From Actinomycetota bacterium (lineage in GTDB: Bacteria; Actinomycetota; Actinomycetes; S36-B12): a stretch of DNA of 55,876 nucleotides. The stretch covers positions 1 through 55,876 of the forward strand of contig CANFTO010000002.1 of assembly GCA_947449945.1 (NCBI GenBank). The letters are read 5' to 3'. Below the pieces are notes generated by a model. That model saw nothing but the letters and a program-made list of their open reading frames with translations. It made no database searches and was not told the DNA's origin. This document shows positions 1-55,876 of the stretch, in pieces. Both the position numbers and the translations under genes were made by a program. How positions within the stretch are numbered: position 1 is the stretch's first letter; every line of letters starts with the position of its first letter.

Positions 1-542
1 AGATCAATGCAGTGATTGTTGACCGAGCTCTTCAGGGCAAGCGGGTAGTTCGCCTCAAGGGTGGCGATCCTTTTGTGTTCGGCCGCGGCTCAGAAGAAGT
101 ACAAGCGTGTATCGATGCTGGCGTCAGTGTCGATGTCGTACCTGGCATTAGTTCTGCCGTTGCTGGCCCTGCATCTGCTGGTATTCCAGTCACACACCGA
201 GGGCTGGCCAACGGATACGCGGTTATCACCGGCCATCAACTCAACGATCTGGCTGCGCTCGCTCAGGTTGATCTCACCCTGGTGGTGTTGATGGGTGTTG
301 CCACCCTTGCGCAATTGACCGACGGATTGATCACTGGTGGAAAGTCTTCGTCAACGCCTGTCGCGTTGATCGAGAAAGCATCGACTCCACAGCAACGAGT
401 AACCGTTGGAACGTTGGCAACTATCGCGTCAATCGCGACAAGCGTCGGTGTCACTAATCCGGCAGTCATTGTTATTGGCGATGTTGTCACGGTTCCGCAT
501 CTTCTGGCGGCTGAACCTACATTTGCCCGCAGCAACCACTAA
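1..542 (+). CDS. cobA: uroporphyrinogen-III C-methyltransferase (SUMT), 3' portion; the 5' end lies outside the window
   Basis: The frame is open from nt 3 (INAVIVDRALQGKRVVRLKGGDPFVFGRGSEE...VVPGISSAVAGPA...AVIVIGDVV). GGDP and PGISS motifs match the CobA/CysG tetrapyrrole methylase family. Stop at 540-542. Confidence 0.85.
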   Translation, partial: INAVIVDRALQGKRVVRLKGGDPFVFGRGSEEVQACIDAGVSVDVVPGISSAVAGPASAGIPVTHRGLANGYAVITGHQLNDLAALAQVDLTLVVLMGVATLAQLTDGLITGGKSSSTPVALIEKASTPQQRVTVGTLATIASIATSVGVTNPAVIVIGDVVTVPHLLAAEPTFARSNH

Positions 543-545
543 CTC

Positions 546-1244
546 ATGGCTGCACTCGTAGTACTCCTGGCTCATGGGAGCCCAGATCCTCGTTCAAGCG
601 CTGCAGTTGAAGATGTTGCTACGCGACTTCAGGCGTTTCTGGCAGGCCCAACTGTGCGGGTGGCCTATCTCAATCACAACTGGCCAACGTTGACTGCTGC
701 TATTGGTCGCGAGCGCGATGCTGGATCAATTCAAAATGTTGTGGTGTTGCCTCTTCTCCTGAGCAATGCATCGCATGCACTTCGCGATGTCCCTGCGGCT
801 GTTGCTGATGCTGAACGCGATCACCGCATCTCGATTGTTGTTGGTGAAACTGTGGGCCTTGATCTTTCTTTGGCCTTAGCCCTTGATACTCAAATCGCCG
901 AAGGTGCTCCCATAGTGGTGGCCTGGGCCAGTGGAAGAAGCCAGCAGGCGCAAACATCAATGCAGGAACTAGCACTGGCATGGTCAGCGCAAACGGGTCG
1001 TGAGGTGATTGCTGCGGCAGCAACTGACTCTGGGGAATTTTTGTCGACTGCTGCAGCGGACCTTCAGGGTCGCACCAACCGCCAGCCTGCCCTGGCCACT
1101 TTCACGCTCTTTCCAGGGGTGCTCGCCGACCAAGTGCAGGCTGCCGCGGATTGCCTTGGGCTGACGGCTACGACCCCACTGTTTGAGCAACCCGCGTTGC
1201 TTGAGATTCTTACCCAACGCCTTTCGCAAACCACACACGCGTAG
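546..1244 (+). CDS. sirohydrochlorin chelatase, CbiX/SirB family
   Basis: ATG lies 3 nt after the cobA stop. The N-terminal LLAHGSPDPR string is typical of CbiX/SirB chelatases, and the gene sits directly after SUMT. Confidence 0.7.
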   Translation: MAALVVLLAHGSPDPRSSAAVEDVATRLQAFLAGPTVRVAYLNHNWPTLTAAIGRERDAGSIQNVVVLPLLLSNASHALRDVPAAVADAERDHRISIVVGETVGLDLSLALALDTQIAEGAPIVVAWASGRSQQAQTSMQELALAWSAQTGREVIAAAATDSGEFLSTAAADLQGRTNRQPALATFTLFPGVLADQVQAAADCLGLTATTPLFEQPALLEILTQRLSQTTHA

Positions 1245-1291
1245 GCCGTCCGTCCACCACAATTGGGGGCGAGCATTGATGGAGGATTTTC

Positions 1292-2341
1292 GTGGATCTT
1301 GTTGAACTACGTCGCAACGATTACACCCTTGAAGATGTCAGCCAAGAGGTCCTTGTTGCCTTTGGTGATTTCTTTTCTGATCAGTGCCCTACCTCTCTCG
1401 TGCGCGAATCGCAGCCACTTGGTTTTGACCAGGGCCTCTGGGATCGTCTGGTCGAGATGGGCACCACCACGATGGGTCTTCCTGAATCCGCGGGTGGCGA
1501 CGGCGCCGGCATGGTTGAACTAGCACTCGTTGCTGAAGAATTTGGCCGGGCAATTGCACCTGTGCCTTACATCGAGCACATCGTCACTTCACGCGCTCTC
1601 GCTGCTGCGAACAACCCAGCATTGGCCGAAATCCTTTCGGGAGCTGCTGATGGTTCCCGCATCCTTGCCCTGGCAAATGCACCGCTCACACCAGGCACAA
1701 AGCAACTCGTTCCCGCAGGCGCGATTGCCAAGGATGTACTCGCACTTGCGGGCGAAGATCTTGTGTTGTTTAGCGTTGACACACCATTTGCCCATGTAGC
1801 GAATCAAGGTTCCACACCACTTGCATGGTGGGACTTCGATTCAGTAACACAGCGCACAGTGGTTGCTACCGGAGCAGAAGCGAAGCGCATCTACTCACGT
1901 GCGCACGATGAACGCATGGTGCTCACTGCAGCCGCACTCGTCGGTATTACCGAATATGCCCTGGGCCTCACTGTGGAATTCACCAAAACTCGCGAAACCA
2001 TGGGCGTACTCATTGCCACGTTACAAGGAGTCGCATTTCCACTGACTGATATCGCTACCAATATTGCGGGTGCACGCAATATTGCGCGAAAGGCTGCCTG
2101 GTACTTGGACTTCTCCCCAGACGAGCGCCCTGAATTGCCAGCAATCGCCTTGGTTTACGCCTCACAAACCGCAACACATGGCACACAACAAGCTGCCCAC
2201 TTCCAAGGAGGCTTGGGCTTCACTGTGGAAAATGACATCAGCATGTACTTCCTGCGCGCAAAAGGCTGGGGTTCCATTGCTGGCGACCCAAGTGCCCTAC
2301 TAGCAACTATTGGCGATCACGTCTTGGCTTCGGTCAAGTAG
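1292..2341 (+). CDS. acyl-CoA dehydrogenase family protein, short (349 aa) partner-type subunit
   Basis: GTG start preceded by GGAGGA (1281-1286). ACAD-like strings are present (GLPESAGGDGAG; HFQGGLGFTVENDISMYFLRAK). It lies 26 nt upstream of a second ACAD gene. Confidence 0.7.
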   Translation: MDLVELRRNDYTLEDVSQEVLVAFGDFFSDQCPTSLVRESQPLGFDQGLWDRLVEMGTTTMGLPESAGGDGAGMVELALVAEEFGRAIAPVPYIEHIVTSRALAAANNPALAEILSGAADGSRILALANAPLTPGTKQLVPAGAIAKDVLALAGEDLVLFSVDTPFAHVANQGSTPLAWWDFDSVTQRTVVATGAEAKRIYSRAHDERMVLTAAALVGITEYALGLTVEFTKTRETMGVLIATLQGVAFPLTDIATNIAGARNIARKAAWYLDFSPDERPELPAIALVYASQTATHGTQQAAHFQGGLGFTVENDISMYFLRAKGWGSIAGDPSALLATIGDHVLASVK

Positions 2342-2367
2342 TTCACGAAGAAGACAAGGAGACTCAC

Positions 2368-3582
2368 ATGGATTTCGGACTCGTAGAACTCAGTGCGCAA
2401 GATCGTGCCTTGCAGCAAGAGATTCGCGCTTTCTTGGCGGAGATCTTTACTCCTGACGTGTTCCAACATGAACATGAAACGGGCAGCGGCTTTAATCCAA
2501 AAGTTTATGAAGCCCTTGGAGCACGTGGTTGGCTGTATCCAGAACTCCCTGTTGAGCAGGGTGGTGCCGGCTTCACTCCAGTGCAAAAGCGCATCATGGA
2601 GCTTGAACTCATTCGTCAGGATGCGCGCGTCATGATGATGCAGGGAACGTCTTCGCTACCCATGGCAGCTGTGCGCAAGTACATGGATCCTGCAGTCGCT
2701 GATCCAATTCTCAAGGAATGTGCTGCAGGTCGCGCTGTGATGTGTCTTGGCTACTCGGAGCCCGACGGTGGATCAGACATCGCAAATGCCAAGGTGCGCG
2801 CTGTTCAAGACGGTGACATGTGGACCATCAACGGATCAAAAATGTGGACCACCGGTGCGCATATTTCGACCTACACCTTTTTGATCACTCGTACCGATCC
2901 CGAAGCACCAAAACATAAGGGCATCACCATGATTCTGGTGCCGTTGAAATCTGAGGGCGTCACGATTCAGGGTATTCGCACATTTAGTGGCGAACGCACC
3001 AACATCGTGTACTACGAAGATGTGCAAGTTCACGACAGCATGCGCGTGGGTGCAGTGAACAACGGTTGGACCGTGCTGCACGGACCGCTAGATGAAGAAC
3101 ACAGCATCGGCCTTGATATGAATGGCGGCCTTACCGATGTGTCAGTTGGTACTGGCATGTGTCGTGTACTTGGCTCGTCTATGAACGAGGTTGCCTCGTG
3201 GGCAAATAAGACCACAGGACCCAACGGCGATCTACTCGCAGAAGATATTCGGGTGCGCGAGCGCCTAGGTGCAGCAATGGTTGATTACGAAGCCGGCATC
3301 AGCACACCTGGTCCGATGGGTCGAGTGAAGGCCTCTGATGTCCTCGTGAAAAATGCTGCACAGCTACAGGATTTGGTTGGCACCGTCGGCCTTCTTCCGA
3401 TGAACACCGAAGGCTCTATCGGCAACGGTGACATTGAATACGCCCATCGCTTTGCTCAAGGCACTGCAACCTATGGCGGCACTGTTGAGGTGTTCCGCAC
3501 CATCATCGCGCAGCATGTACTGGGTCTACCTAAGGCTCAACTACCTGGCGCAAAGGTATTCCTGGCTGGCAAGAAGAAGTAA
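2368..3582 (+). CDS. acyl-CoA dehydrogenase family protein (404 aa)
   Basis: AAGGAG lies before the ATG. GYSEPDGGSDIANAK and WTINGSKMWTTGA match the ACAD middle domain, followed by a C-terminal helical domain (YGGTVEVFRTIIAQHVLG). Confidence 0.85.
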   Translation: MDFGLVELSAQDRALQQEIRAFLAEIFTPDVFQHEHETGSGFNPKVYEALGARGWLYPELPVEQGGAGFTPVQKRIMELELIRQDARVMMMQGTSSLPMAAVRKYMDPAVADPILKECAAGRAVMCLGYSEPDGGSDIANAKVRAVQDGDMWTINGSKMWTTGAHISTYTFLITRTDPEAPKHKGITMILVPLKSEGVTIQGIRTFSGERTNIVYYEDVQVHDSMRVGAVNNGWTVLHGPLDEEHSIGLDMNGGLTDVSVGTGMCRVLGSSMNEVASWANKTTGPNGDLLAEDIRVRERLGAAMVDYEAGISTPGPMGRVKASDVLVKNAAQLQDLVGTVGLLPMNTEGSIGNGDIEYAHRFAQGTATYGGTVEVFRTIIAQHVLGLPKAQLPGAKVFLAGKKK

Positions 3583-4551
3583 CTATGCCCGATGTGGCTG
3601 AATTGCATTGGCGGGAATAACACCTAATTTTCCGGCCTGGAAATCTTCGAAAGCTTCGACGATTTCTTCCTTAGTACTCATCACGAATGGTCCATACGCA
3701 ACCACTGGCTCACGCAACGGCTCTCCACCAATGATGAAGAGTTCGAAGTTTGGTGAACGCGATTCCTGGCTTTCACTCGCCGTGATTCGCAAGGTGTCGC
3801 CGTACACCATCACCGCTGTCTGACCTGAATGCAAAGGGCGCTGCTCTAAACCAACAGTGCCTTGACCGGCCAATGCATAAACAATCGAGTTAAAGCTGGG
3901 TGTCCAAGGAATATCAATCTGGGCACCAGGCGCAAGCGTGAGGTGCGCGATCGAAAGTGGCGTGTGTGAAATACCTGGGCCTTTGTGACCAGCAATTTCA
4001 CCAGCAAGCACACGAAGAATCGCTCCACCATCAGCGCTGGTAATCAGCGCCGAATCCTTGCCCTGAAGATCCTGATATTGCGGATCGATTCGTTTCTTGG
4101 CACGTGGCAAATTGATCCAAAGTTGCAAACCATGGAATAAGCCACCAGCTTCAACAAGTGCTGCTGGCGGAGTCTCAATATGCAAGATGCCATTGCCTGC
4201 GGTCATGTACTGCGTGCCGCCATCGAGAATGAGTCCGCCTCCGCCATTTGAATCTTGGTGGATGAATTGACCATCAATGAGGTAGGTAAAGGTTTCAAAG
4301 CCGCGATGTGGATGCCATGGAGTGCCCTTTGGTTCCCCCGGCGCATATTCAACTTCACCCATTTGATCCATGTGAATAAACGGGTCAAGGTCGGCCTGGC
4401 TGATGCCAAAGAAGGCACGCTTCACCGGGAACCCTTCTCCCTCAAAAGCTTGAGGGGCGGTGATCACGGATTTCACCTGACGCTGCTCAGCTATCGCAGA
4501 AGCCGTAGCAAGGCGAGGAAGGGTAAGCGGGTCAGCGGTGATGGCAGCCAT
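3583..4551 (-). CDS. pirin family protein (bicupin)
   Basis: HPHRGFETFTYLIDGQFIHQDSNGGGG is the pirin N-terminal cupin motif. The ORF track starts at a TTG (4587), but the ATG at 4551 has an AAGGAA RBS, so I prefer it. Confidence 0.85.
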   Translation of the reverse strand: MAAITADPLTLPRLATASAIAEQRQVKSVITAPQAFEGEGFPVKRAFFGISQADLDPFIHMDQMGEVEYAPGEPKGTPWHPHRGFETFTYLIDGQFIHQDSNGGGGLILDGGTQYMTAGNGILHIETPPAALVEAGGLFHGLQLWINLPRAKKRIDPQYQDLQGKDSALITSADGGAILRVLAGEIAGHKGPGISHTPLSIAHLTLAPGAQIDIPWTPSFNSIVYALAGQGTVGLEQRPLHSGQTAVMVYGDTLRITASESQESRSPNFELFIIGGEPLREPVVAYGPFVMSTKEEIVEAFEDFQAGKLGVIPANAIQPHRA

Positions 4552-4736
4552 GGCAGTTCCTTTCGTTAAATTTAGTTTACCGTTCAACTACATTCCCTGC
4601 AACTCTCCCCTCATTTCTTTCGCCAACTGCGGTAATCCACAGCAAAATCAAAGGGTTCTCGCATTGGCTTCACACACTTCACTGATCCGATCTGCCTTGA
4701 GTTCAACGGACACCACACACGCGAGAGGCGCCATCA

Positions 4737-6494
4737 ATGAACAGACCCATGAGCATTGGCATCTGTGCTACTGCCGTCATCGCTGGGATCACATTTCCGA
4801 ACATCCCTGCGACTGCGGTTTCGGGCCCTGGGCATCCTCCCGCTCACGCATGGTTATCCGCATCGGCACCTAATGCAATTCCGAAGCATCAACACCCACG
4901 TGGGCGTCCACCTGCGCGAAACAACATCAGAGAAACCTTCGCAGATATCTCAGACACCTATTACTCCTTTGACGGGCTCGGAAATAACAGCGATAACCCG
5001 ACATGGGGCGCCGCAGGCTCAACTCTTTTGCGCGTTGCACCCACTGGCTATTCGGACGGTGCATCATCAGCAGCTGGATCGTCTCGGCCTAGTGCTCGCG
5101 CAATTAGCAATGCCCTCAGCGCACAAGAAACGAGCATTACGAACGACCGAAACATGTCGGACTTTGTATATGTGTGGGGGCAATTCATTGACCACGATAT
5201 TGACCTGAGCGAAACCGGCACCTCTGAGCAACTAGCCATAGCTGTTCCATCTGGCGACACATGGTTTGATCCAAAATCAACAGGAATCAAACTCATTGGC
5301 CTCACGCGAAGTCTTTTCGCATCCGGTACCGGCACTAGCGCAAACAATCCACGCCAACAGGTCAACGCAGTAACTGCATTTGTCGATGGCTCCCAGGTTT
5401 ACGGCTCCAGTAAAAGTCGCGCAGATGCTCTACGCACATTTACTCATGGCTTGCTCCGCACAAGTACTGGAAACATGCTGCCGTTCAATACTGCTGGATT
5501 AGAAAATGCAAATGACTCACATGTCATGCAGGATGTGCAGCTGTATCTCGCGGGCGACGTGCGCGCAAACGAAAATCCAGATCTCATTGCAATTCAGACA
5601 ATATTTATGCGCGAACATAACCGGGTCGCTACGCAGATGCGTGCGCAGCACCCATCATGGACGGACGAACAGCTCTATCAGAGTGCTCGGCAAACTGTTA
5701 TCGGAGAAATTCAATCCATCACGTACAACGAGTTTCTTCCGGCACTGCTTGGAAGAGATGCACTTAACCAATATCGAGGCTACCAAGAGAACGTAAATCC
5801 AAGTATTGCCAACGAATTTTCAACTGCCGCGTTCCGCTTTGGACACAGTCTGCTCGATAGTGAGATCTCACGTTTGAATAATGATGGCTCGCAGGCCGCT
5901 CCATCAATTTCACTCGCGCAAGCTTTCTTTAATACTGGCGTCTTTAATCCAAGCCTGCCGAATCATGTTGGGGATATTGACACCTTCCTAAAGGCAGCAG
6001 CATCTGGCAATACCCAAGAAGTAGATCTCAAGGTTGTGAATGAACTGCGCAATATGCTCTTCGGCGCGCCCGGATCTGGCGGATTAGACCTAGCCGCCCT
6101 CAACATCCAGCGTGGCAGGGATCATGGTCTTGCCGACTACAACACCATCCGGCAATCGTATGGACTGTCTCGAGTGACCACCTTCGATCAGATCACTAGC
6201 GATCTCAAGGTTCAACAATTACTTCGCCAGCTCTACGGATCGGTGGACGCAATTGATGTGTGGGTCGGTGGCCTAGCCGAGCAACACACCCGCAACTCGA
6301 GTGTCGGGCCACTTTTCCAAAGGATTCTTGTCGACCAGTTCACGCGCTTACGCGACGGTGATCGAAACTGGTATCAAGCAGTCTTTCGGGGAGCTCAGCT
6401 TCAAGAAATTGAGAGCACTCAACTCTCCGAAGTGATTCAGAGAAATACCGCCCTCACCAGTCTGCAAAGGAACGCCTTCTTTTGGCAAGGCTGA
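4737..6494 (+). CDS. secreted animal-type haem peroxidase (peroxidase-cyclooxygenase superfamily)
   Basis: Family motifs present: WGQFIDHDIDL (distal His), RANENPDL, FRFGHSLL (proximal His), NIQRGRDHGLADYN, VWVGGLAE. The N-terminus is hydrophobic and signal-like (MSIGICATAVIAGITFPNIPATAVS). Confidence 0.85.
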   Translation: MNRPMSIGICATAVIAGITFPNIPATAVSGPGHPPAHAWLSASAPNAIPKHQHPRGRPPARNNIRETFADISDTYYSFDGLGNNSDNPTWGAAGSTLLRVAPTGYSDGASSAAGSSRPSARAISNALSAQETSITNDRNMSDFVYVWGQFIDHDIDLSETGTSEQLAIAVPSGDTWFDPKSTGIKLIGLTRSLFASGTGTSANNPRQQVNAVTAFVDGSQVYGSSKSRADALRTFTHGLLRTSTGNMLPFNTAGLENANDSHVMQDVQLYLAGDVRANENPDLIAIQTIFMREHNRVATQMRAQHPSWTDEQLYQSARQTVIGEIQSITYNEFLPALLGRDALNQYRGYQENVNPSIANEFSTAAFRFGHSLLDSEISRLNNDGSQAAPSISLAQAFFNTGVFNPSLPNHVGDIDTFLKAAASGNTQEVDLKVVNELRNMLFGAPGSGGLDLAALNIQRGRDHGLADYNTIRQSYGLSRVTTFDQITSDLKVQQLLRQLYGSVDAIDVWVGGLAEQHTRNSSVGPLFQRILVDQFTRLRDGDRNWYQAVFRGAQLQEIESTQLSEVIQRNTALTSLQRNAFFWQG

Positions 6495-6527
6495 GCAAAT
6501 ATTCCCGAAATGCCCCATAATTGACTC

Positions 6528-7157
6528 GTGTCTACTGCCGCTGACGATCCCGTTGAGCAAGCTGTGGACCGGGCTCTTAAGCCCCTACGCGATGATGCAG
6601 TGCGCGATGTCGAGGCAATCTTGGACGCAGCCCTGAAGGTTGCTGAACTCTCAAGCCCCGCGGCACCTCGGGTTGCCGACATCGTGGCTGAGGCTGGCAC
6701 CTCAAACCAAGCCTTCTATCGCTACTTCACTGGCAAAGACGATCTCATGCAGGCAGTGATGGCCCGTGGCCTTCGTCGCGTACATGCCTATCTTGAGCAC
6801 CGAATGTCAAAGGTTGATGAACCAACGAAAAAGATTGAACTGTGGATTCGTGGAATTTTGACCCAAGCCACCCACCAAACCGCCGCTCGACAAGGCGCTG
6901 CCGTCGCGGAAATTTTCGCAGTGAATAGCGGTGGCATCGATTCGAAGTCTCAGGAAGCAACTGTCGCTTTGCAAGATTTATTGATCGCCCCGCTCACTAC
7001 CCTGGGCAGCACCGACCCTGTCCGCGATGCCGCACTTATCCGCGAAGCGTCAATGGGAACAATGCGCAATCACATGAACGCCCACACCAGTCCATCCCAA
7101 GAAGACAGCGATCACCTCGTTGACTTTTGCCTGCGAGGAATCAACACCACTCAATGA
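6528..7157 (+). CDS. TetR/AcrR family transcriptional regulator
   Basis: GTG start. The N-terminal HTH reads VADIVAEAGTSNQAFYRYFTGKDDL, followed by an all-helical C-terminal domain. Confidence 0.8.
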   Translation: MSTAADDPVEQAVDRALKPLRDDAVRDVEAILDAALKVAELSSPAAPRVADIVAEAGTSNQAFYRYFTGKDDLMQAVMARGLRRVHAYLEHRMSKVDEPTKKIELWIRGILTQATHQTAARQGAAVAEIFAVNSGGIDSKSQEATVALQDLLIAPLTTLGSTDPVRDAALIREASMGTMRNHMNAHTSPSQEDSDHLVDFCLRGINTTQ

Positions 7158-7960
7158 CGAATTATGAATTAGACCGCAGTGTTGTGGTCGATGGAGCAAC
7201 TGTGCGCTACGCCGTTAATGGCCAGGGCACTCGTGATCTCTTACTTGTACATGGTGCAGGCGCGCATCAACTTTGGTTCTACCGGATGTTTGAAGCCTTG
7301 CAAAAGGATTGGCGCGTCATCACCGTTGATCTCACGGGCCACGGATTCAGTGACCATCGAGATCGCTACACAGTTGAAACCTGGGCCAATGAACTCGCTG
7401 AGATTCTTCGCACAGAAAGTTCTGAGCCTGCGCTCGTAGCCGGTCACAGCATGGGTTCACGTGTAGCTCTAGCCCTGACAGCAAACAACCCTGAACTTGT
7501 ACGTGAACTCATCATGATCGATGGGAATATTCGATCTCCTGAAGAAATTGCAATGTATTCAGACCGCAAGCCACTGCTCACTCCTAAGTACTATGCAACA
7601 AAAGAAGACGCACTTGCTCGCTTTCGCTTAGTTCCGGCCCAGTCGGAACCTGGCATGGACATACTCCTTCCCATTGCGGAATATTCAGTGGTCAAGCGCG
7701 ATCAAGGTTGGTCCTGGCGCCATGACTGGAGCACCATCACTGAGCCTTATGACGAATACATCAACTCGCGGGTGCCACTGATTAAGCAGCCAGTGACCTT
7801 TGTCTATGGAACCGATAGTCCTGTTTCAGGTAAAGATAAAGCTGACTACTTCGTTGAGATCGCGACAACTGATGTCGATGTGATTGCAATTGAAGGTGGC
7901 GGGCATCACCTCATGCTCGACCGGCCAGGCGAATGCCTCGCACTCTTTACGGGCAAATAA
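7154..7960 (+). CDS. alpha/beta-fold hydrolase
   Basis: The ATG at 7154 overlaps the TetR stop (ATGA). It has an HG oxyanion motif (LLLVHGAGAH), a nucleophile elbow (GHSMGS) and a C-terminal GGGHHLMLD. The ORF-track start at 7127 lies inside the TetR gene. Confidence 0.8.
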   Translation: MTNYELDRSVVVDGATVRYAVNGQGTRDLLLVHGAGAHQLWFYRMFEALQKDWRVITVDLTGHGFSDHRDRYTVETWANELAEILRTESSEPALVAGHSMGSRVALALTANNPELVRELIMIDGNIRSPEEIAMYSDRKPLLTPKYYATKEDALARFRLVPAQSEPGMDILLPIAEYSVVKRDQGWSWRHDWSTITEPYDEYINSRVPLIKQPVTFVYGTDSPVSGKDKADYFVEIATTDVDVIAIEGGGHHLMLDRPGECLALFTGK

Positions 7961-8915
7961 GTACTTTGCCTGTTGACTGACGAGTTGCAATAAATTCCAA
8001 CGCGTCTTTTGCCTCGTTAAGGCTAAAAACTTTGGAGATATGTGGCGACAGTCCGTCTTGGGTCATCGCATCGAGTTTCGCATCTCCTTGAGCGACCTCT
8101 TGAGGCAAATGCTCGGCAACTGTGCGAATCTCAAAGCCCTTGATGATTCCGCCTTTAAGCAATGGGAGATTTAGCGCAATCTTTGGAATCTCACCATCTG
8201 CGAACCCCACTACAACAAATCTGCCACCCCAGGCAATCGCCCGGAATGACTCTTCGGCGTACGATCCACCAACAGGGTCGATGATCAGATCAGCACCTGA
8301 GCCAGTGATCGCCTTGATGCGGTCTTTGAGATTTTCTGTCGTGTAATTGATCCCAGCGACTGCACCTAACTCCGCACAGACACGCAAACGCTCATCACCT
8401 GAAGCAACAGCGATCACCTTTGCGCCCAAACGCGTTGCAATGTCCACGCTGGCCGTACCCACGCCACCCGCAGCACCCAGGACGACTACCCAGTCCCCTG
8501 CCTTTAACTCTCCAATGGTGACGAGGGCGTGATACGCGGTGCGGTAGGTAACACTAAAAGCTGCGGCTTGATGCAAGCTAAGCCCCGTTGGTATCGGTTT
8601 GAGTGAAACCGCTTTGACAGCAATTTGCTCAGCAAAACATCCAACAAAGGATCCACCCATCACTAAATCACCAGGTTTTACATTGGTCACCTTGGACCCA
8701 ACCGAAAGCACAACACCCGCAAACTCACTGCCAGGAATGAACGGTGTTGGAATTGAGACTTGATAAAGATTTTCGATAATCAAAAGATCAGGGAAATTGA
8801 TTCCAGCGGCACGGATAGCAACTACGGCTTCATCTGGGCCTGCTACCGGGTCGGGTAACTCCTTGAGCACCAAACTTGACGGAGGACCGTATTGCTCACA
8901 AACCAAAGCGCGCAT
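7947..8915 (-). CDS. NADPH:quinone oxidoreductase / zinc-type MDR alcohol dehydrogenase superfamily
   Basis: MRALVCEQYGPP..VAIRAAGINFPD matches the family N-terminus and VLGAAGGVGTA is a Rossmann motif. This is the QOR-like family. Confidence 0.8.
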   Translation of the reverse strand: MRALVCEQYGPPSSLVLKELPDPVAGPDEAVVAIRAAGINFPDLLIIENLYQVSIPTPFIPGSEFAGVVLSVGSKVTNVKPGDLVMGGSFVGCFAEQIAVKAVSLKPIPTGLSLHQAAAFSVTYRTAYHALVTIGELKAGDWVVVLGAAGGVGTASVDIATRLGAKVIAVASGDERLRVCAELGAVAGINYTTENLKDRIKAITGSGADLIIDPVGGSYAEESFRAIAWGGRFVVVGFADGEIPKIALNLPLLKGGIIKGFEIRTVAEHLPQEVAQGDAKLDAMTQDGLSPHISKVFSLNEAKDALEFIATRQSTGKVLICP

Positions 8916-8943
8916 GTTCCTACTTTATTGATGAAAACAAGAG

Positions 8944-8974
8944 GCGGGTGGAATGTTTGAAACATTCCACCCGC
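8944..8974 (-). terminator. intrinsic terminator after the kinase-SDR-ACAD operon
   Basis: Perfect 14-bp stem (GCGGGTGGAATGTT / AACATTCCACCCGC) with a 3-nt loop. On the minus strand it is followed by CTCTTGTTTTC. Confidence 0.55.
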
Positions 8975-9005
8975 TTCTCAAAGCCGAAGTGCGTTCAGCG
9001 CATTC

Positions 9006-10310
9006 CTAGTCTTCAGGAACTGTCTGAGTGAAGACTTCTCCGAGAAGTTCAAGTTCGGCCTCGGCTTTGAGATTTGGAATCAATTCCGAAGGCCACACGC
9101 TGTCGGTTCCCTTGTACTGACGTAGCAACTGACGAGCAACGGTCACCTGGTGCACTTCGGTTGGTCCATCTGCCAAACCCAGCACAATGCCTGAGTTCAA
9201 GAATCCCATGAGTGGCAATTCATGCGAAGTACCAATGGCTCCGTGAAGATGCACTGCGCGAATACCAATTTCGGTCATCACTCGTGAGGTCTGCACCTTG
9301 ATCGCTGCAATGTCCATGCGGACCTTCTTGTAATCATTGAGCTTGTCGATCTTCCAAGCGCAGTGAAGAACAAGCAATCGGAAAGACTGCAACTCGATGT
9401 ACGTGTCAGCAATCATCTGCTGCACTGATTCCTTTTCCGCAAGCAATGTTCCCTTGGTGTAACGGGACAGTGCGCGCTCGGCCATCATGTCGAGTGCCTT
9501 TTGGCAGTTGCCTACGGTGCGCATTGCATGGTGGACGCGGCCACCACCCAGGCGAGTCTGCGCGACAGCAAATGCTTGTCCAACGCCACCAAGGATTGCT
9601 GACTGTGGAACGCGAACATTTTCATATTTGATCAGTGCTTCAGATACATCTTCTGGGCCCTCGCCAGCCATGCCGAAGTTGTACTGAATGTTGATACCTG
9701 GGGTTTCTGCAGGAACCACAAACATGGTCATGCGACTCACCACAGGAGCATCTGGATCAGTGACAGCCATTACGATGAAGAACTTGGCCCAGCGTGCATT
9801 TGATGACCACACCTTGCGGCCGTTGATCACCCAGTCATCCCCATCTTTCACTGCACGGGTGGTAAATACTCCGGGATCAGCGCCACCTTGTGGTTCGGTC
9901 ATTGAGAAGCAAGAAACGATGTCACCCTCAAGAAGTGGCTTGAGGTACTGCGCCTTTTGCTCATCAGTTCCGTAGTGAGCAAGAATCTCGGCGTTGCCTG
10001 TGTCTGGTGCCTGGGTACCAAAGATACGTGGTGCCCAACGTGATGTTCCAAGAATTTCGTTCAGCAACGCGAGTTTCAACTGGCCGTAACCCTGACCGCC
10101 AAGGTCTGGTCCAAGGTGGCAAGCCCAGAGCTTCTTATCGCGTACTTCCTGCTTCAATGGATTGATGATTGCAGCTTGCTGCGGTGTCATATCCTTGTAA
10201 ATATCATGTGGCCAAAGTAGGTCAACCTTCTTGATCTTGGTGTTGACGAACTCTTTGGTCCAGTCAAGTAGCTCTTGGAAGTCGGAATCGACCTCGAAAT
10301 CAATTGCCAT
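9006..10310 (-). CDS. acyl-CoA dehydrogenase family protein, ACAD10/11 / LvaC-like
   Basis: FSMTEPQGGADPG and WVINGRKVWSS match the ACAD middle domain. The C-terminus reads LADGPTEVH where classical ACADs have YEGT. It is the last gene of an operon with an APH-type kinase and an SDR. Confidence 0.8.
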   Translation of the reverse strand: MAIDFEVDSDFQELLDWTKEFVNTKIKKVDLLWPHDIYKDMTPQQAAIINPLKQEVRDKKLWACHLGPDLGGQGYGQLKLALLNEILGTSRWAPRIFGTQAPDTGNAEILAHYGTDEQKAQYLKPLLEGDIVSCFSMTEPQGGADPGVFTTRAVKDGDDWVINGRKVWSSNARWAKFFIVMAVTDPDAPVVSRMTMFVVPAETPGINIQYNFGMAGEGPEDVSEALIKYENVRVPQSAILGGVGQAFAVAQTRLGGGRVHHAMRTVGNCQKALDMMAERALSRYTKGTLLAEKESVQQMIADTYIELQSFRLLVLHCAWKIDKLNDYKKVRMDIAAIKVQTSRVMTEIGIRAVHLHGAIGTSHELPLMGFLNSGIVLGLADGPTEVHQVTVARQLLRQYKGTDSVWPSELIPNLKAEAELELLGEVFTQTVPED

Positions 10311-10355
10311 GTCATTCTCCTTAGGTGATGTGTAAAGTCTTTGTGGTTACGCGAT

Positions 10356-11123
10356 TTAGTACATGCCACCATCAACGCGAATAATCGCGCAGGATGTGTA
10401 GGTCGAGGCATCAGATGCGAGATAAATTGCAGCTCCAACAATTTCGTGAGGCTCACCAATGCGCTTGAGCGAAGTAGTGCTTTGCAATCCTGCAGTCATT
10501 GATGGGACATCCCACGCTTTAGAAATGTCAGTCATCATCGTTCCTGACATCAAGGTGTTCACCCGAACCGCTGGCCCGAAAGCTTTTGCAAAACCTTCGG
10601 TCATGGTGTTCAAAGCATACTTCGCACCAGCGTAAGGAATGATTGTTGGTGAAGGGCGAATTGATCCTGATGAACTCACATTGATGATCGATCCGCGGCC
10701 TGCGGCAGCCATACGTTCGCCCATGAGTGCAGTGAGGTGATACGGGCCTTTGAAGTTGAGATTCATCACGCTGTCGAACATCTGCTCAGTGACGTCTGAA
10801 TTCTTTTCGTAAATAGGTGACATGCCCGCGTTGTTTATCAATACATCAACACGACCAAAGCGCTCGTACACCGCATCAACAAACGGCTCAATCGCATCCC
10901 ATCGACCAACATGCAACCCATAAGCCATTGTTTCAACGCCAAATTTTTCAGCGATGTCATTGGCTACGGTTTCGCAGTTTTCCAGTTTGCGAGAAGCAAT
11001 CACCACATGTGCACCTGCTTGCGCGCATCCATAGGCCATTTCCTTGCCCAGCCCGCGGCTTCCACCCGTGATGACAATGACTTTGTCTTTGAGGCTGAAC
11101 AAATTGTCAAGGTAGCTGCTCAC
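10356..11123 (-). CDS. SDR family oxidoreductase
   Basis: VIVITGGSRGLG is a TGxxxGxG cofactor motif, NNAG is present, and YAGAKYAL supplies the catalytic Y-x3-K. Confidence 0.85.
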   Translation of the reverse strand: MSSYLDNLFSLKDKVIVITGGSRGLGKEMAYGCAQAGAHVVIASRKLENCETVANDIAEKFGVETMAYGLHVGRWDAIEPFVDAVYERFGRVDVLINNAGMSPIYEKNSDVTEQMFDSVMNLNFKGPYHLTALMGERMAAAGRGSIINVSSSGSIRPSPTIIPYAGAKYALNTMTEGFAKAFGPAVRVNTLMSGTMMTDISKAWDVPSMTAGLQSTTSLKRIGEPHEIVGAAIYLASDASTYTSCAIIRVDGGMY

Positions 11124-12172
11124 TTCACACCGTCCGGCATTGTTGCTGCGAGCTCAGCTGCCTTGCTCATGAGTTCGAGTACGAGTGGCCCAAATGAGGC
11201 AAGCGATGGGTTATCGATGTTGTTCTTCACGATTCGTGCATATGACATCTCAAGAACAATCGCGAGCTTCCAACGTGCCAGCACGAGGTAGTAAGGGAAG
11301 TCTTGGGTGCTGCGCCCGCTGATCTTTTCGTAGTGAGCCAAGAGATCTTCAAGCGGTGGCATGCCCTCCACATCGAGGTAGCGCATGTATTTGGAATCCG
11401 CTGCATCTGGAGCCATCGAGCCCAATGCCCATGCGAGATCCAGGAGTGGGTCACCGATCGTGGTCATTTCCCAGTCCACAACAGCGGCTAACTTGGTCGG
11501 CACCTCATTGGTGAACATGATGTTGGCGAATTGGTAATCGCCATGCATGATGCCCGGCTCCCATGAACGTGGCTTGTGCTTGTCGAGCCAGGCTGTTGCT
11601 TCTTCCAGGCCTGGCAACTCGCGGAACTTGTAGCCATCGAGGAAGGAAATCCAGCGACTGACCTGGCGATCATGGAAGTTGTCTGGGCGACCAAAACCTT
11701 CAAGGCCTTGCGCCTTCCAATCAACCTTGGCCAGCAATGCGCAGCCTTCAACTAACGCATACGCAAGTGCCGGTCGCAGACTTAAATCTGACTTGTACGG
11801 CTCTGGCCAACCATCGCCACCTGCCGGAGACCAACCGATGATCTGCTTCATCAAATAAAACGGGATACCCAAAACGTCAGCGTCTTCGCACCCAACGACG
11901 AGCTCACCATGCGGAACATCTGTTCCCTTAAGTGAGGCCAAGAAGGTCATCTCGCGCTTGATGCCATCGGCACGACCAGAATTGCGCGGTGGAATGCGCA
12001 TCACCAGGCGCTCACCACCACGATCGACGAGGTACAACTCGTTTTGGGAACCGCCTGAAATCTTGGTCAGTTCCGGAGTCTGCCCGGCGCCTGGTCGGTT
12101 AACTGAGTCCATCCAGACCGTCAGGCGCTGCAGTTCTTCTGGGGTAAATGGGTGCTTGGTATCGGTAGCCAT
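11120..12172 (-). CDS. phosphotransferase (APH/ChoK-like kinase) of the ACAD10/11 / LvaA type
   Basis: Nucleotide-loop-like string SGGSQNELYLV, catalytic loop HGDYQFANIMF and VVDWEMTTIGDPLLDLA. There is a 4-nt overlap with the SDR gene. Confidence 0.8.
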   Translation of the reverse strand: MATDTKHPFTPEELQRLTVWMDSVNRPGAGQTPELTKISGGSQNELYLVDRGGERLVMRIPPRNSGRADGIKREMTFLASLKGTDVPHGELVVGCEDADVLGIPFYLMKQIIGWSPAGGDGWPEPYKSDLSLRPALAYALVEGCALLAKVDWKAQGLEGFGRPDNFHDRQVSRWISFLDGYKFRELPGLEEATAWLDKHKPRSWEPGIMHGDYQFANIMFTNEVPTKLAAVVDWEMTTIGDPLLDLAWALGSMAPDAADSKYMRYLDVEGMPPLEDLLAHYEKISGRSTQDFPYYLVLARWKLAIVLEMSYARIVKNNIDNPSLASFGPLVLELMSKAAELAATMPDGVK

Positions 12173-12288
12173 GGGATGAGAATAGCGTTCTTATTTCCAA
12201 GAATCTTGTTCTCTGGGAAATATCTTAAGAAATTTTCACACTTCGGGCCCACGGAAGGTTCAGCCTTTGACCCACTAGTTTTACTGGC

Positions 12289-13044
12289 ATGCAGCTTGCC
12301 TTTGAATTCCTTGTCGCCATTGCGGCAGGAGTACTCGCAGGTTCAACCGGCGGTGGCGGCGGAATGCTCTTCGTACCCATTTTGATCGTGAGCGGCCTGA
12401 GCCCGGTCGCTGCCATCGCTACCAGCAACATCGGTGTGTTTGTTACTGCCGTCTCAGCCACCTTTTCAAATGCTCGGGCACGTCAGGTTCCTTGGCGCCG
12501 GGCTTTCATGATTGGCATTCCAGCCGTCGTGATTGCACCACTTGGTGCCTGGGTGGCCCATAAACTTCCTGATGCGGCGCTGCTCCTTGGCTTTGCATTA
12601 CTCAACATCATCAACGTCGTCCTCACCAATCGCCGTACTGGCGCAGCAGCTGAAGAACATGACCAACACACCAATGATGCATCGATTGCTCAAATCACGG
12701 TAACTGGTGGTTCTGGTGGATTCCTAGCTGGACTTTTTGGCATTGGTGGCGGACTCATTACGGTGCCGTTACAGATTCTTTGGCTCAATACGCCCATCAA
12801 AGTTGCCGCTCGCGTTTCACTTGCAGTCATCATGTTTTCCAGTGGCGCCGCCCTTGTGGGACACGTCATTAATAATGCAGATATTCATTGGAGTACCGGG
12901 CTGGTTCTGGGCGTAGGCGGGTTGATCGGCGCACCGATAGGCAGCAAATTACTTCGCAGAATGTCCCCAAAGGCTGCTACCCGACTACTTCAGATCGTGC
13001 TTATTGGCGTCTCGATATATGTGATCTACCGAGCGTTTACCTAG
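12289..13044 (+). CDS. TauE/SafE family sulfite-exporter-type membrane permease
   Basis: About 8 hydrophobic segments with duplicated Gly-rich strings (GSTGGGGGMLFVP; GGFLAGLFGIGGGLITVP), as is typical of TauE/SafE (DUF81). Confidence 0.8.
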   Translation: MQLAFEFLVAIAAGVLAGSTGGGGGMLFVPILIVSGLSPVAAIATSNIGVFVTAVSATFSNARARQVPWRRAFMIGIPAVVIAPLGAWVAHKLPDAALLLGFALLNIINVVLTNRRTGAAAEEHDQHTNDASIAQITVTGGSGGFLAGLFGIGGGLITVPLQILWLNTPIKVAARVSLAVIMFSSGAALVGHVINNADIHWSTGLVLGVGGLIGAPIGSKLLRRMSPKAATRLLQIVLIGVSIYVIYRAFT

Positions 13045-13052
13045 GCGAACTC

Positions 13053-13868
13053 TTAACTCGATTGTGGATCCAACAAACCTTTGACACGCGCAGCAATGAC
13101 TGCATCTTCGCGTGAGTTCACACCAAGGCTGCGATACAGCCGCAATGTTTCTTGACGAATTGTTGATTCACTGAATCCAAGTTCGCGTGCAATAGATTTA
13201 TTCGTCTTGCCATCTTGAATGCGTTCCAAGATCCGCTGTTGACGTTCAGTGAATTCAACTTCACCTTCAGGAACACTCACAAGTGTCTTTCGCGCATTAG
13301 AACCCTTAGCCATCGCAACACGCAATTCAAGCAAACTCACAATCGACGACATGAAGGGAGCGCTCGCCGGATTCTCAGGCAACGACTCTTTGAACGTCAC
13401 GATGAGCACATACTCCGGAATGTTGACGCGATTGAGTGGAGCAATGACAACTCCACCTTTGTGGTGCGTTCCAAGAACAGCTGGAACGAGCTCATCTCCC
13501 TCACTTGCATCCACGACCCAGGTTGTCCGGCCAAATGACAGGACAGAGGCCAATTCTGGGTTATTTTCAAGTGCTACTTCTGTCAGCAGCGCAGTATCAG
13601 CCACACCGTACGAAGACTTCAATTGCAAGGTACCGCGTGCATCCATGCCATACAACAGCACTTCCTCACATCCCCAAAAGTCGAATATTCGCAAGGCTAA
13701 AAGCCTTGTTAACTCATCCCAAGAAGGGTTTGCAACGAGTGCTTGGGAGAGCAACGTAAATCGTTCGATGCGATCTGGCAGTGGCTGAATTGTGGTCACA
13801 CGATCACAGTAGTCAGTATCCGGACAATTGCTAGACCTACCGCGAGCCGCGAGCCCGCACGTAATCAC
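13053..13868 (-). CDS. LuxR-family transcriptional regulator with an N-terminal GAF-like sensor domain
   Basis: C-terminal HTH: LTERQQRILERIQDGKTNKSIARELGFSESTIRQETLRLYRSLGV. The GTG at 13868 overlaps the vWA gene by 32 nt, and an alternative GTG at 13799 is possible. Confidence 0.7.
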   Translation of the reverse strand: MITCGLAARGRSSNCPDTDYCDRVTTIQPLPDRIERFTLLSQALVANPSWDELTRLLALRIFDFWGCEEVLLYGMDARGTLQLKSSYGVADTALLTEVALENNPELASVLSFGRTTWVVDASEGDELVPAVLGTHHKGGVVIAPLNRVNIPEYVLIVTFKESLPENPASAPFMSSIVSLLELRVAMAKGSNARKTLVSVPEGEVEFTERQQRILERIQDGKTNKSIARELGFSESTIRQETLRLYRSLGVNSREDAVIAARVKGLLDPQSS

Positions 13869-15786
13869 TCACAACGTAATCGCCCAGTCGATCTCCCGAG
13901 GCAGCTAACACTCGCCCACCATTGCGTCGAGCCATCTGATCTAAGAAACGCTCCAGACTTGGGTCATCGCCCAAACGGAACCAAGAAATAGGCACTCGTC
14001 GACGAGTCATTAAGTCAACCTGAGCAACGGTCAGCGCAATCGTTTCATCGCTTGGCGGCCAACTGAAGTTTGAATAGCCTTCATCATCGATGTGGGCCGT
14101 TGGCTCACCATCCGTGACCACCATGACTACTCGCTGCGCACCATGATGCTTATCCAAGAAGCGACCGGCCAGCATTAAGGCGTGATGCAGATTCGTTCCT
14201 TGGATGTAACTTGCCTCTAGGTCAGGCAATTCATGTGGTTTCACTATCTGGGCAATATTTGCGAAGGAAATGATTTCCAAGGCATCGAGTGGATAGGCAG
14301 TTTGCGCAAGTGCATGCAAAGCGAGCGCCATTGTTTTCGCCGATCGCCAAGTATCGCTCATCACCATAGAAAAAGATTGGTCAATCAACAATGCCACGGC
14401 CGCGCGAGTGCGAGTTTCGGTTTCATGTACTTCGAAATCTTCTGCAGAAAGAGAAAGGGTCGCCGAGTTACTCATGATCTTGCGATTCACAGCATTACGC
14501 ACAGTCTTCACAACATCGATCGGCTGCTCATCACCAAACTGCCACGGCCTAGTCATTCCCGTAATTTCACCCGCAGCACCAGTGCGATGCACACTGTGGT
14601 CGCCACGCGAAGAGGCATCGAGCGAAGAAAACACCTGACGCAGCGCCGTTTGACCAATGCGCCGTACTGCTTTTGGCGTGAGTTCGAGGTGGTCACCATC
14701 GCGTTGCAGAAAGCCCTCATCTTCCAATTGCTTTTGTATCTCGCGCATAGCCCGCAAATCATCAACGGCCTGGCGCCCGAGAGCCCGAGCAACAGCTGCT
14801 TCATCAATATTGTCGAGATTCGCGCGGGCATCACTGTCAGATAACTGATCCATGATCGACTCAAGATCAGCGAGCTCTGCAAGGGCTTGGGTTGCATCAG
14901 GAAGACCCAGCGGTTCATCACCGCTCATGCGTTGCTGGCCGGACCAGGAAAATTCAGGGCGCATGGTCTGAAGGTTTTCTTGAAGCCGAGACATCTCATC
15001 TTGCAAGCCCATATCCGCGAGGGCCTCCGCCATGGCTTCAGCGAGCTCTGCGCGTTGCTCTGGACTGAGGGAATCCATCATGCGCTGCATAGCCGCTGCC
15101 TGACGGGCGAGTTCATCAATGAATTCGGAGAGTGTCTCTGGAGCCTCAGGGAAAAAGTCTTTGTGCTTTTCTTTGAAGTCCTCGTAATCCTGCGAGGCAT
15201 CCTCCCCCTGCCGATGCTTTTCCAGCATGGCGTTGAGGTCTTGCATCATCTCCTTCATCGCTGCCTTTGATTCAGGAGTATTCATTTGCTTCATGCTCTG
15301 CGTCATGTTCTTGAATTGCTGATCAAGCACATCACGCTGGAGACGATCCTTTAATTGATCAAAGGATTGCTGAGCTTGAGGAGACTGCCAGTCGTAATTT
15401 GCAAGCTGCTGGACGGCACGCCCAATTTCATCAGGCACGGTGTCGAGCATCGCTTCACGAAAACGTGCGTCATCTGATGGATCAGGAAAGAGTGCTGCTC
15501 GTTCTTGAGTGAGCGCATCATCGAGCAACTGACGTAGGTCAGTGAGTAGGCCATCCATACGCCCTGACTTTTCAAGTTCTTTTCTGCGCTGCTGAGCCTT
15601 GCGGAACATGTCACGCAACCCATCACGATTGTTCACTCCGTCGCGGAACATGTCACGAAAGGCATCTGTCAGTGACTGACCATCGAGCAGACGTCGGCCA
15701 ATCTCGTCTACACCGCCGCCCGCATCAACAGGGGCGGCTAGCGGATCGGGCCCATCATGAAAGGACCCGTATTGAAATCGGCTCAT
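13837..15786 (-). CDS. vWA-domain protein with a long acidic helical N-terminal region (BchD/CobT-like architecture without the AAA part)
   Basis: C-terminal vWA domain with the MIDAS string LLIDQSFSM (DxSxS) and VVMVVTDGEPT. The ~400-aa N-terminal region is rich in E/D/Q/M. There is a 4-nt overlap with the upstream AAA+ gene. Confidence 0.8.
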   Translation of the reverse strand: MSRFQYGSFHDGPDPLAAPVDAGGGVDEIGRRLLDGQSLTDAFRDMFRDGVNNRDGLRDMFRKAQQRRKELEKSGRMDGLLTDLRQLLDDALTQERAALFPDPSDDARFREAMLDTVPDEIGRAVQQLANYDWQSPQAQQSFDQLKDRLQRDVLDQQFKNMTQSMKQMNTPESKAAMKEMMQDLNAMLEKHRQGEDASQDYEDFKEKHKDFFPEAPETLSEFIDELARQAAAMQRMMDSLSPEQRAELAEAMAEALADMGLQDEMSRLQENLQTMRPEFSWSGQQRMSGDEPLGLPDATQALAELADLESIMDQLSDSDARANLDNIDEAAVARALGRQAVDDLRAMREIQKQLEDEGFLQRDGDHLELTPKAVRRIGQTALRQVFSSLDASSRGDHSVHRTGAAGEITGMTRPWQFGDEQPIDVVKTVRNAVNRKIMSNSATLSLSAEDFEVHETETRTRAAVALLIDQSFSMVMSDTWRSAKTMALALHALAQTAYPLDALEIISFANIAQIVKPHELPDLEASYIQGTNLHHALMLAGRFLDKHHGAQRVVMVVTDGEPTAHIDDEGYSNFSWPPSDETIALTVAQVDLMTRRRVPISWFRLGDDPSLERFLDQMARRNGGRVLAASGDRLGDYVVSDYVRARGSR

Positions 15787-17207
15787 GAGGCTCCGTAGCG
15801 AATAACCCCATCAACTGCGTCTTTATCAATTCGACGGGTCAGCCACAGGCCTTCAATCGCAAACTCAACGCAGGCGGCGGCAAGACCGGATGATTCGGCT
15901 AAGTGCGGCTCAACTGTCTGCATGAGTTTGCCCAGACCTTCGAATTGACCGAGTTCACCAAGCAGCGATGCACCTGGAGTGATGTCACCCGTTTGTAAGG
16001 TGTTGCCCTCATCGAACCACTCGACAAGTGAAGTCAGCACTGGACGAATGTCATTGCCACCGAGCAGTTGGCGCCAGGTTTCAGCAGTGGCCTTGCGAGC
16101 AAGATGGATCAACAGCTCTTGCTCGCGACCCTCTTCGCTGACATCGAACTCGACCTTGCCCCGCAAGGTAGGTACAACACCCATGAGATCGCCGATCCGA
16201 GCAACGGGATCCTTCTCTCCTGTGATCGCCGAACGACGCAGCGCAGCTCCCGAGAGAGCTTCGGTGCAAGCAATAGCAAAGCGAGCTGAAACGCCACTTC
16301 GCTGATCAATAGAAGACGAGTTGCGCACTTCTGTGGTGAAGCGCGCGACCACGTCATACATGTGGTCAGGAATAACTGCTTGCACATTTGCTTCCTGACG
16401 AATCAAATCAATTTCATCATCAAGCAGGAGCGGATAGTGCGTGCGAATTTCCGCACCGAAGCGGTCCTTCAGCGGAGTGATGATGCGACCACGATTGGTG
16501 TAATCCTCAGGGTTCGCGCTCGCAACAACAAGGAGATCAAGTGGCAAACGCAAGTTATAGCCGCGCACCTGGATATCACGCTCTTCCAGCACATTCAAAA
16601 GCGCAACCTGAATGCGCTCAGCCAAGTCTGGGAGTTCGTTCATTGCGAAGATGCCGCGGTTCGTGCGTGGCACCAAGCCGTAGTGCACTGTTTCTGGATC
16701 ACCCAGGCTGCGCCCTTCGGCAACCTTGACCGGATCAACGTCACCGATGAGATCAGCGACCGAAGTATCAGGAGTTGCAAGTTTCTCGCCAAACCGTTGA
16801 CTGCGATGGCGCCATGAAACCGGGAGGTCATCACCAAGTTCAGCTGCTTGGCGGCGGCAACCCGCACAAATCGGTTCCAGCGGGTCGTCATTGATCTCGC
16901 AACCCTCGACAACCGGGATCCACTCGTCAAGCAATTGAGTCAACGTACGAATCAATCGAGTTTTGCCCTGACCGCGCTCGCCCAACAACACAAGGTCATG
17001 GCCAGCGAGAATTGATCTCTCTACCTGTGGAATTACGGTGTCTTCAAAGCCCACGATGCCGGGCAGGCTTGGTACGCCTTCACGTAGGCGAGTGAGCAGA
17101 TTTGCTTGCATCTCTTGCTTCACCGTGCGCGATTGGTACCCGGAGGCCACAAGTGCGCTGAGCGTGCGAGGAAAATCGGCTGGGACAGATGGGGCGAAAT
17201 TGGTCAC
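15783..17207 (-). CDS. AAA+ ATPase, ChlI/MoxR-like (chelatase-type motor)
   Basis: GTG start. Walker A reads LLGERGQGKT, and ASANPEDYTNRGRIITPLKDRF is the sensor/Arg-finger region typical of the ChlI/MoxR clade. A Cys cluster CEINDDPLEPICAGC is also present. Confidence 0.8.
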   Translation of the reverse strand: MTNFAPSVPADFPRTLSALVASGYQSRTVKQEMQANLLTRLREGVPSLPGIVGFEDTVIPQVERSILAGHDLVLLGERGQGKTRLIRTLTQLLDEWIPVVEGCEINDDPLEPICAGCRRQAAELGDDLPVSWRHRSQRFGEKLATPDTSVADLIGDVDPVKVAEGRSLGDPETVHYGLVPRTNRGIFAMNELPDLAERIQVALLNVLEERDIQVRGYNLRLPLDLLVVASANPEDYTNRGRIITPLKDRFGAEIRTHYPLLLDDEIDLIRQEANVQAVIPDHMYDVVARFTTEVRNSSSIDQRSGVSARFAIACTEALSGAALRRSAITGEKDPVARIGDLMGVVPTLRGKVEFDVSEEGREQELLIHLARKATAETWRQLLGGNDIRPVLTSLVEWFDEGNTLQTGDITPGASLLGELGQFEGLGKLMQTVEPHLAESSGLAAACVEFAIEGLWLTRRIDKDAVDGVIRYGAS

Positions 17208-17273
17208 CTGCTGACCGTACGGTGATCTCCGTGATCGCGCTATAGATTCGCACGGAAAACTCGAAAGGATCGC

Positions 17274-18122
17274 TTACAGCGAATTGGCGAAGACCACGAC
17301 GTTGCGCCCCTGGGATTTGGCTGAATACAGGGCTGCATCTGCACGGCGCAACGCATCATCAATGGACTCGCCAGGAATCCAAAGAGCCGCCCCTGCTGAA
17401 AATGAGGCTGGAATCTTCAGGGCATCCGTGGTGATGTCAGCTCGTGTTACGACATTTTGAAGCCGTCCCATGATGCGTTCTGCTTCATCGATTGGCGCGT
17501 TGAGCACCACGAGAAATTCGTCACCTCCCCATCGTCCAACGAAATCATTCTTGCTGATTGATCCAGCTAATCGCCCAGCAATCGCTTTGATGTAACTGTC
17601 ACCAACAAGGTGCCCATACTCATCATTAACTTTTTTGAGATTGTCCAAGTCAATAATGACGAGTGAGCGTTCTTGAGTCGATTCATATTCAAGGCGCGAA
17701 AGCAACCCTCGACGATTGAGTAACTCTGTGAGTTGGTCTGTATCAGCTAATTCACGCATCTGCGATGCGAAAGCCGCCTCTTGCAGAGCCGCCACTAATG
17801 CTTTTTCTCGCATCATTCGGAGGCGCACTGCGTAGATTGCAAGGAGTCCAACAATCGTGATGATGATCAATCGAACCGTCTGAGCTTGAGCATTCCCATC
17901 ACTTGCTAAGTGCCCGAAACTCCATGCCGATAACACCGTGATGAGGGAAATAATCGCCGTGGTCCAAATAGTGCCGAATACCGCAGCGAACATTGGAACA
18001 ACTGCCAAAACGCCTACATACGCAGTCTTGGGTCCTTCAATTGTGTCTGCGGTCAAAATGATGGCGATAAAAACTAAGGGAGCCACGATGGACAACATGA
18101 AATTCGTGGTGCTCTTACTCAT
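17274..18122 (-). CDS. membrane-anchored diguanylate cyclase (GGDEF)
   Basis: About 4 N-terminal TM helices, then a coiled linker and a GGDEF domain (LVIIDLDNLKKVNDEYGH ... RWGGDEFLVV). Confidence 0.85.
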   Translation of the reverse strand: MSKSTTNFMLSIVAPLVFIAIILTADTIEGPKTAYVGVLAVVPMFAAVFGTIWTTAIISLITVLSAWSFGHLASDGNAQAQTVRLIIITIVGLLAIYAVRLRMMREKALVAALQEAAFASQMRELADTDQLTELLNRRGLLSRLEYESTQERSLVIIDLDNLKKVNDEYGHLVGDSYIKAIAGRLAGSISKNDFVGRWGGDEFLVVLNAPIDEAERIMGRLQNVVTRADITTDALKIPASFSAGAALWIPGESIDDALRRADAALYSAKSQGRNVVVFANSL

Positions 18123-18148
18123 GTAGCCCCCTGTGCGTCCGTCAGTGA

Positions 18149-18895
18149 TTACTCATCCTCCACCGAAGTATCGGACGAATGCGATCGTTTATTTCTTAGC
18201 TCTTCAACTGTTGGAGCAGTTCCACCAAAACGAGGAGGCAGCCACCAAAGATCGTCCGTGGTATTTCTAGGATATCTTTCTATCGTCTGATCCAAAAGTG
18301 CACCCATCACAGACTTCAAATGATCGGTCTCTGTATGGACATCTGCACGCTTTTCCACATCGATAGGTTTACCAATCGTGACGCCGATCGTTTTCCCCCG
18401 GGAAAGATCTTTATGTCCATAACCAAGAATCCGCTGACCACCAAATACCGCCATCGGAATGATTGGCACCTGTGCCATCGCCGCCATGCGCACGGCTCCA
18501 CTCTTGAATGAAATGAGTTCAAAGGAACGACTCATCGTGCCTTCTGGGAAAACCCCGAGGAGCTCGCCATCCTTGAGCGCCCGAACCCCTTGGCGAAATG
18601 CATCAGAACCAGCATCGCGATTGACGGAGATATGCCCCATCGATCGCATCAGCGGACCTGCGACCGGATGCTTAAAAATTCCGTCCTTGGCCATAAATCG
18701 CACACGCCGATGTCCCACACGATCTGCGGGCAAACCAGCAAAGGCGTAATCCAAGAAACTTATGTGATTGATCGCCAGCACAGCGCCGCCCGTGACTGGG
18801 ATGTTTTCTTGGCCGATGATGTCGAATTTCAAACCAAGCGCGCCAAAAAGCCCCTTGACGGTGAAAACAAGCGGGCGATACACAAGGTCTGCCAT
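18149..18895 (-). CDS. 1-acyl-sn-glycerol-3-phosphate acyltransferase (PlsC family)
   Basis: HX4D motif NHISFLDY and the VFPEGT block. Confidence 0.8.
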   Translation of the reverse strand: MADLVYRPLVFTVKGLFGALGLKFDIIGQENIPVTGGAVLAINHISFLDYAFAGLPADRVGHRRVRFMAKDGIFKHPVAGPLMRSMGHISVNRDAGSDAFRQGVRALKDGELLGVFPEGTMSRSFELISFKSGAVRMAAMAQVPIIPMAVFGGQRILGYGHKDLSRGKTIGVTIGKPIDVEKRADVHTETDHLKSVMGALLDQTIERYPRNTTDDLWWLPPRFGGTAPTVEELRNKRSHSSDTSVEDE

Positions 18896-19008
18896 GCGAG
18901 AAGGCTAACGAAGCGGCAAGATGAGGCCATTGGTCCCCACCTGCGGGGCCAAGTTTCCCTCGTGAAGTCGATTTCGCGCTGGCAAGATGCATCATGGAGG
19001 TCATCACA

Positions 19009-19902
19009 ATGTTCCACAACCGAGTCGTCATTGGATTCGACGGAAGCACCTCGGCAGAAAGTGCCGCACGATGGGCTGCTCGTGAGGCTCAATCACGCGG
19101 GCTTGGACTGACGGTCATTCACGCCACAATCCCACCGCTGAGTAGCAGTGGGGCCTGGGGCCCTGGCGCACCGATATCTATGGATGCCATTGATGAGATT
19201 CGCGATAGTGCACAGACCTTCCTTGACACCTTCGCTTCAACCTTGCCTGCGAGCGACATACAAACGCTGGTTCAAGTTGGTTCACCAACCGGAATCTTGC
19301 TCGCAGCATCAGAATCAGCGGCACTGATTGTGGTGGGTTCACGAGGTCACGGTGGCTTCAAGGAACTCCTCCTTGGCTCGGTGAGTCAACAGTTAGTGAC
19401 GCATGCTGATTGCCCCGTCGTTGTTATTCGCGAAGAGCGCACCGTGGATGCTACGGCCGTGGTCGTAGGTGTTGATGGAAGTGCGGCATCACATGCCGCC
19501 GTTGATTTCGCTTTCGATTACGCAAGTCGCCATCATCTTTCTGTGCTTGCCATTCATGCGTGGGATGTTCCATCCTTCGACCTCATCGTGATGCCAAATA
19601 CTCCAGTACCAATTGAAATTGGCGATATCGCAGACACAGAAGTGCGCTTGGCAGCTGAACTCCTTGCTGGCTACGAAGCGCGATACCCAGATGTCACCTT
19701 GGAAACTCGTGTGATTCGCACGACCCCCGCAAATGCCATCTTGAGTGTTGAGTCAGAAGCCTCAGTCATCGTGATGGGTACCCGTGGCCATGGCGCCGTC
19801 ATAGGTTCAATCATCGGTTCTGTGAGCCATACCATCTTGCATCGAGCCAGTGTTCCCGTCATCGTGGTGACCGAAGAAGCCCACGACGACGACGCTGCAT
19901 AA
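19009..19902 (+). CDS. universal stress protein, tandem USP domains
   Basis: Two repeats of VVIGFDGS / VVGVDGS ... GSRGHGG / GTRGHGA ... PVVVI / PVIVV. The ATG at 19009 lies 8 nt after GGAGG, whereas the ORF-track ATG at 18994 overlaps that SD. Confidence 0.85.
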   Translation: MFHNRVVIGFDGSTSAESAARWAAREAQSRGLGLTVIHATIPPLSSSGAWGPGAPISMDAIDEIRDSAQTFLDTFASTLPASDIQTLVQVGSPTGILLAASESAALIVVGSRGHGGFKELLLGSVSQQLVTHADCPVVVIREERTVDATAVVVGVDGSAASHAAVDFAFDYASRHHLSVLAIHAWDVPSFDLIVMPNTPVPIEIGDIADTEVRLAAELLAGYEARYPDVTLETRVIRTTPANAILSVESEASVIVMGTRGHGAVIGSIIGSVSHTILHRASVPVIVVTEEAHDDDAA

Positions 19903-19926
19903 ATACCTCTCCACTACCCTGCTCTC

Positions 19927-20535
19927 ATGGCTAACAGTGACCGTTTGGTGTGGATTGATTGCGAGATGACCGGGCTATATCCCGAAAAGGATGAGCTCGT
20001 AGAAATTGCCGCCATCGTCACTGATGGTGAACTCAATGAACTTGATGCGGGTATCAGTTTGGTAATTAAGTGCAATGACGCTGCTTTTCAGCAGATGGAT
20101 GACTTCGTCGTCAACATGCATACTGAGTCAGATCTCATCAACGAAATTCCTCACGGAATAACTCTGGAAGCCGCGCAAGCACAGGTGTTGGCTTATGTGA
20201 TGCAGCATGTACCTGAAGCCAAGAAAGCACCGCTTGCTGGGTCAAGCGTCTACACCGATCGAGGCTTCCTTACCAAATACATGCCCGATCTCGATAACTA
20301 CTTGCACTATCGCTTGGTCGATGTTTCCAGCATCAAAGAACTCGTGCGCCGCTGGTACCCACGTACCTATTTTTCCATGCCTGAAAAGCATGGCAATCAC
20401 CGCGCACTTGGCGATATTCGCGAGTCAATTGCTGAACTCCGCTACTACCGCGAGGCAGTGTTCGTTCCTGCTCCTGGCCCAGACACCGCGGCCGCCAAGG
20501 AGATCGGCGAGCGGCATGTGGTCGATCACGGCTAA
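19927..20535 (+). CDS. orn: oligoribonuclease
   Basis: DEDDh exonuclease motifs are present: LVWIDCEMTGL, SSVYTDRGFL, HRALGDIRESI. Confidence 0.9.
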   Translation: MANSDRLVWIDCEMTGLYPEKDELVEIAAIVTDGELNELDAGISLVIKCNDAAFQQMDDFVVNMHTESDLINEIPHGITLEAAQAQVLAYVMQHVPEAKKAPLAGSSVYTDRGFLTKYMPDLDNYLHYRLVDVSSIKELVRRWYPRTYFSMPEKHGNHRALGDIRESIAELRYYREAVFVPAPGPDTAAAKEIGERHVVDHG

Positions 20536-20634
20536 CCCCTCCGACGAGGGCTGAGCCGGATTTTGGAGCCCAAGTCATGCCGCTAGTATTAGTTCTCCGC
20601 GCAAGCGGGTGAGATTGGTTTCGGCTGATTTCAT

Positions 20635-20711
20635 GGTGGGTATAGCTCAGCTGGTAGAGCGTCGCGTTGTGGTCGCGAATGTCGCGGGTTCGAGTCCCGT
20701 TACTCACCCCA
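20635..20711 (+). tRNA. tRNA-His (anticodon GTG) with encoded G-1 and CCA
   Basis: Cloverleaf folded by hand. Acceptor GTGGGTA/TACTCAC with an extra 5' G opposite C73; anticodon stem TCGCG/CGCGA with loop TTGTGGT; T arm GCGGG-TTCGAGT-CCCGT; 3' CCA. Confidence 0.95.
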
Positions 20712-20758
20712 ATGCACGACTAGGGATGATCGCGTCGACCACAGCCGCGGATTCTGAC

Positions 20759-21208
20759 CTAGGACTTGTCAGTGCGCATGCGATGAAAGTCGATGCCCGC
20801 GAATAACCAGCGGTCATCGACTTTTTCGTACGTATCGAAGTAATACCCCACACTGCGCACAGTTTTGATCGCCGGGTCCGACGGGTACTCAACATGTTCT
20901 GGGAACACTAAATAGTCACTGATGGCCCAGATCCCGCTTGCGTGGGTTTCATCCACAATCGTGATTTCACTTTGATGGCCTGCATGAAAAGTGAACACTT
21001 CACCGAGAATCCCGCGGATCTGATCGCGCATCTGTTCTTTTCCCGCGAAGGTGTAGTCGGACTCGTGATTGGTGAAATAGCAAGTCGGCGTAAAAAGTTC
21101 ACCGAACTCATCCCAAGCTTTGGTATCAACAAAGCGCCAATACTGCGCGCGCAACACACGAAGGTCTTCAATCGCTAGCAACCGGACCAGCGGATCGATA
21201 TCACTCAT
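20759..21208 (-). CDS. SnoaL-like / NTF2-fold protein
   Basis: IEDLRVLRAQYWRFVDTKAWDEFGELFT is a typical SnoaL_4/NTF2-like N-terminus. It is the last gene of the catabolic operon. Confidence 0.6.
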   Translation of the reverse strand: MSDIDPLVRLLAIEDLRVLRAQYWRFVDTKAWDEFGELFTPTCYFTNHESDYTFAGKEQMRDQIRGILGEVFTFHAGHQSEITIVDETHASGIWAISDYLVFPEHVEYPSDPAIKTVRSVGYYFDTYEKVDDRWLFAGIDFHRMRTDKS

Positions 21209-21225
21209 GAGCTACTCCTTGCGGG

Positions 21226-22263
21226 TTACTGACCTTCTTGAGCTGCATGCGCACGAGCGAGTTCAAGCGCCACATCGATAATCATGTCCTCTTGGCCACC
21301 CACAACCTTGCGGCGACCAAGTTCCAAGAGAATCTCTGCCTGACTTACGCCATAACGCTCTGCTGCCTTTTGTGAATGCAGCAGGAACGAGCCGTACACA
21401 CCGGCATAGCCAAGGATTAGCCCAGCACGGTCAATTACTTGCTGGCGCGGCATCATTGGTCGCACGATCTCTTCAGCCAAATCCATCAGAGCAAGCGGAT
21501 TCACGCCGGTTTCGATTCCGTACTTCGTACTTACCGCTGCCAAAATTTCCGTTGGGCAGTTACCCGCACCGGCACCCAAACCTGCACTCGTGCCATCAAG
21601 GTTCTTCGCGCCTTCCTCATAAGCAGCAATGGAGTTCGCAACAGCCATCGACAGGTTGTTGTGCGCATGCACACCCACAGGAATTTCAAGGGCATTTACG
21701 AGAGCATTGACCCGACGACGTACATCTTCAGTTGTCATCGCTCCTGCAGAGTCCGCGATGTAAAGCGTGTCAGCCCCATAGGACTGCATCAACAACGCCT
21801 GCTTGACGAGATCTTCAGGGGTACTCATATGCGACATCATCAGGAAGCCAATGGCTTCCATTTCTAGCTTCTTGGCAACCTTGATGTGCTGCTCAGTGAT
21901 ATCGGCTTCGGTGCAATGCACAGCGAGACGCGCGACGTTCACCCCGAGTTCCTTGACCTCACGAAGGTCATCAGCGACACCAATTCCTGGAAGCAACAAG
22001 CAGGCTATTTCGGCATTGGTGGTGGCTTCACAGGCACGGGCAATTAGCAACTTCTCGTCGACCTTAGAAAAGCCATAGTTGAAGCTTGAACCGCCGAGGC
22101 CATCGCCATGAGCAATCTCAATAACCTCAACACCCGCAGCATCAAGACCCTTAACAATGTTGATGACATCGTCTTCGGTGTATTGATGGCTAATGGCGTG
22201 TGAGCCATCGCGCAGAGTCGAGTCGATAAGGCGGAAGTCGCGATGTGTCGTTGGCGTGCTCAT
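21226..22263 (-). CDS. mhpE: 4-hydroxy-2-oxovalerate aldolase
   Basis: [17 protein letters not shown] matches the DmpG/BphI/HsaF/MhpE family N-terminus. There is a 4-nt overlap with the acetaldehyde dehydrogenase gene. Confidence 0.9.
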
Positions 22264-23174
22264 GCGTTGGCTCCTGACTTGTGAATCGAAATCGCTTCGC
22301 CTACGCGCAAAGCGGCAGCCGTCATGATGTCGAGGTTGCCTGAATACGGAGGCAAGTAATCGCCTGCACCTTCAACCTCAAGGAGGGCCACAACTCGATT
22401 AGGAACAACTCCACCCGGTGTATTGAATGGGCCGGCTTCAATTACTGGTTCATTCTTCAGGTGATAGCCGGGCACATATTTCGCCACTTCTTCAACCATT
22501 TCCAGGATCGAAGCAATCACTGCATCGTGATCTGAACCTTCAGGGAGTGCACCGAACACGGTATTGCGCATCATGATCGGAGGATCTGCAGGATTCATCA
22601 CGATGATGGCTTTCGACGTGTTGGCACCACCAATTTCACGAAGTGCAGCGCTCGTGGTCACGGTGAACTCGTCAATGTTTGCGCGAGTTCCAGGGCCTGC
22701 AGAAAGGGAAGCAATCGTTGACACCATCTCGGCATATGGCAACTCATCAATCGCGCGACGAATTGCGTAGACGATTGGTGTTGTTGCCTGACCGCCACAC
22801 GTGACCATATTGACGTTCATTGAATCCAGATGCTCATAAAGATTCACTGCGGGAATAACTTTTGGTCCACGCGCTGCAGGAGTGAGATCCACTGCGACGA
22901 TCCCGGCTTCGCGATACTTCGGTGCATTGCGTACGTGCACATACGCGCTTGTCGCATCGAAAATCATGTCAATGTTGTTGCCTGGATCAAGAACCCACTC
23001 TGGACCCTCGTGCGGAGCCAGTAGGCCAAGGCCCTTGGCGCGCTTAAGTCCATCACTTTCAGGATCAATACCTACAAGTGCGACCAGATCCAAAACATCA
23101 GAGCGAAGCATTTTGAACATCAGGTCAGTGCCGATATTTCCTGACCCCAGGATTGCGCAGCGCATTTTCTTCAT
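22260..23174 (-). CDS. mhpF: acetaldehyde dehydrogenase (acetylating)
   Basis: [14 protein letters not shown] is the N-terminal Rossmann motif and VTCGGQAT contains the catalytic Cys. DmpF/BphJ/MhpF family. Confidence 0.9.
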
Positions 23175-23180
23175 GAATGC

Positions 23181-23969
23181 TTACTTCACTTCCACTGTGA
23201 TTGAACCAAGACGATCAAACTCTGCGGTGAATGAGTCACCCGAAGACGCAGGAACCATCGCATGCAATGCGCCGGTCATGATGACCTGACCGGCCTTGAG
23301 TACGACACCCATCGGAGCCAATGTGTTGGCGAGCCAGGCAACAGTGGCCAACGGGTCACCCATGGCTGCAGCTCCGGCGCCAGTAGCGAGCACTTCGCCG
23401 TTCTTAGAAAACACCATGCCGATGTGTCGAGGATCGAAACCTTCAATAGGAACAACCTTGCCGCTCAACGCGATCGCGCCACCACTTGCAAGATCCGCAA
23501 CCGTGTCGGCAAGTTTGATTTTCCAGTCAACAATGCGCGAATCGACGATTTCCAGTGCCGCAGAAAGCCCCACGGTTGCATCGCGAACATCGTCCACTGT
23601 GCAATCAGGTCCACTCAGATCCTTTCCAAGAATCAAGCCAATTTCGCCTTCGATACGAGGCGCAATGAACTGATCGCGTGGAATCGTGGATCCATCCTTG
23701 AAAATTCCCGATTCAAATATTGGACCAAAGTCAGGCTGATCAATACCGAGCAGTTCCTGCATTGCCTTTGACGTAAGACCCAACTTGTATCCAGTTATGA
23801 CTTCACCGTTGGAAATCAGCTTCTCCACCAAACGTTGCTGAATCTCGTACCCGTCAAGCATGCCAAGTCCAGGAGCATCATCGGTGAACGCAGCGATGGC
23901 TTGCTTGGTTTGCCGAGCTTCGTACAAAGCATCGGCGTGCACTTGAGCCTGTTCGGCATTGATGGTCAT
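23181..23969 (-). CDS. mhpD: 2-keto-4-pentenoate (2-oxopent-4-enoate) hydratase
   Basis: FAH-fold hydratase strings (GYKLGLTSKAMQ, PRIEGEIGLILG). It sits immediately upstream of the dehydrogenase/aldolase pair. Confidence 0.85.
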   Translation of the reverse strand: MTINAEQAQVHADALYEARQTKQAIAAFTDDAPGLGMLDGYEIQQRLVEKLISNGEVITGYKLGLTSKAMQELLGIDQPDFGPIFESGIFKDGSTIPRDQFIAPRIEGEIGLILGKDLSGPDCTVDDVRDATVGLSAALEIVDSRIVDWKIKLADTVADLASGGAIALSGKVVPIEGFDPRHIGMVFSKNGEVLATGAGAAAMGDPLATVAWLANTLAPMGVVLKAGQVIMTGALHAMVPASSGDSFTAEFDRLGSITVEVK

Positions 23970-24017
23970 GCTGCTCCTCGATCGATCGGTAGTTCAGGTC
24001 TCATTATTCGGCACGGG

Positions 24018-24281
24018 TCAGTGCGCGTGCGGTTCGCCTCGTAGCTGCGCTTTAGCGTAAGCACCGACTGCTAACCATTCGGTGCGCATTTCGGGTGTAG
24101 CGATGACAAAACTGGCCAGCTCCAGCGGATCAAGGTACGCAACCTCGTGAGTTTCTAAATCCTCAATCAGGAGCCGTGGACTTTTCCCTGCCCGATCAAT
24201 GGCAACGCGAACCGCAGCAAATTCGTTCCACACAACCTCTTCTGGCTTGTCGGTGATGCCAAGGGTCCAGTTATTGCTCAT
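24018..24281 (-). CDS. hypothetical protein (87 aa) embedded in the operon
   Basis: Its ATG overlaps the CoA-ligase stop by 4 nt (ATGA), which suggests translational coupling. I recognise no family. Confidence 0.4.
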   Translation of the reverse strand: MSNNWTLGITDKPEEVVWNEFAAVRVAIDRAGKSPRLLIEDLETHEVAYLDPLELASFVIATPEMRTEWLAVGAYAKAQLRGEPHAH

Positions 24282-25837
24282 GAGGGAGTGTCCTCTGCAA
24301 CAACCTTCTTCAGCTCGCTCTTGAGAACCTTGCCTGCACCGCTCAGTGGGAAATCGGTGTGCGTAGTGAAACCACGTGGTTGCTTGTAACCGGCAAGTTC
24401 AGCTCGACACAGATCCTTAATCTCTTGCTCAAGTTGGGCTTGATCGCCACTCCATTGCGATCGAACCACCACAGAAACATGGGGGCTTTCACCCCATTCT
24501 GGGTGCGGCATGCCAAACACTGCAACGGACTCAACACCTGGGTGCCGCGCAACAACTCGTTCAAGCTCTGCTGGGTAGATATTGAAGGCACCGCTAATGA
24601 TGAGGTCGTTCTTGCGATCAACAAGGAACAGATAGCCATCTTCATCCCGATAAGCGATGTCATTGGTGAATAAGGTGTCGCCGCGGAATCGATCCGCTGT
24701 TTCTTCTGGACGATTCCAGTAACCCGGGCTCACCGCTTCTGATCGCAGGGTGATTTCGCCAACCTCACCAGGTGCGCATTCCTTGCCATCGTCATCAACC
24801 ACTGCAATTTCTGCATACATCGACTCACGACCACATGAATTGACTCGTGAGACGTCGCCAAGAGCAATCTGTCGGTGATCTTCAGGTGACAACATCGTGA
24901 CGAAACCGCCAACTTCAGACTGGCCGTAGCGTTGCCAAAGATCACAACCGAGCAGTTCGAGCGCACTCTCAATGAGCGGAGCAGACGCTGGAGCCGATCC
25001 ATAGCCAATGCGCGTCAAAGAAGAGATATCGACTTTTGGTCGCTCCTCTAAATATGACACCACGCGCTGCAACATCGTAGGCACCATGATTGTTGAGGTA
25101 ATGCGGTATTTCTCAACAGTTGCAAGCACTTCTGGCACTTCAAACTTTGGCATGATCACCATGGTTTGGCCTTGATACGCCCAAGAAAGTGTGCGGAAGG
25201 CTCCACCAGAGGTGAAGAAGGGTGTAACGGCGATGTAGCGATCGTCATGGCGACTGCGATCCATGACAACTTGATCAACACAGCCTGCCAACATCGTTCG
25301 ATGCGTATGCATCACTGCTTTTGGTAGTCCAGTTGTTCCTGAGGTGTAGATAAACGCGCGCAAATCATCTGGCTTAAGATCACTTGGTGTTGGATCTCCA
25401 GCAGACGCAGCAAGAATTGCTCGCTCATAATCAGGAGCTGCTCCTGCACCATCAATCTCCAACGCGATTGTGATATCGCTGTTTCCGGCTATCACCGCTG
25501 TTGCCGCTTCGGCAACAGATCCATGGAAGATCAACGCCTTTGCGCCACTGTCTTGTGCCTGGTACTCAAGTTCAGCGGGAGCCAAACGCACATTGAGGGG
25601 CACAAGCACGAAACCTGCTTTGGACAAACCAAAGGAGATCTCTGGCCACTCAAGGGTGTTTGGCGCGAACATGGCAACGCGATCACCTGGTTGCAGTCCG
25701 GCATTGCGCAAGTAGGAGCCAATTCGGTTAGCTCGGTCATTGACGGCAGACCACGTCAACTCTCGACCTTCACAAATAATTCCAACTTTGTTTGGGTAAC
25801 GACGAGCATTCAGGCGTGGAATATCACCAACGAGCAT
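24278..25837 (-). CDS. AMP-forming acyl/aryl-CoA ligase (ANL family)
   Basis: AMP-binding motif IYTSGTTGLPKAV, plus YGQSE and a C-terminal GKVLKSELK. The ATG at 25837 has an AAGGA RBS, and the longer ORF-track start (25882) lies inside the upstream gene. Confidence 0.85.
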   Translation of the reverse strand: MLVGDIPRLNARRYPNKVGIICEGRELTWSAVNDRANRIGSYLRNAGLQPGDRVAMFAPNTLEWPEISFGLSKAGFVLVPLNVRLAPAELEYQAQDSGAKALIFHGSVAEAATAVIAGNSDITIALEIDGAGAAPDYERAILAASAGDPTPSDLKPDDLRAFIYTSGTTGLPKAVMHTHRTMLAGCVDQVVMDRSRHDDRYIAVTPFFTSGGAFRTLSWAYQGQTMVIMPKFEVPEVLATVEKYRITSTIMVPTMLQRVVSYLEERPKVDISSLTRIGYGSAPASAPLIESALELLGCDLWQRYGQSEVGGFVTMLSPEDHRQIALGDVSRVNSCGRESMYAEIAVVDDDGKECAPGEVGEITLRSEAVSPGYWNRPEETADRFRGDTLFTNDIAYRDEDGYLFLVDRKNDLIISGAFNIYPAELERVVARHPGVESVAVFGMPHPEWGESPHVSVVVRSQWSGDQAQLEQEIKDLCRAELAGYKQPRGFTTHTDFPLSGAGKVLKSELKKVVAEDTPS

Positions 25838-25850
25838 GTTCTTGAGTCCT

Positions 25851-26324
25851 TTAGATAATGAAAGCGACGGTGCGAATGGCATCTTCGTTGTTGACCAACA
25901 GTGCAGTCTTTTTCACGAGCTGCAAACCATCAGCTGTGCGACGAACGGTGTAGAGGTAGCGACCAGCCCATACATGTGTGCCATTGCGATGTTCGTACAA
26001 CACGAAGTTGGCACCAATATTGACGTCATCGCCTTGTTCGCCGAGCACTTCAAGGTTGCTGAGCATGCGGCGCATCTTCGATGGCGGGCTTTGTGAATAG
26101 CGGCGACCCGTTTTCAACTGAGCTAAACGGCTATGAATACGACTGCGATTGTCATAGATATATGAAACGTCTACCGAAGGATCTGAGTCGTCTTTGGTAG
26201 GCAACCAATAAATCGCATCGTCAGCCCACAGCGACTCCCAGTCGTCATAACGACTTTCATCCGCGTAGCGAGCTTCCAAGTACAGGAAGGCTGCAATGTC
26301 ATCGGGAACATGAGTGTTTGTCAT
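25851..26324 (-). CDS. aromatic ring-hydroxylating oxygenase, beta (small) subunit
   Basis: The string FLYLEARYADESRYDDWESLWADDAIYWLP fits the RHO small-subunit (NTF2-like) family. The start overlaps the alpha-subunit stop (TAATG). Confidence 0.8.
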   Translation of the reverse strand: MTNTHVPDDIAAFLYLEARYADESRYDDWESLWADDAIYWLPTKDDSDPSVDVSYIYDNRSRIHSRLAQLKTGRRYSQSPPSKMRRMLSNLEVLGEQGDDVNIGANFVLYEHRNGTHVWAGRYLYTVRRTADGLQLVKKTALLVNNEDAIRTVAFII

Positions 26325-27619
26325 TACGCCTGATCCTCTGTCATGAGTTCCTTATAGTGCACCCACATGGCGCGCTGGGTGGTTTCTGAGGTGCGGTCGT
26401 ATGAAGTTAGGCCCTTATCTTCCTGAACTTCTGAACTGAATCCGCGTGAAAGCAGCGCCCATTCAGGCTGCTTAGCCGCCAATCCAGCTTGGTTGCGCTC
26501 TCCCATCTCACCATCGTCAGCAATTAAGAATCCTGCTGGCCCCATGGCACCTTCAGCATTACGAAGAATGCGTGCATTAATTTCTTCTCCACCCGCAATG
26601 TGAATAGGTGCGGTGTATTGAATGGATTCATTCGCGGCAACTGGCTCAACCATGATTACGTGCATTTCAGCAAGGAAGAGGTTTGGCCAAATAAATGTAT
26701 GTGGAGGGCCATCAACAAAACGCTTGTGTGTTTCATCAGCGCCAACCGCTGCTTCCATCGCCGCTACGTACTTGGCCATTTTTTCACGAGGGGTGCGCTT
26801 GAACCAAATGAATTCAGCATCTTGCGCCTGGTATTCACGTGAGTAATCGACTTCGTTGTGGCCGCCACCAAGATCGCGAGTCGCAACCAACAATTCGTCA
26901 GACGCATAGTCAACTTTGGCCGGCATGATTGCCTTATAGACCGACTCATGCGTGAAGAGGGGGTGGTATCCATCAACCTGTGATTCGTTCACGATTTTCC
27001 AGTTTGCTGCTGACCTGTGCTTCATCCAGCCACCTCGCAATTCAATGCGACCTTCTGGCGAAAGGCTCAATAGGCGATCAATAGGTCCCTTTGCCCGACC
27101 GATGTAATCATCGAAGCTTCCAGCGTTTCCATAAAGGTTGGCGAAGATGAATCCACCGTAGATTTCAACTTGATGCGCTTGAGCCATCCCCAGCTCTGAT
27201 CGCATTTCAGCCATTTCTTGGTCGTAGCCCTCACGGAATGGAACACCCTGCAAGCGGCCATCGTTGGCGTACGTCCAACCGTGATACGGGCAACGGAAGA
27301 GTGCGGCGTTACCGGAATCTGCACGGCACAACATATTTGCTCGGTGGGTGCAGCGGTTGAGCAGCACGCGAACCACTTCATCCTTTCCGCGAGCAACAAT
27401 GACTGGCTGACGGCCGATACGGCGAGTGAGGTAGTCACCCTTCTCAGGGATCTCACTGTCATGACCAACAAAGACCCATGCGTTCTCAAACAACGCGGTC
27501 ATTTCAAGGTCGAAAATAGCTGGATCGGTGTATAGCGATCCATGGATTCGATCATGCTGAATAAGCGAAGCAATATCGATCGAAGATGCGCGATCCATTT
27601 GTGCTGTCATCTCTGTCAA
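26324..27619 (-). CDS. Rieske [2Fe-2S] aromatic ring-hydroxylating oxygenase, alpha subunit
   Basis: Rieske motif CTHRANMLC...CPYHGW and mononuclear-iron motif DGYHPLFTH. There is a 4-nt overlap with the upstream DUF35 gene. Confidence 0.9.
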   Translation of the reverse strand: MTEMTAQMDRASSIDIASLIQHDRIHGSLYTDPAIFDLEMTALFENAWVFVGHDSEIPEKGDYLTRRIGRQPVIVARGKDEVVRVLLNRCTHRANMLCRADSGNAALFRCPYHGWTYANDGRLQGVPFREGYDQEMAEMRSELGMAQAHQVEIYGGFIFANLYGNAGSFDDYIGRAKGPIDRLLSLSPEGRIELRGGWMKHRSAANWKIVNESQVDGYHPLFTHESVYKAIMPAKVDYASDELLVATRDLGGGHNEVDYSREYQAQDAEFIWFKRTPREKMAKYVAAMEAAVGADETHKRFVDGPPHTFIWPNLFLAEMHVIMVEPVAANESIQYTAPIHIAGGEEINARILRNAEGAMGPAGFLIADDGEMGERNQAGLAAKQPEWALLSRGFSSEVQEDKGLTSYDRTSETTQRAMWVHYKELMTEDQA

Positions 27620-28044
27620 CCTTTCACTGCGGTGTTGATGATGCGTGGGATGTTTTGGGTGCCAACGCGAACAAATTCAAGACGGACTTCTGTACCTGGG
27701 GCCATTGGTGTGTCGGAAACTGTGCTCGTGGACACGATGATGCGATGCCCAGAATTCAGCGATACTTCAATGACTGGATAAGCCGCATCTTGCTTCACAT
27801 AACGAGCGTCGACGCGATTCATCATGATGGAAACTGTGACTCGACCTGCAGGATCAACTGCCTCCCATACGCGTTCTTGGTGTGCACATTCATCGCAATG
27901 CAGTTGATCAAGATCAAGCGGATGCTTACACGCTGCACAAAATGGCAGCACGAGCATGCCTTCAGCTGAACCGGCCAAGTATTCAGTCAGTGGAGCGACG
28001 TCACTCGGTGCAGCTGATTCGTGAAGGAGCCAGTCGATGGTCAT
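27616..28044 (-). CDS. DUF35 protein (Zn-ribbon + OB fold), partner of SCPx-type thiolases
   Basis: Four-Cys ribbon CAACKHPLDLDQLHCDEC followed by an OB-like C-terminal half. It overlaps both neighbouring genes by 4 nt. Confidence 0.8.
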   Translation of the reverse strand: MTIDWLLHESAAPSDVAPLTEYLAGSAEGMLVLPFCAACKHPLDLDQLHCDECAHQERVWEAVDPAGRVTVSIMMNRVDARYVKQDAAYPVIEVSLNSGHRIIVSTSTVSDTPMAPGTEVRLEFVRVGTQNIPRIINTAVKG

Positions 28045-29198
28045 TGCTGTACTCCCATCACGAGTGCGTTCACGCTTTCAAGACGGCCACCAACAGACAC
28101 AACCATTGAAGTACCGGCATCGGCAATCTGACGGTTGCCACCCTGGCCGCGTAGCTGGGTAACTGCCTCAATTAGTGGGGTCGCACCCTGTAAGTAGAAC
28201 CCAGAAATTTGGCCACCGCCAGTATTTATTGGCAATGATCCGCCATGTCGCGTGTTTCCAGCCGCGATGAAGCTTCCTGCTTCCCCTGGCCCGACAACTC
28301 CCAACTCTTCCATCATGACCAGCGGAACGATCGTGAAAGCGTCGTAAATTTGAAGATTATCAATCGCGTCGACGGTCGTGCGTGCCTGCTTGAGCGCATC
28401 CGTAAACACCTCAGCAGCACCAACTGGGCGCCACGGAGAATGCGGTGCATGACGACGGCGCATAGTGTGACGCTGGGCCATGCCCCGAACGAATACCGGA
28501 TTCAGTGAATTCGATGAGTTCGGCTTGGAAACGATGAATGCCGCAGCGCCACTGACTGGTCGAGCGCAGTCAAGGCGACGAAGTGGAGCCGCGACAAGAG
28601 GTGCCTCATCATATTTTTCACGAGTCAGTGGTTCTCGAATCCAAGCAAGTGGATTCTCTACTGCCCATGAGCGCTGTGCTTGCGCAACAGCGAACAGGTC
28701 ATCGACACCTGCGTTGCGTTCGACAAAGTAGTGCTGTGCGATGAGGGCGTAAGCCGCTACTGCTCCGAGCATTCCTCCTGCACGTTCAAGTCCGCGGTAG
28801 CCAGTGTCTCCACCCATGCTTGCAAAGGCAGCTCCTGACGGAGCATTGGGCGAGATTGCTGCATCGGCGAAAACCACCACGATGTTGTCAGCTTCGCCAG
28901 CGTTGACCATGTCCGTTGCTTGCTTAAGCAACACCGACATCGTGGTGCCCTTTGACTCAAGTTCGTACAAAACCTTGAGCGTGCCAAAAGCTCCACGTCG
29001 CGAAAGATCTAGAGTGAGGTGATCGTCAGCAATCAGTTCATTTTGATTGATCAGCAACCCGTCGATTTCTCGAAGATCTAAACCAGCTTCTTGCGCAGCC
29101 ATTGAAATAGCTGACAGAGCATTGCCAGTTGCATCCGGGATTTCTTTCGGACCACAAATGACAACGCCCATCCCAGTGATGGCTGCGGATTGACTCAT
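28041..29198 (-). CDS. SCPx/Ltp-type thiolase-like protein (possibly a lyase rather than a thiolase)
   Basis: Thiolase-fold length and strings (ITGMG, LDCARPVSGAAAFIV, INTGGGQISGFYLQGATP). I cannot find a nucleophilic Cys motif at the expected position (ELESKGTTMSVLL). Confidence 0.75.
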   Translation of the reverse strand: MSQSAAITGMGVVICGPKEIPDATGNALSAISMAAQEAGLDLREIDGLLINQNELIADDHLTLDLSRRGAFGTLKVLYELESKGTTMSVLLKQATDMVNAGEADNIVVVFADAAISPNAPSGAAFASMGGDTGYRGLERAGGMLGAVAAYALIAQHYFVERNAGVDDLFAVAQAQRSWAVENPLAWIREPLTREKYDEAPLVAAPLRRLDCARPVSGAAAFIVSKPNSSNSLNPVFVRGMAQRHTMRRRHAPHSPWRPVGAAEVFTDALKQARTTVDAIDNLQIYDAFTIVPLVMMEELGVVGPGEAGSFIAAGNTRHGGSLPINTGGGQISGFYLQGATPLIEAVTQLRGQGGNRQIADAGTSMVVSVGGRLESVNALVMGVQQ

Positions 29199-29200
29199 AG

Positions 29201-30037
29201 CTACTTGCCTGCCTTGCTGAGGAAGTCAGTCGCAAGGGCGGTGAAATCAGCCGCGCGTTCGATCTGCACCCAGTGACCTGTATGTGGGAAAACATGAAGC
29301 TGCGCATCATCGATTGATTGCAACAACGTCATCGAACTTTCCAATGGGATGACCTGATCTTCTCGACCGTGAACCAACAACGTTGGATGTGCCACTCGAG
29401 CAAATTGCGATGGGTTCAGTGCCAGCAGTTCAATCCACTGCTGACGAGGTGCTGGGAAGAGAGACTCCCAGCGATCCTGTGCACCTTCTTTGATTGACGC
29501 TTGGTAACGCAATTCTCCAAGGTTTGCGGGCAACAGACTTCGGTCATACGTGAAGATCTCGAGGAGATTTTCCATTGCTTCAACCGATGGTTCATAACCC
29601 CACACGGCATCGAGACCGTCAGTCAGCTCAAAGGAAGCACCGACGCTGCCCATCAGCACAAGGCGATTAACCATCTCTGGATAGGTCGATGCAAACCAAA
29701 GTGCGAGCGCTCCGCCAAAGGAGTTGCCAATAATTGAAACCTTGGCTACACCGAGTTCATCAAGAAAGGTCTTGATATGGCGAACCCAGTCATCAGTGCG
29801 TGGAACGACGTTGCCATCGATTTCGGTGAAACCAAAACCTGCAACGTCAGGAGCAAGCACCCGGAACTGCTTTGCCAGCTCGGGCAAAATCAAACGCCAA
29901 TTTGCGTAGGCACTCACGCCAGGGCCTGATCCATGAATCAACAACACCACGTCACCTTCACCACCATCGTGATAATTGGTGGTGAAGGTGTCGTGACGAA
30001 GACTTAACCCAATTTCTGGGTTGGTTGGTGCATTCAC
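29201..30037 (-). CDS. meta-cleavage product (C-C bond) hydrolase, MhpC/BphD/HsaD type
   Basis: LLIHGSGPGVSAYANW, nucleophile elbow GNSFGG and C-terminal HTGHWVQIE are typical of MCP hydrolases. Confidence 0.85.
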   Translation of the reverse strand: MNAPTNPEIGLSLRHDTFTTNYHDGGEGDVVLLIHGSGPGVSAYANWRLILPELAKQFRVLAPDVAGFGFTEIDGNVVPRTDDWVRHIKTFLDELGVAKVSIIGNSFGGALALWFASTYPEMVNRLVLMGSVGASFELTDGLDAVWGYEPSVEAMENLLEIFTYDRSLLPANLGELRYQASIKEGAQDRWESLFPAPRQQWIELLALNPSQFARVAHPTLLVHGREDQVIPLESSMTLLQSIDDAQLHVFPHTGHWVQIERAADFTALATDFLSKAGK

Positions 30038-30603
30038 GAATTTGCCACAATCTGAGCATGTGATTCAAAGGCGCGAGCCATGTGCACAACTTCACTTGCA
30101 ACCATGCGGAGACCTTCTTCGGCGCCAGCCACTCCGGTTCCGCCTTCATCGGTTGCTGTGTTGACGACACAGCCATATGGCGTTGGCCATCCACGAAGCG
30201 CATGAACAATCATGCGAATCGTGGAGAGGGTGTTCACCGCTGCTTGGTAACCCTTAGCTACAGCGATGCTGCCAACGGGAATACCGGCAAAGTAGGAGCG
30301 CTCATCGCGCGCCATATCTTCCGTGTAATCCAATGCATTCTTGAGCATTCCAGAAATCGAGCCGTGATACGCCGCGGCAGAAATGATGATTCCGGAGGCC
30401 GCACGCATAGCCTCAACGAATTCCTTGGCTTCAGGAGTTCGATCCGGATCTGTTGGGTCATACATTGGCAACTTCTTCAACAGGTCACCTGAGAAAATCT
30501 TGACCTCTGCACCCTGTCGCTGTGCTTCATCCAGTGCTATGCGCAATGCGCCATCACTTGATGAAGTTGGACTCACTGTGCCGCCAATACCGACGATCAA
30601 CAT
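30034..30603 (-). CDS. NAD(P)H-dependent FMN reductase
   Basis: Flavodoxin-like fold. The N-terminus MLIVGIGGTVSPTSSS and the AAYHGSISG string fit the FMN_red family. Confidence 0.8.
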   Translation of the reverse strand: MLIVGIGGTVSPTSSSDGALRIALDEAQRQGAEVKIFSGDLLKKLPMYDPTDPDRTPEAKEFVEAMRAASGIIISAAAYHGSISGMLKNALDYTEDMARDERSYFAGIPVGSIAVAKGYQAAVNTLSTIRMIVHALRGWPTPYGCVVNTATDEGGTGVAGAEEGLRMVASEVVHMARAFESHAQIVANS

Positions 30604-30639
30604 AAACGTTTCTGCTTTCTTTGTGTTTTGCGGTTGAGA

Positions 30640-31800
30640 TCAGAATGATTTTCTAGAGTCGTAGTTCGCAATTGCTTGACGAACTGCATTCGCACCGAGC
30701 TCACGACCCTCATCGAGGAATTCGAAGAAGCCATTCTGTGAGTCAATCTTGCGCTTGCTTTGGCGATTGACCTCAGGGATAACGTACTCAGCAAAGAGTT
30801 CGAAGGAACGCTTGGTTGCCTCAGGGTTAGCCCACTCGTGACCCATGAGCATGTAGGTGCCGAAACCACCAGTTTGCTCCTGGAGGCGAAGAATCTGCTG
30901 AACAGCGTCATCTGGCGTACCGATGATGCCTGCACCTGATTCCTGAACCATTTGAATCGAGGTCTTGCCTTCTTGGTAACGGGAAGGCTTGTTAAGCGCA
31001 GCTGCCCACACTTCGGTGATTCGAAGCCACTGAGCAACCATCTCGTCCATGCCGTAGCCGACATCCTTTTCAGCCTGCTCACGCGTTTCAGCGATGTGCA
31101 TTGGGCCAACAAGGCGCCAGTTCTCGCGCTGTGGCTTTGGCTGACCGTAACGCTCTGCAGCTTCTTCTGCGATTGACATGTGATTTGCGAGTGCTGCGAA
31201 GCCACCTTCCGTGGTTGCAGCGGTTGAGATCATCGACAGGTTGTGCTTGCCGGCAAGTGCTGGTCCTGATGGTGAAACCACACACACGGTTGCGATTTCA
31301 AAATCGGTCATTGGCTTGAACTGCAGGATTGCTTCGTTCAATTCGAACCAGTCAGTCTTCATGGTTACTGGCTCATCTGTGCGCAGCAATTGCATGATCG
31401 CGTCAAGGCACTCTTCCATGCGGCGACGTTGGTCATTTGGGTGAATACCCATCATGAGTGCGTCTTGTGGCAATGCGCCTGGTCCAACGCCCATGAGCAA
31501 ACGGCCGTTGGTGAGGTGATCAAGCGTTGCATAACGCTCGGCGGTCAAGAATGGGTTGTGGTACGCGAGTGAAACGACGCCTGAGCCCAGAATGATGCGC
31601 TCTGTGCGACGTGCAGCAGCCGCGATGAATAGGTCAGGTGCAGGAATTAACTCCATACCGCCTGAGTGGTGCTCACCGAACACAACCTCATCGAAGCCCA
31701 AGTAATCCAGGTGCTCGATCAAGTCAAGGTCACGGTGCAATGCACGCGTGGTATTTGCCCTTGCCGAATGGAAAGGAGAAAGGAATAAACCGAATCTCAT
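30640..31800 (-). CDS. LLM-class (luciferase-like) flavin-dependent monooxygenase, LimB-like, copy B
   Basis: MRFGLFLSPFH...FGEHH...GVGPGALP...IIGTPDD...GGFGTY are TIM-barrel LLM strings. It is a paralogue of 34463-35662. Confidence 0.8.
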   Translation of the reverse strand: MRFGLFLSPFHSARANTTRALHRDLDLIEHLDYLGFDEVVFGEHHSGGMELIPAPDLFIAAAARRTERIILGSGVVSLAYHNPFLTAERYATLDHLTNGRLLMGVGPGALPQDALMMGIHPNDQRRRMEECLDAIMQLLRTDEPVTMKTDWFELNEAILQFKPMTDFEIATVCVVSPSGPALAGKHNLSMISTAATTEGGFAALANHMSIAEEAAERYGQPKPQRENWRLVGPMHIAETREQAEKDVGYGMDEMVAQWLRITEVWAAALNKPSRYQEGKTSIQMVQESGAGIIGTPDDAVQQILRLQEQTGGFGTYMLMGHEWANPEATKRSFELFAEYVIPEVNRQSKRKIDSQNGFFEFLDEGRELGANAVRQAIANYDSRKSF

Positions 31801-31846
31801 TGCGTGACACTCCTTTGTAGAGATGGAACTTTGCTGGCGTTGTTAC

Positions 31847-32716
31847 TCATTTGCTATTCCCGACTGCGCTCACCGCAACACCCATGCCGGTGATCCATTC
31901 AGGGATAGGTACATAGGTGAATCGACCAGCTGAGGCGCCTGCGGCTGCCCAGGCTGCGACCCACGTGCGAATTTCGTGCGTTCCTGAGCCCACCGAAGTG
32001 AGTTCAGGATCTTGATATTCGCGTAAAACAGACCAATTGCTGGTCGTTAAAGCCTCGAGGAACTTCTCATCCCATGGAGCGTTCACATACTTCGCTGCAT
32101 CCAGAACTGATTTGCGCGCAATCGCTTCGCGTTCTTCCGAAGGCAAAGCTCGCACTTCAGCGCTCATTGACGGCGGTTGATGTGAGAGGCCACCTGAGCC
32201 AAGGAACAACACCCGCTTATTGGTTGTTGCCATGAAGGCTCCAACAGCCTGAGCCAGATCAATTGCTCGTGAGACTGACGTACGTGGCATTGATGCGCAG
32301 TTCAACACGATGGGAATCACTGGGATTGCATCAAGTGCGCTGAATAACTGCATGAATGTTTGTCCGAAGCCATGATCGATACGAACCTCGCTACCAACAG
32401 CGACATCGAAATCATGACTCAACAGGTGCGCAGCTAGCTGGTCTGCGAGTTCAGCTGGAACCACATACGGATCTTCTGGGGTTCCCCAGTCACCGAATCC
32501 AATCGCCGATGTTGCAATCGTGATCGGTGGCACGATTCCCTGAAGCGCCCGGAAATGATCGGGCCCAAAGAACACTACGAGTTCAGGATCAAAGGCTTGA
32601 ATCGTTGCCTTGACTTCCTCGATTGCATGAAAGAAGGTCGCGCCAGCCTCGCCAGCATCAACATTATCCAACAACGGGCTATGCGAAGCACAAACGCTTA
32701 AGAACTTTGCACTCAT
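31847..32716 (-). CDS. mhpB: class III (LigB/MhpB-type) extradiol catechol dioxygenase
   Basis: CASHSPLL, FFGPDHF, RIDHGFGQ, LFLGSGGLSHQPP, THEIRTWVAA and IPEWITG are strings I associate with 2,3-dihydroxyphenylpropionate 1,2-dioxygenase-type enzymes. Confidence 0.85.
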   Translation of the reverse strand: MSAKFLSVCASHSPLLDNVDAGEAGATFFHAIEEVKATIQAFDPELVVFFGPDHFRALQGIVPPITIATSAIGFGDWGTPEDPYVVPAELADQLAAHLLSHDFDVAVGSEVRIDHGFGQTFMQLFSALDAIPVIPIVLNCASMPRTSVSRAIDLAQAVGAFMATTNKRVLFLGSGGLSHQPPSMSAEVRALPSEEREAIARKSVLDAAKYVNAPWDEKFLEALTTSNWSVLREYQDPELTSVGSGTHEIRTWVAAWAAAGASAGRFTYVPIPEWITGMGVAVSAVGNSK

Positions 32717-33591
32717 TGATGAGCCTCCACATATTCAGTGACGATCGCGTTGAACGATTCTGGTTGTTCCCACTGCGGCCAATGACCTGCATCGTCAATA
32801 ACTTTGAGTTCACCCTGTGGAGTGATTTCAGCAGCACGCTGGGCACCCTTGACTGATCCACCTGGATTGTGTTCGCCCCATAGGTACAACACCGGAACAC
32901 TGATCGATGCCAAGAGCTCAGGTGTCAGGCCAAACTTCACTCGCCCTGGTGAGTCATACGGAATCATCTGATGTAAAGCAGGGATGAGTTCGGGAGCACC
33001 TGGTTGTGAATACAACGCCAAGCGCAGGTCGACGAGTTCTTCTGGGCAACGATCAGTGTTGTGGAACAGGGTATGCAGACGATTGCGCACCGTGTCGCGA
33101 TTCAGTGTTGCTAATTCATCATTGGCTTTCTTCCAGGAATCACGATCTTTGGCCTCATTCGCCGGCTGACCTTCAGGCCAACGGAACACTGCACCAGTTG
33201 CATTCACAACACACGTCACTCGCTCAGGGCTTTCAATCGCTAACCATGAAGCTACCCAGGCACCAAGCGACAAACCTACGAAAGCGGCTTTCTTAATATC
33301 CATAACATCCATCAGGTCACGTACTTGTTGGACGTAATCTGGGATCAAGTAATCGATATCGGTTCGCTTATCGCTCAGACCATGTCCAACAAAGTCAAAG
33401 GCAATGACGTGGAAGTTTTTTGCTAATGCATTGAAGTTTTTTGCCCATGCTTCTGCGTGACCCCCTGTGCCATGAAGTAAGAAAATGGCAGGGCCACTTC
33501 CTGCTTCAATGCATCGGGTGCGAGTCCCCTTCGCATCTCGATACACCACTTCGGTGCCTAACATCATGTTCCACAATGTTGAATGACTCAT
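32713..33591 (-). CDS. alpha/beta hydrolase, second MCP-hydrolase-like enzyme
   Basis: FLLHGTGGHAEAW, nucleophile elbow GLSLGAW and C-terminal DAGHWPQWEQPE. It overlaps both neighbouring genes by 4 nt. Confidence 0.8.
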   Translation of the reverse strand: MSHSTLWNMMLGTEVVYRDAKGTRTRCIEAGSGPAIFLLHGTGGHAEAWAKNFNALAKNFHVIAFDFVGHGLSDKRTDIDYLIPDYVQQVRDLMDVMDIKKAAFVGLSLGAWVASWLAIESPERVTCVVNATGAVFRWPEGQPANEAKDRDSWKKANDELATLNRDTVRNRLHTLFHNTDRCPEELVDLRLALYSQPGAPELIPALHQMIPYDSPGRVKFGLTPELLASISVPVLYLWGEHNPGGSVKGAQRAAEITPQGELKVIDDAGHWPQWEQPESFNAIVTEYVEAHQ

Positions 33592-34454
33592 GCGGCAATC
33601 CCTGACAACACAGTGGTTTGATATTCCTCAATCCGGTCCGAGAAGGCATTGAGGTCACCATCCCAAACTGAAAGAAATACGCGATCGACGCCAATGTCAT
33701 TGAGCTCCTGCAACTGCTCAAGAGTTGCTGGAGCAACCATCGTGATTTCTATGTCACTTGGATTTTTACCAGTACGTTCGCATTCATCGGCAATTCGTTG
33801 CTTAACCTTGCGAACTTCATCAGCACTTGAGCGCATGAGATGCATACCCGCTCCAAAACGCACGGCGCGACGAACAGCTGCCTCAGAGATTCCACCAATG
33901 ACCAGTGGAATCGACTTCGTTTCGGGCTGCGGAGTGCAATACATATTTTCAAAACTGACGAATTCGCCCTTGAACGTGGCCGGCGATTGAGCCCAAAGAG
34001 CAGTCATCGCTTCGAGGTATTCATCTGCACGTGCACCTCTACGAGCAAACGGCACGCCCACCGCATCGAATTCTTCAGACAACCATCCAAGACCTAAGCC
34101 AAGGATGATGCGTCCGTTCGATAACCGATCCAAGGTTGCCATCTGCTTAGCAAGCACGACTGGATTGCGAATCGGAAGAATCACAACGCCGGTCGCCAAC
34201 TTGATTTTGCTTGTTGAAGCTGCGAGATAACTCATCCACACGATCGGATCAGGGAGATCGTCGTTGCCCGTGAGCCCCATTCTTCCGCTGGAATCAAATG
34301 GGTAGACAGAGTCGTACGAGGCAGGAACCACTACATGTTCCACCATCCACAGCGACTCACAATTATGAGCCTCTGCGATGGCACCAAGCTGCGCAACGTA
34401 GTCAGGGTCAGATGCACCCTTACCCGTTGGAACTCGAGATACCCCAAACTTCAT
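33588..34454 (-). CDS. LLM-class oxidoreductase, probably F420-dependent
   Basis: The 288-aa short LLM form carries strings (LWMVEHV, LDRLSNGRIILGLGLGW, PLVIGG) that are typical of actinobacterial F420-dependent LLM reductases. Confidence 0.65.
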   Translation of the reverse strand: MKFGVSRVPTGKGASDPDYVAQLGAIAEAHNCESLWMVEHVVVPASYDSVYPFDSSGRMGLTGNDDLPDPIVWMSYLAASTSKIKLATGVVILPIRNPVVLAKQMATLDRLSNGRIILGLGLGWLSEEFDAVGVPFARRGARADEYLEAMTALWAQSPATFKGEFVSFENMYCTPQPETKSIPLVIGGISEAAVRRAVRFGAGMHLMRSSADEVRKVKQRIADECERTGKNPSDIEITMVAPATLEQLQELNDIGVDRVFLSVWDGDLNAFSDRIEEYQTTVLSGIAA

Positions 34455-34462
34455 TGGACGAC

Positions 34463-35662
34463 CTACTCGCCACTCTTTGGCTTGTAGTTCGGATCAGCCG
34501 CGCGTTCATCAGCGAATTGCTGACGAGCCTTCTCGCGTGCTGCGAGCACCCCAGGAGTGAGATCCGGACGTCGCTGAATCGCGTACTCCTCTGCCTTGAT
34601 CATCCACTCGGTACTGCCGGTGAAGTGCGGAATCACTTCATTTGCGAACAGTTCATATGACTTCAAGGTGTTCACTCGATTGGCCCACTCATGTGCCCAG
34701 AGCAAATAGGTGCCGAAACCACCAGCTTGTTCATACAAGCGCTCAATCTGCGCGATGGCCATTTCCGGAGTGCCAATGATTGCGAAACCTGATGCGACCA
34801 GGGTCTTGGCCCATGAACCATCAACTAAACCTGATGCAGGGAGAATTGGCAGCGTGCTGACGTCCTTCATGTAGTACGCCCACTCTTGGATGCCTTGTTC
34901 AACATCTGCGTAAGCCTGCTCTTCAGTTTCAGCAAGGTACATCGGGCCAACCATGCGCCACTGGTCACGGGAAACAGGAGTGCCATAACGCTCTGCCTGC
35001 TCTTCCATAATGTCCCAGTGCTCGGCAAGCACGTTGAAGCCTGCTTGCTGGGTTGCATTCATGGACAGCAACGTTGCACCGAGGCGACCTGCAAGACGTG
35101 GACCGTTTGGCGAGATCGTTGCTGCGATCGCAACGTCAATGTCTTTGCCGTTGTATGGCTTGAGCTGCAATGCAGCGCCGTTGAGTTCGAACCAGTCGGT
35201 CTTCATTGTGACGCGCTCGCCACGAATAAGCGCCATGATGGCTTCAACTGACTGCTCCATCATTTCGCGCGTATTCAGCGTGCTGATGCCCATAGCTTCT
35301 GCGTCATATGGGAGTGCGCCTGGGCCGACACCCAACATGATGCGACCATGCGAAAGGTGGTCGAGCATCATGAAGCGCTCAGCCACGTTGAATGGGTGGT
35401 GGTAAGGAAGCGACACCACACCGGCCCCTAGTTTGATTCGTGTGGTGCGTGCAGCCACGTACGAAAGGAATACATCGGGAGACGCAACGAACTCCCAGCC
35501 TGTTGAGTGATGCTCACCCATCCAGGCCTCATCGAAACCAAGGCGATCCATGTGCTCAATGAGCTCAACATCGCGTTGGAGCGCGAGCGTTGGACTCTTG
35601 CGGCTTGAGTGCACTGGGGAAATGAATGTTCCGAACTTCATGCGGCCAGTTGGCTTCGACAT
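34463..35662 (-). CDS. LLM-class flavin-dependent monooxygenase, LimB-like, copy A (first gene of the operon)
   Basis: ATG preceded by AGGAG. MKFGTFISPVH...MGEHH...GVGPGALP...MKTDWFEL...IIGTPE...GGFGTY. Confidence 0.8.
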   Translation of the reverse strand: MSKPTGRMKFGTFISPVHSSRKSPTLALQRDVELIEHMDRLGFDEAWMGEHHSTGWEFVASPDVFLSYVAARTTRIKLGAGVVSLPYHHPFNVAERFMMLDHLSHGRIMLGVGPGALPYDAEAMGISTLNTREMMEQSVEAIMALIRGERVTMKTDWFELNGAALQLKPYNGKDIDVAIAATISPNGPRLAGRLGATLLSMNATQQAGFNVLAEHWDIMEEQAERYGTPVSRDQWRMVGPMYLAETEEQAYADVEQGIQEWAYYMKDVSTLPILPASGLVDGSWAKTLVASGFAIIGTPEMAIAQIERLYEQAGGFGTYLLWAHEWANRVNTLKSYELFANEVIPHFTGSTEWMIKAEEYAIQRRPDLTPGVLAAREKARQQFADERAADPNYKPKSGE

Positions 35663-35828
35663 GCCGGTATCTCCTAATTCGATGGTGACTGAGTGGTGCG
35701 AGAAAAGCGTGGGGTAATCCCTGACCTAATTCCGAGGCTGGCAAACGAAGGCAAAGCTCGGCGTTGCAAGGCAGCAACGAACACGTGCTCAACTCCCTTC
35801 GGACCAGCTCCGGAACGTGAACTTCGCC

Positions 35829-35845
35829 CGACAAAAGTTTTTTCG
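35829..35845. promoter_or_regulatory. candidate TetR operator (17-bp near-perfect palindrome) in the divergent control region
   Basis: In CGACAAAAGTTTTTTCG, 7 of 8 positions pair around a central G. A second, imperfect inverted repeat GTTCATTgagtGAATGGAAC lies at 35855-35874. Confidence 0.3.
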
Positions 35846-35935
35846 CCGACACTTGTTCATTGAGTGAATGGAACGTATGATCTCGCGCACGCGTTGTCAA
35901 TGGTTTTGCCCAACAAAGATGGAAGGGATGCGGTA

Positions 35936-36577
35936 ATGACCACTGTTCCCTCCCCTGTCGCAGGGATTGCCCAGGCTCGAGCAAGCAAGCGTGGCCCCAT
36001 TCGCGAAGCCCAAAAAGAACTCACCCGCCGGCGCCTGATGGATGCGGGCCTGGAGATCTTCAACGAAAAAGGCTTCGATGCCGCGACGGTGGAAGAAATT
36101 ACTGAGCGTGCCAATGCGGGACGAACCACCTTTTACTCACATTTCACCAGCAAATCTGACATTGCTGTGGCCATTGCGGTCTCAGAAACCGTCGAGCTCA
36201 ACGCTTCCGTCTCAGCCCTTGGCCGAACCGACCCTTTTGAACCAACCTCGCTACAGGACTGGCTAGATGATCTTGAAGCTAGGTTCCGTGAAGATGCCAT
36301 GCTGGTCACCCTGGTCATGCTCCATACCGAAGTCGCGCAAGAGTTCTTGCACGTGCAGGAGGCAACGGCCCGCAATGCACTGGATGGCTGGCTAGAAGCA
36401 GGCTTGGTTCCCGAGATCGAGGATCCACTCGAACAAATACGGTTACTACTGCTGCTCGTCAATCGCTGGATGTATCTCTACGTGACGCAGGGTTTGCCGG
36501 TGCCATCAGGAAGTCGAGAGGGTCTGTTGCTCTTTGTTCAAACACACCTTGCAACAGTGTTTGCGAACCCAGCATGA
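35936..36577 (+). CDS. TetR/AcrR family transcriptional regulator (divergent from the catabolic operon)
   Basis: HTH FNEKGFDAATVEEITERANAGRTTFYSHFTSKSDI. The ATG at 35936 follows GGAAGGG, and the ORF track begins at a GTG at 35864. Confidence 0.75.
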   Translation: MTTVPSPVAGIAQARASKRGPIREAQKELTRRRLMDAGLEIFNEKGFDAATVEEITERANAGRTTFYSHFTSKSDIAVAIAVSETVELNASVSALGRTDPFEPTSLQDWLDDLEARFREDAMLVTLVMLHTEVAQEFLHVQEATARNALDGWLEAGLVPEIEDPLEQIRLLLLLVNRWMYLYVTQGLPVPSGSREGLLLFVQTHLATVFANPA

Positions 36578-37305
36578 CCAATAACCGTCGCACCGCCGCG
36601 GTCGTCACCATCGGCAATGAAATTGTTGAAGGACGCATTGCAAATGAAAATTGCATGTGGTTGTCACAACAACTCATAGAGCAGGGCTACTGGCCGCGCA
36701 TCAACATCACAGTTCCTGACGAAGAGGCACTCATTGTTGATCTGTTGACGATGGCCGCTCGATCATCTGATGTCGTACTCGTTAGTGGCGGACTTGGTTT
36801 TACGCCAGATGACATCACTCGCAATGCAGTGGCCCGAGCCTTCGAATGCGATCTTGAAGTGAACGAAACCGTTGCCTCCGAAATGGCCAGCCTGTGTTCT
36901 TGGGCAACGCCTGACCTTGCTCGCAAGGTTGCAACTTTCCCTGTAGGTGCAACGCCAATTTATTCACCTTGCGGTGGAACACCAGGTTTTCGCATTCACA
37001 ATGTTGTGGTGCTTCCAGGTGTGCCCACTGAAATGCGGAGCATGTTCGCGGTGCTTAATCTCCCTGTCACGGGAACAGTTATTTCATCTCGCACCCTGAC
37101 GTTTGAAACAACTGAGGATCAAATTCTGGAAGTGTTACATGCGTTCGAAGGTGAGCATCCGGACGTGCGCCTGGGGTCATACCCAAGCTTCCACGCCACT
37201 ATGCCACTGGTAGAAATTGTGGTGACCTCCCATTCCACCCCAGCACTTAATGCCGGGGTGGAATGGCTATCGGCACAAATGTTGCCGAAAGTTGCTACAG
37301 CGTAA
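36574..37305 (+). CDS. CinA-like / MoCF-binding domain protein (no PncC deamidase domain)
   Basis: AAVVTIGNEIVEGRIANENCMWLSQQL and VLVSGGLGFTPDDIT are CinA N-terminal domain strings. The ATG overlaps the TetR stop (ATGA). Confidence 0.7.
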   Translation: MTNNRRTAAVVTIGNEIVEGRIANENCMWLSQQLIEQGYWPRINITVPDEEALIVDLLTMAARSSDVVLVSGGLGFTPDDITRNAVARAFECDLEVNETVASEMASLCSWATPDLARKVATFPVGATPIYSPCGGTPGFRIHNVVVLPGVPTEMRSMFAVLNLPVTGTVISSRTLTFETTEDQILEVLHAFEGEHPDVRLGSYPSFHATMPLVEIVVTSHSTPALNAGVEWLSAQMLPKVATA

Positions 37306-37310
37306 TTCGT

Positions 37311-37868
37311 TTAGAGATCGCTCACTTTTCGAAGTGTGTGTCGATCCGTATGCGCGAATGGCTCATTGAATTCCTTCATATTGAGCATGGTCACCTGATC
37401 ATATGAAAATGTTCCATCCCCAACGGTAATCGTCACTTCATATGTGCGACTGCTTGCGTTCTTGGCAAGGTATTGATTTTCACCAATCGCATACCGTTCA
37501 TCGCCGATTGCAGCCTTCATTGTCCAGTGCTTCGAATCAGCCGTTGTCACACCGCCGGCAAGCACAGAGATTCCACGAGGAACAACAAAGCCCTTCATCA
37601 CTTCACCGGTTGCTGCATCCCAAAGCCAGTAACCCACTTCAGTGTGAAATGGGTTTTCCTCATCATCACGCCACATTGCAGACTTGTAATCAAGTCCGTA
37701 CAAGACCTGTGAACCATTGTCGACTGGGCCAAATGGCTTCATCGTGCACTTCTCGCGGTAATCAGTATCAAAGACAACGTTTTTACTGTGTTTGAATGCG
37801 CGATCGACTCCGCCTTCGCCTTCCCATTCACCTGCAAGACCTGCCAGTGGGCCCCATTCATTACTCAT
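37311..37868 (-). CDS. lipocalin/nitrobindin-like beta-barrel protein (DUF1794-like); tentative call
   Basis: The N-terminal LAGLAGEWEGEGG string and the alternating beta-strand pattern resemble haem-binding beta-barrel proteins. This is a by-eye judgement only. Confidence 0.45.
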   Translation of the reverse strand: MSNEWGPLAGLAGEWEGEGGVDRAFKHSKNVVFDTDYREKCTMKPFGPVDNGSQVLYGLDYKSAMWRDDEENPFHTEVGYWLWDAATGEVMKGFVVPRGISVLAGGVTTADSKHWTMKAAIGDERYAIGENQYLAKNASSRTYEVTITVGDGTFSYDQVTMLNMKEFNEPFAHTDRHTLRKVSDL

Positions 37869-37915
37869 GTCGACTCCCTATCGATTCTTGGTCAATCAGA
37901 TCTCGTGCAACACTC

Positions 37916-38539
37916 TTAGAGATAGCGAACCACAATCATTGCTCCGATGACCACAAATATGACTACGACTATGTATTGGTCAAGCCAGGCATCAAGCCAT
38001 CGAGTGAGTCGTGCATGTAAGCCCTCACTCAAGCCAAACGTGTTGCGATAAATGTTGACCCGAGTCATCGATGCGAACACCATGGTCGTGGTTACAGTCA
38101 CCAACAAGCACCATGGACACAAGGCACCAATATTGAAGTAGGCCTGGTAGAGCAACCAATAGGCGAACACCAATCCGGCGGTGTACACAACCCAAGCTGC
38201 ATTCATGAACCAGCGAGGGAACACCACGCCAGCAAGGGACGCTAAGGCGATCGTGATCACCACAGGCTCCGCAATGAGACCTAAGAATGCATTGGGAAAA
38301 CCAAGTAAAGACGCCTGCCAAGAGGCACCAACCACACTGCAGGAAATTTTGGCACTGATATCGCAGGAAAACACTGCGTTGGGGTTGGCAGCCAAGGTAA
38401 TGGCTTCGGCGGAGAGCACCAATGATGCGATCAGTGAAAGTAGCGAAGAGACCAACATTTCACTGAAGGCTCCGATGTGGCGAGCCTTTTTCGCAATCGG
38501 ACTGAACACCGAGCTTTCAACCAACGCTTCTGCGGACAT
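37916..38539 (-). CDS. vitamin K epoxide reductase (VKOR) family membrane protein
   Basis: Loop Cys pair (FSCDISAKISCSVV) and an active-site CxxC inside a TM helix (ALCPWCLLV). Four or five TM helices. Confidence 0.75.
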   Translation of the reverse strand: MSAEALVESSVFSPIAKKARHIGAFSEMLVSSLLSLIASLVLSAEAITLAANPNAVFSCDISAKISCSVVGASWQASLLGFPNAFLGLIAEPVVITIALASLAGVVFPRWFMNAAWVVYTAGLVFAYWLLYQAYFNIGALCPWCLLVTVTTTMVFASMTRVNIYRNTFGLSEGLHARLTRWLDAWLDQYIVVVIFVVIGAMIVVRYL

Positions 38540-38550
38540 GAGTGAAGTAT

Positions 38551-40062
38551 CTATCGCGCTGTCGGCATATCAAAGGAGGCACCCAGTGCATCTTGTGGCC
38601 AGCGGGCTGTCACGACCTTGCCACGGGTATAGAAATGCACGCCTTCAGGACCATGCATGTGGTGTTCGCCAATGAGTGAGTCTTTCCATCCGCCAAATGA
38701 GTGATAGGCCATCGGCACAGGAACAGGCACATTTACTCCAACCATGCCCACGTGAACTCCGCGAATGAATGCACGGGCAGCTGCTCCACTGTTGGTGAAC
38801 ACTGCTGTTCCATTGCCGTATGGATTCGCGTTGATAAAAGCGATTGCCTCATCGAGCGTGTCTACTCGCACTACGGCTAACACTGGACCGAATACTTCTT
38901 GTTGATACACATCCATCGATGAGGCAACACCATCAATCAACGTTGGGCCGACAAAGAAGCCTTGCTCAAAACCAACAACTGAAATTTCTCGACCATCGAC
39001 GCGAACTTGCGCCCCTTGATCTTGAGCCGAAGCAATCAGATCAACAATGCGTTGCTTTGCATGCGCCGTGACCACCGGCCCCATCTCAACCCCGGCGTCG
39101 CGTCCAGAACCAACGCTGATTGCACGCGCTTGTGAATCAAGTTGTTCCACGAGTTCATTCGCTGCGGCACCAACCGCGACTGCAACTGAAATAGCCATGC
39201 AACGCTCGCCGGCCGAGCCAAAGGCAGCTGCAGTGAGGTGACTTGCGGCAAATTCGAGGTCTGCGTCTGGGAGCACAACCGCGTGATTCTTTGCACCGCC
39301 AAGAGCCTGAACTCGTTTGCCAGCAGCAGTTGCACGCGCATGAATATGCCGGGCAATTGAAGTTGAACCCACGAACGAGACAGCGGAAATTCCAGGATGA
39401 TCCAAAATTGCGTTGACAGTTGATGCGTCACCTTGCACCACGTTGAAGACACCGTCTGGCAGGCCAGCCTCTTTCCAAAGCCGCGCGAGCATGAGCGAAG
39501 CGGACGGATCTCGCTCACTTGGTTTCAAAATAAAGGTGTTCCCGGTTGCAATCGCAATTGGGAACATCCACATGGGAACCATCGCAGGAAAGTTGAACGG
39601 CGTAATTCCAGCAACTACTCCAAGTGGTTCCCGATATGAGTAACTATCGACATCCGCGGAAACCTGATCAGAAAATTCACCTTTCAGTACTTGTGGAATA
39701 CCGCAGGCGAATTCAACAACCTCTAATCCTCGCTGCACTTCACCAAGCGCGTCAGAAAGCACCTTGCCGTGTTCATCAGTGATGAGTTCAGCGAGCTCTT
39801 GTGCTCGTGCATTCACCAACTCACGAAATGCGAAGAGCACCTTGGTGCGGCGACTCAACGACGACTGACCCCACTCCTCAAAGGCACGGGCAGCGCATGA
39901 AACTGCGGCATCGACATCCGCGGAGCTACCAATCACAACCTGCGCCTGTTGCTGACCTGTCGCCGGGTTGTACACGGAAGAAGTGACTGATCCAGAGCTT
40001 GGCTTTAGCGCCCCATCAATCCAGTGCTCAATGCTTCGCACGTACGCCTCCTGCATAATCAT
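38551..40062 (-). CDS. mmsA: CoA-acylating methylmalonate-semialdehyde dehydrogenase
   Basis: IEHWIDG N-terminus, FPIAIATGNTFILKPSERDP and catalytic Cys in GERCMAIS. Length ~500 aa. Confidence 0.85.
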   Translation of the reverse strand: MIMQEAYVRSIEHWIDGALKPSSGSVTSSVYNPATGQQQAQVVIGSSADVDAAVSCAARAFEEWGQSSLSRRTKVLFAFRELVNARAQELAELITDEHGKVLSDALGEVQRGLEVVEFACGIPQVLKGEFSDQVSADVDSYSYREPLGVVAGITPFNFPAMVPMWMFPIAIATGNTFILKPSERDPSASLMLARLWKEAGLPDGVFNVVQGDASTVNAILDHPGISAVSFVGSTSIARHIHARATAAGKRVQALGGAKNHAVVLPDADLEFAASHLTAAAFGSAGERCMAISVAVAVGAAANELVEQLDSQARAISVGSGRDAGVEMGPVVTAHAKQRIVDLIASAQDQGAQVRVDGREISVVGFEQGFFVGPTLIDGVASSMDVYQQEVFGPVLAVVRVDTLDEAIAFINANPYGNGTAVFTNSGAAARAFIRGVHVGMVGVNVPVPVPMAYHSFGGWKDSLIGEHHMHGPEGVHFYTRGKVVTARWPQDALGASFDMPTAR

Positions 40063-40066
40063 CGGT

Positions 40067-40291
40067 ATGCCCGCTTCGTCACGTCCTTTGACGCAGCCGC
40101 ACCCTGATCGGTTGCCACCTGACCATGAGCACTACGAAGAAATCATCCTCTGCCATAGCGCCGCCCTTGCGCGCGGGGATGCCGGTTACCTGGACCCCAC
40201 AAATGGATTGTTTGTCATGACAGCTGCAGCCCACCTCGATCGAGGAAAGTGCTGCTCCAACGACTGCAGGCACTGCCCTTATGTGGCGTAG
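40067..40291 (+). CDS. small Cys-rich protein, DUF5522-like
   Basis: The C-terminal string RGKCCSNDCRHCPY matches what I recall of DUF5522. The ATG at 40067 is used, because the ORF-track TTG at 39968 would run antisense through the mmsA start. Confidence 0.5.
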   Translation: MPASSRPLTQPHPDRLPPDHEHYEEIILCHSAALARGDAGYLDPTNGLFVMTAAAHLDRGKCCSNDCRHCPYVA

Positions 40292-41771
40292 GTCAACTCT
40301 GGCAATCACGTTTGCCGGAGTTCTCGCATTGCCACTTGCACCTGTTGTTGCTGCGGGTCCAAACGTGGTGGCTAAAGGCTCGTGGTCCATGGTGGAGATG
40401 ACTAAGGATGTCAACCACGACGGAGTCATTGACGGCGACGGTGGAGTCCCTAAATCAGGAGCACTTTCGCTGACCCCATCGAAACAGATCGTTGGCACGG
40501 GAAACCACATTGCGCAACCGAATGAACGACTCATCGGTGGCACTCTGTCTTGGTACCTCTCGCCCGCAGGCTTCCCTGTATCACTCAATGCGTGCGCTTC
40601 AACTGGCGATTCATATCAATGGACTTTGCGGAACTCCGCTCATCAAGTCGTCGCTGCGTTGGTCAAAAAGCCACTCACTTCAAAAACCTGCCGCACTCGA
40701 GTGACTCTCCCCGAAGGCGACTACACCTTCACGCTCAATGTCTGGACTGGATCACACATCAGTTCAATCGATCTTCCGGCCCGAGTGAATAACATCGTCT
40801 TCTTAAGTCTCGGTGATTCTTATGCATCTGGCGAAGGTAACCCTCGCAATGTGGACGCATGGATCACGCAGGGCGGGCTTTTTTCCACCTTCACTCCATA
40901 CTGGGATGAATCCGGGTGCCATCGCAGTGTGCGTGGAGCACCCGCGTTGGCGGCACTTGCGCTTGAAAAGGTATCGCCACAAACGTCCGTCACGCTCGTT
41001 GACGTCTCTTGCAGTGGCGCAACGATTCGACAAGGAATCTTGGGCACACAACCGGGAACCTCTCAATCCCAAGTTGCACTTGCAAAGACAATTCTGGGGA
41101 ATCAAAGCGTTGACGTCATCTCACTATCCATCGGCGGGAATGACGTCGGGTTTGGGTCTGTTCTGAACTCTTGTTTCACGACAGCCAACTGCCCACTGGC
41201 CAAACCAAGTGCTGGCCCACTGCAGAACTACCCAACGCTGAATGCAGGAGTCAGTGACCAAACAACAAAACTTGCAAATGCTTACGCCGATGTAGCGAAC
41301 TGCTTGGCAGGAAAGACCTGCACGAATGCACCGACTCTCTCCCCAACTGCATCCGTTCTTCCTACGTTGTACCCAGACATCGCCCGTAATAGCAATGGCA
41401 GCATCTGTTCATATCTGACTATGACTCAAGAAGATTTCAGTTGGGCTCGATCATCAATGCTGAATCCAGCACCGCCAACATCAGTTACGTATCGGACATC
41501 AGCACAAACATCTGTTGCGCTTCCCGTGAGTTCATCCTTGAATCAACAGATCAGCAACACGGTGAACCTGGGATGGAAACCGGTTACTGCGAGCTGGACC
41601 CGCTCAGGTGATTCACCTATTGGTCACGGCATCTGCGCAGGTTCACAAAGTTGGGTCTTTGGCGTACAACTTGGAGGATCAATGGTGGGCGCCGCTTTTC
41701 ATCCAAATCCCACGGGTCAAACCCAGATCGCCGCCTCCATCGTTGAGGCAGCCAAATTGGCCACTGCCTAG
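40281..41771 (+). CDS. secreted SGNH/GDSL hydrolase with an extra ~170-aa N-terminal domain
   Basis: Signal peptide MWRRSTLAITFAGVLALPLAPVVAAG. Block I FLSLGDSYASGEG, block III SIGGNDVGF and a C-terminal FHPNPTG His. Many Cys residues, consistent with an extracytoplasmic location. Confidence 0.75.
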   Translation: MWRRSTLAITFAGVLALPLAPVVAAGPNVVAKGSWSMVEMTKDVNHDGVIDGDGGVPKSGALSLTPSKQIVGTGNHIAQPNERLIGGTLSWYLSPAGFPVSLNACASTGDSYQWTLRNSAHQVVAALVKKPLTSKTCRTRVTLPEGDYTFTLNVWTGSHISSIDLPARVNNIVFLSLGDSYASGEGNPRNVDAWITQGGLFSTFTPYWDESGCHRSVRGAPALAALALEKVSPQTSVTLVDVSCSGATIRQGILGTQPGTSQSQVALAKTILGNQSVDVISLSIGGNDVGFGSVLNSCFTTANCPLAKPSAGPLQNYPTLNAGVSDQTTKLANAYADVANCLAGKTCTNAPTLSPTASVLPTLYPDIARNSNGSICSYLTMTQEDFSWARSSMLNPAPPTSVTYRTSAQTSVALPVSSSLNQQISNTVNLGWKPVTASWTRSGDSPIGHGICAGSQSWVFGVQLGGSMVGAAFHPNPTGQTQIAASIVEAAKLATA

Positions 41772-41797
41772 GCTGTTATAGTTTCCCCTCGCAATAC

Positions 41798-41873
<76 letters not shown>

Positions 41874-41888
41874 CGTTCGACTGGAAAA

Positions 41889-41914
41889 ACCTCACTCTTT
41901 CGAGTGGGGTTTTT
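41889..41914 (+). terminator. intrinsic terminator after tRNA-Lys
   Basis: 9-bp stem ACCTCACTC / GAGTGGGGT (one G-U pair), loop TTTC, followed by TTTT. Confidence 0.5.
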
Positions 41915-41965
41915 GTAGTTTTTGGCCAGATATCGCCCACCCTGCGACCCCGATACGCTTTCCAT

Positions 41966-42505
41966 GTGAACACCAAGCGCCATGCAACTCCAGGCTCTCT
42001 GCGTCTGTTTCGTGGCGCCGTGCTCACATCGGCAATGCTGGCACTCACCACAGCGGTCCACACCCAAGTTCACGGCGCCTTGCCCAGCATCGGAACCTTG
42101 GTCATGATCACGCCACTGGTCCTTGTTCTCAGCACGCTGTTTCTAGGCCGCCAACGTGGCTACGGGTTGCTCATTGCCTACAGCGTGGGCACTCAGGCCC
42201 TACTGCACACGCTCCTGACAGTTGGCGCTGGCCACGGCTCCCATCACGACTCGCTCCTACCATCAACACCAATGCTGCTCGGGCACCTTGGTGCCGCCAT
42301 GCTGACCGCTCTGGTGTTGGCCCGTGGCGAAGCTGTGTTAAATCGATGGGTAGAACTCCTACGAACTGCACTCTTTCGTGGCTTCACTCTTTCGTTGCCT
42401 GTGCGACCAGCCCATCGCGGATTATTCGGCGAAGTTCGCACGATTCTTACCTCGTACGACCTCGACCACGCGATTCATCGTCGTGGCCCTCCAATAGTGA
42501 TCTGA
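41966..42505 (+). CDS. hypothetical membrane protein with a His-rich loop (first gene of the copper cluster)
   Basis: Three or four TM helices, a GAGHGSHHDS loop and a C-terminal HRRGPP. The start is uncertain (GTG 41966 or ATG 42035). I recognise no family. Confidence 0.45.
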   Translation: MNTKRHATPGSLRLFRGAVLTSAMLALTTAVHTQVHGALPSIGTLVMITPLVLVLSTLFLGRQRGYGLLIAYSVGTQALLHTLLTVGAGHGSHHDSLLPSTPMLLGHLGAAMLTALVLARGEAVLNRWVELLRTALFRGFTLSLPVRPAHRGLFGEVRTILTSYDLDHAIHRRGPPIVI

Positions 42506-42579
42506 AACTCATTCGCGTCGGCGCCCATGCGTTGGCGCTTCCTTTGAATTCTCACGTTTACTTTTGGAAGGTTTTATCA

Positions 42580-43308
42580 ATGCGTAACAATGTTCGTAAG
42601 ACAGCTATCCGTTCAATTGCCGTTACCGGTGCACTCATCGCTGGTGCAGTCGTCCTTGCAAATCCAGCAAGCGCGCACATGGGTGTTGACACTCACGGAG
42701 CAACATTGACTGCAGGCAAGGGTGCCACGATTTTCTTGCGCCCAGGTCACGGTTGCATGGGCGATGCAACCAACACCATCACTGTCACAATTCCCGAGGG
42801 TGTCACTGGTGTGAAGCCACAGCAAAAAGCGGGTTGGGTAACAACCAGCACTCCGACAACTGTTTCTTGGAGTGGCGGCGCATTACCGGATGATCAGTTT
42901 GATGACTTTGGAATCAAGCTCACGTTTCCAAAACTCCCAGCTGGCCAAACCTCAGGTCCGGTCTACTTCAAAACTGTTCAGGTCTGCGATGCCGAAATTA
43001 AGGTAAAGAAGTCTGGTAAAGATGCCACAGTGACCGGAACATTGCCATCTTCGGCAGGTAAAAGTGCTGCTCTTTTCGTCGACGGAATTCCGTTGACTAA
43101 GCGCGATATCGCAATCGGTGCAGACGGATCATTCACGTTGAAGACATCATCAGCAAAAATTAAGGATGGCGCGAACGTCACTGCCAAGGTTGACGGACGT
43201 TTGGTTGGCAACTCAATGGCTGGCCAAGAAGCCTGGATCGAAACTCCAGTTGCTGGATCGACAGCAAGCCTGGCTTCGCCTGCACCTTCAGTGACGATAA
43301 CCGCGTAA
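42580..43308 (+). CDS. YcnI/DUF1775 family copper-binding protein (secreted)
   Basis: ATG at 42580 after GGAAGG. Signal peptide ending in ASA, then a mature N-terminal His (HMGVDTHGA). DUF1775 strings: FLRPGHGC, AGWVTT, DDFGIKLTFP, EAWIE...PAPSVTI. Confidence 0.8.
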   Translation: MRNNVRKTAIRSIAVTGALIAGAVVLANPASAHMGVDTHGATLTAGKGATIFLRPGHGCMGDATNTITVTIPEGVTGVKPQQKAGWVTTSTPTTVSWSGGALPDDQFDDFGIKLTFPKLPAGQTSGPVYFKTVQVCDAEIKVKKSGKDATVTGTLPSSAGKSAALFVDGIPLTKRDIAIGADGSFTLKTSSAKIKDGANVTAKVDGRLVGNSMAGQEAWIETPVAGSTASLASPAPSVTITA

Positions 43309-43322
43309 GGGATACTGAAAAT

Positions 43323-43970
43323 ATGCGTAAAGCCCTCGTGGCTGTAGTGCTGGGTTCACTGGTTCTCCTAGTGAACCCAGCATCTGCATCAGCCCATGCC
43401 GATCTGAATTCAAGTGTGCCAATCAATGGCGCGGTGATTTCTCGCGCCCCTGACAAGGTTGTGCTGACATTCAGCGAACCAGTCGAACTTCAAAGTGCTC
43501 AACTGTTCAACAGCGCGGCAAAACTCATATCAAGCAATGCAAAAATCTCAGGTTCTTCGCTCACGATTACGCCCACTGCAGCTCTTTCTGCTGGCACCAA
43601 CGTCGCTCAATGGGCAGTGAAGTCTGATGATGGACACGTGGTGAGCGGAGCTATCGCATTTGTTATAGGTAAGGCCGTCAAGCAATCAACGGTAACCGCA
43701 ATAAAGACCATGCCTGTTGTCAGTACCTCACTTAACGGCAATCACGTTGGTCAACTTGTTCTCACCATGACCTCGGCATTAACCAGCGGCGAGATCGAGT
43801 GGACAAACCCAGCACTTGCAGGCCCCATCACTTGGCGAGCAACCGGCAATGGCAAGAAAGTAACGTCTAATGGTGTTCTGCCATTTCCTGGCAACTGGAC
43901 CATGAGCGCAACCTTGGTGGGTAAAGGTGGCAGCGTGCTCATCACTACGGGAACGGTGAACCTTGTTTAA
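43323..43970 (+). CDS. CopC-domain protein with an extra C-terminal beta-rich domain
   Basis: Signal peptide ending in ASA-H, then HADLNSSVPINGAVISRAPDKVVLTFSEPVE and SDDGHVVSGAIAFVIG, the CopC Cu(II)-site pattern. Confidence 0.75.
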   Translation: MRKALVAVVLGSLVLLVNPASASAHADLNSSVPINGAVISRAPDKVVLTFSEPVELQSAQLFNSAAKLISSNAKISGSSLTITPTAALSAGTNVAQWAVKSDDGHVVSGAIAFVIGKAVKQSTVTAIKTMPVVSTSLNGNHVGQLVLTMTSALTSGEIEWTNPALAGPITWRATGNGKKVTSNGVLPFPGNWTMSATLVGKGGSVLITTGTVNLV

Positions 43971-44484
43971 GTTCTGTGTTCGCGTATTGGCTACTGCACT
44001 TCTTGCTCTTGGCCTGGTGCCGCTCGCCGCTTCCGCTAGTCAGGCGCATTCGCAGTTGGTTTCGTCAACACCCACGAATGGTGCAACACTGGCTACTGCC
44101 CCGACACAAGTCTCGTTCACTTTTGATGAAAATCTCTTGCCCGATCTCGACACTATTTCCATCAATACTGAACTTGGTGAAAACGTGGCGAGCAAGCAGA
44201 TTGAGCCAGTCGCCAACAGCCTGTCTATCCCATGGCCAAGCACGATTACTTCAGGTACATACCAAGTGGCCTATCGAATAGTCTCCGGCGATGGCCATCC
44301 AGTGACTGGTGCGATCACGTTCACGATAGGGACAGCATCAGCCTCGCCCAATGTCACAAAGGACGTCACACAAACTCAGGATGGTCCACCAACAGCCACG
44401 ATTCTTTCCGTAGTGGCATTCATCGCGGCAATGGTTTCAATCGGCCTCATCGTGATGTTGGCCAGGCGCGGTAAGGAGTCGTAA
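43963..44484 (+). CDS. CopC-domain protein with a C-terminal membrane anchor
   Basis: AHSQLVSSTPTNGATLATAPTQVSFTFDENL and YRIVSGDGHPVTGAITFTIG, with a C-terminal TM helix (ILSVVAFIAAMVSIGLIVML). There is an 8-nt overlap with the preceding CopC gene. Confidence 0.8.
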   Translation: MFKFCVRVLATALLALGLVPLAASASQAHSQLVSSTPTNGATLATAPTQVSFTFDENLLPDLDTISINTELGENVASKQIEPVANSLSIPWPSTITSGTYQVAYRIVSGDGHPVTGAITFTIGTASASPNVTKDVTQTQDGPPTATILSVVAFIAAMVSIGLIVMLARRGKES

Positions 44485-44555
44485 GTTTCACCCATTTCCT
44501 TGCGAAAATTCTCGTTCCCCACACAATTACGGCCTTCTGAGCCTTATGGTCAGGC

Positions 44556-44771
44556 ATGCAGACTCAATCGTGGCCACATAGAAGGCCTCAAAACCTGTTG
44601 ATCGGGATCGCTTTCGCTCTCCTTGGAGTTGCTTTAATTTTTCAAGCGGTTCGCTACATTGGAGATGGAGTGGGAGGGCTTGTTCCATTCCTGATGCTGC
44701 TCGGTGGGCCAGCTCTCTCTATTTATTACATTTGGTTTTTCAATTTCTATGAAGAAGATTCTGCGGATTAA
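44556..44771 (+). CDS. possible small two-TM membrane protein (71 aa)
   Basis: It has two clear hydrophobic helices and is followed by a strong terminator. No family is recognised and I found no clear RBS. Confidence 0.35.
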   Translation: MQTQSWPHRRPQNLLIGIAFALLGVALIFQAVRYIGDGVGGLVPFLMLLGGPALSIYYIWFFNFYEEDSAD

Positions 44772-44787
44772 CACTGCGACTACAAAC

Positions 44788-44831
44788 AAAAGATGGTCGG
44801 CACTTTCATATCAAAGTGCCGACCATCTTTT
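44788..44831. terminator. bidirectional intrinsic terminator between convergent genes
   Basis: Perfect 19-bp stem (AAAAGATGGTCGGCACTTT / AAAGTGCCGACCATCTTTT) with a 6-nt loop. The A-run and T-run flanks would let it serve both strands. Confidence 0.75.
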
Positions 44832-44837
44832 TGATAA

Positions 44838-45668
44838 TTAACTCGAGGAAGGTGCTGCCTTGAATTCCTGAGTTGCGAACGAATCATCGTCTGCAAAGCT
44901 CTTCTCACGAGCGATCTTGTAAATCAAAAGACCGAATGCGCATTTGGCTAAAATATCGGCAATTGAATATCCCACCTGGCGGTAGACGAATGAGTCCGCA
45001 CCGTCCCAGCCAAACATTGGGAACATGTATGAAATTGGATACACGCCCCATGTTGCGAGAAGTAGCCAACGAAGACCACTGAGGTCCTTGCCTACTTGGT
45101 TCGGTTGGGACTTGGCGGCACGATTGAGCTCTACGAAAAGTACGAAGAGAATGTAGAGGAACGGAATCGTTGAAAGGGCTCCCCACACGGCCTTTACGCC
45201 ATTGTCCGATGCAAGTTCACCTGGGTATCCAAGAATGATCATCAATGCAGAAGCTGGGATCAACTTCAGTAGAAGTGACTTGCGAACCTTCGGGGCCAAT
45301 GCAAGCACGGCAATGGTTTCGAAGAGCAAAAGCGGCACAGTGAGCAGCCAGTCAACGTAGCGATAGCCCTCGTTGAAGCCTGCACCATTCACGAGTGCGT
45401 ATTTCATTCCATCGGCAGATGCAGCCAGCTCACCGGCGTCGATTGAGACATAACCCTCGGTGAATGAATTGAAAATTCGGTAATAGTGGTATGCAGCAAT
45501 GAGGCAGACCATCGCTGAAACCACGAGTGCCTGACGGTACCGAGGTAATACACGGCCCTGTACAACCAATAAAAACACGAAGGTTGCCAACATTGCAGCT
45601 AACGCGAACGATAAAACGTTATAGACAGTTTGATACTGGGAATACGACAGTTCTAAAACGGAACTCAC
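44838..45668 (-). CDS. type-1 microbial rhodopsin, xanthorhodopsin/actinorhodopsin clade, outward proton pump (DTE motif)
   Basis: RYVDWLLTVPLLLFE gives D106/T110/E117 with L114. Also AAYHYYR (His61), LGYPGE, LSTIPF, LLLATWGVYPISYM and GYSIADILAKCAFGLLIY (D238, Schiff-base K242). GTG start 6 nt after GGAGG. Confidence 0.92.
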   Translation of the reverse strand: MSSVLELSYSQYQTVYNVLSFALAAMLATFVFLLVVQGRVLPRYRQALVVSAMVCLIAAYHYYRIFNSFTEGYVSIDAGELAASADGMKYALVNGAGFNEGYRYVDWLLTVPLLLFETIAVLALAPKVRKSLLLKLIPASALMIILGYPGELASDNGVKAVWGALSTIPFLYILFVLFVELNRAAKSQPNQVGKDLSGLRWLLLATWGVYPISYMFPMFGWDGADSFVYRQVGYSIADILAKCAFGLLIYKIAREKSFADDDSFATQEFKAAPSSS

Positions 45669-45788
45669 GACCGGCCTCCATTGATACTGCTGCTGTATGA
45701 ATCACGGACCACTGCCCTCGACAGCGGTAGGTGGAAGTACACACCCAAAAGCGAAGTGCCGCTCGCGAAACAATGAAATCAATAAAAT

Positions 45789-45819
45789 GGCGATTCAAGG
45801 CAAAATGTCACAAATCGCC
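45789..45819 (-). terminator. weak candidate terminator after the carrier-protein gene
   Basis: 7-bp stem GGCGATT/AATCGCC with a 17-nt loop. On the minus strand it is followed by a T-rich run (ATTTTATTGATTTCATTGTTT). Confidence 0.25.
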
Positions 45820-45854
45820 GTGTTCAATATCGAACTTGCTGACACCAAGGAGAG

Positions 45855-46133
45855 TTAGCAGCCACCAGCAACGGCAGGAATGATCGAGATTTGCGCGCCA
45901 TCGGCGGTTGGTGAGTTCAAGCTGTCAATGAAGCGCACATCGTCATCATTGATATAGATGTTGACGAAGCGACGAAGCGCACCATTGTCATCAAGTACAC
46001 GTGCGGCGATGCCTGGGAACTGTGCTTCAAGGTCGTTGATCACTTCCTGAAGGGTTGCACCAGTTGCAGTCACCTCTGCCTCGCCACCGGTGTAGGTGCG
46101 AAGAATGGTTGGGATGCGAACGGTTGCGCTCAT
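45855..46133 (-). CDS. metO: MoaD/ThiS/CysO-family sulfur-carrier protein ending in GGC (MetO-like)
   Basis: VRIPTILRTYTGG...FVNIYINDDDVRF...IIPAVAGGC. It is a close paralogue of the CysO at 55030-55302. The ATG overlaps the stop of the ThrC-like gene (ATGA). The final TGC Cys codon followed by TAA was checked on the DNA. Confidence 0.8.
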   Translation of the reverse strand: MSATVRIPTILRTYTGGEAEVTATGATLQEVINDLEAQFPGIAARVLDDNGALRRFVNIYINDDDVRFIDSLNSPTADGAQISIIPAVAGGC

Positions 46134-47413
46134 GATGTGATCTCCTTGTAAGCAGCTTCGAAATCGTCGTATGACGGTGAAACAGTGATCGTTGGTCCAG
46201 AGGTTGGTGCAACAGCGTCAAGTGTCTTGAGGCCATCACCGGTATTGAGCAGCACAACTTCAGCTGCAGGATCGATTAATCCTTCACGCAGGAGCTTGCG
46301 GTACGTGCCGACGACTACCCCGCCTGCCGTTTCGCCAAAGATGCCTTCAGTTTCAGAAAGCAACTTGATGCCTTCAATAACTTCTTCATCAGTGACGTCA
46401 GCAAGAGCACCTTGCGTGCGGCGTACGACGTCCAATGCATACGGGCCGTCTGCTGGGTTACCAATCGCAAGTGACTTCGCGATGGTGTCTGGCTTGACTG
46501 GTTTGATGAAATCTTGTCCAGCAGCAAAGGCTTGCGATACTGGTGAACAGCCTGTTGCCTGAGCACCATAAATCTTGTAATCATGATCACTCACCAGACC
46601 AAGATCAACAAACTCACGGAATGCCTTATCGACCTTGGTCAACAGCGATCCGGAAGCAACTGGTGATACCACTGCATCAGGAAGACGCCAGCCCAGTTGT
46701 TCTGCGATTTCGTAACCAACAGTCTTGCTGCCCTCCGCGTAGTAAGGGCGAAGGTTGACGTTCACAAAACCCCAGTTACGTGATGCAGCAACTTCAGTAC
46801 ACAAACGGTTGACGTCGTCGTAGTTACCGCCGATAGCAACGAGTACACCGCCATACACAGCGGTGGTCACAATCTTTCCGGCTTCAAGGTTGGAAGGAAC
46901 AAACACCACTGACTTCAAACCTGCGCGAGCAGCAGCCGCTGCCACAGCATTTGCAAGGTTGCCTGTTGAAGCACAAGCAATAGTTTCAAAGCCAAGGCGG
47001 CGTGCATTTTCTAGTGCAACGGCAACAACGCGATCCTTGAAGGAGTGCGTTGGGTTACCTGAGTCGTCTTTCACCCACACCGTTTTTGCACCAAGCGCAG
47101 CCGCGAGGTTGTCAGCCTTGACCAACTTCGTGAGCCCAGGTTGTAGGCCTGGACGATGTCCTGCACCTGGAATCACAGGAAGTAATGCTTCATAACGCCA
47201 CATTGAAAGTGGGCCAGCTTCAATTGCTTCGCGGGTGAGCCCACGAGCTTCGTAGGCCACTTCAAGTGGACCAAAGCATTCGAAGCAGGCGTAGCTGGCA
47301 TCCAATGGATACAGCGCACCGCATTCGCGACACTTCAGGGCGTGGGCAGCACCAAGTTCAGGGTTGGTACCCAAAGTTGCAGTCATATGTACGAGGCCTT
47401 CCTTCTCGCTCAT
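46130..47413 (-). CDS. metM: threonine-synthase-family PLP enzyme with an N-terminal Zn ribbon (MetM-type, predicted homocysteine synthase)
   Basis: Ribbon CRECG...CFEC and PLP-lysine motif NPTHSFKDR. It is preceded by a SAM-I riboswitch and translationally coupled to a sulfur-carrier gene. Confidence 0.75.
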   Translation of the reverse strand: MSEKEGLVHMTATLGTNPELGAAHALKCRECGALYPLDASYACFECFGPLEVAYEARGLTREAIEAGPLSMWRYEALLPVIPGAGHRPGLQPGLTKLVKADNLAAALGAKTVWVKDDSGNPTHSFKDRVVAVALENARRLGFETIACASTGNLANAVAAAAARAGLKSVVFVPSNLEAGKIVTTAVYGGVLVAIGGNYDDVNRLCTEVAASRNWGFVNVNLRPYYAEGSKTVGYEIAEQLGWRLPDAVVSPVASGSLLTKVDKAFREFVDLGLVSDHDYKIYGAQATGCSPVSQAFAAGQDFIKPVKPDTIAKSLAIGNPADGPYALDVVRRTQGALADVTDEEVIEGIKLLSETEGIFGETAGGVVVGTYRKLLREGLIDPAAEVVLLNTGDGLKTLDAVAPTSGPTITVSPSYDDFEAAYKEITS

Positions 47414-47530
47414 CTGTCCTGGTGTTACAGGTCGGAGTTGGCACCGAACTTTGATGGGCCTCGCAAGCGAGTTATCAAATAGGTTGCCGGGGCTTCAACG
47501 GGCCGTATCCCTCTGCCCCTCTGGATGAGG
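47409..47530 (-). promoter_or_regulatory. SAM-I (S-box) riboswitch, translational type
   Basis: Minus-strand RNA: CUCAUCCAGAGGGGCAGAGGGAUACGGCCCGUUGAAGCCCCGGCAACC...GGUGCCAACUCCGACCUGUAACACCAGGACAGAUGAG. It shows the S-box core strings, P2 GGGGC/GCCCC, and P1 CUCAUC/GAUGAG whose 3' strand contains the ATG. Confidence 0.85.
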
Positions 47531-47548
47531 TATTCAGTTATGAGGCAA

Positions 47549-47577
47549 ACCTTACCTGCAGGTAATGCAGGCTTCAA
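47549..47577 (-). promoter_or_regulatory. candidate sigma-70-type promoter for the riboswitch transcript
   Basis: On the minus strand: TTGAAG, a 17-nt spacer, then TAAGGT. This places the transcription start ~10-15 nt before riboswitch P1. Confidence 0.3.
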
Positions 47578-47593
47578 ATTCAGGGCTGTGAAT

Positions 47594-47860
47594 TTACTTG
47601 TGGCGCCGGGTCATGAACTTCAGACCGACCACGCTTGCCAGAACGCCAGCAGTGACAGCCGCGCGCTTTGGCCTTATCCCGCCAAATTCGTCAGTGAAGA
47701 TTCCGGTGATGGCACCTAGGCCACGCTTGCGTAAGGAAGCTGGGCTGAGCTGTTCCTTGAGATCGTCGACCGAGGCCAATAACTCAGCTCGAGCCGCGGT
47801 AATTTCCGCGACGAGTGCATCGATCTGAGGATCGTTGCCGTGTTCTGCATGTGGGGCCAC
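47594..47860 (-). CDS. DUF3618-like small protein with a C-terminal TM helix
   Basis: The N-terminal helix DPQIDALVAEITAARAELLASVDDLKEQL resembles DUF3618, and there is a C-terminal hydrophobic segment. GTG start. Confidence 0.5.
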   Translation of the reverse strand: MAPHAEHGNDPQIDALVAEITAARAELLASVDDLKEQLSPASLRKRGLGAITGIFTDEFGGIRPKRAAVTAGVLASVVGLKFMTRRHK

Positions 47861-47907
47861 CTGCTCACACTAGACGGACCCCTTGGGGGTGTGGCAAATG
47901 TGAGCAG
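47861..47907. promoter_or_regulatory. structured element abutting the DUF3618 start codon
   Basis: Perfect 9-bp inverted repeat CTGCTCACA...TGTGAGCAG. It encloses a 29-nt loop that contains its own ACCCC-TT-GGGGT hairpin. Confidence 0.3.
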
Positions 47908-47923
47908 TCAGGACTCGCGCTTT

Positions 47924-47942
47924 ATTGCAAGTCTTTTGCAAT
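47924..47942. promoter_or_regulatory. candidate metalloregulator operator upstream of the metal ABC importer
   Basis: AT-rich 7-5-7 palindrome ATTGCAA-GTCTT-TTGCAAT, ending 28 nt upstream of the SBP start codon. Confidence 0.3.
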
Positions 47943-47970
47943 TAATACCCGTTGTCATTAAAGTTCAGAT

Positions 47971-48993
47971 GTGAAATTTCACCTCCCGCAATTTGGCGCT
48001 GGCTTAGGTGCCCTTGCACTCCTCTTAAGCGGTTGTGGCTCAGATTTCGGTTCTGCCGCCACCGCGGCCAACCCCCAAACTGACGGCAAGCTCCTCGTGG
48101 CCACAACGGTTTCACCCATAACCTCCATTGCTTCAAGTATCGGCGGTAACAAGGTCGATATTGAAGGCATCGTTCCCGAGGGTACGAACAGCCATACGTA
48201 TGAACCAGCTCCTCAAGTTGCCGAGTTGCTCAGCAAGGCTGACATTGTGTTCGTGAACGGCCTCAAGCTCGAAGATCCAACTGCCGAACTCGCCAAGGCG
48301 AACATGAAATCTGGTGCGAATCTCATTGAGATTGGAACAACCGTTCTTCCAGAGTCGGAATACATCTACGACTTCTCCTTCCCAAAGGCTGAAGGTAAGC
48401 CAAATCCTCACCTGTGGACCGACCCTCTGTACGCAGCCAAGTACGCGACTGTGATTCGCGATGCCTTTATTAAGCGCGATCCAAAGCATGCTGATTACTA
48501 CTCAGAAAACTTCGTGCGCTTCGACAAGAAAGCAACGGAACTTGCCAATGCTCTTCGCAAAGATCAGGCCACTGTTCCCGCAGGAAATTTGAAGCTGCTG
48601 ACCTACCACGATGCCTACGCATACTTTGCAAAGGATTTTGGATGGAATGTGATCGGCGCAGTGCAGCCCAAGAACTTTTCAGATCCCACTCCTGCTGAAG
48701 TGGCAGCGCTGATTGAGCAAGTGAAACGTCAAAAAGTGCCAACAATTTTCGGGTCAGAGGTATTTCCATCAACGGTACTTGAAGAAATTGGTCGTGCAAC
48801 GGGCGCCAAATACGAAGCCTCACTTCGCGACGACGATCTACCAGGTAACCCAGGAGAAAAAGATCACTCCTGGTTGGGTCTGATGAAGTACGACTACATC
48901 ACCATGATCAAGGGCTTAGGCGGTACCACAAAGAACCTTGAAGCAGTATCAACTGCTACAGGGAAAACAGACTCTGCGAAGTACCCACAATGA
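47971..48993 (+). CDS. metal (Mn/Zn/Fe) ABC transporter substrate-binding lipoprotein, TroA/ZnuA cluster-9 family
   Basis: Lipobox LLLSGC, plus NPHLWTDP and LLTYHDAYAYFAKDFG. There is no His-rich Zn loop, so the metal specificity is open. Confidence 0.85.
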   Translation: MKFHLPQFGAGLGALALLLSGCGSDFGSAATAANPQTDGKLLVATTVSPITSIASSIGGNKVDIEGIVPEGTNSHTYEPAPQVAELLSKADIVFVNGLKLEDPTAELAKANMKSGANLIEIGTTVLPESEYIYDFSFPKAEGKPNPHLWTDPLYAAKYATVIRDAFIKRDPKHADYYSENFVRFDKKATELANALRKDQATVPAGNLKLLTYHDAYAYFAKDFGWNVIGAVQPKNFSDPTPAEVAALIEQVKRQKVPTIFGSEVFPSTVLEEIGRATGAKYEASLRDDDLPGNPGEKDHSWLGLMKYDYITMIKGLGGTTKNLEAVSTATGKTDSAKYPQ

Positions 48994-49775
48994 CCGGCAT
49001 CGGCGTTGGGCCCGAACTCATAGAACTCAATGACGTCACCGCTGGCTACACGCACCACCCGGTACTTTCACATGTGAACTTCCATGTTCATGAGGATCAG
49101 TTCACCGGCATTGTTGGTCCTTCAGGCGCAGGTAAAACAACACTCTTGCGCCTTTTACTTGGAACATTAAAGCCAATGAGTGGGGTCATTGAAAAGAGCA
49201 GCGACCTGCGCATCGCGTATGTCCCTCAGCTTGAAACTGTGAGTTGGAACTTCCCCATCACAGTAGAAGAATGCGTGTTGATGTCACGCAAGTCCGCGAA
49301 TCTTTTACCTTGGGCAAGCAAATCAGAAAAGCAAAGCGTTTACTCGGTACTTGATCGCCTGAGCATCTCCGATCTAGCAAAGCGCCACATTCGTGAATTG
49401 TCAGGCGGACAACAACAGCGAATGTTTTTGGCACGCGCACTCCTGCGTCAACCTCAAATCATGTTGCTCGATGAACCAACAAGCGGCGTGGACGTAGCTA
49501 CTCGACATGACGTTCTCCATTTACTTGCGGACCTTCACGAAGAAGGCATCGCGATCGTGCTGACCACCCATGACCTCAATGGCATTGCTGCACATCTACC
49601 CCACCTAGTGTGCGTGAAACAAAGAATCGTCGCATCAGGTTCCCCTGCTGATGTCATGAACCCGGAAGTTCTCGAACAGACTTTCGGTGCCCGCATGGAG
49701 GTTCTCGAACACTTAGGCATGCGCATTGTTGTTGATGAAGCTCCGCATGGCGGCTCTATGCGAAGTGCGGGCTGA
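48990..49775 (+). CDS. metal ABC transporter ATP-binding protein
   Basis: Walker A GPSGAGKTT, signature LSGGQQQR and Walker B MLLDEPT. There is a 4-nt overlap with the SBP gene. Confidence 0.9.
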   Translation: MTGIGVGPELIELNDVTAGYTHHPVLSHVNFHVHEDQFTGIVGPSGAGKTTLLRLLLGTLKPMSGVIEKSSDLRIAYVPQLETVSWNFPITVEECVLMSRKSANLLPWASKSEKQSVYSVLDRLSISDLAKRHIRELSGGQQQRMFLARALLRQPQIMLLDEPTSGVDVATRHDVLHLLADLHEEGIAIVLTTHDLNGIAAHLPHLVCVKQRIVASGSPADVMNPEVLEQTFGARMEVLEHLGMRIVVDEAPHGGSMRSAG

Positions 49776-49776
49776 C

Positions 49777-50655
49777 ATGGAAACCTTGCTCGAACCACTG
49801 CAGTACGCCTTTTTTCAAAAAGGATTGTTTGTCGCGACACTCTCCGGCGCGCTCCTCGGATTCATTGGCGTTTTCATCGTGTTGCGTGGAATGAGCTATA
49901 TCGGCCACGGACTTTCACACTCGATATTTGGCGGCTTCGCTGCGGCCCAACTCTTTGCTTCGAGCTTCTACATTCTTGGAGCCGGCATCTGGGGTATCGC
50001 CTCAGCACTTGCCATTACTTCAGTAACCAAGCGCAGCAGACTTGGTGCCGATGCTGCGATTGGTGTTATCACCACTGCTTCGTTTGCTCTTGGAGTTGCC
50101 CTTTTTGCCAAATTCGGAACCAGCGGACCGTCTTTTGAAAATGCTCTCTTTGGCAGCATTCTTGGTATCAGTGCTGAGCAAATCATTGGCTTGATCGCGG
50201 TGTCTGTGCTCACCGGAGCATTTGTGTTCTTTCGTTATCGCGCACTGTTGTTCAGTACTTTCGATCCAGATGTAGCTGACGTTTCAGGCATCAAGGTTTC
50301 CAGAATTGAAGCCATGCTCATGATCGTGTTGTCGCTTTCTATCTTGGCCACACTCACCGTCATCGGCGTGACTCTGGTCGCAGCTATGTTGGTGATTCCT
50401 GCCGTGATTGCCCGCATGTTGACTGATTCATTCGGACGTATGCTGAGTTACAGCACGATCATTGGCGCTTTTAGCGGTCTGGTGGGTATGTATCTGAGCT
50501 ACTACGCAGGCGTTCCATCGGGAACGATGATTGTGCTCGTTGGAGCAGCGCTGTTCTTGATTGTGCTTGCCATCACCGGCACTCGCGGACTACGCAGATC
50601 TGCAGGGTTAGATTCACATACCGATGCTTCGGCACTTGCACCACTTTCTCGCTAA
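49777..50655 (+). CDS. metal ABC transporter permease (ABC-3 family)
   Basis: The ATG at 49777 lies 1 nt after the ATPase stop. The protein has 8-9 TM helices. The ORF-track start at 49726 lies inside the ATPase gene. Confidence 0.85.
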   Translation: METLLEPLQYAFFQKGLFVATLSGALLGFIGVFIVLRGMSYIGHGLSHSIFGGFAAAQLFASSFYILGAGIWGIASALAITSVTKRSRLGADAAIGVITTASFALGVALFAKFGTSGPSFENALFGSILGISAEQIIGLIAVSVLTGAFVFFRYRALLFSTFDPDVADVSGIKVSRIEAMLMIVLSLSILATLTVIGVTLVAAMLVIPAVIARMLTDSFGRMLSYSTIIGAFSGLVGMYLSYYAGVPSGTMIVLVGAALFLIVLAITGTRGLRRSAGLDSHTDASALAPLSR

Positions 50656-50685
50656 TCAAACACTCATACGGTTTAGAGTGCTCCC

Positions 50686-51150
50686 ATGGCACTTGCACCC
50701 AAAGACACCGCTCCAGCGTTCGCCCTAAAAAACGATGCTGGTGAGACAGTTCGGCTTTCCCAATTCAAGGGCAAGCGGGTCATCCTGTATTTCTATCCCG
50801 CTGCGATGACACCTGGATGCACGAAGCAAGCCTGCGATTTCACCGATAACTTCAAACTATTCAGCAAGCTTGATTACGTCGTGATTGGCATTTCGCCAGA
50901 TAAGCCAGAGAAACTTGCCAAGTTCCGTGAACGCGATGATCTCAACATCATCTTATTGTCCGATCCAGAAAAGGAAGTCCTGACGAAATACGGAGCTTTC
51001 GGCGAAAAGAAGCTCTACGGCAAGACCGTGGTCGGCGTTATCCGCTCAACCTTCGTTATCAGCCCATCCGGCAAGATTGAAACGGCTCTGTACAACGTAA
51101 AAGCCACTGGACATGTGGCAAAACTGATCCGCGATCTCGAACTCGGATAG
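50686..51150 (+). CDS. bcp: thioredoxin-dependent thiol peroxidase (peroxiredoxin Bcp)
   Basis: FYPAAMTPGCTKQACDF contains the peroxidatic and resolving Cys motif. Confidence 0.9.
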   Translation: MALAPKDTAPAFALKNDAGETVRLSQFKGKRVILYFYPAAMTPGCTKQACDFTDNFKLFSKLDYVVIGISPDKPEKLAKFRERDDLNIILLSDPEKEVLTKYGAFGEKKLYGKTVVGVIRSTFVISPSGKIETALYNVKATGHVAKLIRDLELG

Positions 51151-51178
51151 CACGCCGTAAGATTCATCTGCACTCCTC

Positions 51179-51263
51179 GCGGGAGTGGTGGAATTGGCAG
51201 ACACGCAGGTCTTAGGAACCTGTGTCTTCGGACGTAGGGGTTCAAGTCCCCTCTCCCGCACCA
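51179..51263 (+). tRNA. tRNA-Leu (anticodon TAG), long variable arm, encoded CCA
   Basis: Acceptor GCGGGAG/CTCCCGC; anticodon stem CAGGT/ACCTG with loop CTTAGGA; variable arm TGTCTTCGGACG; T arm GGGG-TTCAAGT-CCCC; ACCA end. Confidence 0.95.
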
Positions 51264-51267
51264 AGCA

Positions 51268-51903
51268 CTAGGGCAATGGCTCTAGTGCTTTTTTGGCTTC
51301 TGGAATCAATTGCGCAATAACCGGAGCAAGCGCCTGGAGCGCGCGACCACGATGACTGATCGCATCTTTCTCATCGTCTGACATTTGCGCCGTTGTTACT
51401 TGATACCCAAGCGGCATGAAAATTGGGTCATAACCAAACCCATTCGAACCTCGAGGCTCAGTAATGACCACTCCATCAAGTGTTCCTTCGACAACCCGCT
51501 CATCACCCTCTGGTGTCACGATCGCAGCCGCGCAATGGAAAGCGGCACCTCGACGGTTAGCCGGAACATGATCGAGTTGCGCAATAAGCAATGCAAGATT
51601 TGCAGCATCAGCACCGTGCGTGCCAGCCCAGCGTGCCGAATAAATTCCGGGCATTCCGTTTAACGCATCGACAGCAATCCCGGAGTCATCTGCGATTGCC
51701 GGCAATCCAGTAAACGCGCAAATCTCACGCGCCTTCAGCAGTGCATTAGCAGCAAACGAACTTCCGGTCTCATCCACATCTGGAAGGTCAGGGAATTCCT
51801 GAGTGCCAACAAGATCGATATCGAGTCCAACTTGCTCAAGAATGCGACGCAACTCGATGAGCTTGTGTGCATTCTTACTTGCTAAAACCATACGAACTGT
51901 CAT
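51268..51903 (-). CDS. rdgB: dITP/XTP pyrophosphatase (RdgB/HAM1)
   Basis: Strings MVLASKNAHKLIEL, DDSGIAVDALNGMPGIYSARW and GFGYDPIF. Confidence 0.9.
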   Translation of the reverse strand: MTVRMVLASKNAHKLIELRRILEQVGLDIDLVGTQEFPDLPDVDETGSSFAANALLKAREICAFTGLPAIADDSGIAVDALNGMPGIYSARWAGTHGADAANLALLIAQLDHVPANRRGAAFHCAAAIVTPEGDERVVEGTLDGVVITEPRGSNGFGYDPIFMPLGYQVTTAQMSDDEKDAISHRGRALQALAPVIAQLIPEAKKALEPLP

Positions 51904-51916
51904 GACTTCGTCCGAT

Positions 51917-52648
51917 CTAAAGCGCTAAAGCCTCACGCTGCATACGCGTGAGATCTGCACAGCCTTGTGTACCCAGTGCCAACAAGACATCAAGTTCAGC
52001 GCGATCAAATGGTGCACCTTCAGCTGTCCCTTGAACTTCGATAAAGCGGCCATCGCCAGTCATCACAATGTTCATGTCAGTTTCAGCGCGTACATCGTCG
52101 TCATAGTGAAGATCAAGGCGTGGAACACCATCAATAATGCCAACACTCACTGCAGCCACAGAATCAGTGAATGGATTACTCGAGAGGTACTTCTTCTCTA
52201 AACCCCAAGTCACAGCATCGGCAAGTGCAACATAAGCACCAGTGATTGCCGCAGTGCGAGTGCCCCCATCAGCCTGCAAAACATCGCAGTCAATGACGAT
52301 CGTGTTCTCGCCTAGCGTCGACATGTCGACCACCGCGCGCAAACTACGCCCAATCAAACGGGAAATCTCGTGGGTGCGCCCGCCAAGCTTGCCTTTGACA
52401 GACTCGCGGTCATTGCGCTCATTGGTTGCACGAGGAAGCATCGCGTACTCAGCGGTTACCCAGCCTTTGCCACTTCCTTTGAGCCAGCGTGGAACTCCTG
52501 GAGTGAATGACGCCGTGCACAGGACTCGTGTGCGACCAAAGGAAACCAAGGTTGATCCCTCAGCTTGCTCAAGCCAGCCACGCTGGAACGTAACTGGGCG
52601 AAGTTCTTGATCGGCACGGCCATCGGAGCGAGGGGTAACAGAAGTCAT
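51917..52648 (-). CDS. rph: ribonuclease PH
   Basis: [46 protein letters not shown] and [15 protein letters not shown] prefer the ATG at 52648 over the TTG at 52678, but the start is not certain. Confidence 0.9.
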
Positions 52649-52689
52649 GGGACAGAACTCTATTAGGCGCTTACTCAACGCCTATATTG

Positions 52690-53484
52690 CTAGCCGAAAT
52701 GGCCGACGGAACCAATCTCTGGCCCCAAGAAACGGCGCCCTAGATGTTCAAAACTTGCTGGATCGCCAGTTGCACTGAATTGATGCACAGGTTGAGGCAA
52801 TTCAGGGTCACGAAGGAGGTCATTCGCGACCAAGGTGCGATACACATCTTTTGCTGTTTCTTCTGCACTTGAAACCAAGGTCACATGTTCACCCATCACA
52901 TATGAAAGCACGCCGGTCAGCAGCGGATAGTGTGTACAACCCAACACCAAAGTGTCGATGTCCGCTTCTTGCAACGGATCTAAATACTCATGTGCAACTT
53001 CGAGTAACGAAGTCCCTGACGTTCGACCCGCTTCAACAAACTCAACGAAGCGCGGGCACGCCGCAGAAATGATTTCCAGATTTGGTGCCGCCGCAAAGGC
53101 ATCGTCATATGCGCGTGAGGTTATGGTCATCTCAGTGCCAATTACTCCGATGCGCCCATTACGTGTTGCCGCAGCAGCACGCCTCGCAGCTGGATGCACT
53201 ACTTCAATAACTGGAACGTCGTAACGTTCACGCGCATCACGTAAGGTTGCAGCACTTGCAGAGTTGCAAGCAATGACCAGCAACTTCACCCCATCTGCAA
53301 CGAGACGATCCATGATTTCAAGAGCAAATTGACGAACTTCTGCAATCGGGCGCGGGCCATAGGGTCCGCGCGCTGTGTCCCCCACATACAAGACAGGCTC
53401 GTGTGGCAACTGATCGAGAATGGCCCGAGCAACAGTTAAGCCACCGACTCCAGAGTCGACGATGCCAATCGGTGCGTCTGCCAT
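52690..53484 (-). CDS. murI: glutamate racemase
   Basis: Strings [21 protein letters not shown] and LGCTHYPLL. Confidence 0.9.
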
Positions 53485-53594
53485 AACCCCCTAAGCCTAC
53501 GGCGCGGTTGCGCGTAAATATGTCACTGATCCCTACGCTGTTGCTCAACCAGCCGCCCGCGTCCAAGGAGCGGGCGCTAACCCGAAGGAAATAC

Positions 53595-54008
53595 ATGTCA
53601 ACACCTACCAGCCCTTCCCGCCCATTCGGCGTCCTGATCGTCGCCGTTCTTCTGGTAATCGCAGCGGTTTTCAACCTCTGGATGGGTTTCCTCGCCATTT
53701 TTTCAAGCTTTGGTGAAAACCCAGCTTGGGAAGATATCTACGGCGCTTCACACACCATCGGCACCTTCCAGCTTTGGATGTTTGGCCTTCTGTCAATCTT
53801 CCTTGGCCTTATCTACATGTGGTTGATGCGTATGACGATGATCGGTTCAGCAACTGCTCACACCATCATCAGCATGTTCATGGTCATCAACATCGTGTTC
53901 GGCTTCTTCCGCCTTCCATTCGGCTGGGCTTCAATCATCATCAGCCTGCTCGTGCTCCTTATGGTCAACACCAAGGGCGCAGTGGAATGGTTCAAGCAAA
54001 CCGCGTAA
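53595..54008 (+). CDS. hypothetical four-TM membrane protein
   Basis: The ATG at 53595 follows AAGGAA. There are four hydrophobic helices and a strong terminator follows. No family is recognised. Confidence 0.5.
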   Translation: MSTPTSPSRPFGVLIVAVLLVIAAVFNLWMGFLAIFSSFGENPAWEDIYGASHTIGTFQLWMFGLLSIFLGLIYMWLMRMTMIGSATAHTIISMFMVINIVFGFFRLPFGWASIIISLLVLLMVNTKGAVEWFKQTA

Positions 54009-54020
54009 TTTTCTTCAAAA

Positions 54021-54055
54021 GAAACTGGGCTGTCGCATCGCGACAGCCCAGTTTC
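54021..54055. terminator. bidirectional intrinsic terminator
   Basis: Perfect 16-bp stem GAAACTGGGCTGTCGC / GCGACAGCCCAGTTTC with a 3-nt loop. It is followed by TTTTTTATTT on the plus strand and by TTTTG on the minus strand. Confidence 0.75.
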
Positions 54056-54070
54056 TTTTTTATTTCAAGA

Positions 54071-55302
<1,232 letters not shown>

Positions 55303-55404
55303 GACAACTCCCATCAGTCGGAACGAGTTTCCGCTACAACCTCACGATAGGGCCGCGTTTTCCTGCTGACTACTACAAAATTCCTAGTTGCCAAGGCTTT
55401 GCAG

Positions 55405-55821
55405 TTAGAGGACCTCGACCGGCTCCTCGGTCACTTCGCCATCCACGATTCGGTACGAACGAAACTCCACTGGCCCAGGCTCTTGCCCATGCTCCCGTGT
55501 GGATATCAGCACGTAATGCGCCCCTGGTTCCCCAGCCAACGTCACATCAGTTCGCGATGGATAGGCCTCTGTGGCGGTATGTGAGTGATAGATAACGACC
55601 GGCTCTTCGTCGCGATCATCCATCTCCCGGTACAGCTTGAGTAGATCACTTGAATCAAACTCGTAGAAGGTGGTCGAGCGCGCAGCATTGATCATGGGAA
55701 TGAATCGCTCAGGTGAATCACTGCCCGCCGCACCAGCCACAACACCACAGGCTTCATCAGGATGATCCGCCTTGGCATGTCCAACAATCTGGTCCACCAG
55801 TGTCTGAGAAATTTGAAGCAC
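55405..55821 (-). CDS. mec: JAMM/MPN+ metalloprotease Mec (CysO-cysteine peptidase)
   Basis: The Glu in PDEACGVV and the JAMM motif HSHTATEAYPSRTD (HxHx7Sx2D). It lies upstream of cysO-cysM. Confidence 0.85.
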   Translation of the reverse strand: MLQISQTLVDQIVGHAKADHPDEACGVVAGAAGSDSPERFIPMINAARSTTFYEFDSSDLLKLYREMDDRDEEPVVIYHSHTATEAYPSRTDVTLAGEPGAHYVLISTREHGQEPGPVEFRSYRIVDGEVTEEPVEVL

Positions 55822-55876
55822 CGGGAAATCCTACGGCAGCATGATTTGAACAAGTGACTCTTGTAAATACGTGAGC

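What the first reader, a model, noticed from the sequence alone, without database searches (positions are those of the whole stretch)
9006..12172. Kinase-SDR-ACAD operon resembling the Lva / ACAD10-11 logic for 4-oxo and 4-hydroxy acids
Three co-directional genes end in a strong terminator (8944-8974). The first two overlap by 4 nt and the third follows after 45 nt. (1) The kinase is APH-fold (SGGSQNELYLV, HGDYQFANIMF, DWEMTTIGDP), the pattern of the kinase domain fused to mammalian ACAD10/ACAD11 and of LvaA. (2) The second gene is an SDR, in the LvaD position. (3) The ACAD has a C-terminus reading LADGPTEVH instead of YEGT, which I associate with the ACAD10/11 / LvaC branch. In Pseudomonas putida Lva and mammalian ACAD10/11, a 4-hydroxyacyl-CoA is phosphorylated and the atypical ACAD eliminates phosphate to give an enoyl-CoA. 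The SDR would first reduce a 4-oxoacyl-CoA. No LvaB-like small subunit or CoA ligase lies in this operon, so the substrate (levulinate, gamma-hydroxy acids or lactone-derived acids) and its activation step are open.
Basis: partly seen in the sequence, partly recalled or inferred. Interest (0 to 1): 0.6.

Follow-up and report, generated by a model that had tools for sequence, protein, structure and literature searches.

The report
Split ACAD10/11-type 4-hydroxyacyl-CoA module
A freshwater actinobacterium carries a conserved cluster (kinase, reductase, unusual flavoenzyme, plus a second reductase and a repressor) that most likely removes a 4-oxo or 4-hydroxy group from fatty acyl-CoAs so they can be burnt; the chemistry is already known from Pseudomonas, Burkholderia and mammals, but this enzyme branch is untested.

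Summary
Three minus-strand genes (kinase 12172-11120, SDR 11123-10356, ACAD 10310-9006) show the stated 4-nt overlap, 45-nt gap, motifs and a strong hairpin at 8974-8944.

The ACAD belongs to the ACAD10/11-LvaC clade:
- It keeps the catalytic Asp (D381) and the phosphate-binding R253/H261/R264.
- Its best sequence and fold matches are 4hr3 and ACAD11.

The kinase is ACAD10/11-type, but has Gln where tested relatives have Arg or Lys.

This is not an lva operon:
- There is no LvaB (DUF6285) and no CoA ligase.
- Identity to a Pseudomonas lvaABCDE-like operon is only 24-34%.

The ACAD sits in a third, untested branch. It is sister to the ACAD10/11 type, with the Lva type basal. This branch occurs in many Actinobacteria and some Proteobacteria.

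The functional unit is probably larger than the three genes. It likely includes an MDR quinone-oxidoreductase-like gene (8915-7947), a TetR gene (6528-7157), perhaps a hydrolase (7127-7960), and an operator-like palindrome upstream of the kinase. These partners recur in other genera.

[quoted passage not shown] The substrate is unknown.

This scan has noted the same kind of module on other DNA many times (e.g. e1-3380940). Verdict: a correct reading and a new variant of a known kind, of moderate interest.

The parts
11120..12172 (-). APH-fold kinase, ACAD10/11-type (350 aa). Key residues: R59 (beta3 Arg), E74, H210/D212/N217, D233-W234-E235, R169. Gln214 stands where tested relatives have Arg or Lys.
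   Evidence: Pfam APH 2e-34. Best PDB matches are 9o56 (134 bits), 3dxp (113) and the ACAD11 kinase domain (86). Invariant residues come from alignment A2. APH(3') resistance model: 31 bits against a cut-off of 205.
10356..11123 (-). Classical SDR (255 aa, GTG start, 4-nt overlap with the kinase stop). Motifs: TGGSRGLG, IASRK after beta2 (suggests NADP(H), by inference), NNAG, Ser in VSSSGS, YAGAK.
   Evidence: Pfam adh_short 2e-46. No NCBIfam equivalog reaches its cut-off. 59-85% identical to the SDR in the same position in K-S-A triads of other genera. 34% identical to an LvaD-like SDR.
9006..10310 (-). ACAD10/11-LvaC-clade acyl-CoA dehydrogenase-fold flavoenzyme (434 aa). D381 replaces the catalytic Glu. 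R253/R258/H261/R264 form the helix motif RLGGGRVHHAMR. A C-terminal tail of about 35 aa is present.
   Evidence: PDB by sequence: 4hr3 241 bits, ACAD11 209-210 bits, best canonical ACAD 148 bits. AF2 model has pLDDT 91. Top fold matches are 4hr3, 2wbi and 8v3u (TM 0.89-0.92). Invariant residues in A1. Trees.
8944..8974 (-). Strong hairpin (14-bp stem, 3-nt loop, T-rich tail) between the ACAD stop and the QOR start. Likely a terminator or attenuator.
   Evidence: z = -4.6.
7947..8915 (-). MDR-family NADPH:quinone-oxidoreductase-like reductase (322 aa). A likely functional partner acting as an ene-reductase (inferred).
   Evidence: Pfam ADH_N/ADH_zinc_N; NCBIfam PIG3-family 229 bits, below the cut-off of 297. 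Best PDB match is 4eye. Homologues at 42-81% lie next to the module in L044, L184, L185, L186, L187 and L048.
7127..7960 (+). Alpha/beta-hydrolase (277 aa), convergent with the QOR gene (14-nt tail overlap). A possible partner such as an esterase, lactonase or thioesterase; the link is weak.
   Evidence: Pfam Abhydrolase_1/6. A 56% homologue sits in the same place in L044, and a 32% homologue lies next to the triad in L008.
6528..7157 (+). TetR-family regulator (209 aa), the probable repressor of the module.
   Evidence: Pfam TetR_N. Homologues at 37-71% lie beside the module in L008, L009, L044, L045, L046, L186 and L190.
12178..12213 (.). Two operator-like half-degenerate palindromes (12178-12192 and 12199-12213, starts 21 nt apart) of the type GAGAAT-N3-ATTCTC, directly upstream of the kinase start codon.
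   Evidence: two of the four 2-mismatch matches in the 55.9-kb window fall in this 116-nt spacer. Exact palindromes lie 21-91 nt upstream of the kinase gene in L008, L009, L015, L016 and L017, against about 0.013 expected in the 212 kb scanned.

Best explanation
This is a TetR-controlled auxiliary beta-oxidation module of the ACAD10/11-Lva kind, split into separate genes.

Inferred route:
1. The NADP(H)-type SDR reduces a 4-oxoacyl-CoA to a 4-hydroxyacyl-CoA.
2. The APH-fold kinase phosphorylates the 4-hydroxyl with ATP.
3. The ACAD-fold flavoenzyme abstracts the C2 proton with Asp381 and holds the 4-phosphate with Arg253/His261/Arg264. It eliminates phosphate in a net redox-neutral, FAD-dependent reaction and yields a 2-enoyl-CoA for ordinary beta-oxidation.

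The adjacent MDR reductase probably feeds the route by saturating a 2,3 double bond in 4-oxo- or 4-hydroxy-2-enoyl compounds.

Because no ligase is present, the substrates probably arrive already as CoA esters. They could be chain-shortened hydroxy or oxo fatty acids, or be activated by a general ligase.

Shown here: family membership, conserved catalytic residues, fold, conserved synteny and a conserved operator. Inferred: every catalytic step, the SDR and QOR roles, and the substrate.
For: ACAD:
- The nearest solved proteins are 4hr3 and ACAD11, well above canonical ACADs.
- All residues shown by mutagenesis to matter in ACAD11 (R626, R631, H634, R637, D753; PMC12440821) align to R253, R258, H261, R264, D381.
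- These positions are invariant or at least 90% conserved across all three subclades.
- The AF2 model (pLDDT 91) superposes on ACAD11 8v3u at TM 0.92 and 2.3 A.

Tree rooted on canonical ACADs:
- The Asp-Gly-Pro clade is monophyletic (100).
- The Lva type is basal.
- The window type is sister to the ACAD10/11 type (98).
- The untested branch is therefore bracketed by tested ones.

Kinase:
- The best hits are ACAD10-type kinases.
- R59, E74, H210, D212, N217, D233 and E235 are invariant.
- R169 aligns with the CoA-contacting R176.

Synteny:
- K-S-A recurs with tight spacing in a close relative, Nocardioides, Nocardia and metagenome contigs.
- The ACAD lies within about 1.5 kb of the kinase in 14 of 29 phylum-sample loci.
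- QOR and TetR homologues recur, as does the operator.

Neighbours elsewhere are acyl-CoA genes: ECH, thiolase, CoA-transferase and AMP-binding.
Against: - No member of this branch has been assayed.
- The kinase has Gln214 at the catalytic-loop position where C. thermarum K216 is essential. ACAD10/11-type and LvaA-like kinases have Arg there.
- The SDR is no closer to an LvaD-like SDR than to generic SDRs, so its substrate is a guess.
- There is no CoA ligase, CoA-transferase or LvaB in the cluster.
- Kinases of this family also phosphorylate 1-O-alkylglycerols in vitro (bioRxiv 10.1101/2025.09.10.675409).
- The trees are quick searches with SH-aLRT support only. They lack the true KT2440, mouse and B. 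pseudomallei sequences, which no tool supplied.
- The hairpin separates the QOR gene from the triad in this genome.
Confidence: 0.62

Rival explanations
1. The kinase-ACAD chemistry is as above, but the SDR has another role. It could be a 3-hydroxyacyl-CoA dehydrogenase acting after hydration of the enoyl product. Or it could invert 4-hydroxyacyl-CoA stereochemistry through the 4-oxo intermediate to supply the isomer the kinase prefers.
For: The SDR has no specific similarity to an LvaD-like SDR. Its best PDB matches are generic carbonyl, sugar and FabG reductases. The ACAD10 kinase strongly prefers R-4-hydroxyacyl-CoA (PMC11342911). Many loci of this branch (A-K-QOR: L184, L185, L187) work without this SDR.
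Against: The SRK signature after beta2 suggests NADP(H), which fits a reductive role better. The SDR is translationally coupled to the kinase and co-evolves with it, as expected for the step that makes the kinase substrate.
Confidence: 0.2
2. The kinase is a lipid or alcohol kinase of the ACAD10 type, such as a 1-O-alkylglycerol or monoacylglycerol kinase. Its link to the ACAD is then not a two-step pathway on one acyl-CoA.
For: Several prokaryotic ACAD10-type kinase domains phosphorylate chimyl alcohol in vitro, some stimulated by acetyl-CoA. The best PDB match, 9o56, is probably the C. thermarum kinase crystallised in that preprint; this identification is inferred from chain length and motifs, not from the entry.
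Against: The kinase is tightly and repeatedly paired with an ACAD that keeps the whole phosphate-binding set. The neighbours are acyl-CoA genes. The K216 equivalent that is essential for that activity is Gln here.
Confidence: 0.06
3. The ACAD is an ordinary alpha,beta-dehydrogenase of the FadE2 type, and the kinase is unrelated, for example an antibiotic or small-molecule resistance kinase.
For: Public annotations call these genes 'acyl-CoA dehydrogenase' and 'aminoglycoside phosphotransferase'. An older claim of ACAD11 activity on long-chain acyl-CoAs is mentioned in PMC12440821.
Against: ACAD10/11 showed no activity on standard acyl-CoAs in a head-to-head assay. Asp replaces Glu, and the R/H/R helix is absent from conventional ACADs. 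The APH(3') model scores 31 bits against a cut-off of 205.
Confidence: 0.05

Closest known systems
Mammalian ACAD10 / ACAD11 (mouse ACAD11, PDB 8v3u/8v3v; human 2wbi; PMC12440821, PMC11342911)
   Same: The same two catalytic units: an APH-fold 4-hydroxyacyl-CoA kinase and an ACAD-fold phosphate eliminase. The catalytic Asp, the R/H/R phosphate-binding helix, the beta3 Arg, HxD..N and DWE are all conserved. The fold match has TM 0.92.
   Different: The units are separate genes here, not fused. The ACAD is only 35-38% identical and sits in a sister clade (RLGGGR[IV]HHAMR / GLADGPTE against RLGPGRIHHCMR / R[LI]ADGPDE). It carries an extra C-terminal tail. The kinase is about 27% identical and has Gln214 in place of Arg. 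An SDR, an MDR reductase and a TetR accompany the pair, and there is no HAD domain.
Burkholderia pseudomallei split kinase/ACAD pair (Q63VL0/Q63VL1), shown to replace the ACAD10 domains in vitro (PMC11342911)
   Same: A bacterial pair of adjacent separate genes with the same predicted chemistry.
   Different: That paper describes the pair as more similar to the ACAD10 domains than the P. putida proteins are. I therefore infer it is of the ACAD10/11 type. A Burkholderiaceae locus of that type (Caballeronia L049) is 30/35/39% identical to the window's kinase/SDR/ACAD. The B. pseudomallei sequences themselves were not available to compare.
Pseudomonas putida levulinate operon lvaABCDE (Rand et al. 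2017, as described in PMC6692424)
   Same: The same overall logic: SDR makes the 4-hydroxyacyl-CoA, the kinase phosphorylates it, and the ACAD-family enzyme removes phosphate.
   Different: There is no LvaB (DUF6285), no LvaE ligase and no LvaR-type regulator. The gene order is K-S-A, not A-B-C-D-E. Identity to a Pseudomonas lvaABCDE-like operon (L182) is 25% (kinase), 34% (SDR) and 29% (ACAD). The ACAD falls in a different subclade.
Mycobacterium abscessus putative acyl-CoA dehydrogenase, PDB 4hr3 (structure only)
   Same: It is the best sequence match (241 bits) and fold match, and carries the same Asp-Gly-Pro and R/H/R motifs.
   Different: The PDB title assigns no function. It is 415 aa long. 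The alignment shows the ACAD10/11-type motif (RLGPGRVHHAMR / RLADGPDEVH).

Membership tests
ACAD10/11-LvaC clade of phosphate-eliminating ACAD-fold flavoenzymes | ACAD fold (N, middle and C-terminal domains) | tested here: met
   All three Pfam domains are present. The AF2 model has pLDDT 91, and its top PDB fold matches are 4hr3, 2wbi and 8v3u.
ACAD10/11-LvaC clade of phosphate-eliminating ACAD-fold flavoenzymes | Catalytic Asp in place of the canonical Glu (ACAD11 D753) | tested here: met
   D381 in LADGPTEVH aligns with D753. It is invariant in the 24-sequence alignment A1.
ACAD10/11-LvaC clade of phosphate-eliminating ACAD-fold flavoenzymes | Phosphate-binding helix residues R626, H634 and R637 (plus R631) | tested here: met
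   They align to R253, H261, R264 and R258. R253, R258 and R264 are invariant and H261 is at least 90% conserved.
ACAD10/11-LvaC clade of phosphate-eliminating ACAD-fold flavoenzymes | Phylogenetic placement inside the clade and apart from canonical ACADs | tested here: met
   In the rooted quick tree the clade has 100 support and the window type is sister to the ACAD10/11 type at 98. PDB scores are 241 and 210 bits against 148 for the best canonical ACAD.
ACAD10/11-LvaC clade of phosphate-eliminating ACAD-fold flavoenzymes | [quoted passage not shown] | not testable with these tools
   This needs an enzyme assay.
ACAD10/11-type 4-hydroxyacyl-CoA kinase (APH fold) | APH fold with the beta3 Arg, alphaC Glu, HxD....N catalytic loop and DWE metal-binding motif | tested here: met
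   R59, E74, H210, D212, N217, D233 and E235 are invariant and W234 is at least 90% conserved in A2. They align to 9o56, 3dxp and ACAD11.
ACAD10/11-type 4-hydroxyacyl-CoA kinase (APH fold) | Basic residue two positions after the catalytic Asp (K216 in the C. thermarum kinase, essential there; Arg in ACAD10/11-type and LvaA-like kinases) | tested here: not met
   The window has Gln214 (HGDYQFAN). The whole window-type kinase branch has Gln at this position.
ACAD10/11-type 4-hydroxyacyl-CoA kinase (APH fold) | CoA-contacting Arg (ACAD11 R176) | tested here: met
   R169 in HDRQVSRW aligns with R176. The second contact, R86, could not be mapped unambiguously because of numbering.
ACAD10/11-type 4-hydroxyacyl-CoA kinase (APH fold) | ATP-dependent phosphorylation of 4-hydroxyacyl-CoA but not of the free acid | not testable with these tools
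   This needs an enzyme assay.
Pseudomonas lva (levulinate) operon | Small LvaB partner (12 kDa; DUF6285 in the lva-like operons L182 and L183) | tested here: not met
   No PF19802 match in the cluster or in the whole genome, which is 88% complete.
Pseudomonas lva (levulinate) operon | LvaE acyl-CoA synthetase in the operon | tested here: not met
   No AMP-binding gene lies between 6.5 and 17 kb of the window.
Pseudomonas lva (levulinate) operon | Orthology of the kinase, ACAD and SDR to LvaA, LvaC and LvaD | tested here: not met
   Against the Pseudomonas lvaABCDE-like locus L182: kinase 25% (54 bits), ACAD 29% (185 bits), SDR 34% (106-117 bits, the generic SDR level). The ACAD is in a separate subclade. 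The KT2440 proteins themselves were not available.

The most novel reading that the evidence does not exclude
The window-type kinase/ACAD branch, with its own SDR, MDR ene-reductase, TetR and GAGAAT-N3-ATTCTC operator, may not be a simple copy of the 4-hydroxy-fatty-acid route. It may be a distinct regulon for reactive 4-oxo-2-enoyl or 4-hydroxy-2-enoyl compounds. Candidate sources are lipid-peroxidation products of the 4-oxo/4-hydroxy-alkenal series, opened gamma-lactones or furanones, and ring-cleavage products. Two successive reductions (C=C by the QOR, C=O by the SDR) would come before phosphorylation and elimination. The Gln-for-Arg change in the kinase would reflect a different acceptor.
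Probability: 0.25. Interest if true: 0.55.

Novelty: new variant of a known kind. Interest (0 to 1): 0.38.

Why it matters
The phosphorylate-then-eliminate route for 4-hydroxy acids was worked out only recently: lva in 2017 and ACAD10/11 in 2024-25. This cluster represents a third, widespread and untested branch of that enzyme pair. It occurs in many Actinobacteria, on Rhodococcus and Streptomyces catabolic megaplasmids, and in some Proteobacteria. It carries its own reductase partners and a recognisable repressor and operator. Assaying one member would fix the annotation of thousands of genes now labelled 'aminoglycoside phosphotransferase' and 'acyl-CoA dehydrogenase'. The TetR inducer would reveal the natural substrate. 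For freshwater plankton, it points to use or detoxification of oxidised lipids or lactone-derived acids by one genus only.

Tried and rejected
- The true P. putida KT2440 Lva, mouse ACAD10/11 and B. pseudomallei sequences could not be obtained from any tool. PMC5705400 is not held.
- As a substitute I reached Pseudomonas genomes through a 16S primer scan. The first P. putida genomes examined have only an unlinked core ACAD10/11-type ACAD beside a LysR gene, and no lva operon. lvaABCDE-like loci were then found in other genomes of the genus.
- Cluster names for representative ACADs gave no functional names.
- A literature search for any assay of the actinobacterial triad found nothing.
- A search for PDB code 9o56 in papers found only an unrelated hit. 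Its identity as the C. thermarum kinase is inferred from length and motifs.
- An operator copy near the TetR gene's own start was looked for and not found.
- The SDR's PDB and NCBIfam matches give no substrate clue.
- Rejected: an aminoglycoside-resistance reading and membership of the lva operon.
Full report
**1. Observation**

The three minus-strand ORFs are exactly as described:
- kinase 12172-11120 (350 aa)
- SDR 11123-10356 (255 aa, GTG start)
- ACAD 10310-9006 (434 aa)

The kinase stop and SDR start overlap by 4 nt, and the SDR-ACAD gap is 45 nt. Pfam confirms APH, adh_short and the three ACAD domains. All quoted motifs are present.

The hairpin at 8974-8944 has a 14-bp stem. It folds at about -31 to -35 kcal/mol with z = -4.6.

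The genome is a 1.9-Mb, 88%-complete assembly of a freshwater actinobacterium. The nearest public kinase is labelled Candidatus Nanopelagicales.

**2. The ACAD**

By sequence, the best solved relatives are M. abscessus 4hr3 (241 bits) and mouse and human ACAD11 (210 and 209 bits). The best canonical ACAD scores 148 bits.

Mutagenesis of ACAD11 showed that D753 is the catalytic base. It also showed that R626, H634 and R637, which conventional ACADs lack, hold the 4-phosphate, and that R631 positions the substrate (PMC12440821).

In the HMMER alignment these residues are D381, R253, H261, R264 and R258 of the window protein. In a 24-sequence alignment spanning all subclades, R253, R258, R264, D381, G382, E385 and H387 are invariant and H261 is at least 90% conserved.

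An AlphaFold2 model (pLDDT 91, pTM 0.87) matches 4hr3, human ACAD11 2wbi and mouse ACAD11 8v3u best, with TM 0.89-0.92 normalised to the target. Residues of about 400-434 form a lower-confidence C-terminal tail that ACAD11 lacks.

**3. The kinase**

The best solved relatives are:
- 9o56 (134 bits). [quoted passage not shown]
- 3dxp (113 bits).
- The ACAD11 kinase domain (86 bits).

The beta3 Arg (R59), alphaC Glu (E74), H210/D212/N217 and D233-W234-E235 are conserved across window-type, LvaA-like and fused ACAD10/11-type kinases. R169 aligns with the CoA-contacting R176.

There is one departure. Two residues after the catalytic Asp, the window branch has Gln (HGDYQF[AI]N). At that position C. 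thermarum has the essential K216, and the other two kinase types have Arg. From memory only, choline kinases also carry Gln there, so this need not abolish catalysis.

Resistance-kinase models fail: APH(3') scores 31 bits against a cut-off of 205.

**4. Comparison with Lva**

No tool supplied the KT2440 proteins. I therefore located lva-type operons in the Pseudomonas genus.

Locus L182 has this gene order:
- APH (352 aa)
- DUF6285 (118 aa)
- ACAD (402 aa)
- SDR (255 aa)
- AMP-binding ligase

This is the lvaABCDE order and sizes described in PMC6692424. L183 resembles the P. citronellolis variant with a histidine phosphatase.

| Window protein | Against lva-like L182/L183 | Against ACAD10/11-type proteins | Against window-type proteins |
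|---|---|---|---|
| Kinase | 24-25% | 25-29% | 51% Rhodococcus, 36% Massilia |
| ACAD | 29-32% | 36-38% | 59-67% |
| SDR | 34% (106-117 bits) | 35% / 164 bits (Caballeronia) | 68% Nocardioides, 49% Massilia |

The ACAD10/11-type set comprises nematode ACAD10 P0215, fused P0181, the Pseudomonas core ACAD and Caballeronia. The window-type set comprises Nocardioides, Rhodococcus pLP4 and Massilia.

The SDR score against LvaD-like proteins is no better than against generic PDB SDRs or the genome's own paralogues.

No DUF6285 gene exists in this genome.

The module is therefore not a member of the lva operon family, although it shares its logic.

**5. Three subclades**

Motif signatures separate three groups:

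| Subclade | Helix motif | Catalytic motif |
|---|---|---|
| ACAD10/11 type | RLGPGRIHHCMR | R[LI]ADGPDEVH |
| Lva type | RLAPARLTHCMR | RIYDGPSEVH |
| Window type (425-440 aa) | RLGGGR[IV]HHAMR | [GA]L[AV]DGPTEVH |

A 63-row tree separates the window type from the rest at 95.

A 40-row tree rooted on three canonical ACADs of this genome gives the following:
- The whole Asp-Gly-Pro clade has 100 support.
- Lva-type rows lie at the base.
- A clade at 98 joins the ACAD10/11 type (99) with a group (96) that contains the window type.

The untested branch is thus bracketed by branches with shown phosphate-eliminating activity. This supports the same chemistry by inference. Both trees are quick searches with SH-aLRT support only.

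**6. Synteny and extent of the unit**

K-S-A with near-identical spacing recurs in several places:
- a close relative (L044; kinase/SDR/ACAD 79/85/84% identical, with the whole neighbourhood syntenic)
- Nocardioides (L008)
- Nocardia (L009)
- two metagenome contigs (L045, L046)
- three genomes of one actinobacterial family (L015-L017)

In a 301-genome phylum sample, 39 genomes have a kinase at E <= 1e-50. In 14 of the 29 fetched loci, a clade ACAD lies within about 1.5 kb.

Other orders exist: K-A-S (Massilia, Rhodococcus pLP4), A-K, A-K-QOR (L184, L185, L187) and A-K-ECH-QOR (L186).

The window's MDR quinone-oxidoreductase-like gene (8915-7947) has homologues at 42-81% beside the module in six other loci. 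Its TetR (6528-7157) has homologues at 37-71% beside the module in seven.

An exact palindrome GAGAAT-N3-ATTCTC lies 21-91 nt upstream of the kinase gene in L008, L009, L015, L016 and L017. About 0.013 exact matches are expected in the 212 kb scanned. The window has two 2-mismatch copies, at 12178-12192 and 12199-12213, just before the kinase ATG. These are two of only four such matches in the whole window.

I therefore read the unit as TetR, (hydrolase), QOR, ACAD, SDR and kinase. The hairpin would act as an internal terminator or attenuator.

Flanking genes elsewhere are typical acyl-CoA metabolism: enoyl-CoA hydratase, thiolase, family-III CoA-transferase, Amidohydro_2 and AMP-binding ligase.

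**7. Distribution**

- In the window's own genus, 11 of 12 other genomes carry the ACAD (at least 69% identity), and five carry two copies. The one without a match is 65% complete.
- None of the 12 genomes searched from other genera of the family has it at E <= 1e-100.
- Window-type ACADs also occur on Rhodococcus and Streptomyces megaplasmids and in Massilia, Variovorax, sphingomonads and Caulobacter.
- They occur in 14 of 301 sampled Pseudomonas genomes, whereas 293 of 301 have a match at E <= 1e-50, almost all at ~37% identity (ACAD10/11-type where checked).

The tallies include unpublished genomes G001, G088, G174, G404 and G456. G456 is one of the 14 Pseudomonas genomes, and L037 and L040 are kinase-only loci. 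No conclusion rests on these genomes alone.

**8. Mechanism**

The most likely sequence is as follows.
1. The SDR reduces a 4-oxoacyl-CoA. Its SRK signature after beta2 suggests NADP(H).
2. The kinase makes the 4-phosphoacyl-CoA.
3. The ACAD-fold enzyme deprotonates C2 with Asp381 and uses FAD transiently. It expels phosphate to give 2-enoyl-CoA, as shown for ACAD10/11.
4. The QOR may saturate 4-oxo- or 4-hydroxy-2-enoyl precursors.

Because no ligase is present, the module probably serves CoA esters that arise during beta-oxidation of oxo or hydroxy fatty acids, or esters made by a general ligase.

All catalytic steps and the substrate are inferred.

Rival readings:
- a different SDR role
- an alkylglycerol-type kinase activity
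- a conventional dehydrogenase

**9. Novelty**

Split bacterial pairs are already validated: P. putida Lva, and B. pseudomallei in PMC11342911. This scan has flagged such modules at least 65 times, including a near-identical one, e1-3380940.

What is new is modest:
- an untested sister branch
- its own SDR, QOR and TetR-operator set
- a Gln in the kinase catalytic loop

No paper in the library describes this branch.

Noticed in passing
L008, L009, L015, L016, L017 (21-91 nt upstream of the kinase gene); window 12178-12213: The exact palindrome GAGAAT-N3-ATTCTC is conserved upstream of the module across genera. It is probably the operator of the co-located TetR. The window has two degenerate copies whose starts are 21 nt apart.
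   Followed up: partly
L175:8463-9692 (P. putida PSE7): 293 of 301 sampled Pseudomonas genomes have a match at E <= 1e-50, almost all at ~37% identity. In PSE7 it is a stand-alone ACAD10/11-type ACAD (54% identical to a nematode ACAD10) next to a divergent LysR gene. It lies about 0.4 Mb from the only ACAD10-type kinase. A pair need not be linked.
   Followed up: partly
L182:5320-6528 compared with PMC11342911: That paper gives LvaC as 56-62% identical to the ACAD10/11 ACAD domains. The ACAD of the lvaABCDE-like Pseudomonas operon is only 34-38% identical to a nematode ACAD10, while the Pseudomonas core ACAD is 54%. The paper's UniProt codes for LvaA and LvaE are also far apart. The protein compared there may not be the operon's LvaC. 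This could not be checked without the KT2440 sequences.
   Followed up: no
L049:4442-5116 (Caballeronia pNK84); L183:5111-5824: A histidine-phosphatase-family gene travels with ACAD10/11-type and lva-type kinase/ACAD loci. P. citronellolis shows the same (PMC6692424), and the arrangement recalls the HAD phosphatase domain fused in ACAD10. None is present in the window cluster.
   Followed up: no
own genus, (e.g. G609:C173:10297-11595 and 18584-19879): Five genomes of the window's genus carry a second paralogue of the ACAD (69-73% identical). In one case it lies only 7 kb from the first. Within the family, the module was found only in this genus among the genomes searched.
   Followed up: no
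L008:2771-5160, L046:1115-4514, L048:3501-4724: An Amidohydro_2-family hydrolase lies within a few kb of the module in three unrelated loci, and a family-III CoA-transferase accompanies it in two of them. Amidohydro_2 includes lactonases. This would suit a route from lactone to hydroxy acid to CoA ester.
   Followed up: no
G000:C158:1601-2455 (L002): The genome has a second, distant APH-fold kinase (25% identical to the window kinase, 428-aa frame). Its role is unknown.
   Followed up: no
L009/L010:4214-5647: In Nocardia sp. NBC_00565, an IS605-family TnpB gene sits between the TetR gene and the K-S-A triad. It separates the regulator from its presumed operator.
   Followed up: no

Follow-up and report, generated by a model that had tools for sequence, protein, structure and literature searches.

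The ipf genes of pIBU218 have been characterised genetically, and the ibuprofen pathway which they encode has been described (PMC9195938). IpfAB is reported to dioxygenate the aromatic ring (PMC9195938). For retro-aldolases of the Ltp2 type the roles of individual residues are available (PMC12329534), and luciferase-like monooxygenases (LLMs) have a precedent as catabolic Baeyer-Villiger enzymes (PMC12239570). Here we examined a 55.9-kb stretch of DNA, the window, from a Ca. Nanopelagicales MAG, i.e. a freshwater actinobacterium; a rhodopsin gene is also present, and the aquatic host presumed in an earlier note on this DNA was thus correct. In the window 17 consecutive intact open reading frames, g1 to g17, run on the minus strand from 35662 down to 20759 (all gene coordinates below refer to this strand unless stated otherwise). 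With a probability of roughly 0.55 we read them as a supra-operon, probably TetR-controlled, for catabolism of an arylacetate- or 2-arylpropionate-type acid, or of a ketone or alcohol from which such an acid is formed.

Counterparts of the ibuprofen genes

All five component types of the ibuprofen pathway (IpfFABDE) have counterparts in the window. The Rieske oxygenase alpha subunit g10 (26324..27619; Rieske and Ring_hydroxyl_A domains) is 40% identical to IpfA, and its best PDB match is 7yls (2e-57). The Rieske ligands C90/H92/C110/H113 and the iron-ligand positions H219/H224/D368 are invariant across 19 homologues. The beta subunit g11 (25851..26324; Ring_hydroxyl_B, E=5e-26) shares 45% identity with IpfB, and the acyl/aryl-CoA ligase g12 (24278..25837; AMP-binding and AMP-binding_C) 33% with IpfF. 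For g12 we used the start called in L088, a 98%-identical contig, which gives a 519-aa protein; the longest reading frame reaches 25882. The SCPx-thiolase-like protein g8 (28041..29198; Thiolase_C_1) is 38% identical to IpfD and matches PDB entries 4u4e and 6ok1, the latter being Ltp2 (1.7e-27). The two catalytic tyrosines of Ltp2 recur in g8, in IpfD and in five orthologues (motifs YDAF and SGFYLQG), all of which lack a cysteine at the thiolase nucleophile position; this supports an aldolase role for g8. Its putative DUF35-like partner g9 (27616..28044) combines a four-cysteine zinc ribbon (CxxC...CxxC) with an OB fold. In the window itself this assignment is weak (OB_ChsH2_C, E=0.008), and the likeness to IpfE is barely detectable by sequence (25% identity, pairwise E=0.01); it does occupy a conserved position, and OB_ChsH2_C matches are obtained with its orthologues in L083, L089 and L084. 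By these comparisons the block is homologous to IpfFABDE at 33-45% identity, clearly so for IpfA, IpfB, IpfD and IpfF and weakly for the DUF35 partner. The Ipf-like module of the earlier note was therefore well founded. All of its domain calls were recovered with Pfam and NCBIfam, g9 being the weak one.

The conserved 87-aa protein g13 (24018..24281) accompanies Rieske alpha/beta genes. Pfam and NCBIfam searches returned no match for it, nor did a fold search with an AF2 model (pLDDT 62). Homologues of 50-63% identity occur in many loci, among them the Ipf-like ones of Mycobacterium, Rhodococcus and Streptomyces; the family comprises 433 representative clusters, and we conclude that g13 is a real gene. 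In L175 it adjoins a different Rieske alpha/beta pair.

The 55.9-kb window encodes neither a ferredoxin nor a reductase that could serve the Rieske oxygenase, and thus the operon is not self-sufficient. Relatives, in contrast, have an FNR-Fer2 reductase gene just upstream. They also carry Peripla_BP_6-type ABC transporters, consistent with import of an acid substrate. In Mycobacteriales, loci that share the Ipf-like block have no extradiol dioxygenase within 10 kb; accordingly, a catechol product is not assured across the family.

Ring-cleavage enzymes, hydrolases and luciferase-like monooxygenases

The class III extradiol dioxygenase g4 (31847..32716; LigB, E=6e-33) is MhpB-like, as the earlier note had it. 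It matches the 2,3-dihydroxyphenylpropionate 1,2-dioxygenase in PDB 8k04 (1.5e-49) and scores 266 bits with NF009909, under the cut-off of 286. The meta-cleavage-product (MCP) hydrolase g7 (29201..30037) is HsaD/BphD-like and carries a GNSFG elbow and an H-W motif; its scores of 184 bits with the HsaD and 151 bits with the BphD model are both under the equivalog cut-offs. The lower pathway is represented by a 2-oxopent-4-enoate hydratase-like FAA_hydrolase protein, g14 (23181..23969; TIGR03220, 269 bits, under the cut-off of 408.8), an acylating acetaldehyde dehydrogenase, g15 (22260..23174; TIGR03215, 412 bits against a cut-off of 282), and a 4-hydroxy-2-oxovalerate aldolase, g16 (21226..22263; TIGR03217, 497 bits against 286). 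The last gene, g17 (20759..21208), codes for a SnoaL_4/NTF2-like protein of 149 aa (SnoaL_4, E=6e-19). It was seen only in the population of the window, represented by L088, and is missing from the other composite loci.

The first gene, g1 (34463..35662), is preceded by an AGGAG ribosome-binding site and encodes LLM_A, an FMN-type LLM of 399 aa (Bac_luciferase, E=5.6e-49), with luciferase alpha and 3,6-diketocamphane monooxygenase as its top PDB hits. LLM_B, encoded by g5 (30640..31800), is a paralogue of 50% identity and also of the FMN type. Neither LLM reaches the cut-off of any NCBIfam subfamily, and the sole database name attached to the LLMs of the window is the KEGG-derived 'limonene 1,2-monooxygenase'. 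The FMN reductase g6 (30034..30603; FMN_red, E=7e-24), NAD(P)H-dependent and of the SsuE-type family, presumably supplies flavin to both. The F420-type LLM which the earlier note had recognised is g2 (33588..34454; 288 aa), an F420-dependent oxidoreductase scoring 250 bits with TIGR03619 against a cut-off of 166.9.

Between g2 and g4 lies hydrolase 2, g3 (32713..33591; Abhydrolase_1), an alpha/beta serine hydrolase. Its nucleophile elbow, GLSLG, lacks the Asn of the GNSxG elbow found in g7. The best PDB matches are HsaD, CumD and BphD (about 1e-21); the HsaD and PcaD models of NCBIfam score about equally and far under cut-off. Both an esterase/lactonase and a divergent C-C hydrolase are conceivable.

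Layout of the block and its recurrence in other genomes

Spacing within the block is operon-like. Start and stop codons overlap by 4 nt at six junctions (g2/g3, g3/g4, g6/g7, g8/g9, g12/g13 and g15/g16) and by 1 nt at g10/g11. At g9/g10 a TTG start at 27619 gives a further 4-nt overlap, and the ATG at 27610, chosen by the gene caller in L088, a gap of 5 nt. The total is accordingly seven or eight overlapping junctions. An apparent 32-nt overlap of g11 and g12 vanishes with the 519-aa reading of g12. The other eight junctions are gaps of 8, 46, 36, 2, 13, 48, 6 and 17 nt. A scan for terminator-like sites returned 21, compared with 15.9 ± 4.4 in shuffled sequences; all are weak, all lie within coding sequence and none is in an intergenic gap of the block. 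With a sigma-70 consensus, a poor model for actinobacterial promoters, three promoter-like sites were found against 11.5 ± 3.2, again none in the gaps. Neither kind of site thus exceeds chance level. The junction arithmetic and the scans upheld what the earlier note had said of gene number and strand, of the 1- and 4-nt overlaps, of a widest gap of 48 nt and of the absence of internal hairpin terminators; the internal promoters or terminators that it had named as evidence against a single unit were neither in excess nor located in gaps, as far as the sigma-70 model applies to actinobacteria. From this spacing we infer co-transcription.

The genes might instead be merely co-oriented, with internal promoters dividing them into two or three independently regulated operons for unrelated substrates. 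The three widest gaps do sit at suggestive places, 46 and 36 nt on either side of LLM_B and 48 nt where the lower-pathway genes follow the Ipf-like block; at these points relatives differ or have inserted ABC-transporter genes, and the poor fit of the promoter model leaves room for such starts. We regard this as very unlikely, given a single regulator gene, a single upstream non-coding region, no gap beyond 48 nt, gaps free of terminator-like sites and a gene order conserved between lineages at 60-75% identity.

This conservation bears directly on the earlier claim that three normally separate modules were uniquely hard-wired here. When the survey of other genomes which the earlier note had proposed was run, the composite order turned up again in at least four further lineages (L177, L089, L003 and partly L083); nearly the same order, at 60-75% identity, was found in a Nocardioidaceae MAG, in Arthrobacter sp. 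AZCC_0090 and in two metagenome contigs. Therefore, the locus is a conserved supra-operon and not a one-off fusion. Orthologues of g1, 67-75% identical, adjoin hydrolase 2 in L003, L089, L172, L175, L176 and L177, and the two genes are adjacent or nearly so in seven loci. An orthologue of g2 is at the equivalent position in L089 (59% identity); in L003, L172 and L177 it is missing and an SDR gene is nearby instead. LLM_B has an orthologue (70%) in L173 in the same LigB-LLM_B-FMN reductase order, and L177 has an LLM gene in that position. Orthologues of g6 with 60-68% identity are present in L089, L172, L173 and L175, and an FMN_red gene is at the same position in L177. In Micromonospora radicis (L172) LLM_A, hydrolase 2, LigB, FMN reductase, MCP hydrolase and lower-pathway genes stand alone, without an Ipf-like block. 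Thus one conserved unit comprises the genes for the LLMs and FMN reductase, for the two hydrolases and the LigB dioxygenase, and for the hydratase, dehydrogenase and aldolase; the Ipf-like block is nested inside it. Of the three fused modules proposed before, gene content, order and operon-like spacing stood; the module boundaries did not. Literature searches found no published characterisation of an operon with this combination, in agreement with the earlier note.

The stand-alone unit raises a tentative alternative, in which two upper routes converge. The LLMs and the FMN reductase would be two-component enzymes that, in an HsaAB- or MhpA-like manner, hydroxylate a phenolic acid in the ortho position to a catechol, and the Ipf-like block would make one from a non-phenolic aryl acid. 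Both catechols would enter the one LigB dioxygenase; of the two kinds of ring-fission product, one would go to hydrolase 2 and the other to the MCP hydrolase. The functions encoded in L172 (oxygenase, LigB, reductase, hydrolase, hydratase, dehydrogenase, aldolase) indeed parallel those of the mhp and hsa operons, MCP hydrolases are the best structural matches of g3, and a g3-like hydrolase adjoins hydratase and aldolase genes in Mycobacteriales. However, to our knowledge aromatic ortho-hydroxylation is not an established activity of LLMs, and in L176 an MhpA-like FAD hydroxylase is encoded by a gene of its own, which diverges from the LLM_A-hydrolase 2 pair. The tight pairing of these two genes would be left unexplained, and the missing Asn in the g3 elbow does not fit a C-C hydrolase well. 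We doubt this alternative.

Proposed route and flanking genes

In the preferred arylacetate- or 2-arylpropionate-type route, the CoA ligase g12 would activate the acid and g10/g11, with electron donors encoded elsewhere in the genome, would dioxygenate the aromatic ring of the thioester so formed, at the side-chain-bearing carbon and the adjacent one. The aldolase g8 with its partner g9 would then release acetyl- or propionyl-CoA and a catechol by retro-aldol cleavage. Ring opening by meta-cleavage is assigned to g4, and g7, g14, g16 and g15 would break the ring-fission product down to pyruvate and an acyl-CoA. Relatives have an SDR gene which is missing from the window; should it encode a dihydrodiol dehydrogenase, the Rieske step would follow a chemistry other than the Ipf one. 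The reading is also weakened by the modest identity to the Ipf proteins (33-45%) and by the missing electron-transfer genes for the Rieske oxygenase.

If an Ipf-type reaction leads directly to the catechol, that route can do without the LLM/hydrolase set, whose role is thus a guess. Most likely g1 and g5, supplied by g6, act as a two-component FMN-dependent Baeyer-Villiger-type monooxygenase, g3 as an esterase and g2 as an alcohol dehydrogenase. From an aryl ketone or alcohol group they may together produce a hydroxyl of the phenol or catechol type, or an acid, fit for the ring-cleavage enzymes. The Baeyer-Villiger role is supported by the LLM precedent (PMC12239570) and by 3,6-diketocamphane monooxygenase being among the closest solved structures; the C-C hydrolases among the closest PDB matches of g3 speak against an esterase.

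Possibly all modules act in one linear pathway. The Rieske oxygenase would act on a 3-arylpropionyl- or 3-arylbutyryl-CoA and hydroxylate its benzylic beta-carbon, and the aldolase, which requires just a beta-hydroxyacyl-CoA, would split off acetyl-CoA and leave an aryl aldehyde or an aryl methyl ketone. Baeyer-Villiger oxidation by the LLMs and an esterase, a logic with precedent (PMC12239570), would replace the carbonyl by a ring hydroxyl, giving a catechol for meta-cleavage if an ortho hydroxyl pre-exists. Such a pathway would use every module in a single route and account for the nesting of the Ipf-like block. Yet for IpfAB, the characterised oxygenase most closely related to g10/g11, ring dioxygenation is reported (PMC9195938), benzylic hydroxylation has no direct evidence in this oxygenase clade, and the pre-existing hydroxyl or an extra hydroxylase would be required. 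We therefore consider it unlikely, and retain ring dioxygenation of an arylacetate- or 2-arylpropionate-type acid as the preferred reading.

Upstream of the block and divergent from it lies a TetR-family gene (35864..36577, plus strand; TetR_N, E=4.9e-14), probably coding for the repressor of the operon. Its true start is probably later than 35864, as the protein called in L088, where the divergent arrangement is also present, has 213 aa. Relatives have an IclR regulator in place of the TetR protein. Downstream, a convergent tRNA-His gene (20636..20711, plus strand; ARAGORN), 47 nt past the last stop codon, marks the boundary of the operon. The related contig L175 has this tRNA-His gene too, with transposase genes and a variant cluster after it.

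Layout and probable co-transcription of the 17 genes

Between 35662 and 20759 the minus strand carries seventeen intact ORFs in succession. In transcription order they encode two luciferase-like monooxygenases (LLMs; LLM_A, g1, and the F420-type g2), hydrolase 2 (g3), a LigB dioxygenase (g4), a further LLM (LLM_B, g5), an FMN reductase (g6), an MCP hydrolase (g7), an SCPx-like aldolase (g8), a DUF35-like protein (g9), Rieske alpha and beta subunits (g10, g11), a CoA ligase (g12), an 87-aa protein (g13), a hydratase (g14), an acylating aldehyde dehydrogenase (g15), an aldolase (g16) and a SnoaL_4 protein (g17). According to the junction arithmetic, six junctions overlap by 4 nt (ATGA-type) and one by 1 nt. 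At the g9/g10 junction a TTG start results in a 4-nt overlap and an ATG start in a 5-nt gap; the latter start was chosen by the gene caller on the 98%-identical metagenome contig L088. The remaining gaps are 2-48 nt. The three widest are located on either side of LLM_B (46 and 36 nt) and between g13 and the hydratase gene (48 nt); g11 and g12 are spaced by 13 nt. The ORF map and the junction arithmetic thus bear out the 17-gene minus-strand block with tight junctions which the earlier note had described.

Independent transcription units instead of one operon are an alternative, but an unlikely one. Consensus scans detected 21 terminator-like sites compared with 15.9 ± 4.4 in shuffled sequence; all were weak and all were inside coding sequence. 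This is no clear excess, and the previous claim that internal hairpin terminators are absent holds. Promoter-like sites numbered 3 compared with 11.5 ± 3.2 in shuffled sequence, and none was in the intergenic gaps of the operon. Upstream of g1 are an AGGAG ribosome-binding site and some 200-330 nt of non-coding leader, the latter shared with a divergent TetR gene. With co-orientation, short or overlapping junctions and a lack of internal terminators, g1-g17 are likely to be co-transcribed as a single unit. An additional ORF of 124 aa (20333-20707, minus strand) is almost certainly not a gene; it had no family match and overlaps a tRNA-His gene.

The Ipf-like block and the meta-cleavage genes

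A tblastn search of plasmids yielded matches on pIBU218 of Rhizorhabdus wittichii MPO218 and on a plasmid of Sphingopyxis granuli. In the annotated ipf region, IpfA, IpfB, IpfD and IpfF were 40, 45, 38 and 33% identical to g10, g11, g8 and g12, respectively. The ibuprofen upper pathway, ipfABDEF(HI), is carried by Sphingomonas Ibu-2, R. wittichii MPO218 (pIBU218) and S. granuli RW412. It has in common with g8-g12 the CoA ligase, both Rieske subunits, the SCPx-like aldolase and, by position and weak similarity, the OB-fold/DUF35 component. The genes are arranged as D-E-A-B-F in the window but as A-B-D-E-F in ipf, and the ring-cleavage genes, which are elsewhere on the plasmid in sphingomonads, are part of the same operon here. 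g12 has AMP-binding domains and is clustered with the oxygenase genes. The metal ligands of g10 (C90/H92/C110/H113 and H219/H224/D368) were invariant among 19 homologues. g9 is a zinc-ribbon/OB-fold DUF35-like protein. Its match to Pfam OB_ChsH2_C (E=0.008) is below the cut-off and its alignment with IpfE is weak (25% identity, E=0.01). Another difference from ipf is the four-cysteine zinc ribbon of the E-type protein in the window. The orthologues of g9 match the OB_ChsH2_C model and its position is conserved.

In the steroid aldolase Ltp2 catalysis uses Tyr294, in a YDHF motif, and Tyr344 (PMC12329534). g8, IpfD and five actinobacterial orthologues keep both tyrosines, as YD(A/P)F and SGFYLQG (HMMER alignment to 6ok1; MAFFT), and in the same proteins the nucleophilic Cys of thiolases is absent at its position in the alignment. 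These residues point to an active site of the aldolase type, not of the thiolase type, in g8. The likeness to the Ltp2-ChsH2(DUF35) side-chain aldolase (6ok1) comprises the SCPx-thiolase-like fold, the two tyrosines and a DUF35-like partner bearing a zinc ribbon. In contrast, no hydratase is fused to the DUF35-like protein of the window, which stands alone; Ala replaces the His of YDHF, and the gene context is aromatic, not steroid. A steroid pathway, suggested by matches to HsaD and Ltp2, was rejected: KshA-, HsaA- and HsaC-type genes are absent, and the oxygenase possesses a beta subunit and groups with IpfA and IadD.

Ferredoxin or oxygenase reductase genes, i.e. counterparts of IpfH and IpfI, were not present within the 55.9-kb window; an FNR-Fer2 reductase gene is located upstream of the cluster in Arthrobacter sp. 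AZCC_0090 (L003) and in the metagenome contig L177. Membership in the Ipf family is incomplete, as the window lacks the electron-transfer genes and its DUF35 partner can be recognised only weakly. On present evidence the block would nevertheless work like Ipf, turning an arylacetyl- or 2-arylpropionyl-CoA into a catechol and an acyl-CoA.

The ipf cluster lacks a counterpart of the 87-aa protein g13 (24018-24281, minus strand). g13 matched no Pfam or NCBIfam family; the AlphaFold model was of low confidence (pLDDT 62), and a Foldseek search of the PDB gave no match at E<0.1. The family comprises 433 representative clusters at E<=0.001. Proteins with 50-63% identity are encoded beside Ipf-like Rieske genes in many Actinobacteria, and on contig L175 a homologue adjoins an unrelated Rieske alpha/beta pair. 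g13 may be an oxygenase accessory protein. It is not the missing ferredoxin as it contains no cysteine.

The genes for ring cleavage surround this block. g4 is an MhpB-like LigB extradiol dioxygenase (Pfam LigB match; PDB 8k04 at 1.5e-49) which scored just below the NF009909 cut-off (266 versus 286 bits). The MCP hydrolase g7 has a GNSFG elbow and an H-W motif; its best scores, HsaD with 184 and BphD with 151 bits, were both under the equivalog cut-offs. The hydratase g14 matched over its full length (269 bits, below the cut-off of 408.8), and g15 and g16 were above equivalog cut-offs. The last gene, g17, codes for a SnoaL_4 protein specific to the population of the window. As in mhp (3-hydroxyphenylpropionate) and hsa (steroid ring A/B), an oxygenase with flavin supply is combined with an extradiol dioxygenase, MCP hydrolase, hydratase, aldolase and acylating dehydrogenase. 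Beyond these, the window has a second hydrolase, an F420-type LLM and the inserted CoA-dependent block.

A core route from ligase to dehydrogenase is well supported by homology. The g12 ligase would form a CoA ester which would be dioxygenated by the Rieske enzyme g10/g11. Retro-aldol cleavage would then free the acyl-CoA and leave a catechol. The latter would be processed by LigB cleavage, the C-C hydrolase, the hydratase, and finally by the aldolase together with the dehydrogenase.

The luciferase-like monooxygenases

g1 and g5 are FMN-type LLMs with Bac_luciferase matches; they are 50% identical to one another and score under the cut-off of all NCBIfam subfamilies. Among solved structures, luciferase alpha and 3,6-diketocamphane monooxygenase come closest. 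g2 was assigned to TIGR03619, the F420-type LLMs (250.1 bits, cut-off 166.9), and g6 to the SsuE family of FMN reductases (FMN_red match). A luciferase-like oxygenase and a separate FMN reductase occur together also in L089, L172, L173, L175 and L177. The second serine hydrolase, g3, has a GLSLG elbow and is as far from the HsaD-type C-C hydrolases as from the PcaD-type lactonases; it could be a C-C hydrolase. An Asp-nucleophile epoxide hydrolase paired with a LimB-like epoxidase was rejected, as the elbow means a Ser nucleophile. The sole database name for the g1/g5 clade, the KEGG-derived 'limonene 1,2-monooxygenase', is only a lead, and our literature search for LimB/LLM links returned BLAST-level mentions only.

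LLM_A and hydrolase 2 are neighbors in seven loci with at most the F420-LLM in between. A metagenome scan with LLM_A retrieved mostly relatives of 41-53% identity, and the other cluster genes were not found nearby; thus the broad LLM family as such is not tied to the pathway. LLM Baeyer-Villiger enzymes have a catabolic precedent (PMC12239570). Because of this precedent, the tight LLM-hydrolase pairing and the similarity to diketocamphane monooxygenase, we favor a set in which the LLM with its FMN reductase is a type II Baeyer-Villiger monooxygenase (BVMO), hydrolase 2 the esterase, and the F420-LLM (or an SDR) the alcohol dehydrogenase. BVMO, esterase and alcohol dehydrogenase are the classical trio for ketone removal. 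We know of no sequence signature that tells BVMO activity, the insertion of oxygen that turns a ketone into an ester, from other LLM chemistries. Two-component type II BVMOs used for comparison were the 2,5- and 3,6-diketocamphane monooxygenases with Fred, the progesterone LLM of Caenibius tardaugens, and AbmE2/AbmZ. They share the luciferase-like fold, a separate flavin reductase and a catabolic setting. However, the matches are weak, with E about 1e-18 to 1e-21 and best within the N-terminal third only. In L177, the closest relative with the composite, the reductase and IclR genes are directly preceded by genes for a classical type I BVMO-like flavoprotein of 600 aa (FMO-like/Pyr_redox_3; 1232-3034, minus strand) and a metallo-beta-lactamase-fold protein, a further hint of ketone oxidation around this cluster family.

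A phenol hydroxylase role of the LLM set is a less likely alternative. The set holds the place of the oxygenase in the mhp/hsa comparison, yet it is of a different kind: luciferase-like (TIM-barrel) with an SsuE-type FMN reductase, versus FAD-dependent MhpA and HsaA with its acyl-CoA-dehydrogenase fold. The locus L176 has, besides the LLM_A-hydrolase 2 pair, a divergent gene for an MhpA-like FAD hydroxylase.

In a fully linear pathway, a further alternative, the Rieske/aldolase pair would make the ketone which the LLM then oxidises. In its most extended form all 17 genes would constitute one undescribed route for aryl-alkanoic acids in abundant freshwater Actinobacteria: CoA-dependent Rieske hydroxylation and Ltp2-type retro-aldol cleavage would trim the side chain to an aryl ketone or aldehyde, a luciferase-like BVMO and esterase would generate from this carbonyl the ring hydroxyl for LigB meta-cleavage, and the 87-aa protein would be a new oxygenase accessory subunit. 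We consider this unlikely, at roughly one chance in eight.

Distribution of the composite and genomic surroundings

A scan of the genome collection gave 80 loci with which all 17 proteins were compared by tblastn. The Ipf-like block is common in Mycobacterium, Rhodococcus (e.g. DK17 pDK3), Streptomyces, Tomitella and Williamsia (35-63% identity; Rieske alpha 52-57%). Like the window, the Mycobacteriales clusters of Rhodococcus sp. DK17 pDK3 and Mycobacterium heckeshornense have a g13-like ORF, SCPx-like aldolase, DUF35 protein, Rieske alpha and beta and CoA ligase (40-63%). The flanks in these five genera are different, with a g3-like hydrolase, an HpaH-type hydratase, an HpcH aldolase and acyl-CoA dehydrogenases; LLM_A, LigB and FMN_red genes were not found near their blocks. 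For M. heckeshornense and DK17 pDK3 (L084/L085 and L087) the PLSDB annotation, which may be incomplete, lists no gene for an extradiol dioxygenase within about 10 kb of the block. The ring-opening step there may be encoded elsewhere. Actinobacterial Ipf-like clusters have been mentioned at BLAST level only (PMC11347016), and our literature search for the composite cluster and for characterised actinobacterial ipf genes gave nothing beyond such mentions.

The full composite is rarer than the Ipf-like block alone. In a Nocardioidaceae MAG (L089) LLM_A (73%), F420-LLM (59%), hydrolase 2 (61%), an SDR, LigB (60%), FMN reductase (65%) and MCP hydrolase (64%) are followed by SCPx (61%), DUF35, Rieske alpha (74%) and beta (68%), CoA ligase (66%), the small g13-like ORF and then an ABC transporter. 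L177 has a Fer2 reductase, IclR, LLM_A, hydrolase 2, an SDR, LigB, LLM_B, FMN reductase, MCP hydrolase, SCPx, DUF35, Rieske alpha/beta and CoA ligase, which is the order of the window, second LLM included. The order is the same in L003 and L083, where genes for a Peripla_BP_6 ABC transporter separate the Ipf-like block from those for the dehydrogenase and aldolase. The oxygenase reductase and SDR of these relatives, and any transporter, are absent from the window. Its own cluster was also present on the lake-metagenome contigs L088, L092 and L113, and NCBI assigns a copy of g1 with 99% identity, on a contig of 432 kb, to a Candidatus Nanopelagicales MAG. The conservation of the composite over lineages which have diverged to 60-75% protein identity argues for functional coupling.

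In Micromonospora radicis (L172) LLM_A (70%), hydrolase 2, LigB, FMN reductase, MCP hydrolase, hydratase, dehydrogenase and aldolase are uninterrupted, and L173 and L175 have further variants of the LLM/LigB/FMN-reductase set. This indicates that the flavin monooxygenase set with LigB and hydrolases and the lower pathway are one conserved unit into which the Ipf-like block was inserted. The earlier note had proposed a fusion of three normally separate modules. The arrangement is not unique, as L089, L177, L003 and L083 show, and of the three modules the Ipf-like one stands whereas the other two are contiguous in M. radicis.

To our knowledge, the Ipf strategy, i.e. CoA activation, dioxygenation and retro-aldol cleavage, was until now associated with sphingomonads that degrade ibuprofen. 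Among actinobacteria it appears in a widespread block with the small protein always alongside, and in one clade this block sits within a meta-cleavage operon employing luciferase-like monooxygenases. The 17 genes are a conserved, uncharacterised composite of known enzyme systems. Each part has clear precedents, and uncharacterised clusters for aromatic compounds are frequent; this one is noteworthy for the ecological importance of the host, the putative LLM-LigB coupling and a small protein travelling with an oxygenase family. Nanopelagicales are among the most abundant lake bacteria and have streamlined genomes. Therefore, 15 kb devoted to aromatic catabolism represents a considerable investment, and it suggests that the host obtains carbon from a specific class of aryl acids originating from plants, humic matter or pollutants. 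Solving the LLM-LigB pairing would provide a new upper-pathway logic for aromatic catabolism and possibly enzymes for the removal of profen-type drugs.

The tRNA-His gene (20636-20711, plus strand) is convergent and lies 47 nt past the last stop codon of the operon. The related contig L175 (6447-9000) has this tRNA-His gene with the RNase T and Usp genes that also adjoin it in the window; transposase genes (rve and DDE) and an LLM/LigB cluster of different arrangement come next. In L088 (16867-17770) three small genes are between tRNA and operon, with SHOCT and DUF6325 among the insertions. An integrated island at this tRNA was rejected: a repeat of its 3' end or another att-like repeat was not found in the window, and GC is uniform at about 52%, thus giving no sign of recent transfer. 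The site looks like a variable region or hot-spot.

Upstream, in 36574-38539, the TetR gene shares 4 nt with a plus-strand gene for a MoCF_biosynth/FLAD1_M protein, after which come genes for a THAP4-like haem-binding beta-barrel protein and a VKOR-family protein on the minus strand; the first two are neighbors in L088, too. A DUF1775 (YcnI-like) protein and two CopC-domain proteins (42346-44484, plus strand), just after tRNA-Lys (41798-41873), probably represent a copper-handling locus. No relation to the operon is apparent for the paired genes of a MoxR-like AAA ATPase and a VWA-domain protein at 13837-17207 (minus strand), which adjoin genes for GGDEF and LuxR-type regulators. A 585-aa protein (4737-6494, plus strand), flanked by pirin and TetR genes, is a full-length and very strong match to the animal haem peroxidase family (E=4.6e-161), which is unusual for a streamlined freshwater actinobacterium. 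A bacteriorhodopsin-like gene of the actinorhodopsin type (44838-45668, minus strand) fits a planktonic freshwater host.

Follow-up and report, generated by a model that had tools for sequence, protein, structure and literature searches.

Six adjacent genes on the minus strand of a freshwater actinobacterium (24018–29198) probably constitute an actinobacterial Ipf-type module that would excise the side chain of an aromatic acid as CoA ester, as judged from sequence comparisons. The genes are distant relatives of the ibuprofen-degrading Ipf genes and lie within the window, that is, the whole stretch of 55,876 nucleotides analysed. The initial annotation had claimed a block of five families at 24278–29198, and ORF positions and domain matches agree with this: five tightly packed minus-strand ORFs fill exactly this region and encode, in the order of transcription, a thiolase-fold protein, a DUF35 Zn-ribbon/OB protein, the alpha and beta subunits of a Rieske oxygenase and an AMP-forming CoA ligase, with E-values of the domain matches far beyond chance. 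The conserved sixth gene, orf87, and the location of the block inside a complete ring-cleavage operon are the reasons to assume that the block probably strips off the acid side chain as CoA ester.

IpfABDEF systems are found in Sphingomonas Ibu-2, Rhizorhabdus wittichii MPO218 and Sphingopyxis granuli RW412. For direct comparison the ipf cluster of R. wittichii MPO218 was used; this locus on pIBU218 is the genetically proven ipfABDEF cluster. According to the published mechanism, ligase, dioxygenase and IpfDE act in this order and yield 4-isobutylcatechol and propionyl-CoA. The assignment to the same five families as ipfD, ipfE, ipfA, ipfB and ipfF is borne out by identities of 40% to IpfA, 45% to IpfB and 38% to IpfD, and by a match to IpfE that is seen by profile comparison only (hhalign probability 97%, E = 6e-11). 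Among characterised proteins, none closer than IpfA, IpfB and IpfD was found, and the scores to IpfA and IpfD are about twice those to any solved structure. As in Ipf, the electron-transfer genes are outside the core block, a dihydrodiol dehydrogenase is missing and a catechol-cleavage enzyme is encoded nearby. However, the order is lyase-DUF35-alpha-beta-ligase instead of alpha-beta-lyase-DUF35-ligase, orf87 is absent from ipf, and the extradiol enzyme is of the LigB/MhpB type, whereas Ipf has the BphC/IpfL type. Also unlike Ipf, the block lies on the chromosome without flanking IS6100 copies, and luciferase-like enzymes are interleaved in its operon.

The thiolase-fold protein (28041–29198, minus strand; Thiolase_C_1, E = 1e-33) is predicted to be an Ltp2-like retro-aldolase, i.e. 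a C-C lyase, and not a thiolase. It shares its lyase subfamily with IpfD (496 bits to the family HMM), and it is closer to IpfD (226 bits) than to 4u4e (112 bits) or Ltp2 (6ok1_A, only about 100 bits). Tyr285 (in YDAF) and Tyr335 occupy the alignment positions of Tyr294 and Tyr344, the catalytic residues of Ltp2, and are present in each of the 38 sequences compared, IpfD included; His296 of Ltp2 (YDHF) is replaced by Ala or Pro. A thiolase fold without cysteine nucleophile is also seen in Ltp2-ChsH2(DUF35) (6OK1) and Sal-Shy (9MYR), in which the DUF35 partner is obligate, as is presumed for the block described here. The proposed substrate is of the same class, a beta-hydroxyacyl-CoA from which acyl-CoA is released, with the hydroxyl carbon in a ring, but the hydroxyl group would come from a Rieske dioxygenase and not from a hydratase as in the Ltp2 and Sal systems. 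The conserved tyrosines together with the missing cysteine fit the cleavage of a beta-hydroxyacyl-CoA that would arise by ipso/ortho dioxygenation, a cleavage that would give a catechol without a dihydrodiol dehydrogenase. The side-chain excision chemistry that had been suggested for this block gains support from these residues.

Would a true thiolase, such as BbsAB or SCPx, that cleaves a beta-ketoacyl-CoA also account for the pair? The NCBIfam matches are to lipid-transfer/SCP-type thiolase subfamilies, BbsB scores 69 bits, and the Ipf literature names IpfDE a thiolase. But the nucleophilic cysteine is absent from the protein, from IpfD and from all 38 family members, a YDAF/YDPF motif is found where thiolase has HDCF, both Ltp2 tyrosines are conserved, and BbsA is matched by the profile of the DUF35 partner at an E-value of only 0.8. 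We regard a thiolase reaction as very improbable.

The assignment of the DUF35 protein (27616–28044, minus strand), which presumably is the partner subunit of the lyase, is less certain than the other four and is based on profile and hhalign matches. With the single sequence, the Pfam match to OB_ChsH2_C stays below threshold (E = 0.008, 16.5 bits, cut-off 27.1), but a profile of 24 homologues matches the solved DUF35 chains ChsH2 (6ok1_B, E = 5e-8), 9myr_B (2e-7) and 6htj_A (8e-7); among these are the chains that partner the aldolases Ltp2 and Sal. The protein retains a four-cysteine zinc ribbon (C36, C39, C50, C53) that IpfE has lost, and it stands alone, whereas its steroid counterpart is fused to a MaoC hydratase. 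The gene overlaps both neighbours by 4 bases, which suggests translational coupling.

The alpha subunit of the Rieske non-haem-iron oxygenase (26324–27619, minus strand, probable start 27610; Rieske and Ring_hydroxyl_A domains) has intact motifs, C90-x-H92...C110-x2-H113 and D216/H219/H224/D369, and the Rieske and 2-His-1-carboxylate residues are invariant. The beta subunit is encoded at 25851–26324 (minus strand; Ring_hydroxyl_B, E = 5e-26). The score of alpha to IpfA is 363 bits (phmmer), compared with 198 bits to the best solved structure, IadD (7yls). Nevertheless, IpfA is not the sister of the clade that contains this alpha subunit; in a neighbour-joining tree the two are in different sub-clades, and the nearest relatives of IpfA include oxygenases without lyase or DUF35 nearby. 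The AMP-forming acyl-CoA ligase (24278–25882, minus strand, probable start 25837; AMP-binding, E = 7e-88) is related to IpfF only generically: it is 33% identical to IpfF and 50% identical to the ligase of the Rhodococcus block, and its scores (266 bits to IpfF, 260 bits to a feruloyl-CoA synthetase structure) do not discriminate IpfF from feruloyl-CoA synthetase or FadD13. The view that it is the specific counterpart of IpfF does not hold. Both probable starts were taken from the gene calls on a contig with 98% identity (L085).

These matches leave room for a division of labour as in diterpenoid (dit) or steroid clusters, in which the oxygenase attacks the ring of a free aromatic acid or hydrocarbon while ligase, thiolase-fold protein and DUF35 protein trim an aliphatic side chain or a product of ring cleavage in a manner like beta-oxidation; the five families would then lie side by side without forming a single reaction sequence. 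Indeed, dit clusters likewise combine Rieske alpha and beta subunits, a CoA ligase and an SCPx-like thiolase. IadD and HcaE, the best solved relatives of alpha, act on free acids, the ligase is similar to generic CoA ligases of the medium- or long-chain and feruloyl types, the best NCBIfam match of the hydrolase in the operon is the steroid enzyme HsaD, and acyl-CoA dehydrogenases and true thiolases are encoded around the Rhodococcus copies. We still consider this unlikely. It needs a cis-dihydrodiol dehydrogenase, and the operon has none; nor does the operon have an acyl-CoA dehydrogenase or enoyl-CoA hydratase by which a beta-hydroxyacyl-CoA could be made otherwise. Moreover, the five genes keep strict co-linearity and translational coupling in at least 32 species, and alpha and lyase match IpfA and IpfD, respectively, about twice as well as any other characterised protein. 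Steroid genes such as those for KshA or HsaA are absent here.

In the favoured Ipf-type sequence, the ligase would form the CoA thioester of an acid of the arylacetic or 2-arylpropionic type. By homology to IpfAB, the oxygenase, with ferredoxin and reductase encoded elsewhere, would then dihydroxylate the substituted (ipso) carbon and its neighbour, so that the ipso carbon becomes the beta-hydroxy carbon of the acyl-CoA. The thiolase-fold protein, which has the residues of an Ltp2-type retro-aldolase, and the DUF35 protein would cut the C(alpha)-C(ipso) bond to give acetyl- or propionyl-CoA and the keto tautomer of a catechol, which would dispense with a dihydrodiol dehydrogenase. The catechol would be opened by an MhpB-like extradiol dioxygenase, and hydrolase, hydratase, aldolase and acylating aldehyde dehydrogenase from the same operon would process the ring-opened product.

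The block is the middle of a unit of 17 genes (35662 to 20759) in which no gap exceeds 48 bases and several genes overlap by 4 bases; the identical operon is present on 24 or more contigs that belong to a single freshwater population. A divergently transcribed gene for a TetR-family regulator (35864–36577, plus strand; TetR_N, E = 5e-14), whose position is kept on L085, is a candidate for the operon repressor. Ring cleavage is assigned to a LigB-type, MhpB-like extradiol dioxygenase (31847–32716; LigB, E = 6e-33). The hydrolase of the meta-cleavage product (29201–30037; Abhydrolase_1) is HsaD/BphD-like (NCBIfam, 184 and 151 bits, both under the cut-off), and the 2-oxopent-4-enoate (or 2-oxohept-4-ene-1,7-dioate) hydratase (23181–23969; FAA_hydrolase) scores 269 bits to TIGR03220 and 230 bits to HpaH, again under the cut-offs. 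Acetylating acetaldehyde dehydrogenase (22260–23174; TIGR03215, 412 bits, cut-off 282) and 4-hydroxy-2-oxovalerate aldolase (21226–22263; TIGR03217, 497 bits, cut-off 286) follow, and the last gene encodes a SnoaL_4/NTF2-like protein (20759–21208; SnoaL_4, E = 6e-19); all are on the minus strand. The families of this lower half, namely a 2,3-dihydroxyphenylpropionate dioxygenase-like LigB-type enzyme, C-C hydrolase, hydratase, aldolase and acetylating dehydrogenase, are those of MhpB, C, D, E and F of Escherichia coli, but MhpA is missing and the upper pathway is entirely different.

An extradiol dioxygenase and a full lower pathway in one tightly packed unit count for the Ipf-type reading. 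The 17-gene operon has catechol-cleavage genes and no dihydrodiol dehydrogenase of the SDR or BphB type, just as had been claimed. On the other side, neither a ferredoxin nor a reductase is encoded in the 55.9-kb window. Furthermore, the extradiol enzyme, with 266 bits to the model of 3-carboxyethylcatechol 2,3-dioxygenase (NF009909, just below the cut-off of 286) and MhpB (8k04, 172 bits) as sole PDB match, points to a catechol substituted at position 3, whereas ibuprofen yields a 4-substituted one. Also, an F420-dependent luciferase-like oxidoreductase of the TIGR03619 family (33588–34454) could in principle be an unconventional dehydrogenase.

The latter is one of three luciferase-like enzymes interleaved with the block on the minus strand, the others being a monooxygenase (30640–31800; Bac_luciferase, E = 1e-43) and an oxidoreductase (34463–35662, family match); an NADPH-dependent FMN reductase (30034–30603; FMN_red, E = 7e-24) and a second alpha/beta hydrolase (32713–33591, family match) are also present. 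They could point to a heteroaromatic or alicyclic acetic acid, e.g. indole-3-acetate, a terpenoid or a naphthenic acid, instead of a benzenoid arylalkanoate: the oxygenase would hydroxylate the CoA ester, the retro-aldolase would remove acetyl-CoA to leave a ketone, and luciferase-like monooxygenases, FMN reductase and second hydrolase would bring about ring opening through a Baeyer-Villiger oxidation and hydrolysis of the lactone, while the extradiol branch would serve a later or parallel intermediate. These genes are kept in the nearest relatives (71% identity for the monooxygenase and 63% for the FMN reductase in the closest one), the Rhodococcus block, which has no extradiol gene nearby, also adjoins luciferase-like, F420 and flavin-reductase genes, and IadD is an indole-3-acetate dioxygenase. 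However, the luciferase-like proteins of window and Rhodococcus are only 26–32% identical, too little to show orthology, and genes of this kind abound in actinobacteria. In addition, the complete set of enzymes for meta cleavage of a catechol is encoded in the operon, and the route is without precedent. We judge it rather improbable. With a benzenoid substrate, the three luciferase-like enzymes, FMN reductase and second hydrolase probably act on another substituent of the substrate or on a precursor.

The six-gene block is present in at least 32 actinobacterial species representatives and is thus common though uncharacterised. All of these loci, in which alpha is at least 52% identical, have co-linear genes for lyase, OB protein, alpha, beta and ligase, and the five co-occur also in Cycloclasticus and an Acidobacterium. 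Clusters of the type orf87-thiolase-OB-alpha-beta-ligase in Rhodococcus (pDK3 of DK17/DK180; pGD02.2.1), Mycobacterium, Streptomyces, Frankia and Pseudonocardia, for which we found no describing paper in the literature searched, share with the window the six genes (40–58% identity), the core order and an adjacent hydrolase and hydratase; the hydrolase conserved beside the block in other actinobacteria (32–38%) is the second one and not the HsaD-like one. Unlike the window, they lack an extradiol gene within 10 kb, their lower enzymes are of the HpaH/HpaI type, and they also encode acyl-CoA dehydrogenases, another large ligase and a 2-oxoacid:ferredoxin oxidoreductase. In most other actinobacterial copies, too, a stretch of 10 kb around the block is free of extradiol dioxygenase genes. 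The fusion to an MhpB-like meta pathway, which the initial annotation had noted, is therefore special to this lineage, and the block as such is not rare in Actinomycetota; by the same token, a catechol cannot be taken for granted as the product throughout the family. In a related cluster of Arthrobacter, genes for a PaaE-like reductase and for a Liv-type ABC transporter are also present, the latter expected for the uptake of an organic acid.

A sister clade of the oxygenase (about 44% identity) also occurs with the orf87 family, an adjacent CoA ligase and thiolase-superfamily and OB proteins, in the order ligase-alpha-beta-orf87-(HMG-CoA-synthase-like/OB fusion)-thiolase, e.g. on pRoPD630_1 of R. 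opacus PD630. There, unlike in the window, a true thiolase (PRK06157, 609 bits) and the HMGCS-like/OB fusion take the place of the IpfD-type lyase, and enoyl-CoA hydratases are added. The sixth gene itself (24018–24281, minus strand; 87 aa), which overlaps the stop of the ligase gene by 4 bases and was missed in the first reading, has no match in Pfam or NCBIfam, and a PDB fold search with its AF2 model (pLDDT 78) gave no match. Its family comprises at least 4020 clusters at 90% identity and at least 825 at 50%, all named hypothetical. Members are conserved with the block elsewhere and adjoin block or oxygenase at about 65 loci; orf87 probably serves the CoA-ester-dependent Rieske oxygenases of this clade as an accessory protein.

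The minus strand at positions 24278-29198 carries five back-to-back ORFs of the families named in the initial annotation. This is borne out by the Pfam and NCBIfam families of four of the ORFs, by profile matches of the DUF35 protein and by the intact motifs of the oxygenase alpha subunit. The ORFs encode a thiolase-fold protein of the SCP/lipid-transfer type (28041-29198; Pfam and NCBIfam), a DUF35/OB protein of 142 amino acids (27616-28044), which is the weakest assignment of the five, the Rieske oxygenase alpha subunit (26324-27619; Pfam and NCBIfam) and beta subunit (25851-26324; Pfam, Ring_hydroxyl_B adjoining alpha), and an AMP-forming CoA ligase (24278-25882; Pfam and NCBIfam), all on the minus strand. 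The block is central in a minus-strand unit of 17 genes between 35662 and 20759, whose neighbouring genes overlap or are no more than 48 bases apart; a TetR gene is divergent from this unit. On its 5' side are, in order, two luciferase-like oxidoreductases (one of the F420 type, TIGR03619), an alpha/beta hydrolase, an MhpB-like extradiol dioxygenase of the LigB type, a third luciferase-like monooxygenase, an FMN reductase and an HsaD/BphD-like hydrolase. It is followed on the 3' side by orf87 (87 amino acids, 24018-24281), a 2-oxopent-4-enoate-type hydratase, an acetylating acetaldehyde dehydrogenase, a 4-hydroxy-2-oxovalerate aldolase and a SnoaL-like protein. An ENA contig of 98% identity carries the identical operon, which was found on at least 24 contigs, among them the MAG GCA_028687755.1, labelled Candidatus Nanopelagicales. 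A consensus scan for promoters and terminators from 20000 to 36600 was uninformative, since promoter-like sites were fewer than in shuffled sequences and terminators were at chance level.

In line with the initial annotation, no dihydrodiol dehydrogenase of the SDR or BphB type is present in the 17-gene unit. A distant SDR in the window was considered as cis-diol dehydrogenase and ruled out as generic and glucose-1-dehydrogenase-like. A ferredoxin or oxygenase reductase was not found in the 55.9-kb window by tblastn with IpfH, IpfI and three actinobacterial ferredoxin/reductase queries (E ≤ 0.1), the sole match being the Rieske domain of the alpha subunit itself; the ferredoxin and reductase genes (IpfI, IpfH) are likewise unlinked to ipfABDEF in the Ipf strains. 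The extradiol dioxygenase reaches 266.4 bits with NF009909 (cut-off 286), and MhpB (8k04, 172 bits) is its only match in the PDB. Its likeness to MhpB is a hint that the catechol is 3-substituted, which the product of ibuprofen is not.

To our knowledge, no pathway of ibuprofen mineralisation other than the Ipf route has been defined genetically, and its genes have been described solely on plasmids of a few Proteobacteria. For comparison, plasmid pIBU218 of Rhizorhabdus wittichii MPO218 was recovered by tblastn of plasmids; its ipfABDEF region (locus L001) is the genetically characterised cluster. By score, IpfA and IpfB are indeed the closest characterised relatives of the oxygenase. The alpha subunit matches IpfA with 363 bits in phmmer (40% identity), compared to 198 bits for the best solved structure, IadD, and 192 bits for the NCBIfam model HcaE; the beta subunit matches IpfB with 121 bits (phmmer) and 45% identity. 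The Rieske motif CxH...CxxH, the bridging aspartate and the 2-His-1-carboxylate site of alpha are all intact, and all 13 sequences compared share residues C90, H92, C110, H113, D216, H219, H224 and D368/D369. The view of IpfA as the sister of these alpha subunits did not hold, since a neighbour-joining tree puts IpfA with other proteobacterial and Binatia sequences; in the same tree, the alpha subunits of the actinobacterial blocks and those of a second set of clusters, here called group B, are sisters.

The ligase is undiagnostic, as its score with IpfF (266 bits, 33% identity) is close to that with feruloyl-CoA synthetase (8wev, 260 bits); FadD13 follows with 242 bits. The DUF35 protein as a single sequence matches OB_ChsH2_C with E = 0.008 and 16.5 bits, below the Pfam cut-off of 27.1, and in the PDB ChsH2(DUF35) with E = 0.45. 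A profile of 24 homologues matches ChsH2(DUF35) (6ok1_B, E = 5e-8), the DUF35 chain of Shy (9myr_B, 2e-7) and an archaeal DUF35 protein (6htj_A, 8e-7), and the ribbon cysteines C36, C39, C50 and C53 are conserved in the alignment of these homologues. The protein thus has the build of the DUF35 class (PF01796, OB_ChsH2_C plus Zn ribbon), a rubredoxin-like four-cysteine ribbon followed by an OB fold. BLASTP with the single sequence gave no match to IpfE, but the 24-sequence profile aligns with IpfE over 113 columns (hhalign probability 97%, E = 6e-11), and the IpfE ORF scores 36 bits on the OB-family HMM. IpfE (L001 12148-12546) lacks all four Zn-ribbon cysteines, whereas the actinobacterial DUF35 proteins keep C36, C39, C50 and C53.

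The thiolase-fold protein is 38% identical to IpfD (226 bits in phmmer); the best solved structures are 4u4e (112 bits) and Ltp2 (100 bits). On the HMM of this lyase family, IpfD scores 496 bits and thiolases of other clusters about 100 bits. Ltp2 depends on the catalytic residues Tyr294, of its YDHF motif, and Tyr344, and is without a cysteine nucleophile. In an HMMER alignment to 6ok1_A and a MAFFT alignment of 38 sequences, Tyr285 (in a YDAF motif) and Tyr335 of the window protein align with these two tyrosines. Both are invariant in 38 of 38 sequences, IpfD included, and the position of the thiolase nucleophile is occupied by threonine, alanine, serine or glycine, with no conserved cysteine. 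A true thiolase of the SCP2/SCPx or BbsAB type is very improbable on this ground: it would carry the nucleophile cysteine and HDCF in place of YDAF; BbsB matches with only 69-70 bits and BbsA with E = 0.8. The Ltp2-type tyrosines together with the missing cysteine nucleophile argue for a retro-aldol rather than a thiolytic step, and we infer from the sequences that the lyase and its DUF35 partner would perform it.

The initial annotation had named steroid Ltp2/ChsH2 and anaerobic BbsAB as alternatives, and the comparison disfavoured both. A steroid system with KshA and Ltp2 would share the two tyrosines and the DUF35 partner. In the Ltp2 and Sal systems, however, DUF35 is fused to a MaoC hydratase (ChsH2 or Shy) in a steroid context, whereas the DUF35 protein of the window stands alone with 142 amino acids, and no gene of the MaoC, KshA or HsaA families is present in the operon. 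By score and gene content, the steroid reading and the anaerobic BbsAB reading were rejected.

In the published Ipf scheme, the ligase acts first, the dioxygenase next, and IpfDE finally yields 4-isobutylcatechol and propionyl-CoA. The ipso carbon of the Ipf diol is at the same time the beta-hydroxy carbon of an acyl-CoA. Retro-aldolases of the thiolase superfamily cleave exactly such beta-hydroxyacyl-CoA substrates. A retro-aldol cleavage would explain the missing dihydrodiol dehydrogenase, and if true, the IpfD-type 'thiolases' are really Ltp2-like retro-aldolases, which would explain how the side chain leaves. IpfD is nowhere discussed as an aldolase in the literature searched. While conserved residues and synteny are observed directly, the model predicts its substrate, its regiochemistry and the formation of a catechol.

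The rarity of the block had been overstated. A scan of one genome per species gave 80 loci, which were analysed by tblastn and HMMs. Where alpha is at least 52% identical, the genes for the thiolase-like protein, OB protein, alpha, beta and ligase are found in this order (32 loci, truncated contigs aside). All of these loci are from Actinomycetota, among them Mycobacterium, Rhodococcus, Streptomyces, Frankia, Pseudonocardia, Nocardioides, Acidimicrobiia, Arthrobacter and a Microbacteriaceae MAG, and the Rhodococcus plasmids pDK3 (DK17/DK180) and pGD02.2.1 match the block in gene content and order, with 40-58% identity. An extradiol dioxygenase lies beside the block only in the window, on the 98%-identical contig, in the Microbacteriaceae MAG (L004) and in Arthrobacter sp. 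AZCC_0090 (L005). No extradiol gene of the BphC or LigB type was found within 10 kb of the other actinobacterial copies. A further 25 kb of pDK3 also held none, and neither did the annotated region of this plasmid, which reaches from 12 kb upstream of alpha to about 36 kb downstream of it. Among the block loci L002-L035 and pDK3 (L091), most copies are instead accompanied by a hydrolase, an HpaH-like hydratase and an HpaI-like aldolase.

On pDK3 (L091 406-5873), the region just 3' of the block holds a flavin reductase, an acyl-CoA-dehydrogenase-like protein, two luciferase-like oxidoreductases, a PaaI thioesterase and an F420-dependent glucose-6-phosphate dehydrogenase, a set reminiscent of the luciferase-like and FMN reductase genes of the window's operon. 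Orthology of the luciferase-like enzymes of the window and of Rhodococcus was rejected as evidence because their identity is only 26-32%. The Arthrobacter cluster is the closest cultured relative's. It includes (L005 1105-3247 and 14498-19161) a PaaE-like FNR/2Fe-2S reductase, an IclR regulator and a five-gene ABC transporter of the Liv type, which sits between orf87 and an aldehyde dehydrogenase. An SDR of this cluster was considered as cis-diol dehydrogenase and ruled out as generic and coniferyl-alcohol-dehydrogenase-like.

Unexpectedly, a homologue of orf87 (45-65% identity) is present in each of the 32 block loci, and the gene adjoins this oxygenase clade in about 65 loci. It is absent from the ipf cluster and from a Cycloclasticus locus with the Ipf gene order. 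The protein is free of cysteines and gave no match in Pfam (E ≤ 10) or NCBIfam (E ≤ 0.1). Its AF2 model (pLDDT 78) has four strands and three helices, and a Foldseek search of the PDB gave only insignificant hits to small barrels of the PWWP and SH3-like type (best E = 0.06, TM about 0.27). The family comprises at least 825 clusters at 50% identity and at least 4020 at 90% identity, the latter all named 'hypothetical' except for one labelled 'dihydrodiol dehydrogenase'. This UniRef name belongs to a homologue of about 100 amino acids from Patulibacter brassicae (P0215); in view of its size, its predicted fold and the lack of a match to dehydrogenase families, the label is probably an annotation error carried over from the gene context. 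A whole-library HMM search returned almost only stand-alone proteins of 66-134 amino acids and thus no informative fusions. In one long-read MAG (L012 8131-9534), orf87 continues in frame into the thiolase-fold gene without a stop codon; either a natural fusion or a mistake in the assembly may account for this.

In group B, whose alpha subunits are about 44% identical, orf87 directly follows alpha and beta. These clusters, for example on pRoPD630_1 of R. opacus PD630 (L084 8238-14669) and in L036-L083, have the order ligase, alpha, beta, orf87, a fusion of an HMG-CoA-synthase-like protein with an OB domain, and a true thiolase, and add enoyl-CoA hydratases, a ferredoxin and a reductase. They are widespread in Mycolicibacterium, Pseudonocardia, Marmoricola, Patulibacter and Solirubrobacterales. 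Group B looks like a second CoA-dependent Rieske pathway. From this context, the constant companions of orf87 are the oxygenase and the ligase and not the IpfD-type lyase. Should the proposed role of the block hold, CoA-ester-dependent Rieske oxygenase systems would gain a new component in orf87.

In the literature searched, Ipf was described only from Sphingomonadaceae, Pseudomonas and consortia; the one actinobacterial case that came up is Mycolicibacterium aubagnense HPB1.1, for which scattered ipf-like genes were proposed at the level of BLAST. No paper was found that characterises the actinobacterial block, orf87 or group B, or CoA-ester Rieske oxygenases with DUF35. The block is common in public genomes but unstudied, and new are the extra conserved component and the built-in meta-cleavage pathway in this lineage. 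If the block works as proposed, Ipf-like chemistry would be a chromosomal and widespread trait of Actinomycetota, among them an abundant lineage of freshwater plankton, and would matter for how aryl-alkanoate pollutants are attenuated naturally and how plant phenylalkanoates are turned over. The first reading had overstated the link to micropollutants. One may speculate further, with considerable doubt, that orf87 marks a large unrecognised clade of Rieske oxygenases whose substrates are acyl-CoA thioesters and which depend on a third, small protein with a novel fold, be it a subunit or a factor for assembly or substrate delivery. With its 17-gene operon, an abundant, rhodopsin-bearing planktonic actinobacterium of fresh water would then have a self-contained route for the mineralisation of arylacetic or 2-arylpropionic acids (plant and algal phenylalkanoates, possibly NSAID-type micropollutants), the side chain being lost by a dioxygenase-primed retro-aldol reaction; this joint reading we consider rather improbable.

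Some other genes of the window should be mentioned. A bacteriorhodopsin-like gene of the actinorhodopsin type (44838-45668, minus strand) fits a planktonic, light-using actinobacterium; lineage and rhodopsin together fit a freshwater origin of the host. A CoA-acylating methylmalonate-semialdehyde dehydrogenase (38551-40062, minus strand; 695 bits, above the cut-off), encoded about 3 kb upstream of the operon, could be linked to propionyl-CoA metabolism. A 585-amino-acid protein of the animal haem peroxidase family (4737-6494, plus strand; E = 5e-161) seems unusual for a small planktonic actinobacterial genome. Directly 3' of a PLP-dependent (PALP) enzyme is the gene for a small ThiS-family protein, and this pair (45855-47413, minus strand) resembles a sulfur-carrier-dependent cysteine or thiocarboxylate system. 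Near the operon region (42346-43970, plus strand, and 37311-38539, minus strand), a DUF1775/CopC copper-handling pair, a VKOR-family protein and a THAP4-like haem-binding beta-barrel protein are encoded.

Follow-up and report, generated by a model that had tools for sequence, protein, structure and literature searches.

The locus examined here raises two questions. Does a gene that is named "threonine synthase" in every naming source, but lies between a SAM riboswitch and a sulfur carrier gene, serve methionine synthesis, a point that matters for annotation, and how would its leader control it? The locus has three parts, a SAM-I riboswitch, a metM-like gene and a metO-like gene, all on the minus strand of the 55.9-kb stretch of DNA that was analysed (the window), as established from the sequence and by profile searches. 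A preliminary description of this DNA had named a SAM-I riboswitch, a PLP enzyme resembling threonine synthase (ThrC) with an NPTHSFKDR motif and a CxxC ribbon, and an overlap of the enzyme stop with the carrier start as ATGA. Every element was confirmed in place, the riboswitch by its Rfam match, the enzyme by PF00291, TIGR00260 and its motifs at 46130-47386, and the 4-nt overlap of the carrier ATG with the enzyme TGA at 46130-46133. The features are the following:

47407..47531, minus strand: SAM-I riboswitch aptamer (P1-P4), Rfam RF00162, 74.4 bits
47397..47407, minus strand: purine-rich Shine-Dalgarno stretch GAGAAGGAAGG directly after P1, read from the sequence
46130..47386, minus strand: metM-like gene, ThrC-family PLP enzyme, 418 aa; PF00291, TIGR00260 and motifs
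45855..46133, minus strand: metO-like gene, sulfur carrier of the ThiS/MoaD/CysO family, 92 aa, C-terminus GGC
45751..45766, minus strand: weak hairpin resembling a terminator, between metO and the rhodopsin gene that follows it, consensus scan, 5-pair stem

The enzyme reading frame as listed spans 46130-47413 (427 aa) and begins with an ATG at 47413 that falls within the 3' strand of P1. The ATG at 47386, giving 418 aa, is the likely start, because the Shine-Dalgarno stretch precedes it and because gene callers assign 418 aa to the identical genes on two public contigs. In profile searches the product matched PF00291 PALP (E=1.5e-71) and NCBIfam TIGR00260 thrC (266.8 bits, cutoff 167.1). It carries an N-terminal four-cysteine ribbon, C19-x2-C22...C34-x2-C37 (CRECG...CFEC), and the motif NPTHSFKDR contains the Schiff-base lysine. 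Cysteate synthase was considered as another identity and dismissed, its score of 67.7 bits falling short of the 324.9-bit cutoff. The carrier, which ends in ...AVAGGC, matched PF02597 ThiS (E=1.7e-16) and M. tuberculosis CysO (3dwg_C, E=4.7e-27). It also matched 4n6e_B, deposited as a "ThiS/MoaD family protein", which we take to belong to a thiosugar system. The hairpin at 45751..45766 was not significant in the consensus scan (1 site found versus 3.1 in shuffles). A sigma-70 promoter scan of the locus returned no site; a -10-like TAAGGT at 47554-47549 is a candidate suggested by comparison with other leaders.

A genome scan with a 7-sequence alignment of close relatives as query, an 18-sequence alignment being too diverse, revealed 585 relatives of the enzyme among GTDB species genomes. 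The best 80 of these came without exception from Actinomycetota, with Streptomyces contributing about 24 species (61-65% identity); the closest named relative was a Nanopelagicales MAG (85%). A ThiS-like gene lay directly downstream in 61 of the best 80 loci, at a gap of -4 to +281 nt, and 19 had no adjacent carrier gene. The 61 adjacent carriers ended in GG (42), GGC (15) or GG plus three residues (3). SAM-I core motifs were present upstream in 78 of the best 80 loci. A SAM-I leader is found in no fewer than 72 of the 80 (72 fully parsed), and RF00162 matches of 67-86 bits were obtained in 10 of 11 tested loci that had been negative by regular expression. As the same arrangement recurs in dozens of genomes, it is far beyond chance. 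The window locus is an ordinary copy of a three-part type widespread across Actinomycetota. The "unusual features" attributed to it earlier were therefore not borne out, the GGC end being shared by 15 of 61 carriers, nor did the remark that the route has had little biochemical study hold, in view of 585 relatives and a pathway already included in the annotation tool GapMind.

The match of the leader to RF00162 (74.4 bits versus a gathering threshold of 44.4, E=1.2e-15 in Rfam cmscan) covered model positions 1-108 of 108. All aptamer helices were aligned, giving a four-helix junction P1-P4 with the conserved SAM-binding core, in which the P1 5' strand CUCAUC (47529-47524) pairs with the 3' strand GAUGAG (47414-47409). 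From P1 to the start codon the window leader has 20 nt, and in 73 of 73 parsed leaders the distance from the end of P1 to the start codon, inclusive, was 11-25 nt. Since this short gap leaves no room for a terminator, and a consensus scan found no terminator-like site between aptamer and start codon, control is most likely exerted at translation initiation. Reading of the homologous leaders showed neither a conserved extension of P1 over the Shine-Dalgarno stretch nor a conserved anti-P1 element at the tail end.

What might then couple SAM binding to initiation? Complementarity between the P3 terminal loop and the spacer between Shine-Dalgarno stretch and AUG suggests translational control through a pseudoknot with the following proposed strands:

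47457..47465, minus strand: proposed 5' strand UGCGAGGCC on the 3' side of the P3 terminal loop, read from the sequence
47390..47398, minus strand: proposed 3' strand GGCCUCGUA, found by complementarity

The 3' strand takes in the final two G of the Shine-Dalgarno stretch, and 3 nt separate its end from the start codon. When whole P3 inserts were paired with long tails in RNAduplex, the z-scores were not significant, since GC-rich coding sequence gives rise to spurious duplexes; these runs were replaced by a contiguous-helix search restricted to the UTR and by counts of base pairs in a MAFFT alignment. In 45 of 73 homologous leaders the search placed a helix of 7 bp or more at this position. 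In the alignment 77.7% of cells were paired, versus 35-48% when the partner was slid, and column shuffles already gave 74.2%. At least one double change occurred in each of the 9 pairs, few overall (1-6 per pair), and the covariation score exceeded all but 4 of 500 shuffles. The signal is mostly sequence conservation, and the covariation is modest. Compensatory variants were seen in leaders L027, L048, L042, L036, L081, L006 and L091. The complementary motifs GCGAGGCC and GGCCUCGC are kept from Nanopelagicales to Streptomyces, with a P3 insert of 15-209 nt and a fixed pairing register (10-13 nt from the P3 3' end, 0-6 nt from the start codon).

The proposed pairing resembles PK-2 of the SAM-IV riboswitch, where, according to a cryo-EM structure, the P3 loop pairs with sequence 3' of the descending P1 strand around the same SAM-binding core, which makes a pseudoknot between P3 loop and 3' tail sterically possible in this aptamer core (PMC6890682). 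In contrast to SAM-IV, the present RNA is a full SAM-I aptamer (RF00162) with P4 in its normal place, and the 3' strand of its putative pseudoknot lies in the spacer between Shine-Dalgarno stretch and AUG and would double as expression platform. We infer that the operon would be turned off by the SAM-I riboswitch when SAM is plentiful. In the SAM-bound fold, the spacer would pair with the P3 loop in the geometry of SAM-IV PK-2, and the Shine-Dalgarno stretch would become a short linker with a helix on either side. We give an even chance to the view that the actinobacterial metM leader combines a SAM-I aptamer with a SAM-IV-like pseudoknot, the aptamer itself acting as translational expression platform without a separate sequestering hairpin.

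It is possible, if somewhat doubtful, that the riboswitch works without this pseudoknot, by Rho-dependent termination or by simple occlusion of the Shine-Dalgarno stretch beside P1, and that the GCGAGGCC/GGCCUCGC complementarity is an inherited feature with another role or none. The closeness of the shuffled to the observed pairing and the lack of an unbroken helix of 7 bp or more in 28 of 73 leaders would fit such a mechanism, as would the ability of the CGAG of the P3 loop to pair locally with CUCG inside the loop; minimum free energy folding of the leader, which did not recover the riboswitch fold (z = -0.09), was uninformative. Against it stand the fixed register, several independent compensatory changes and the persistence of complementary 7-9-mers in a spacer of the UTR and in a hypervariable loop, even between orders that share only about 62% protein identity. 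A genuine pairing of P3 loop and ribosome binding site would reveal a way in which translation in high-GC bacteria can come under the control of SAM-I riboswitches, and it would tie the SAM-I architecture to that of SAM-IV. No such pseudoknot platform for SAM-I was described in the papers found by a limited literature search, and this apparently conserved pairing is the only part of the locus that might interest specialists. The local CUCG/CGAG hairpin of the P3 loop competes with the pseudoknot, and the proposal gives no reason why SAM binding would favour the latter.

The product of the operon can be approached through a known system. In Streptomyces albulus, the ThrC homologue MetM makes homocysteine from O-phospho-homoserine, using MetO-thiocarboxylate (Hasebe et al., 2024, AEM 90:e01247-24, as given in passages of PMC12172450 and of the GapMind 2026 preprint), and Mec and MoeZ are cited in the same passages as accessory enzymes. 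The passage of PMC12172450 places a SAM riboswitch upstream of metM, and that of GapMind already includes the MetM/MetO thiocarboxylate pathway and lists Mec as the enzyme maturing MetO. The Streptomyces route named in the preliminary description agrees with these accounts, and its assignment of the pair to the methionine pathway is supported by a clade, a gene order and a riboswitch shared with about 24 Streptomyces loci. As far as the accounts go, S. albulus has a ThrC-family enzyme gene followed by a gene for a ThiS-like carrier, a SAM riboswitch upstream, and Mec together with CysO/CysM in the genome, and it belongs to the same phylum. The Streptomyces congeners have a 61-65% identical enzyme and the identical gene order. 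They differ from the window locus in belonging to another order and, for most loci, in a 14-170 nt gap where the window genes overlap by 4 nt. No mechanistic difference could be read from the sequences in this comparison. Judged against these congeners rather than the characterised S. albulus proteins, the operon is very probably an orthologue of Streptomyces metM-metO that makes homocysteine via a carrier thiocarboxylate.

Comparison with ThrC proteins of solved structure was consistent with this assignment. In a neighbour-joining tree, the 73 locus proteins formed one clade, with the solved ThrCs and more distant representatives outside; the phylogenetic placement proposed earlier as a check thus groups the enzyme with the Streptomyces metM loci (61-65%), apart from the solved ThrCs 2zsj, 6cgq and 1uim (33-36%). 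A further solved ThrC, 2d1f, was matched at 146.9 bits. The enzyme shares with canonical ThrC the fold family, the PLP lysine motif SFKDR and presumably the substrate O-phosphohomoserine. However, the clade has STGNL for STGNT, VNVN[LV]RPYY for VN-SVNP[YH]R and P[IV]ASGS for PVGNAGN. STGNL, RPYY and ASGS were found in the window enzyme and in all 73 locus proteins, in which the ThrC motifs STGNT, NP[YH]R and GNAGN did not occur. We take these three differing motifs to be phosphate-, substrate- or cofactor-binding sites. The four-cysteine N-terminal ribbon is absent from the solved ThrCs compared.

A second sulfur system is located in the window. The mec-cysO-cysM genes reported earlier as neighbours of the locus are all three present, in a cluster at 54071-55821:

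55405..55821, minus strand: mec-like JAMM metalloprotease gene, desampylase match below cutoff, JAMM motif HSHTATEAYPSRTD
55030..55314, minus strand: cysO-like carrier gene, product ending in GG and 62% identical to the metO product
54071..55018, minus strand: cysM-like cysteine synthase gene, TIGR01136 cysKM 350.2 bits, cutoff 344

The mec gene lies about 9 kb from metO. Its product scored 66 bits against the NCBIfam desampylase profile, below the 130-bit cutoff, and its translation contains the JAMM motif HSHTATEAYPSRTD (HSHT...S..D). Since GapMind describes Mec so, this product is likely the enzyme that removes the C-terminal cysteine of MetO and that hydrolyses adducts of carrier and amino acid. 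A gene for MoeZ (ThiF-rhodanese) was not found among the ORFs of the 55.9-kb window, and neither another thrC nor hom or thrB was found within it.

From these parts we infer the following route. The 92-aa MetO would be made with an extra C-terminal cysteine, which Mec would trim to expose Gly-Gly, and a MoeZ-type enzyme encoded outside the window would adenylate the carrier and convert it to the thiocarboxylate. MetM would then remove phosphate from O-phospho-L-homoserine and add the carrier sulfur, giving homocysteine, possibly by way of a carrier-homocysteine adduct freed by Mec, by analogy with CysM/CysO. The homocysteine would finally be methylated to methionine.

It is improbable that the pair makes another sulfur compound, or that the enzyme is an O-phosphohomoserine sulfhydrylase acting on free sulfide, with a carrier that is dispensable or serves another acceptor. 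The 19 of the best 80 loci without an adjacent carrier could be read in this way, and carriers of the ThiS/CysO kind serve in thiosugar, thioquinolobactin and cofactor synthesis as well. Nevertheless, SAM riboswitch control points to methionine, the loci hold no further biosynthetic genes, and the Streptomyces system, in the published accounts cited above, uses a carrier thiocarboxylate. Still less probable is a genuine threonine synthase with a carrier gene that is unrelated or serves cysteine or cofactor synthesis: the TIGR00260 score well over its cutoff and the naming of homologues in every database favour it, as does weak in vitro threonine synthase activity of a cyanobacterial homologue, but there would be no regulatory logic in turning off threonine synthesis with SAM, the carrier gene is coupled in translation to the enzyme gene (ATGA) and kept beside it in 61 of the best 80 loci, identity to the solved ThrCs is low and three motifs differ, and a passage of the GapMind 2026 preprint warns of MetM misannotated as ThrC. 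It would make no sense for a housekeeping threonine synthase to be shut off by SAM. All named homologues carry the label threonine synthase. The cyanobacterial protein, 51.6% identical to MetM, is described in a passage of PMC12172450 as a weak threonine synthase and threonine deaminase that did not behave fully like a MetM; membership of the family is therefore not enough to tell the activity.

A metM-metO operon of this kind is part of an already known route and brings little new biology after Hasebe et al. (2024) and GapMind 2026. If the enzyme is a MetM, it fills the homocysteine step in methionine-pathway reconstructions of a freshwater actinobacterial lineage, and the cell would route sulfur to both cysteine and methionine via protein thiocarboxylates with one shared JAMM protease.

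Among related systems, CysM/CysO/Mec/MoeZ of M. tuberculosis likewise combines a fold-type II PLP enzyme, an O-phospho amino acid, a carrier thiocarboxylate and a JAMM hydrolase. The window enzyme differs in belonging to the ThrC subfamily, not to CysK/CysM, in its presumed substrate, O-phosphohomoserine instead of O-phosphoserine, and in the riboswitch control of its operon. Protein-thiocarboxylate-dependent methionine synthesis was reportedly described by Krishnamoorthy and Begley in 2011 for HcyS/HcyD/HcyF/MetY of Wolinella succinogenes, where a ThiS-like carrier is said to give the homocysteine sulfur and a JAMM protease to remove a C-terminal extension of the carrier, a feature likened to the window system. 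That organism is said to use the fold-type I O-acetylhomoserine sulfhydrylase MetY with O-acetylhomoserine rather than a ThrC homologue with O-phosphohomoserine. The surroundings of the mec-cysO-cysM cluster in the window show M. tuberculosis-like synteny to murI-rph-rdgB.

The features of the locus and the nearby cysteine-pathway genes, all on the minus strand, are as follows.

47407-47531, minus strand, full-length SAM-I riboswitch (Rfam RF00162, 74.4 bits against a gathering score of 44.4, E=1.2e-15)
46130-47386, minus strand, probable metM, ThrC-family PLP enzyme (PF00291, E=1.5e-71; NCBIfam thrC model, 266.8 bits), with its likely start at 47386
45855-46133, minus strand, probable metO, ThiS-family sulfur carrier of 92 aa with the C-terminus AVAGGC, its ATG overlapping the metM TGA
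55405-55821, mec
55030-55314, cysO, its product ending in GG and 62% identical to that of metO
54071-55018, cysM

The riboswitch before a ThrC-family gene, the NPTHSFKDR sequence and N-terminal CxxC...CxxC of the enzyme (C19-x2-C22...C34-x2-C37), the overlap of its stop with the carrier start and the nearby mec-cysO-cysM genes had been reported in the preliminary description, which was confirmed in every detail. The metM start chosen by the ORF lister (47413) is an ATG within the 3' strand of aptamer helix P1 (GAUGAG, 47414-47409). The ATG at 47386, giving 418 aa, is the likely start because it is preceded by the Shine-Dalgarno (SD)-like GAGAAGGAAGG (47407-47397) and because this is the gene-caller length for identical genes on two public contigs as well as the length of nearly all homologues.

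According to three papers citing Hasebe et al. (2024), from which the content of that work is taken here, MetM of Streptomyces albulus forms homocysteine from O-phospho-homoserine and MetO-thiocarboxylate; by these descriptions the Streptomyces route had been given accurately in the preliminary description. The GapMind 2026 preprint, which cites the 2024 work, gives MetO, Mec, MoeZ and MetM as pathway steps, and a further 2026 preprint repeats the MetM/MetO description. PMC12172450 places a SAM riboswitch upstream of S. albulus metM and reports 47% identity between S. albulus metO and the carrier gene beside a cyanobacterial thrC.

Relatives were surveyed in one genome per GTDB species, which yielded 585, and details were taken from the best 80 of these. 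The 80 (61-85% identity) were all Actinomycetota, the closest being a Nanopelagicales MAG; about 24 were Streptomyces species, and the remaining genera included Nocardioides, Kribbella, Actinomadura, Streptosporangium, Pseudonocardia, Nocardiopsis and others. A ThiS-like gene lay directly 3' of metM in 61 of the 80 loci (-4 to +281 nt, tblastn) and SAM-I core motifs lay upstream in 78; RF00162 matches of 67-86 bits were obtained in 10 of 11 regex-negative loci, and 72 leaders were fully parsed. In a neighbor-joining tree all 73 locus proteins formed one clade, containing the window enzyme; the more divergent representatives of the 50% clusters fell outside it, as did three threonine synthases of known structure (33-36% identity to the window enzyme). 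Three motifs that we take to be phosphate- and substrate-binding loops read STGNT, VN-SVNP[YH]R[IL]EG and PVGNAGN in these solved ThrCs and STGNL, VNVN[LV]RPYY[AG]EG and P[IV]ASGS in the metM clade, window enzyme included. Moreover, the N-terminal Cys4 ribbon is present in the clade whereas it is absent from the solved ThrCs. A SAM-repressed gene can hardly be the threonine synthase of the cell. The clade, the downstream carrier and the SAM-I leader common to relatives indicate that the earlier reading as MetM/MetO was correct, and the window pair is very probably metM-metO. On sequence comparison it is an orthologue of the published system, already in an annotation tool and widespread in the phylum.

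No ThiS-like gene was detected within about 400 nt downstream in 19 of the 80 SAM-riboswitch metM-like loci (L007, L016, L017, L022, L024, L025, L027, L036, L043, L051, L055 and others; L-numbers designate the loci compared), many of them from Pseudonocardiales, Frankiales and Sporichthyaceae. The enzyme at these loci may rely on CysO or some other carrier, or may draw its sulfur from a different donor.

The features of the window copy previously regarded as unusual proved to be common. The downstream carriers of the 61 loci ended in GG (42), GGC (15, including S. luteolus, S. fuscigenes, S. filamentosus and S. cirratus) or GG plus three residues (3), the 4-nt metM/metO overlap was common among related loci, and the Cys4 ribbon was conserved in the wider family, in members with as little as about 35% identity. 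Among the metagenome relatives L083-L101 (82-98% identity) MetO ended in GG (e.g., L085, L086, L091), GGC (L084, L087, L089, L090, L098) or GGA (L092); ends with three further residues occurred in more distant genomes (GGTQR in L035, GGAER in L053, GGAGA in L068). The difference among close relatives indicates that the putative removable cap is evolutionarily labile. The encoded terminal Cys mimics the CysO-Cys adduct hydrolyzed by Mec. This would fit the GapMind 2026 preprint, which requires Mec for maturing a MetO terminus (in its wording, the "N terminus").

The possible riboswitch pseudoknot is the sole part of the locus deserving specialist follow-up. Transcription attenuation via an intrinsic terminator was excluded, since the distance from the P1 end to the start codon (inclusive) was 11-25 nt in all 73 leaders and a scan of the window found no terminator-like site between aptamer and start codon. 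Reading of the leaders revealed a recurring pair of complementary motifs: one, GCGAGGCC, on the 3' side of a P3 loop that is hypervariable otherwise (P3 insert 15-209 nt), the other, GGCCUCGC, between SD and AUG. The window copies of the two, UGCGAGGCC (47465-47457) and GGCCUCGUA (47398-47390), can form 9 bp, one of them G-U. In 45 of the 73 leaders the two motifs form an uninterrupted helix of 7 bp or more, in a fixed register that puts it 10-13 nt from the P3 3' end and 0-6 nt from the start codon. When pairs were counted on a MAFFT alignment made without regard to structure, 77.7% of the cells paired (P4 control helix, 90%), dropping to 35-48% when the partner columns were slid by 1-3. Each of the 9 pairs had one or more double changes, and only 4 of 500 shuffles reached the covariation score. 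Compensatory variants included CGUGAGG/CCUCACG (L027 and independently L091), GCGGGGCCU/AGGCCCCGC (L048), GGUC/GACC (L036, L042, L081) and GCGGAGAC/GUCUCCGC (L006). Column shuffles already gave 74.2% paired cells, and the signal is mostly conservation; the long helix is missing from 28 of the 73 leaders, and a local CUCG/CGAG hairpin within the P3 loop competes with it. The geometry is plausible because a pseudoknot of just this kind (PK-2), joining the P3 loop to the 3' tail, is found in SAM-IV riboswitches, which share the ligand-binding core. In the SAM-bound state P1 and the pseudoknot between P3 loop and SD-AUG spacer would form together, leaving the SD as a 5-7-nt strap between P1 and the pseudoknot helix and burying the start region. 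The chances that the metM translation start is controlled in this way appear about evenly balanced.

In the more distant relatives L106 and L108, whose enzymes share 53-54% identity with that of the window, SAM-I cores with long terminator/antiterminator-like tails were seen by eye, suggesting that the expression platform differs between lineages; in that case SAM would control metM-like genes through mechanisms that vary with the lineage. At the other end of the leader, a conserved ACAACUGAAUAC-like motif (window AUAACUGAAUAC, 47541-47530, minus strand) was seen in 39 of the 73 metM leaders, from several orders (loci L003-L082), at 10-14 nt upstream of the 5' strand of P1. An actinobacterial -10-like hexamer (window TAAGGT, 47554-47549) usually comes before the motif, which may represent a conserved transcript 5' end. 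Immediately upstream of the riboswitch is a gene for a small DUF3618 protein (47594-47860, minus strand), which keeps this position in relatives with as little as about 40% identity (L083-L098), and a CCUGCA/UGCAGG hairpin lies between this gene and the riboswitch promoter region.

The 55.9-kb window contains no hom, thrB, thrC, moeZ or metX/metY. The DUF3618 gene also precedes metM in an 86%-identical relative (L083), which shares with the window the ZnuABC, AhpC, RdgB and RNase PH genes that separate the met and cys clusters, so that the closeness of metMO and mec-cysOM seems to reflect inherited synteny rather than an operon. A bacteriorhodopsin-family gene (44838-45668, minus strand; PF01036, E=2e-39) lies 186 nt 3' of metO on the same strand. 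The D..T..E pattern in RYVDWLLTVPLLLFE and the Lys in SIADILAK, identified by eye, suggest a rhodopsin of the proton-pump type. Only the closest relatives (L084, L089, L090, L098) have this gene after metO; L083 has a rhodanese and a DUF1416 gene in its place. Just downstream of the rhodopsin gene of the window, on the opposite strand, lies a copper-handling cluster (42346-44484, plus strand) in which two CopC-domain genes come after a DUF1775 (YcnI-like) gene.

Elsewhere in the window, the 3' end of a tetrapyrrole methylase gene followed by a siroheme-type CbiX chelatase gene (12-1244, plus strand) and a TauE/SafE sulfite exporter gene (12289-13044, plus strand) suggest that assimilatory sulfite reduction genes lie just beyond the window. 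A 585-aa protein (4737-6494, plus strand) matched over its full length the animal haem peroxidase family (PF03098, E=5e-161), which is uncommon in bacteria. A long same-strand catabolic cluster (21226-35662, minus strand) encodes an HMGL/DmpG aldolase, an acetaldehyde dehydrogenase, an FAA-family hydratase, an AMP-ligase, alpha and beta subunits of a Rieske oxygenase, thiolase-like proteins, two alpha/beta hydrolases, an FMN reductase, three luciferase-like monooxygenases and a LigB extradiol dioxygenase, and its predicted content resembles a steroid or aromatic ring-cleavage pathway.
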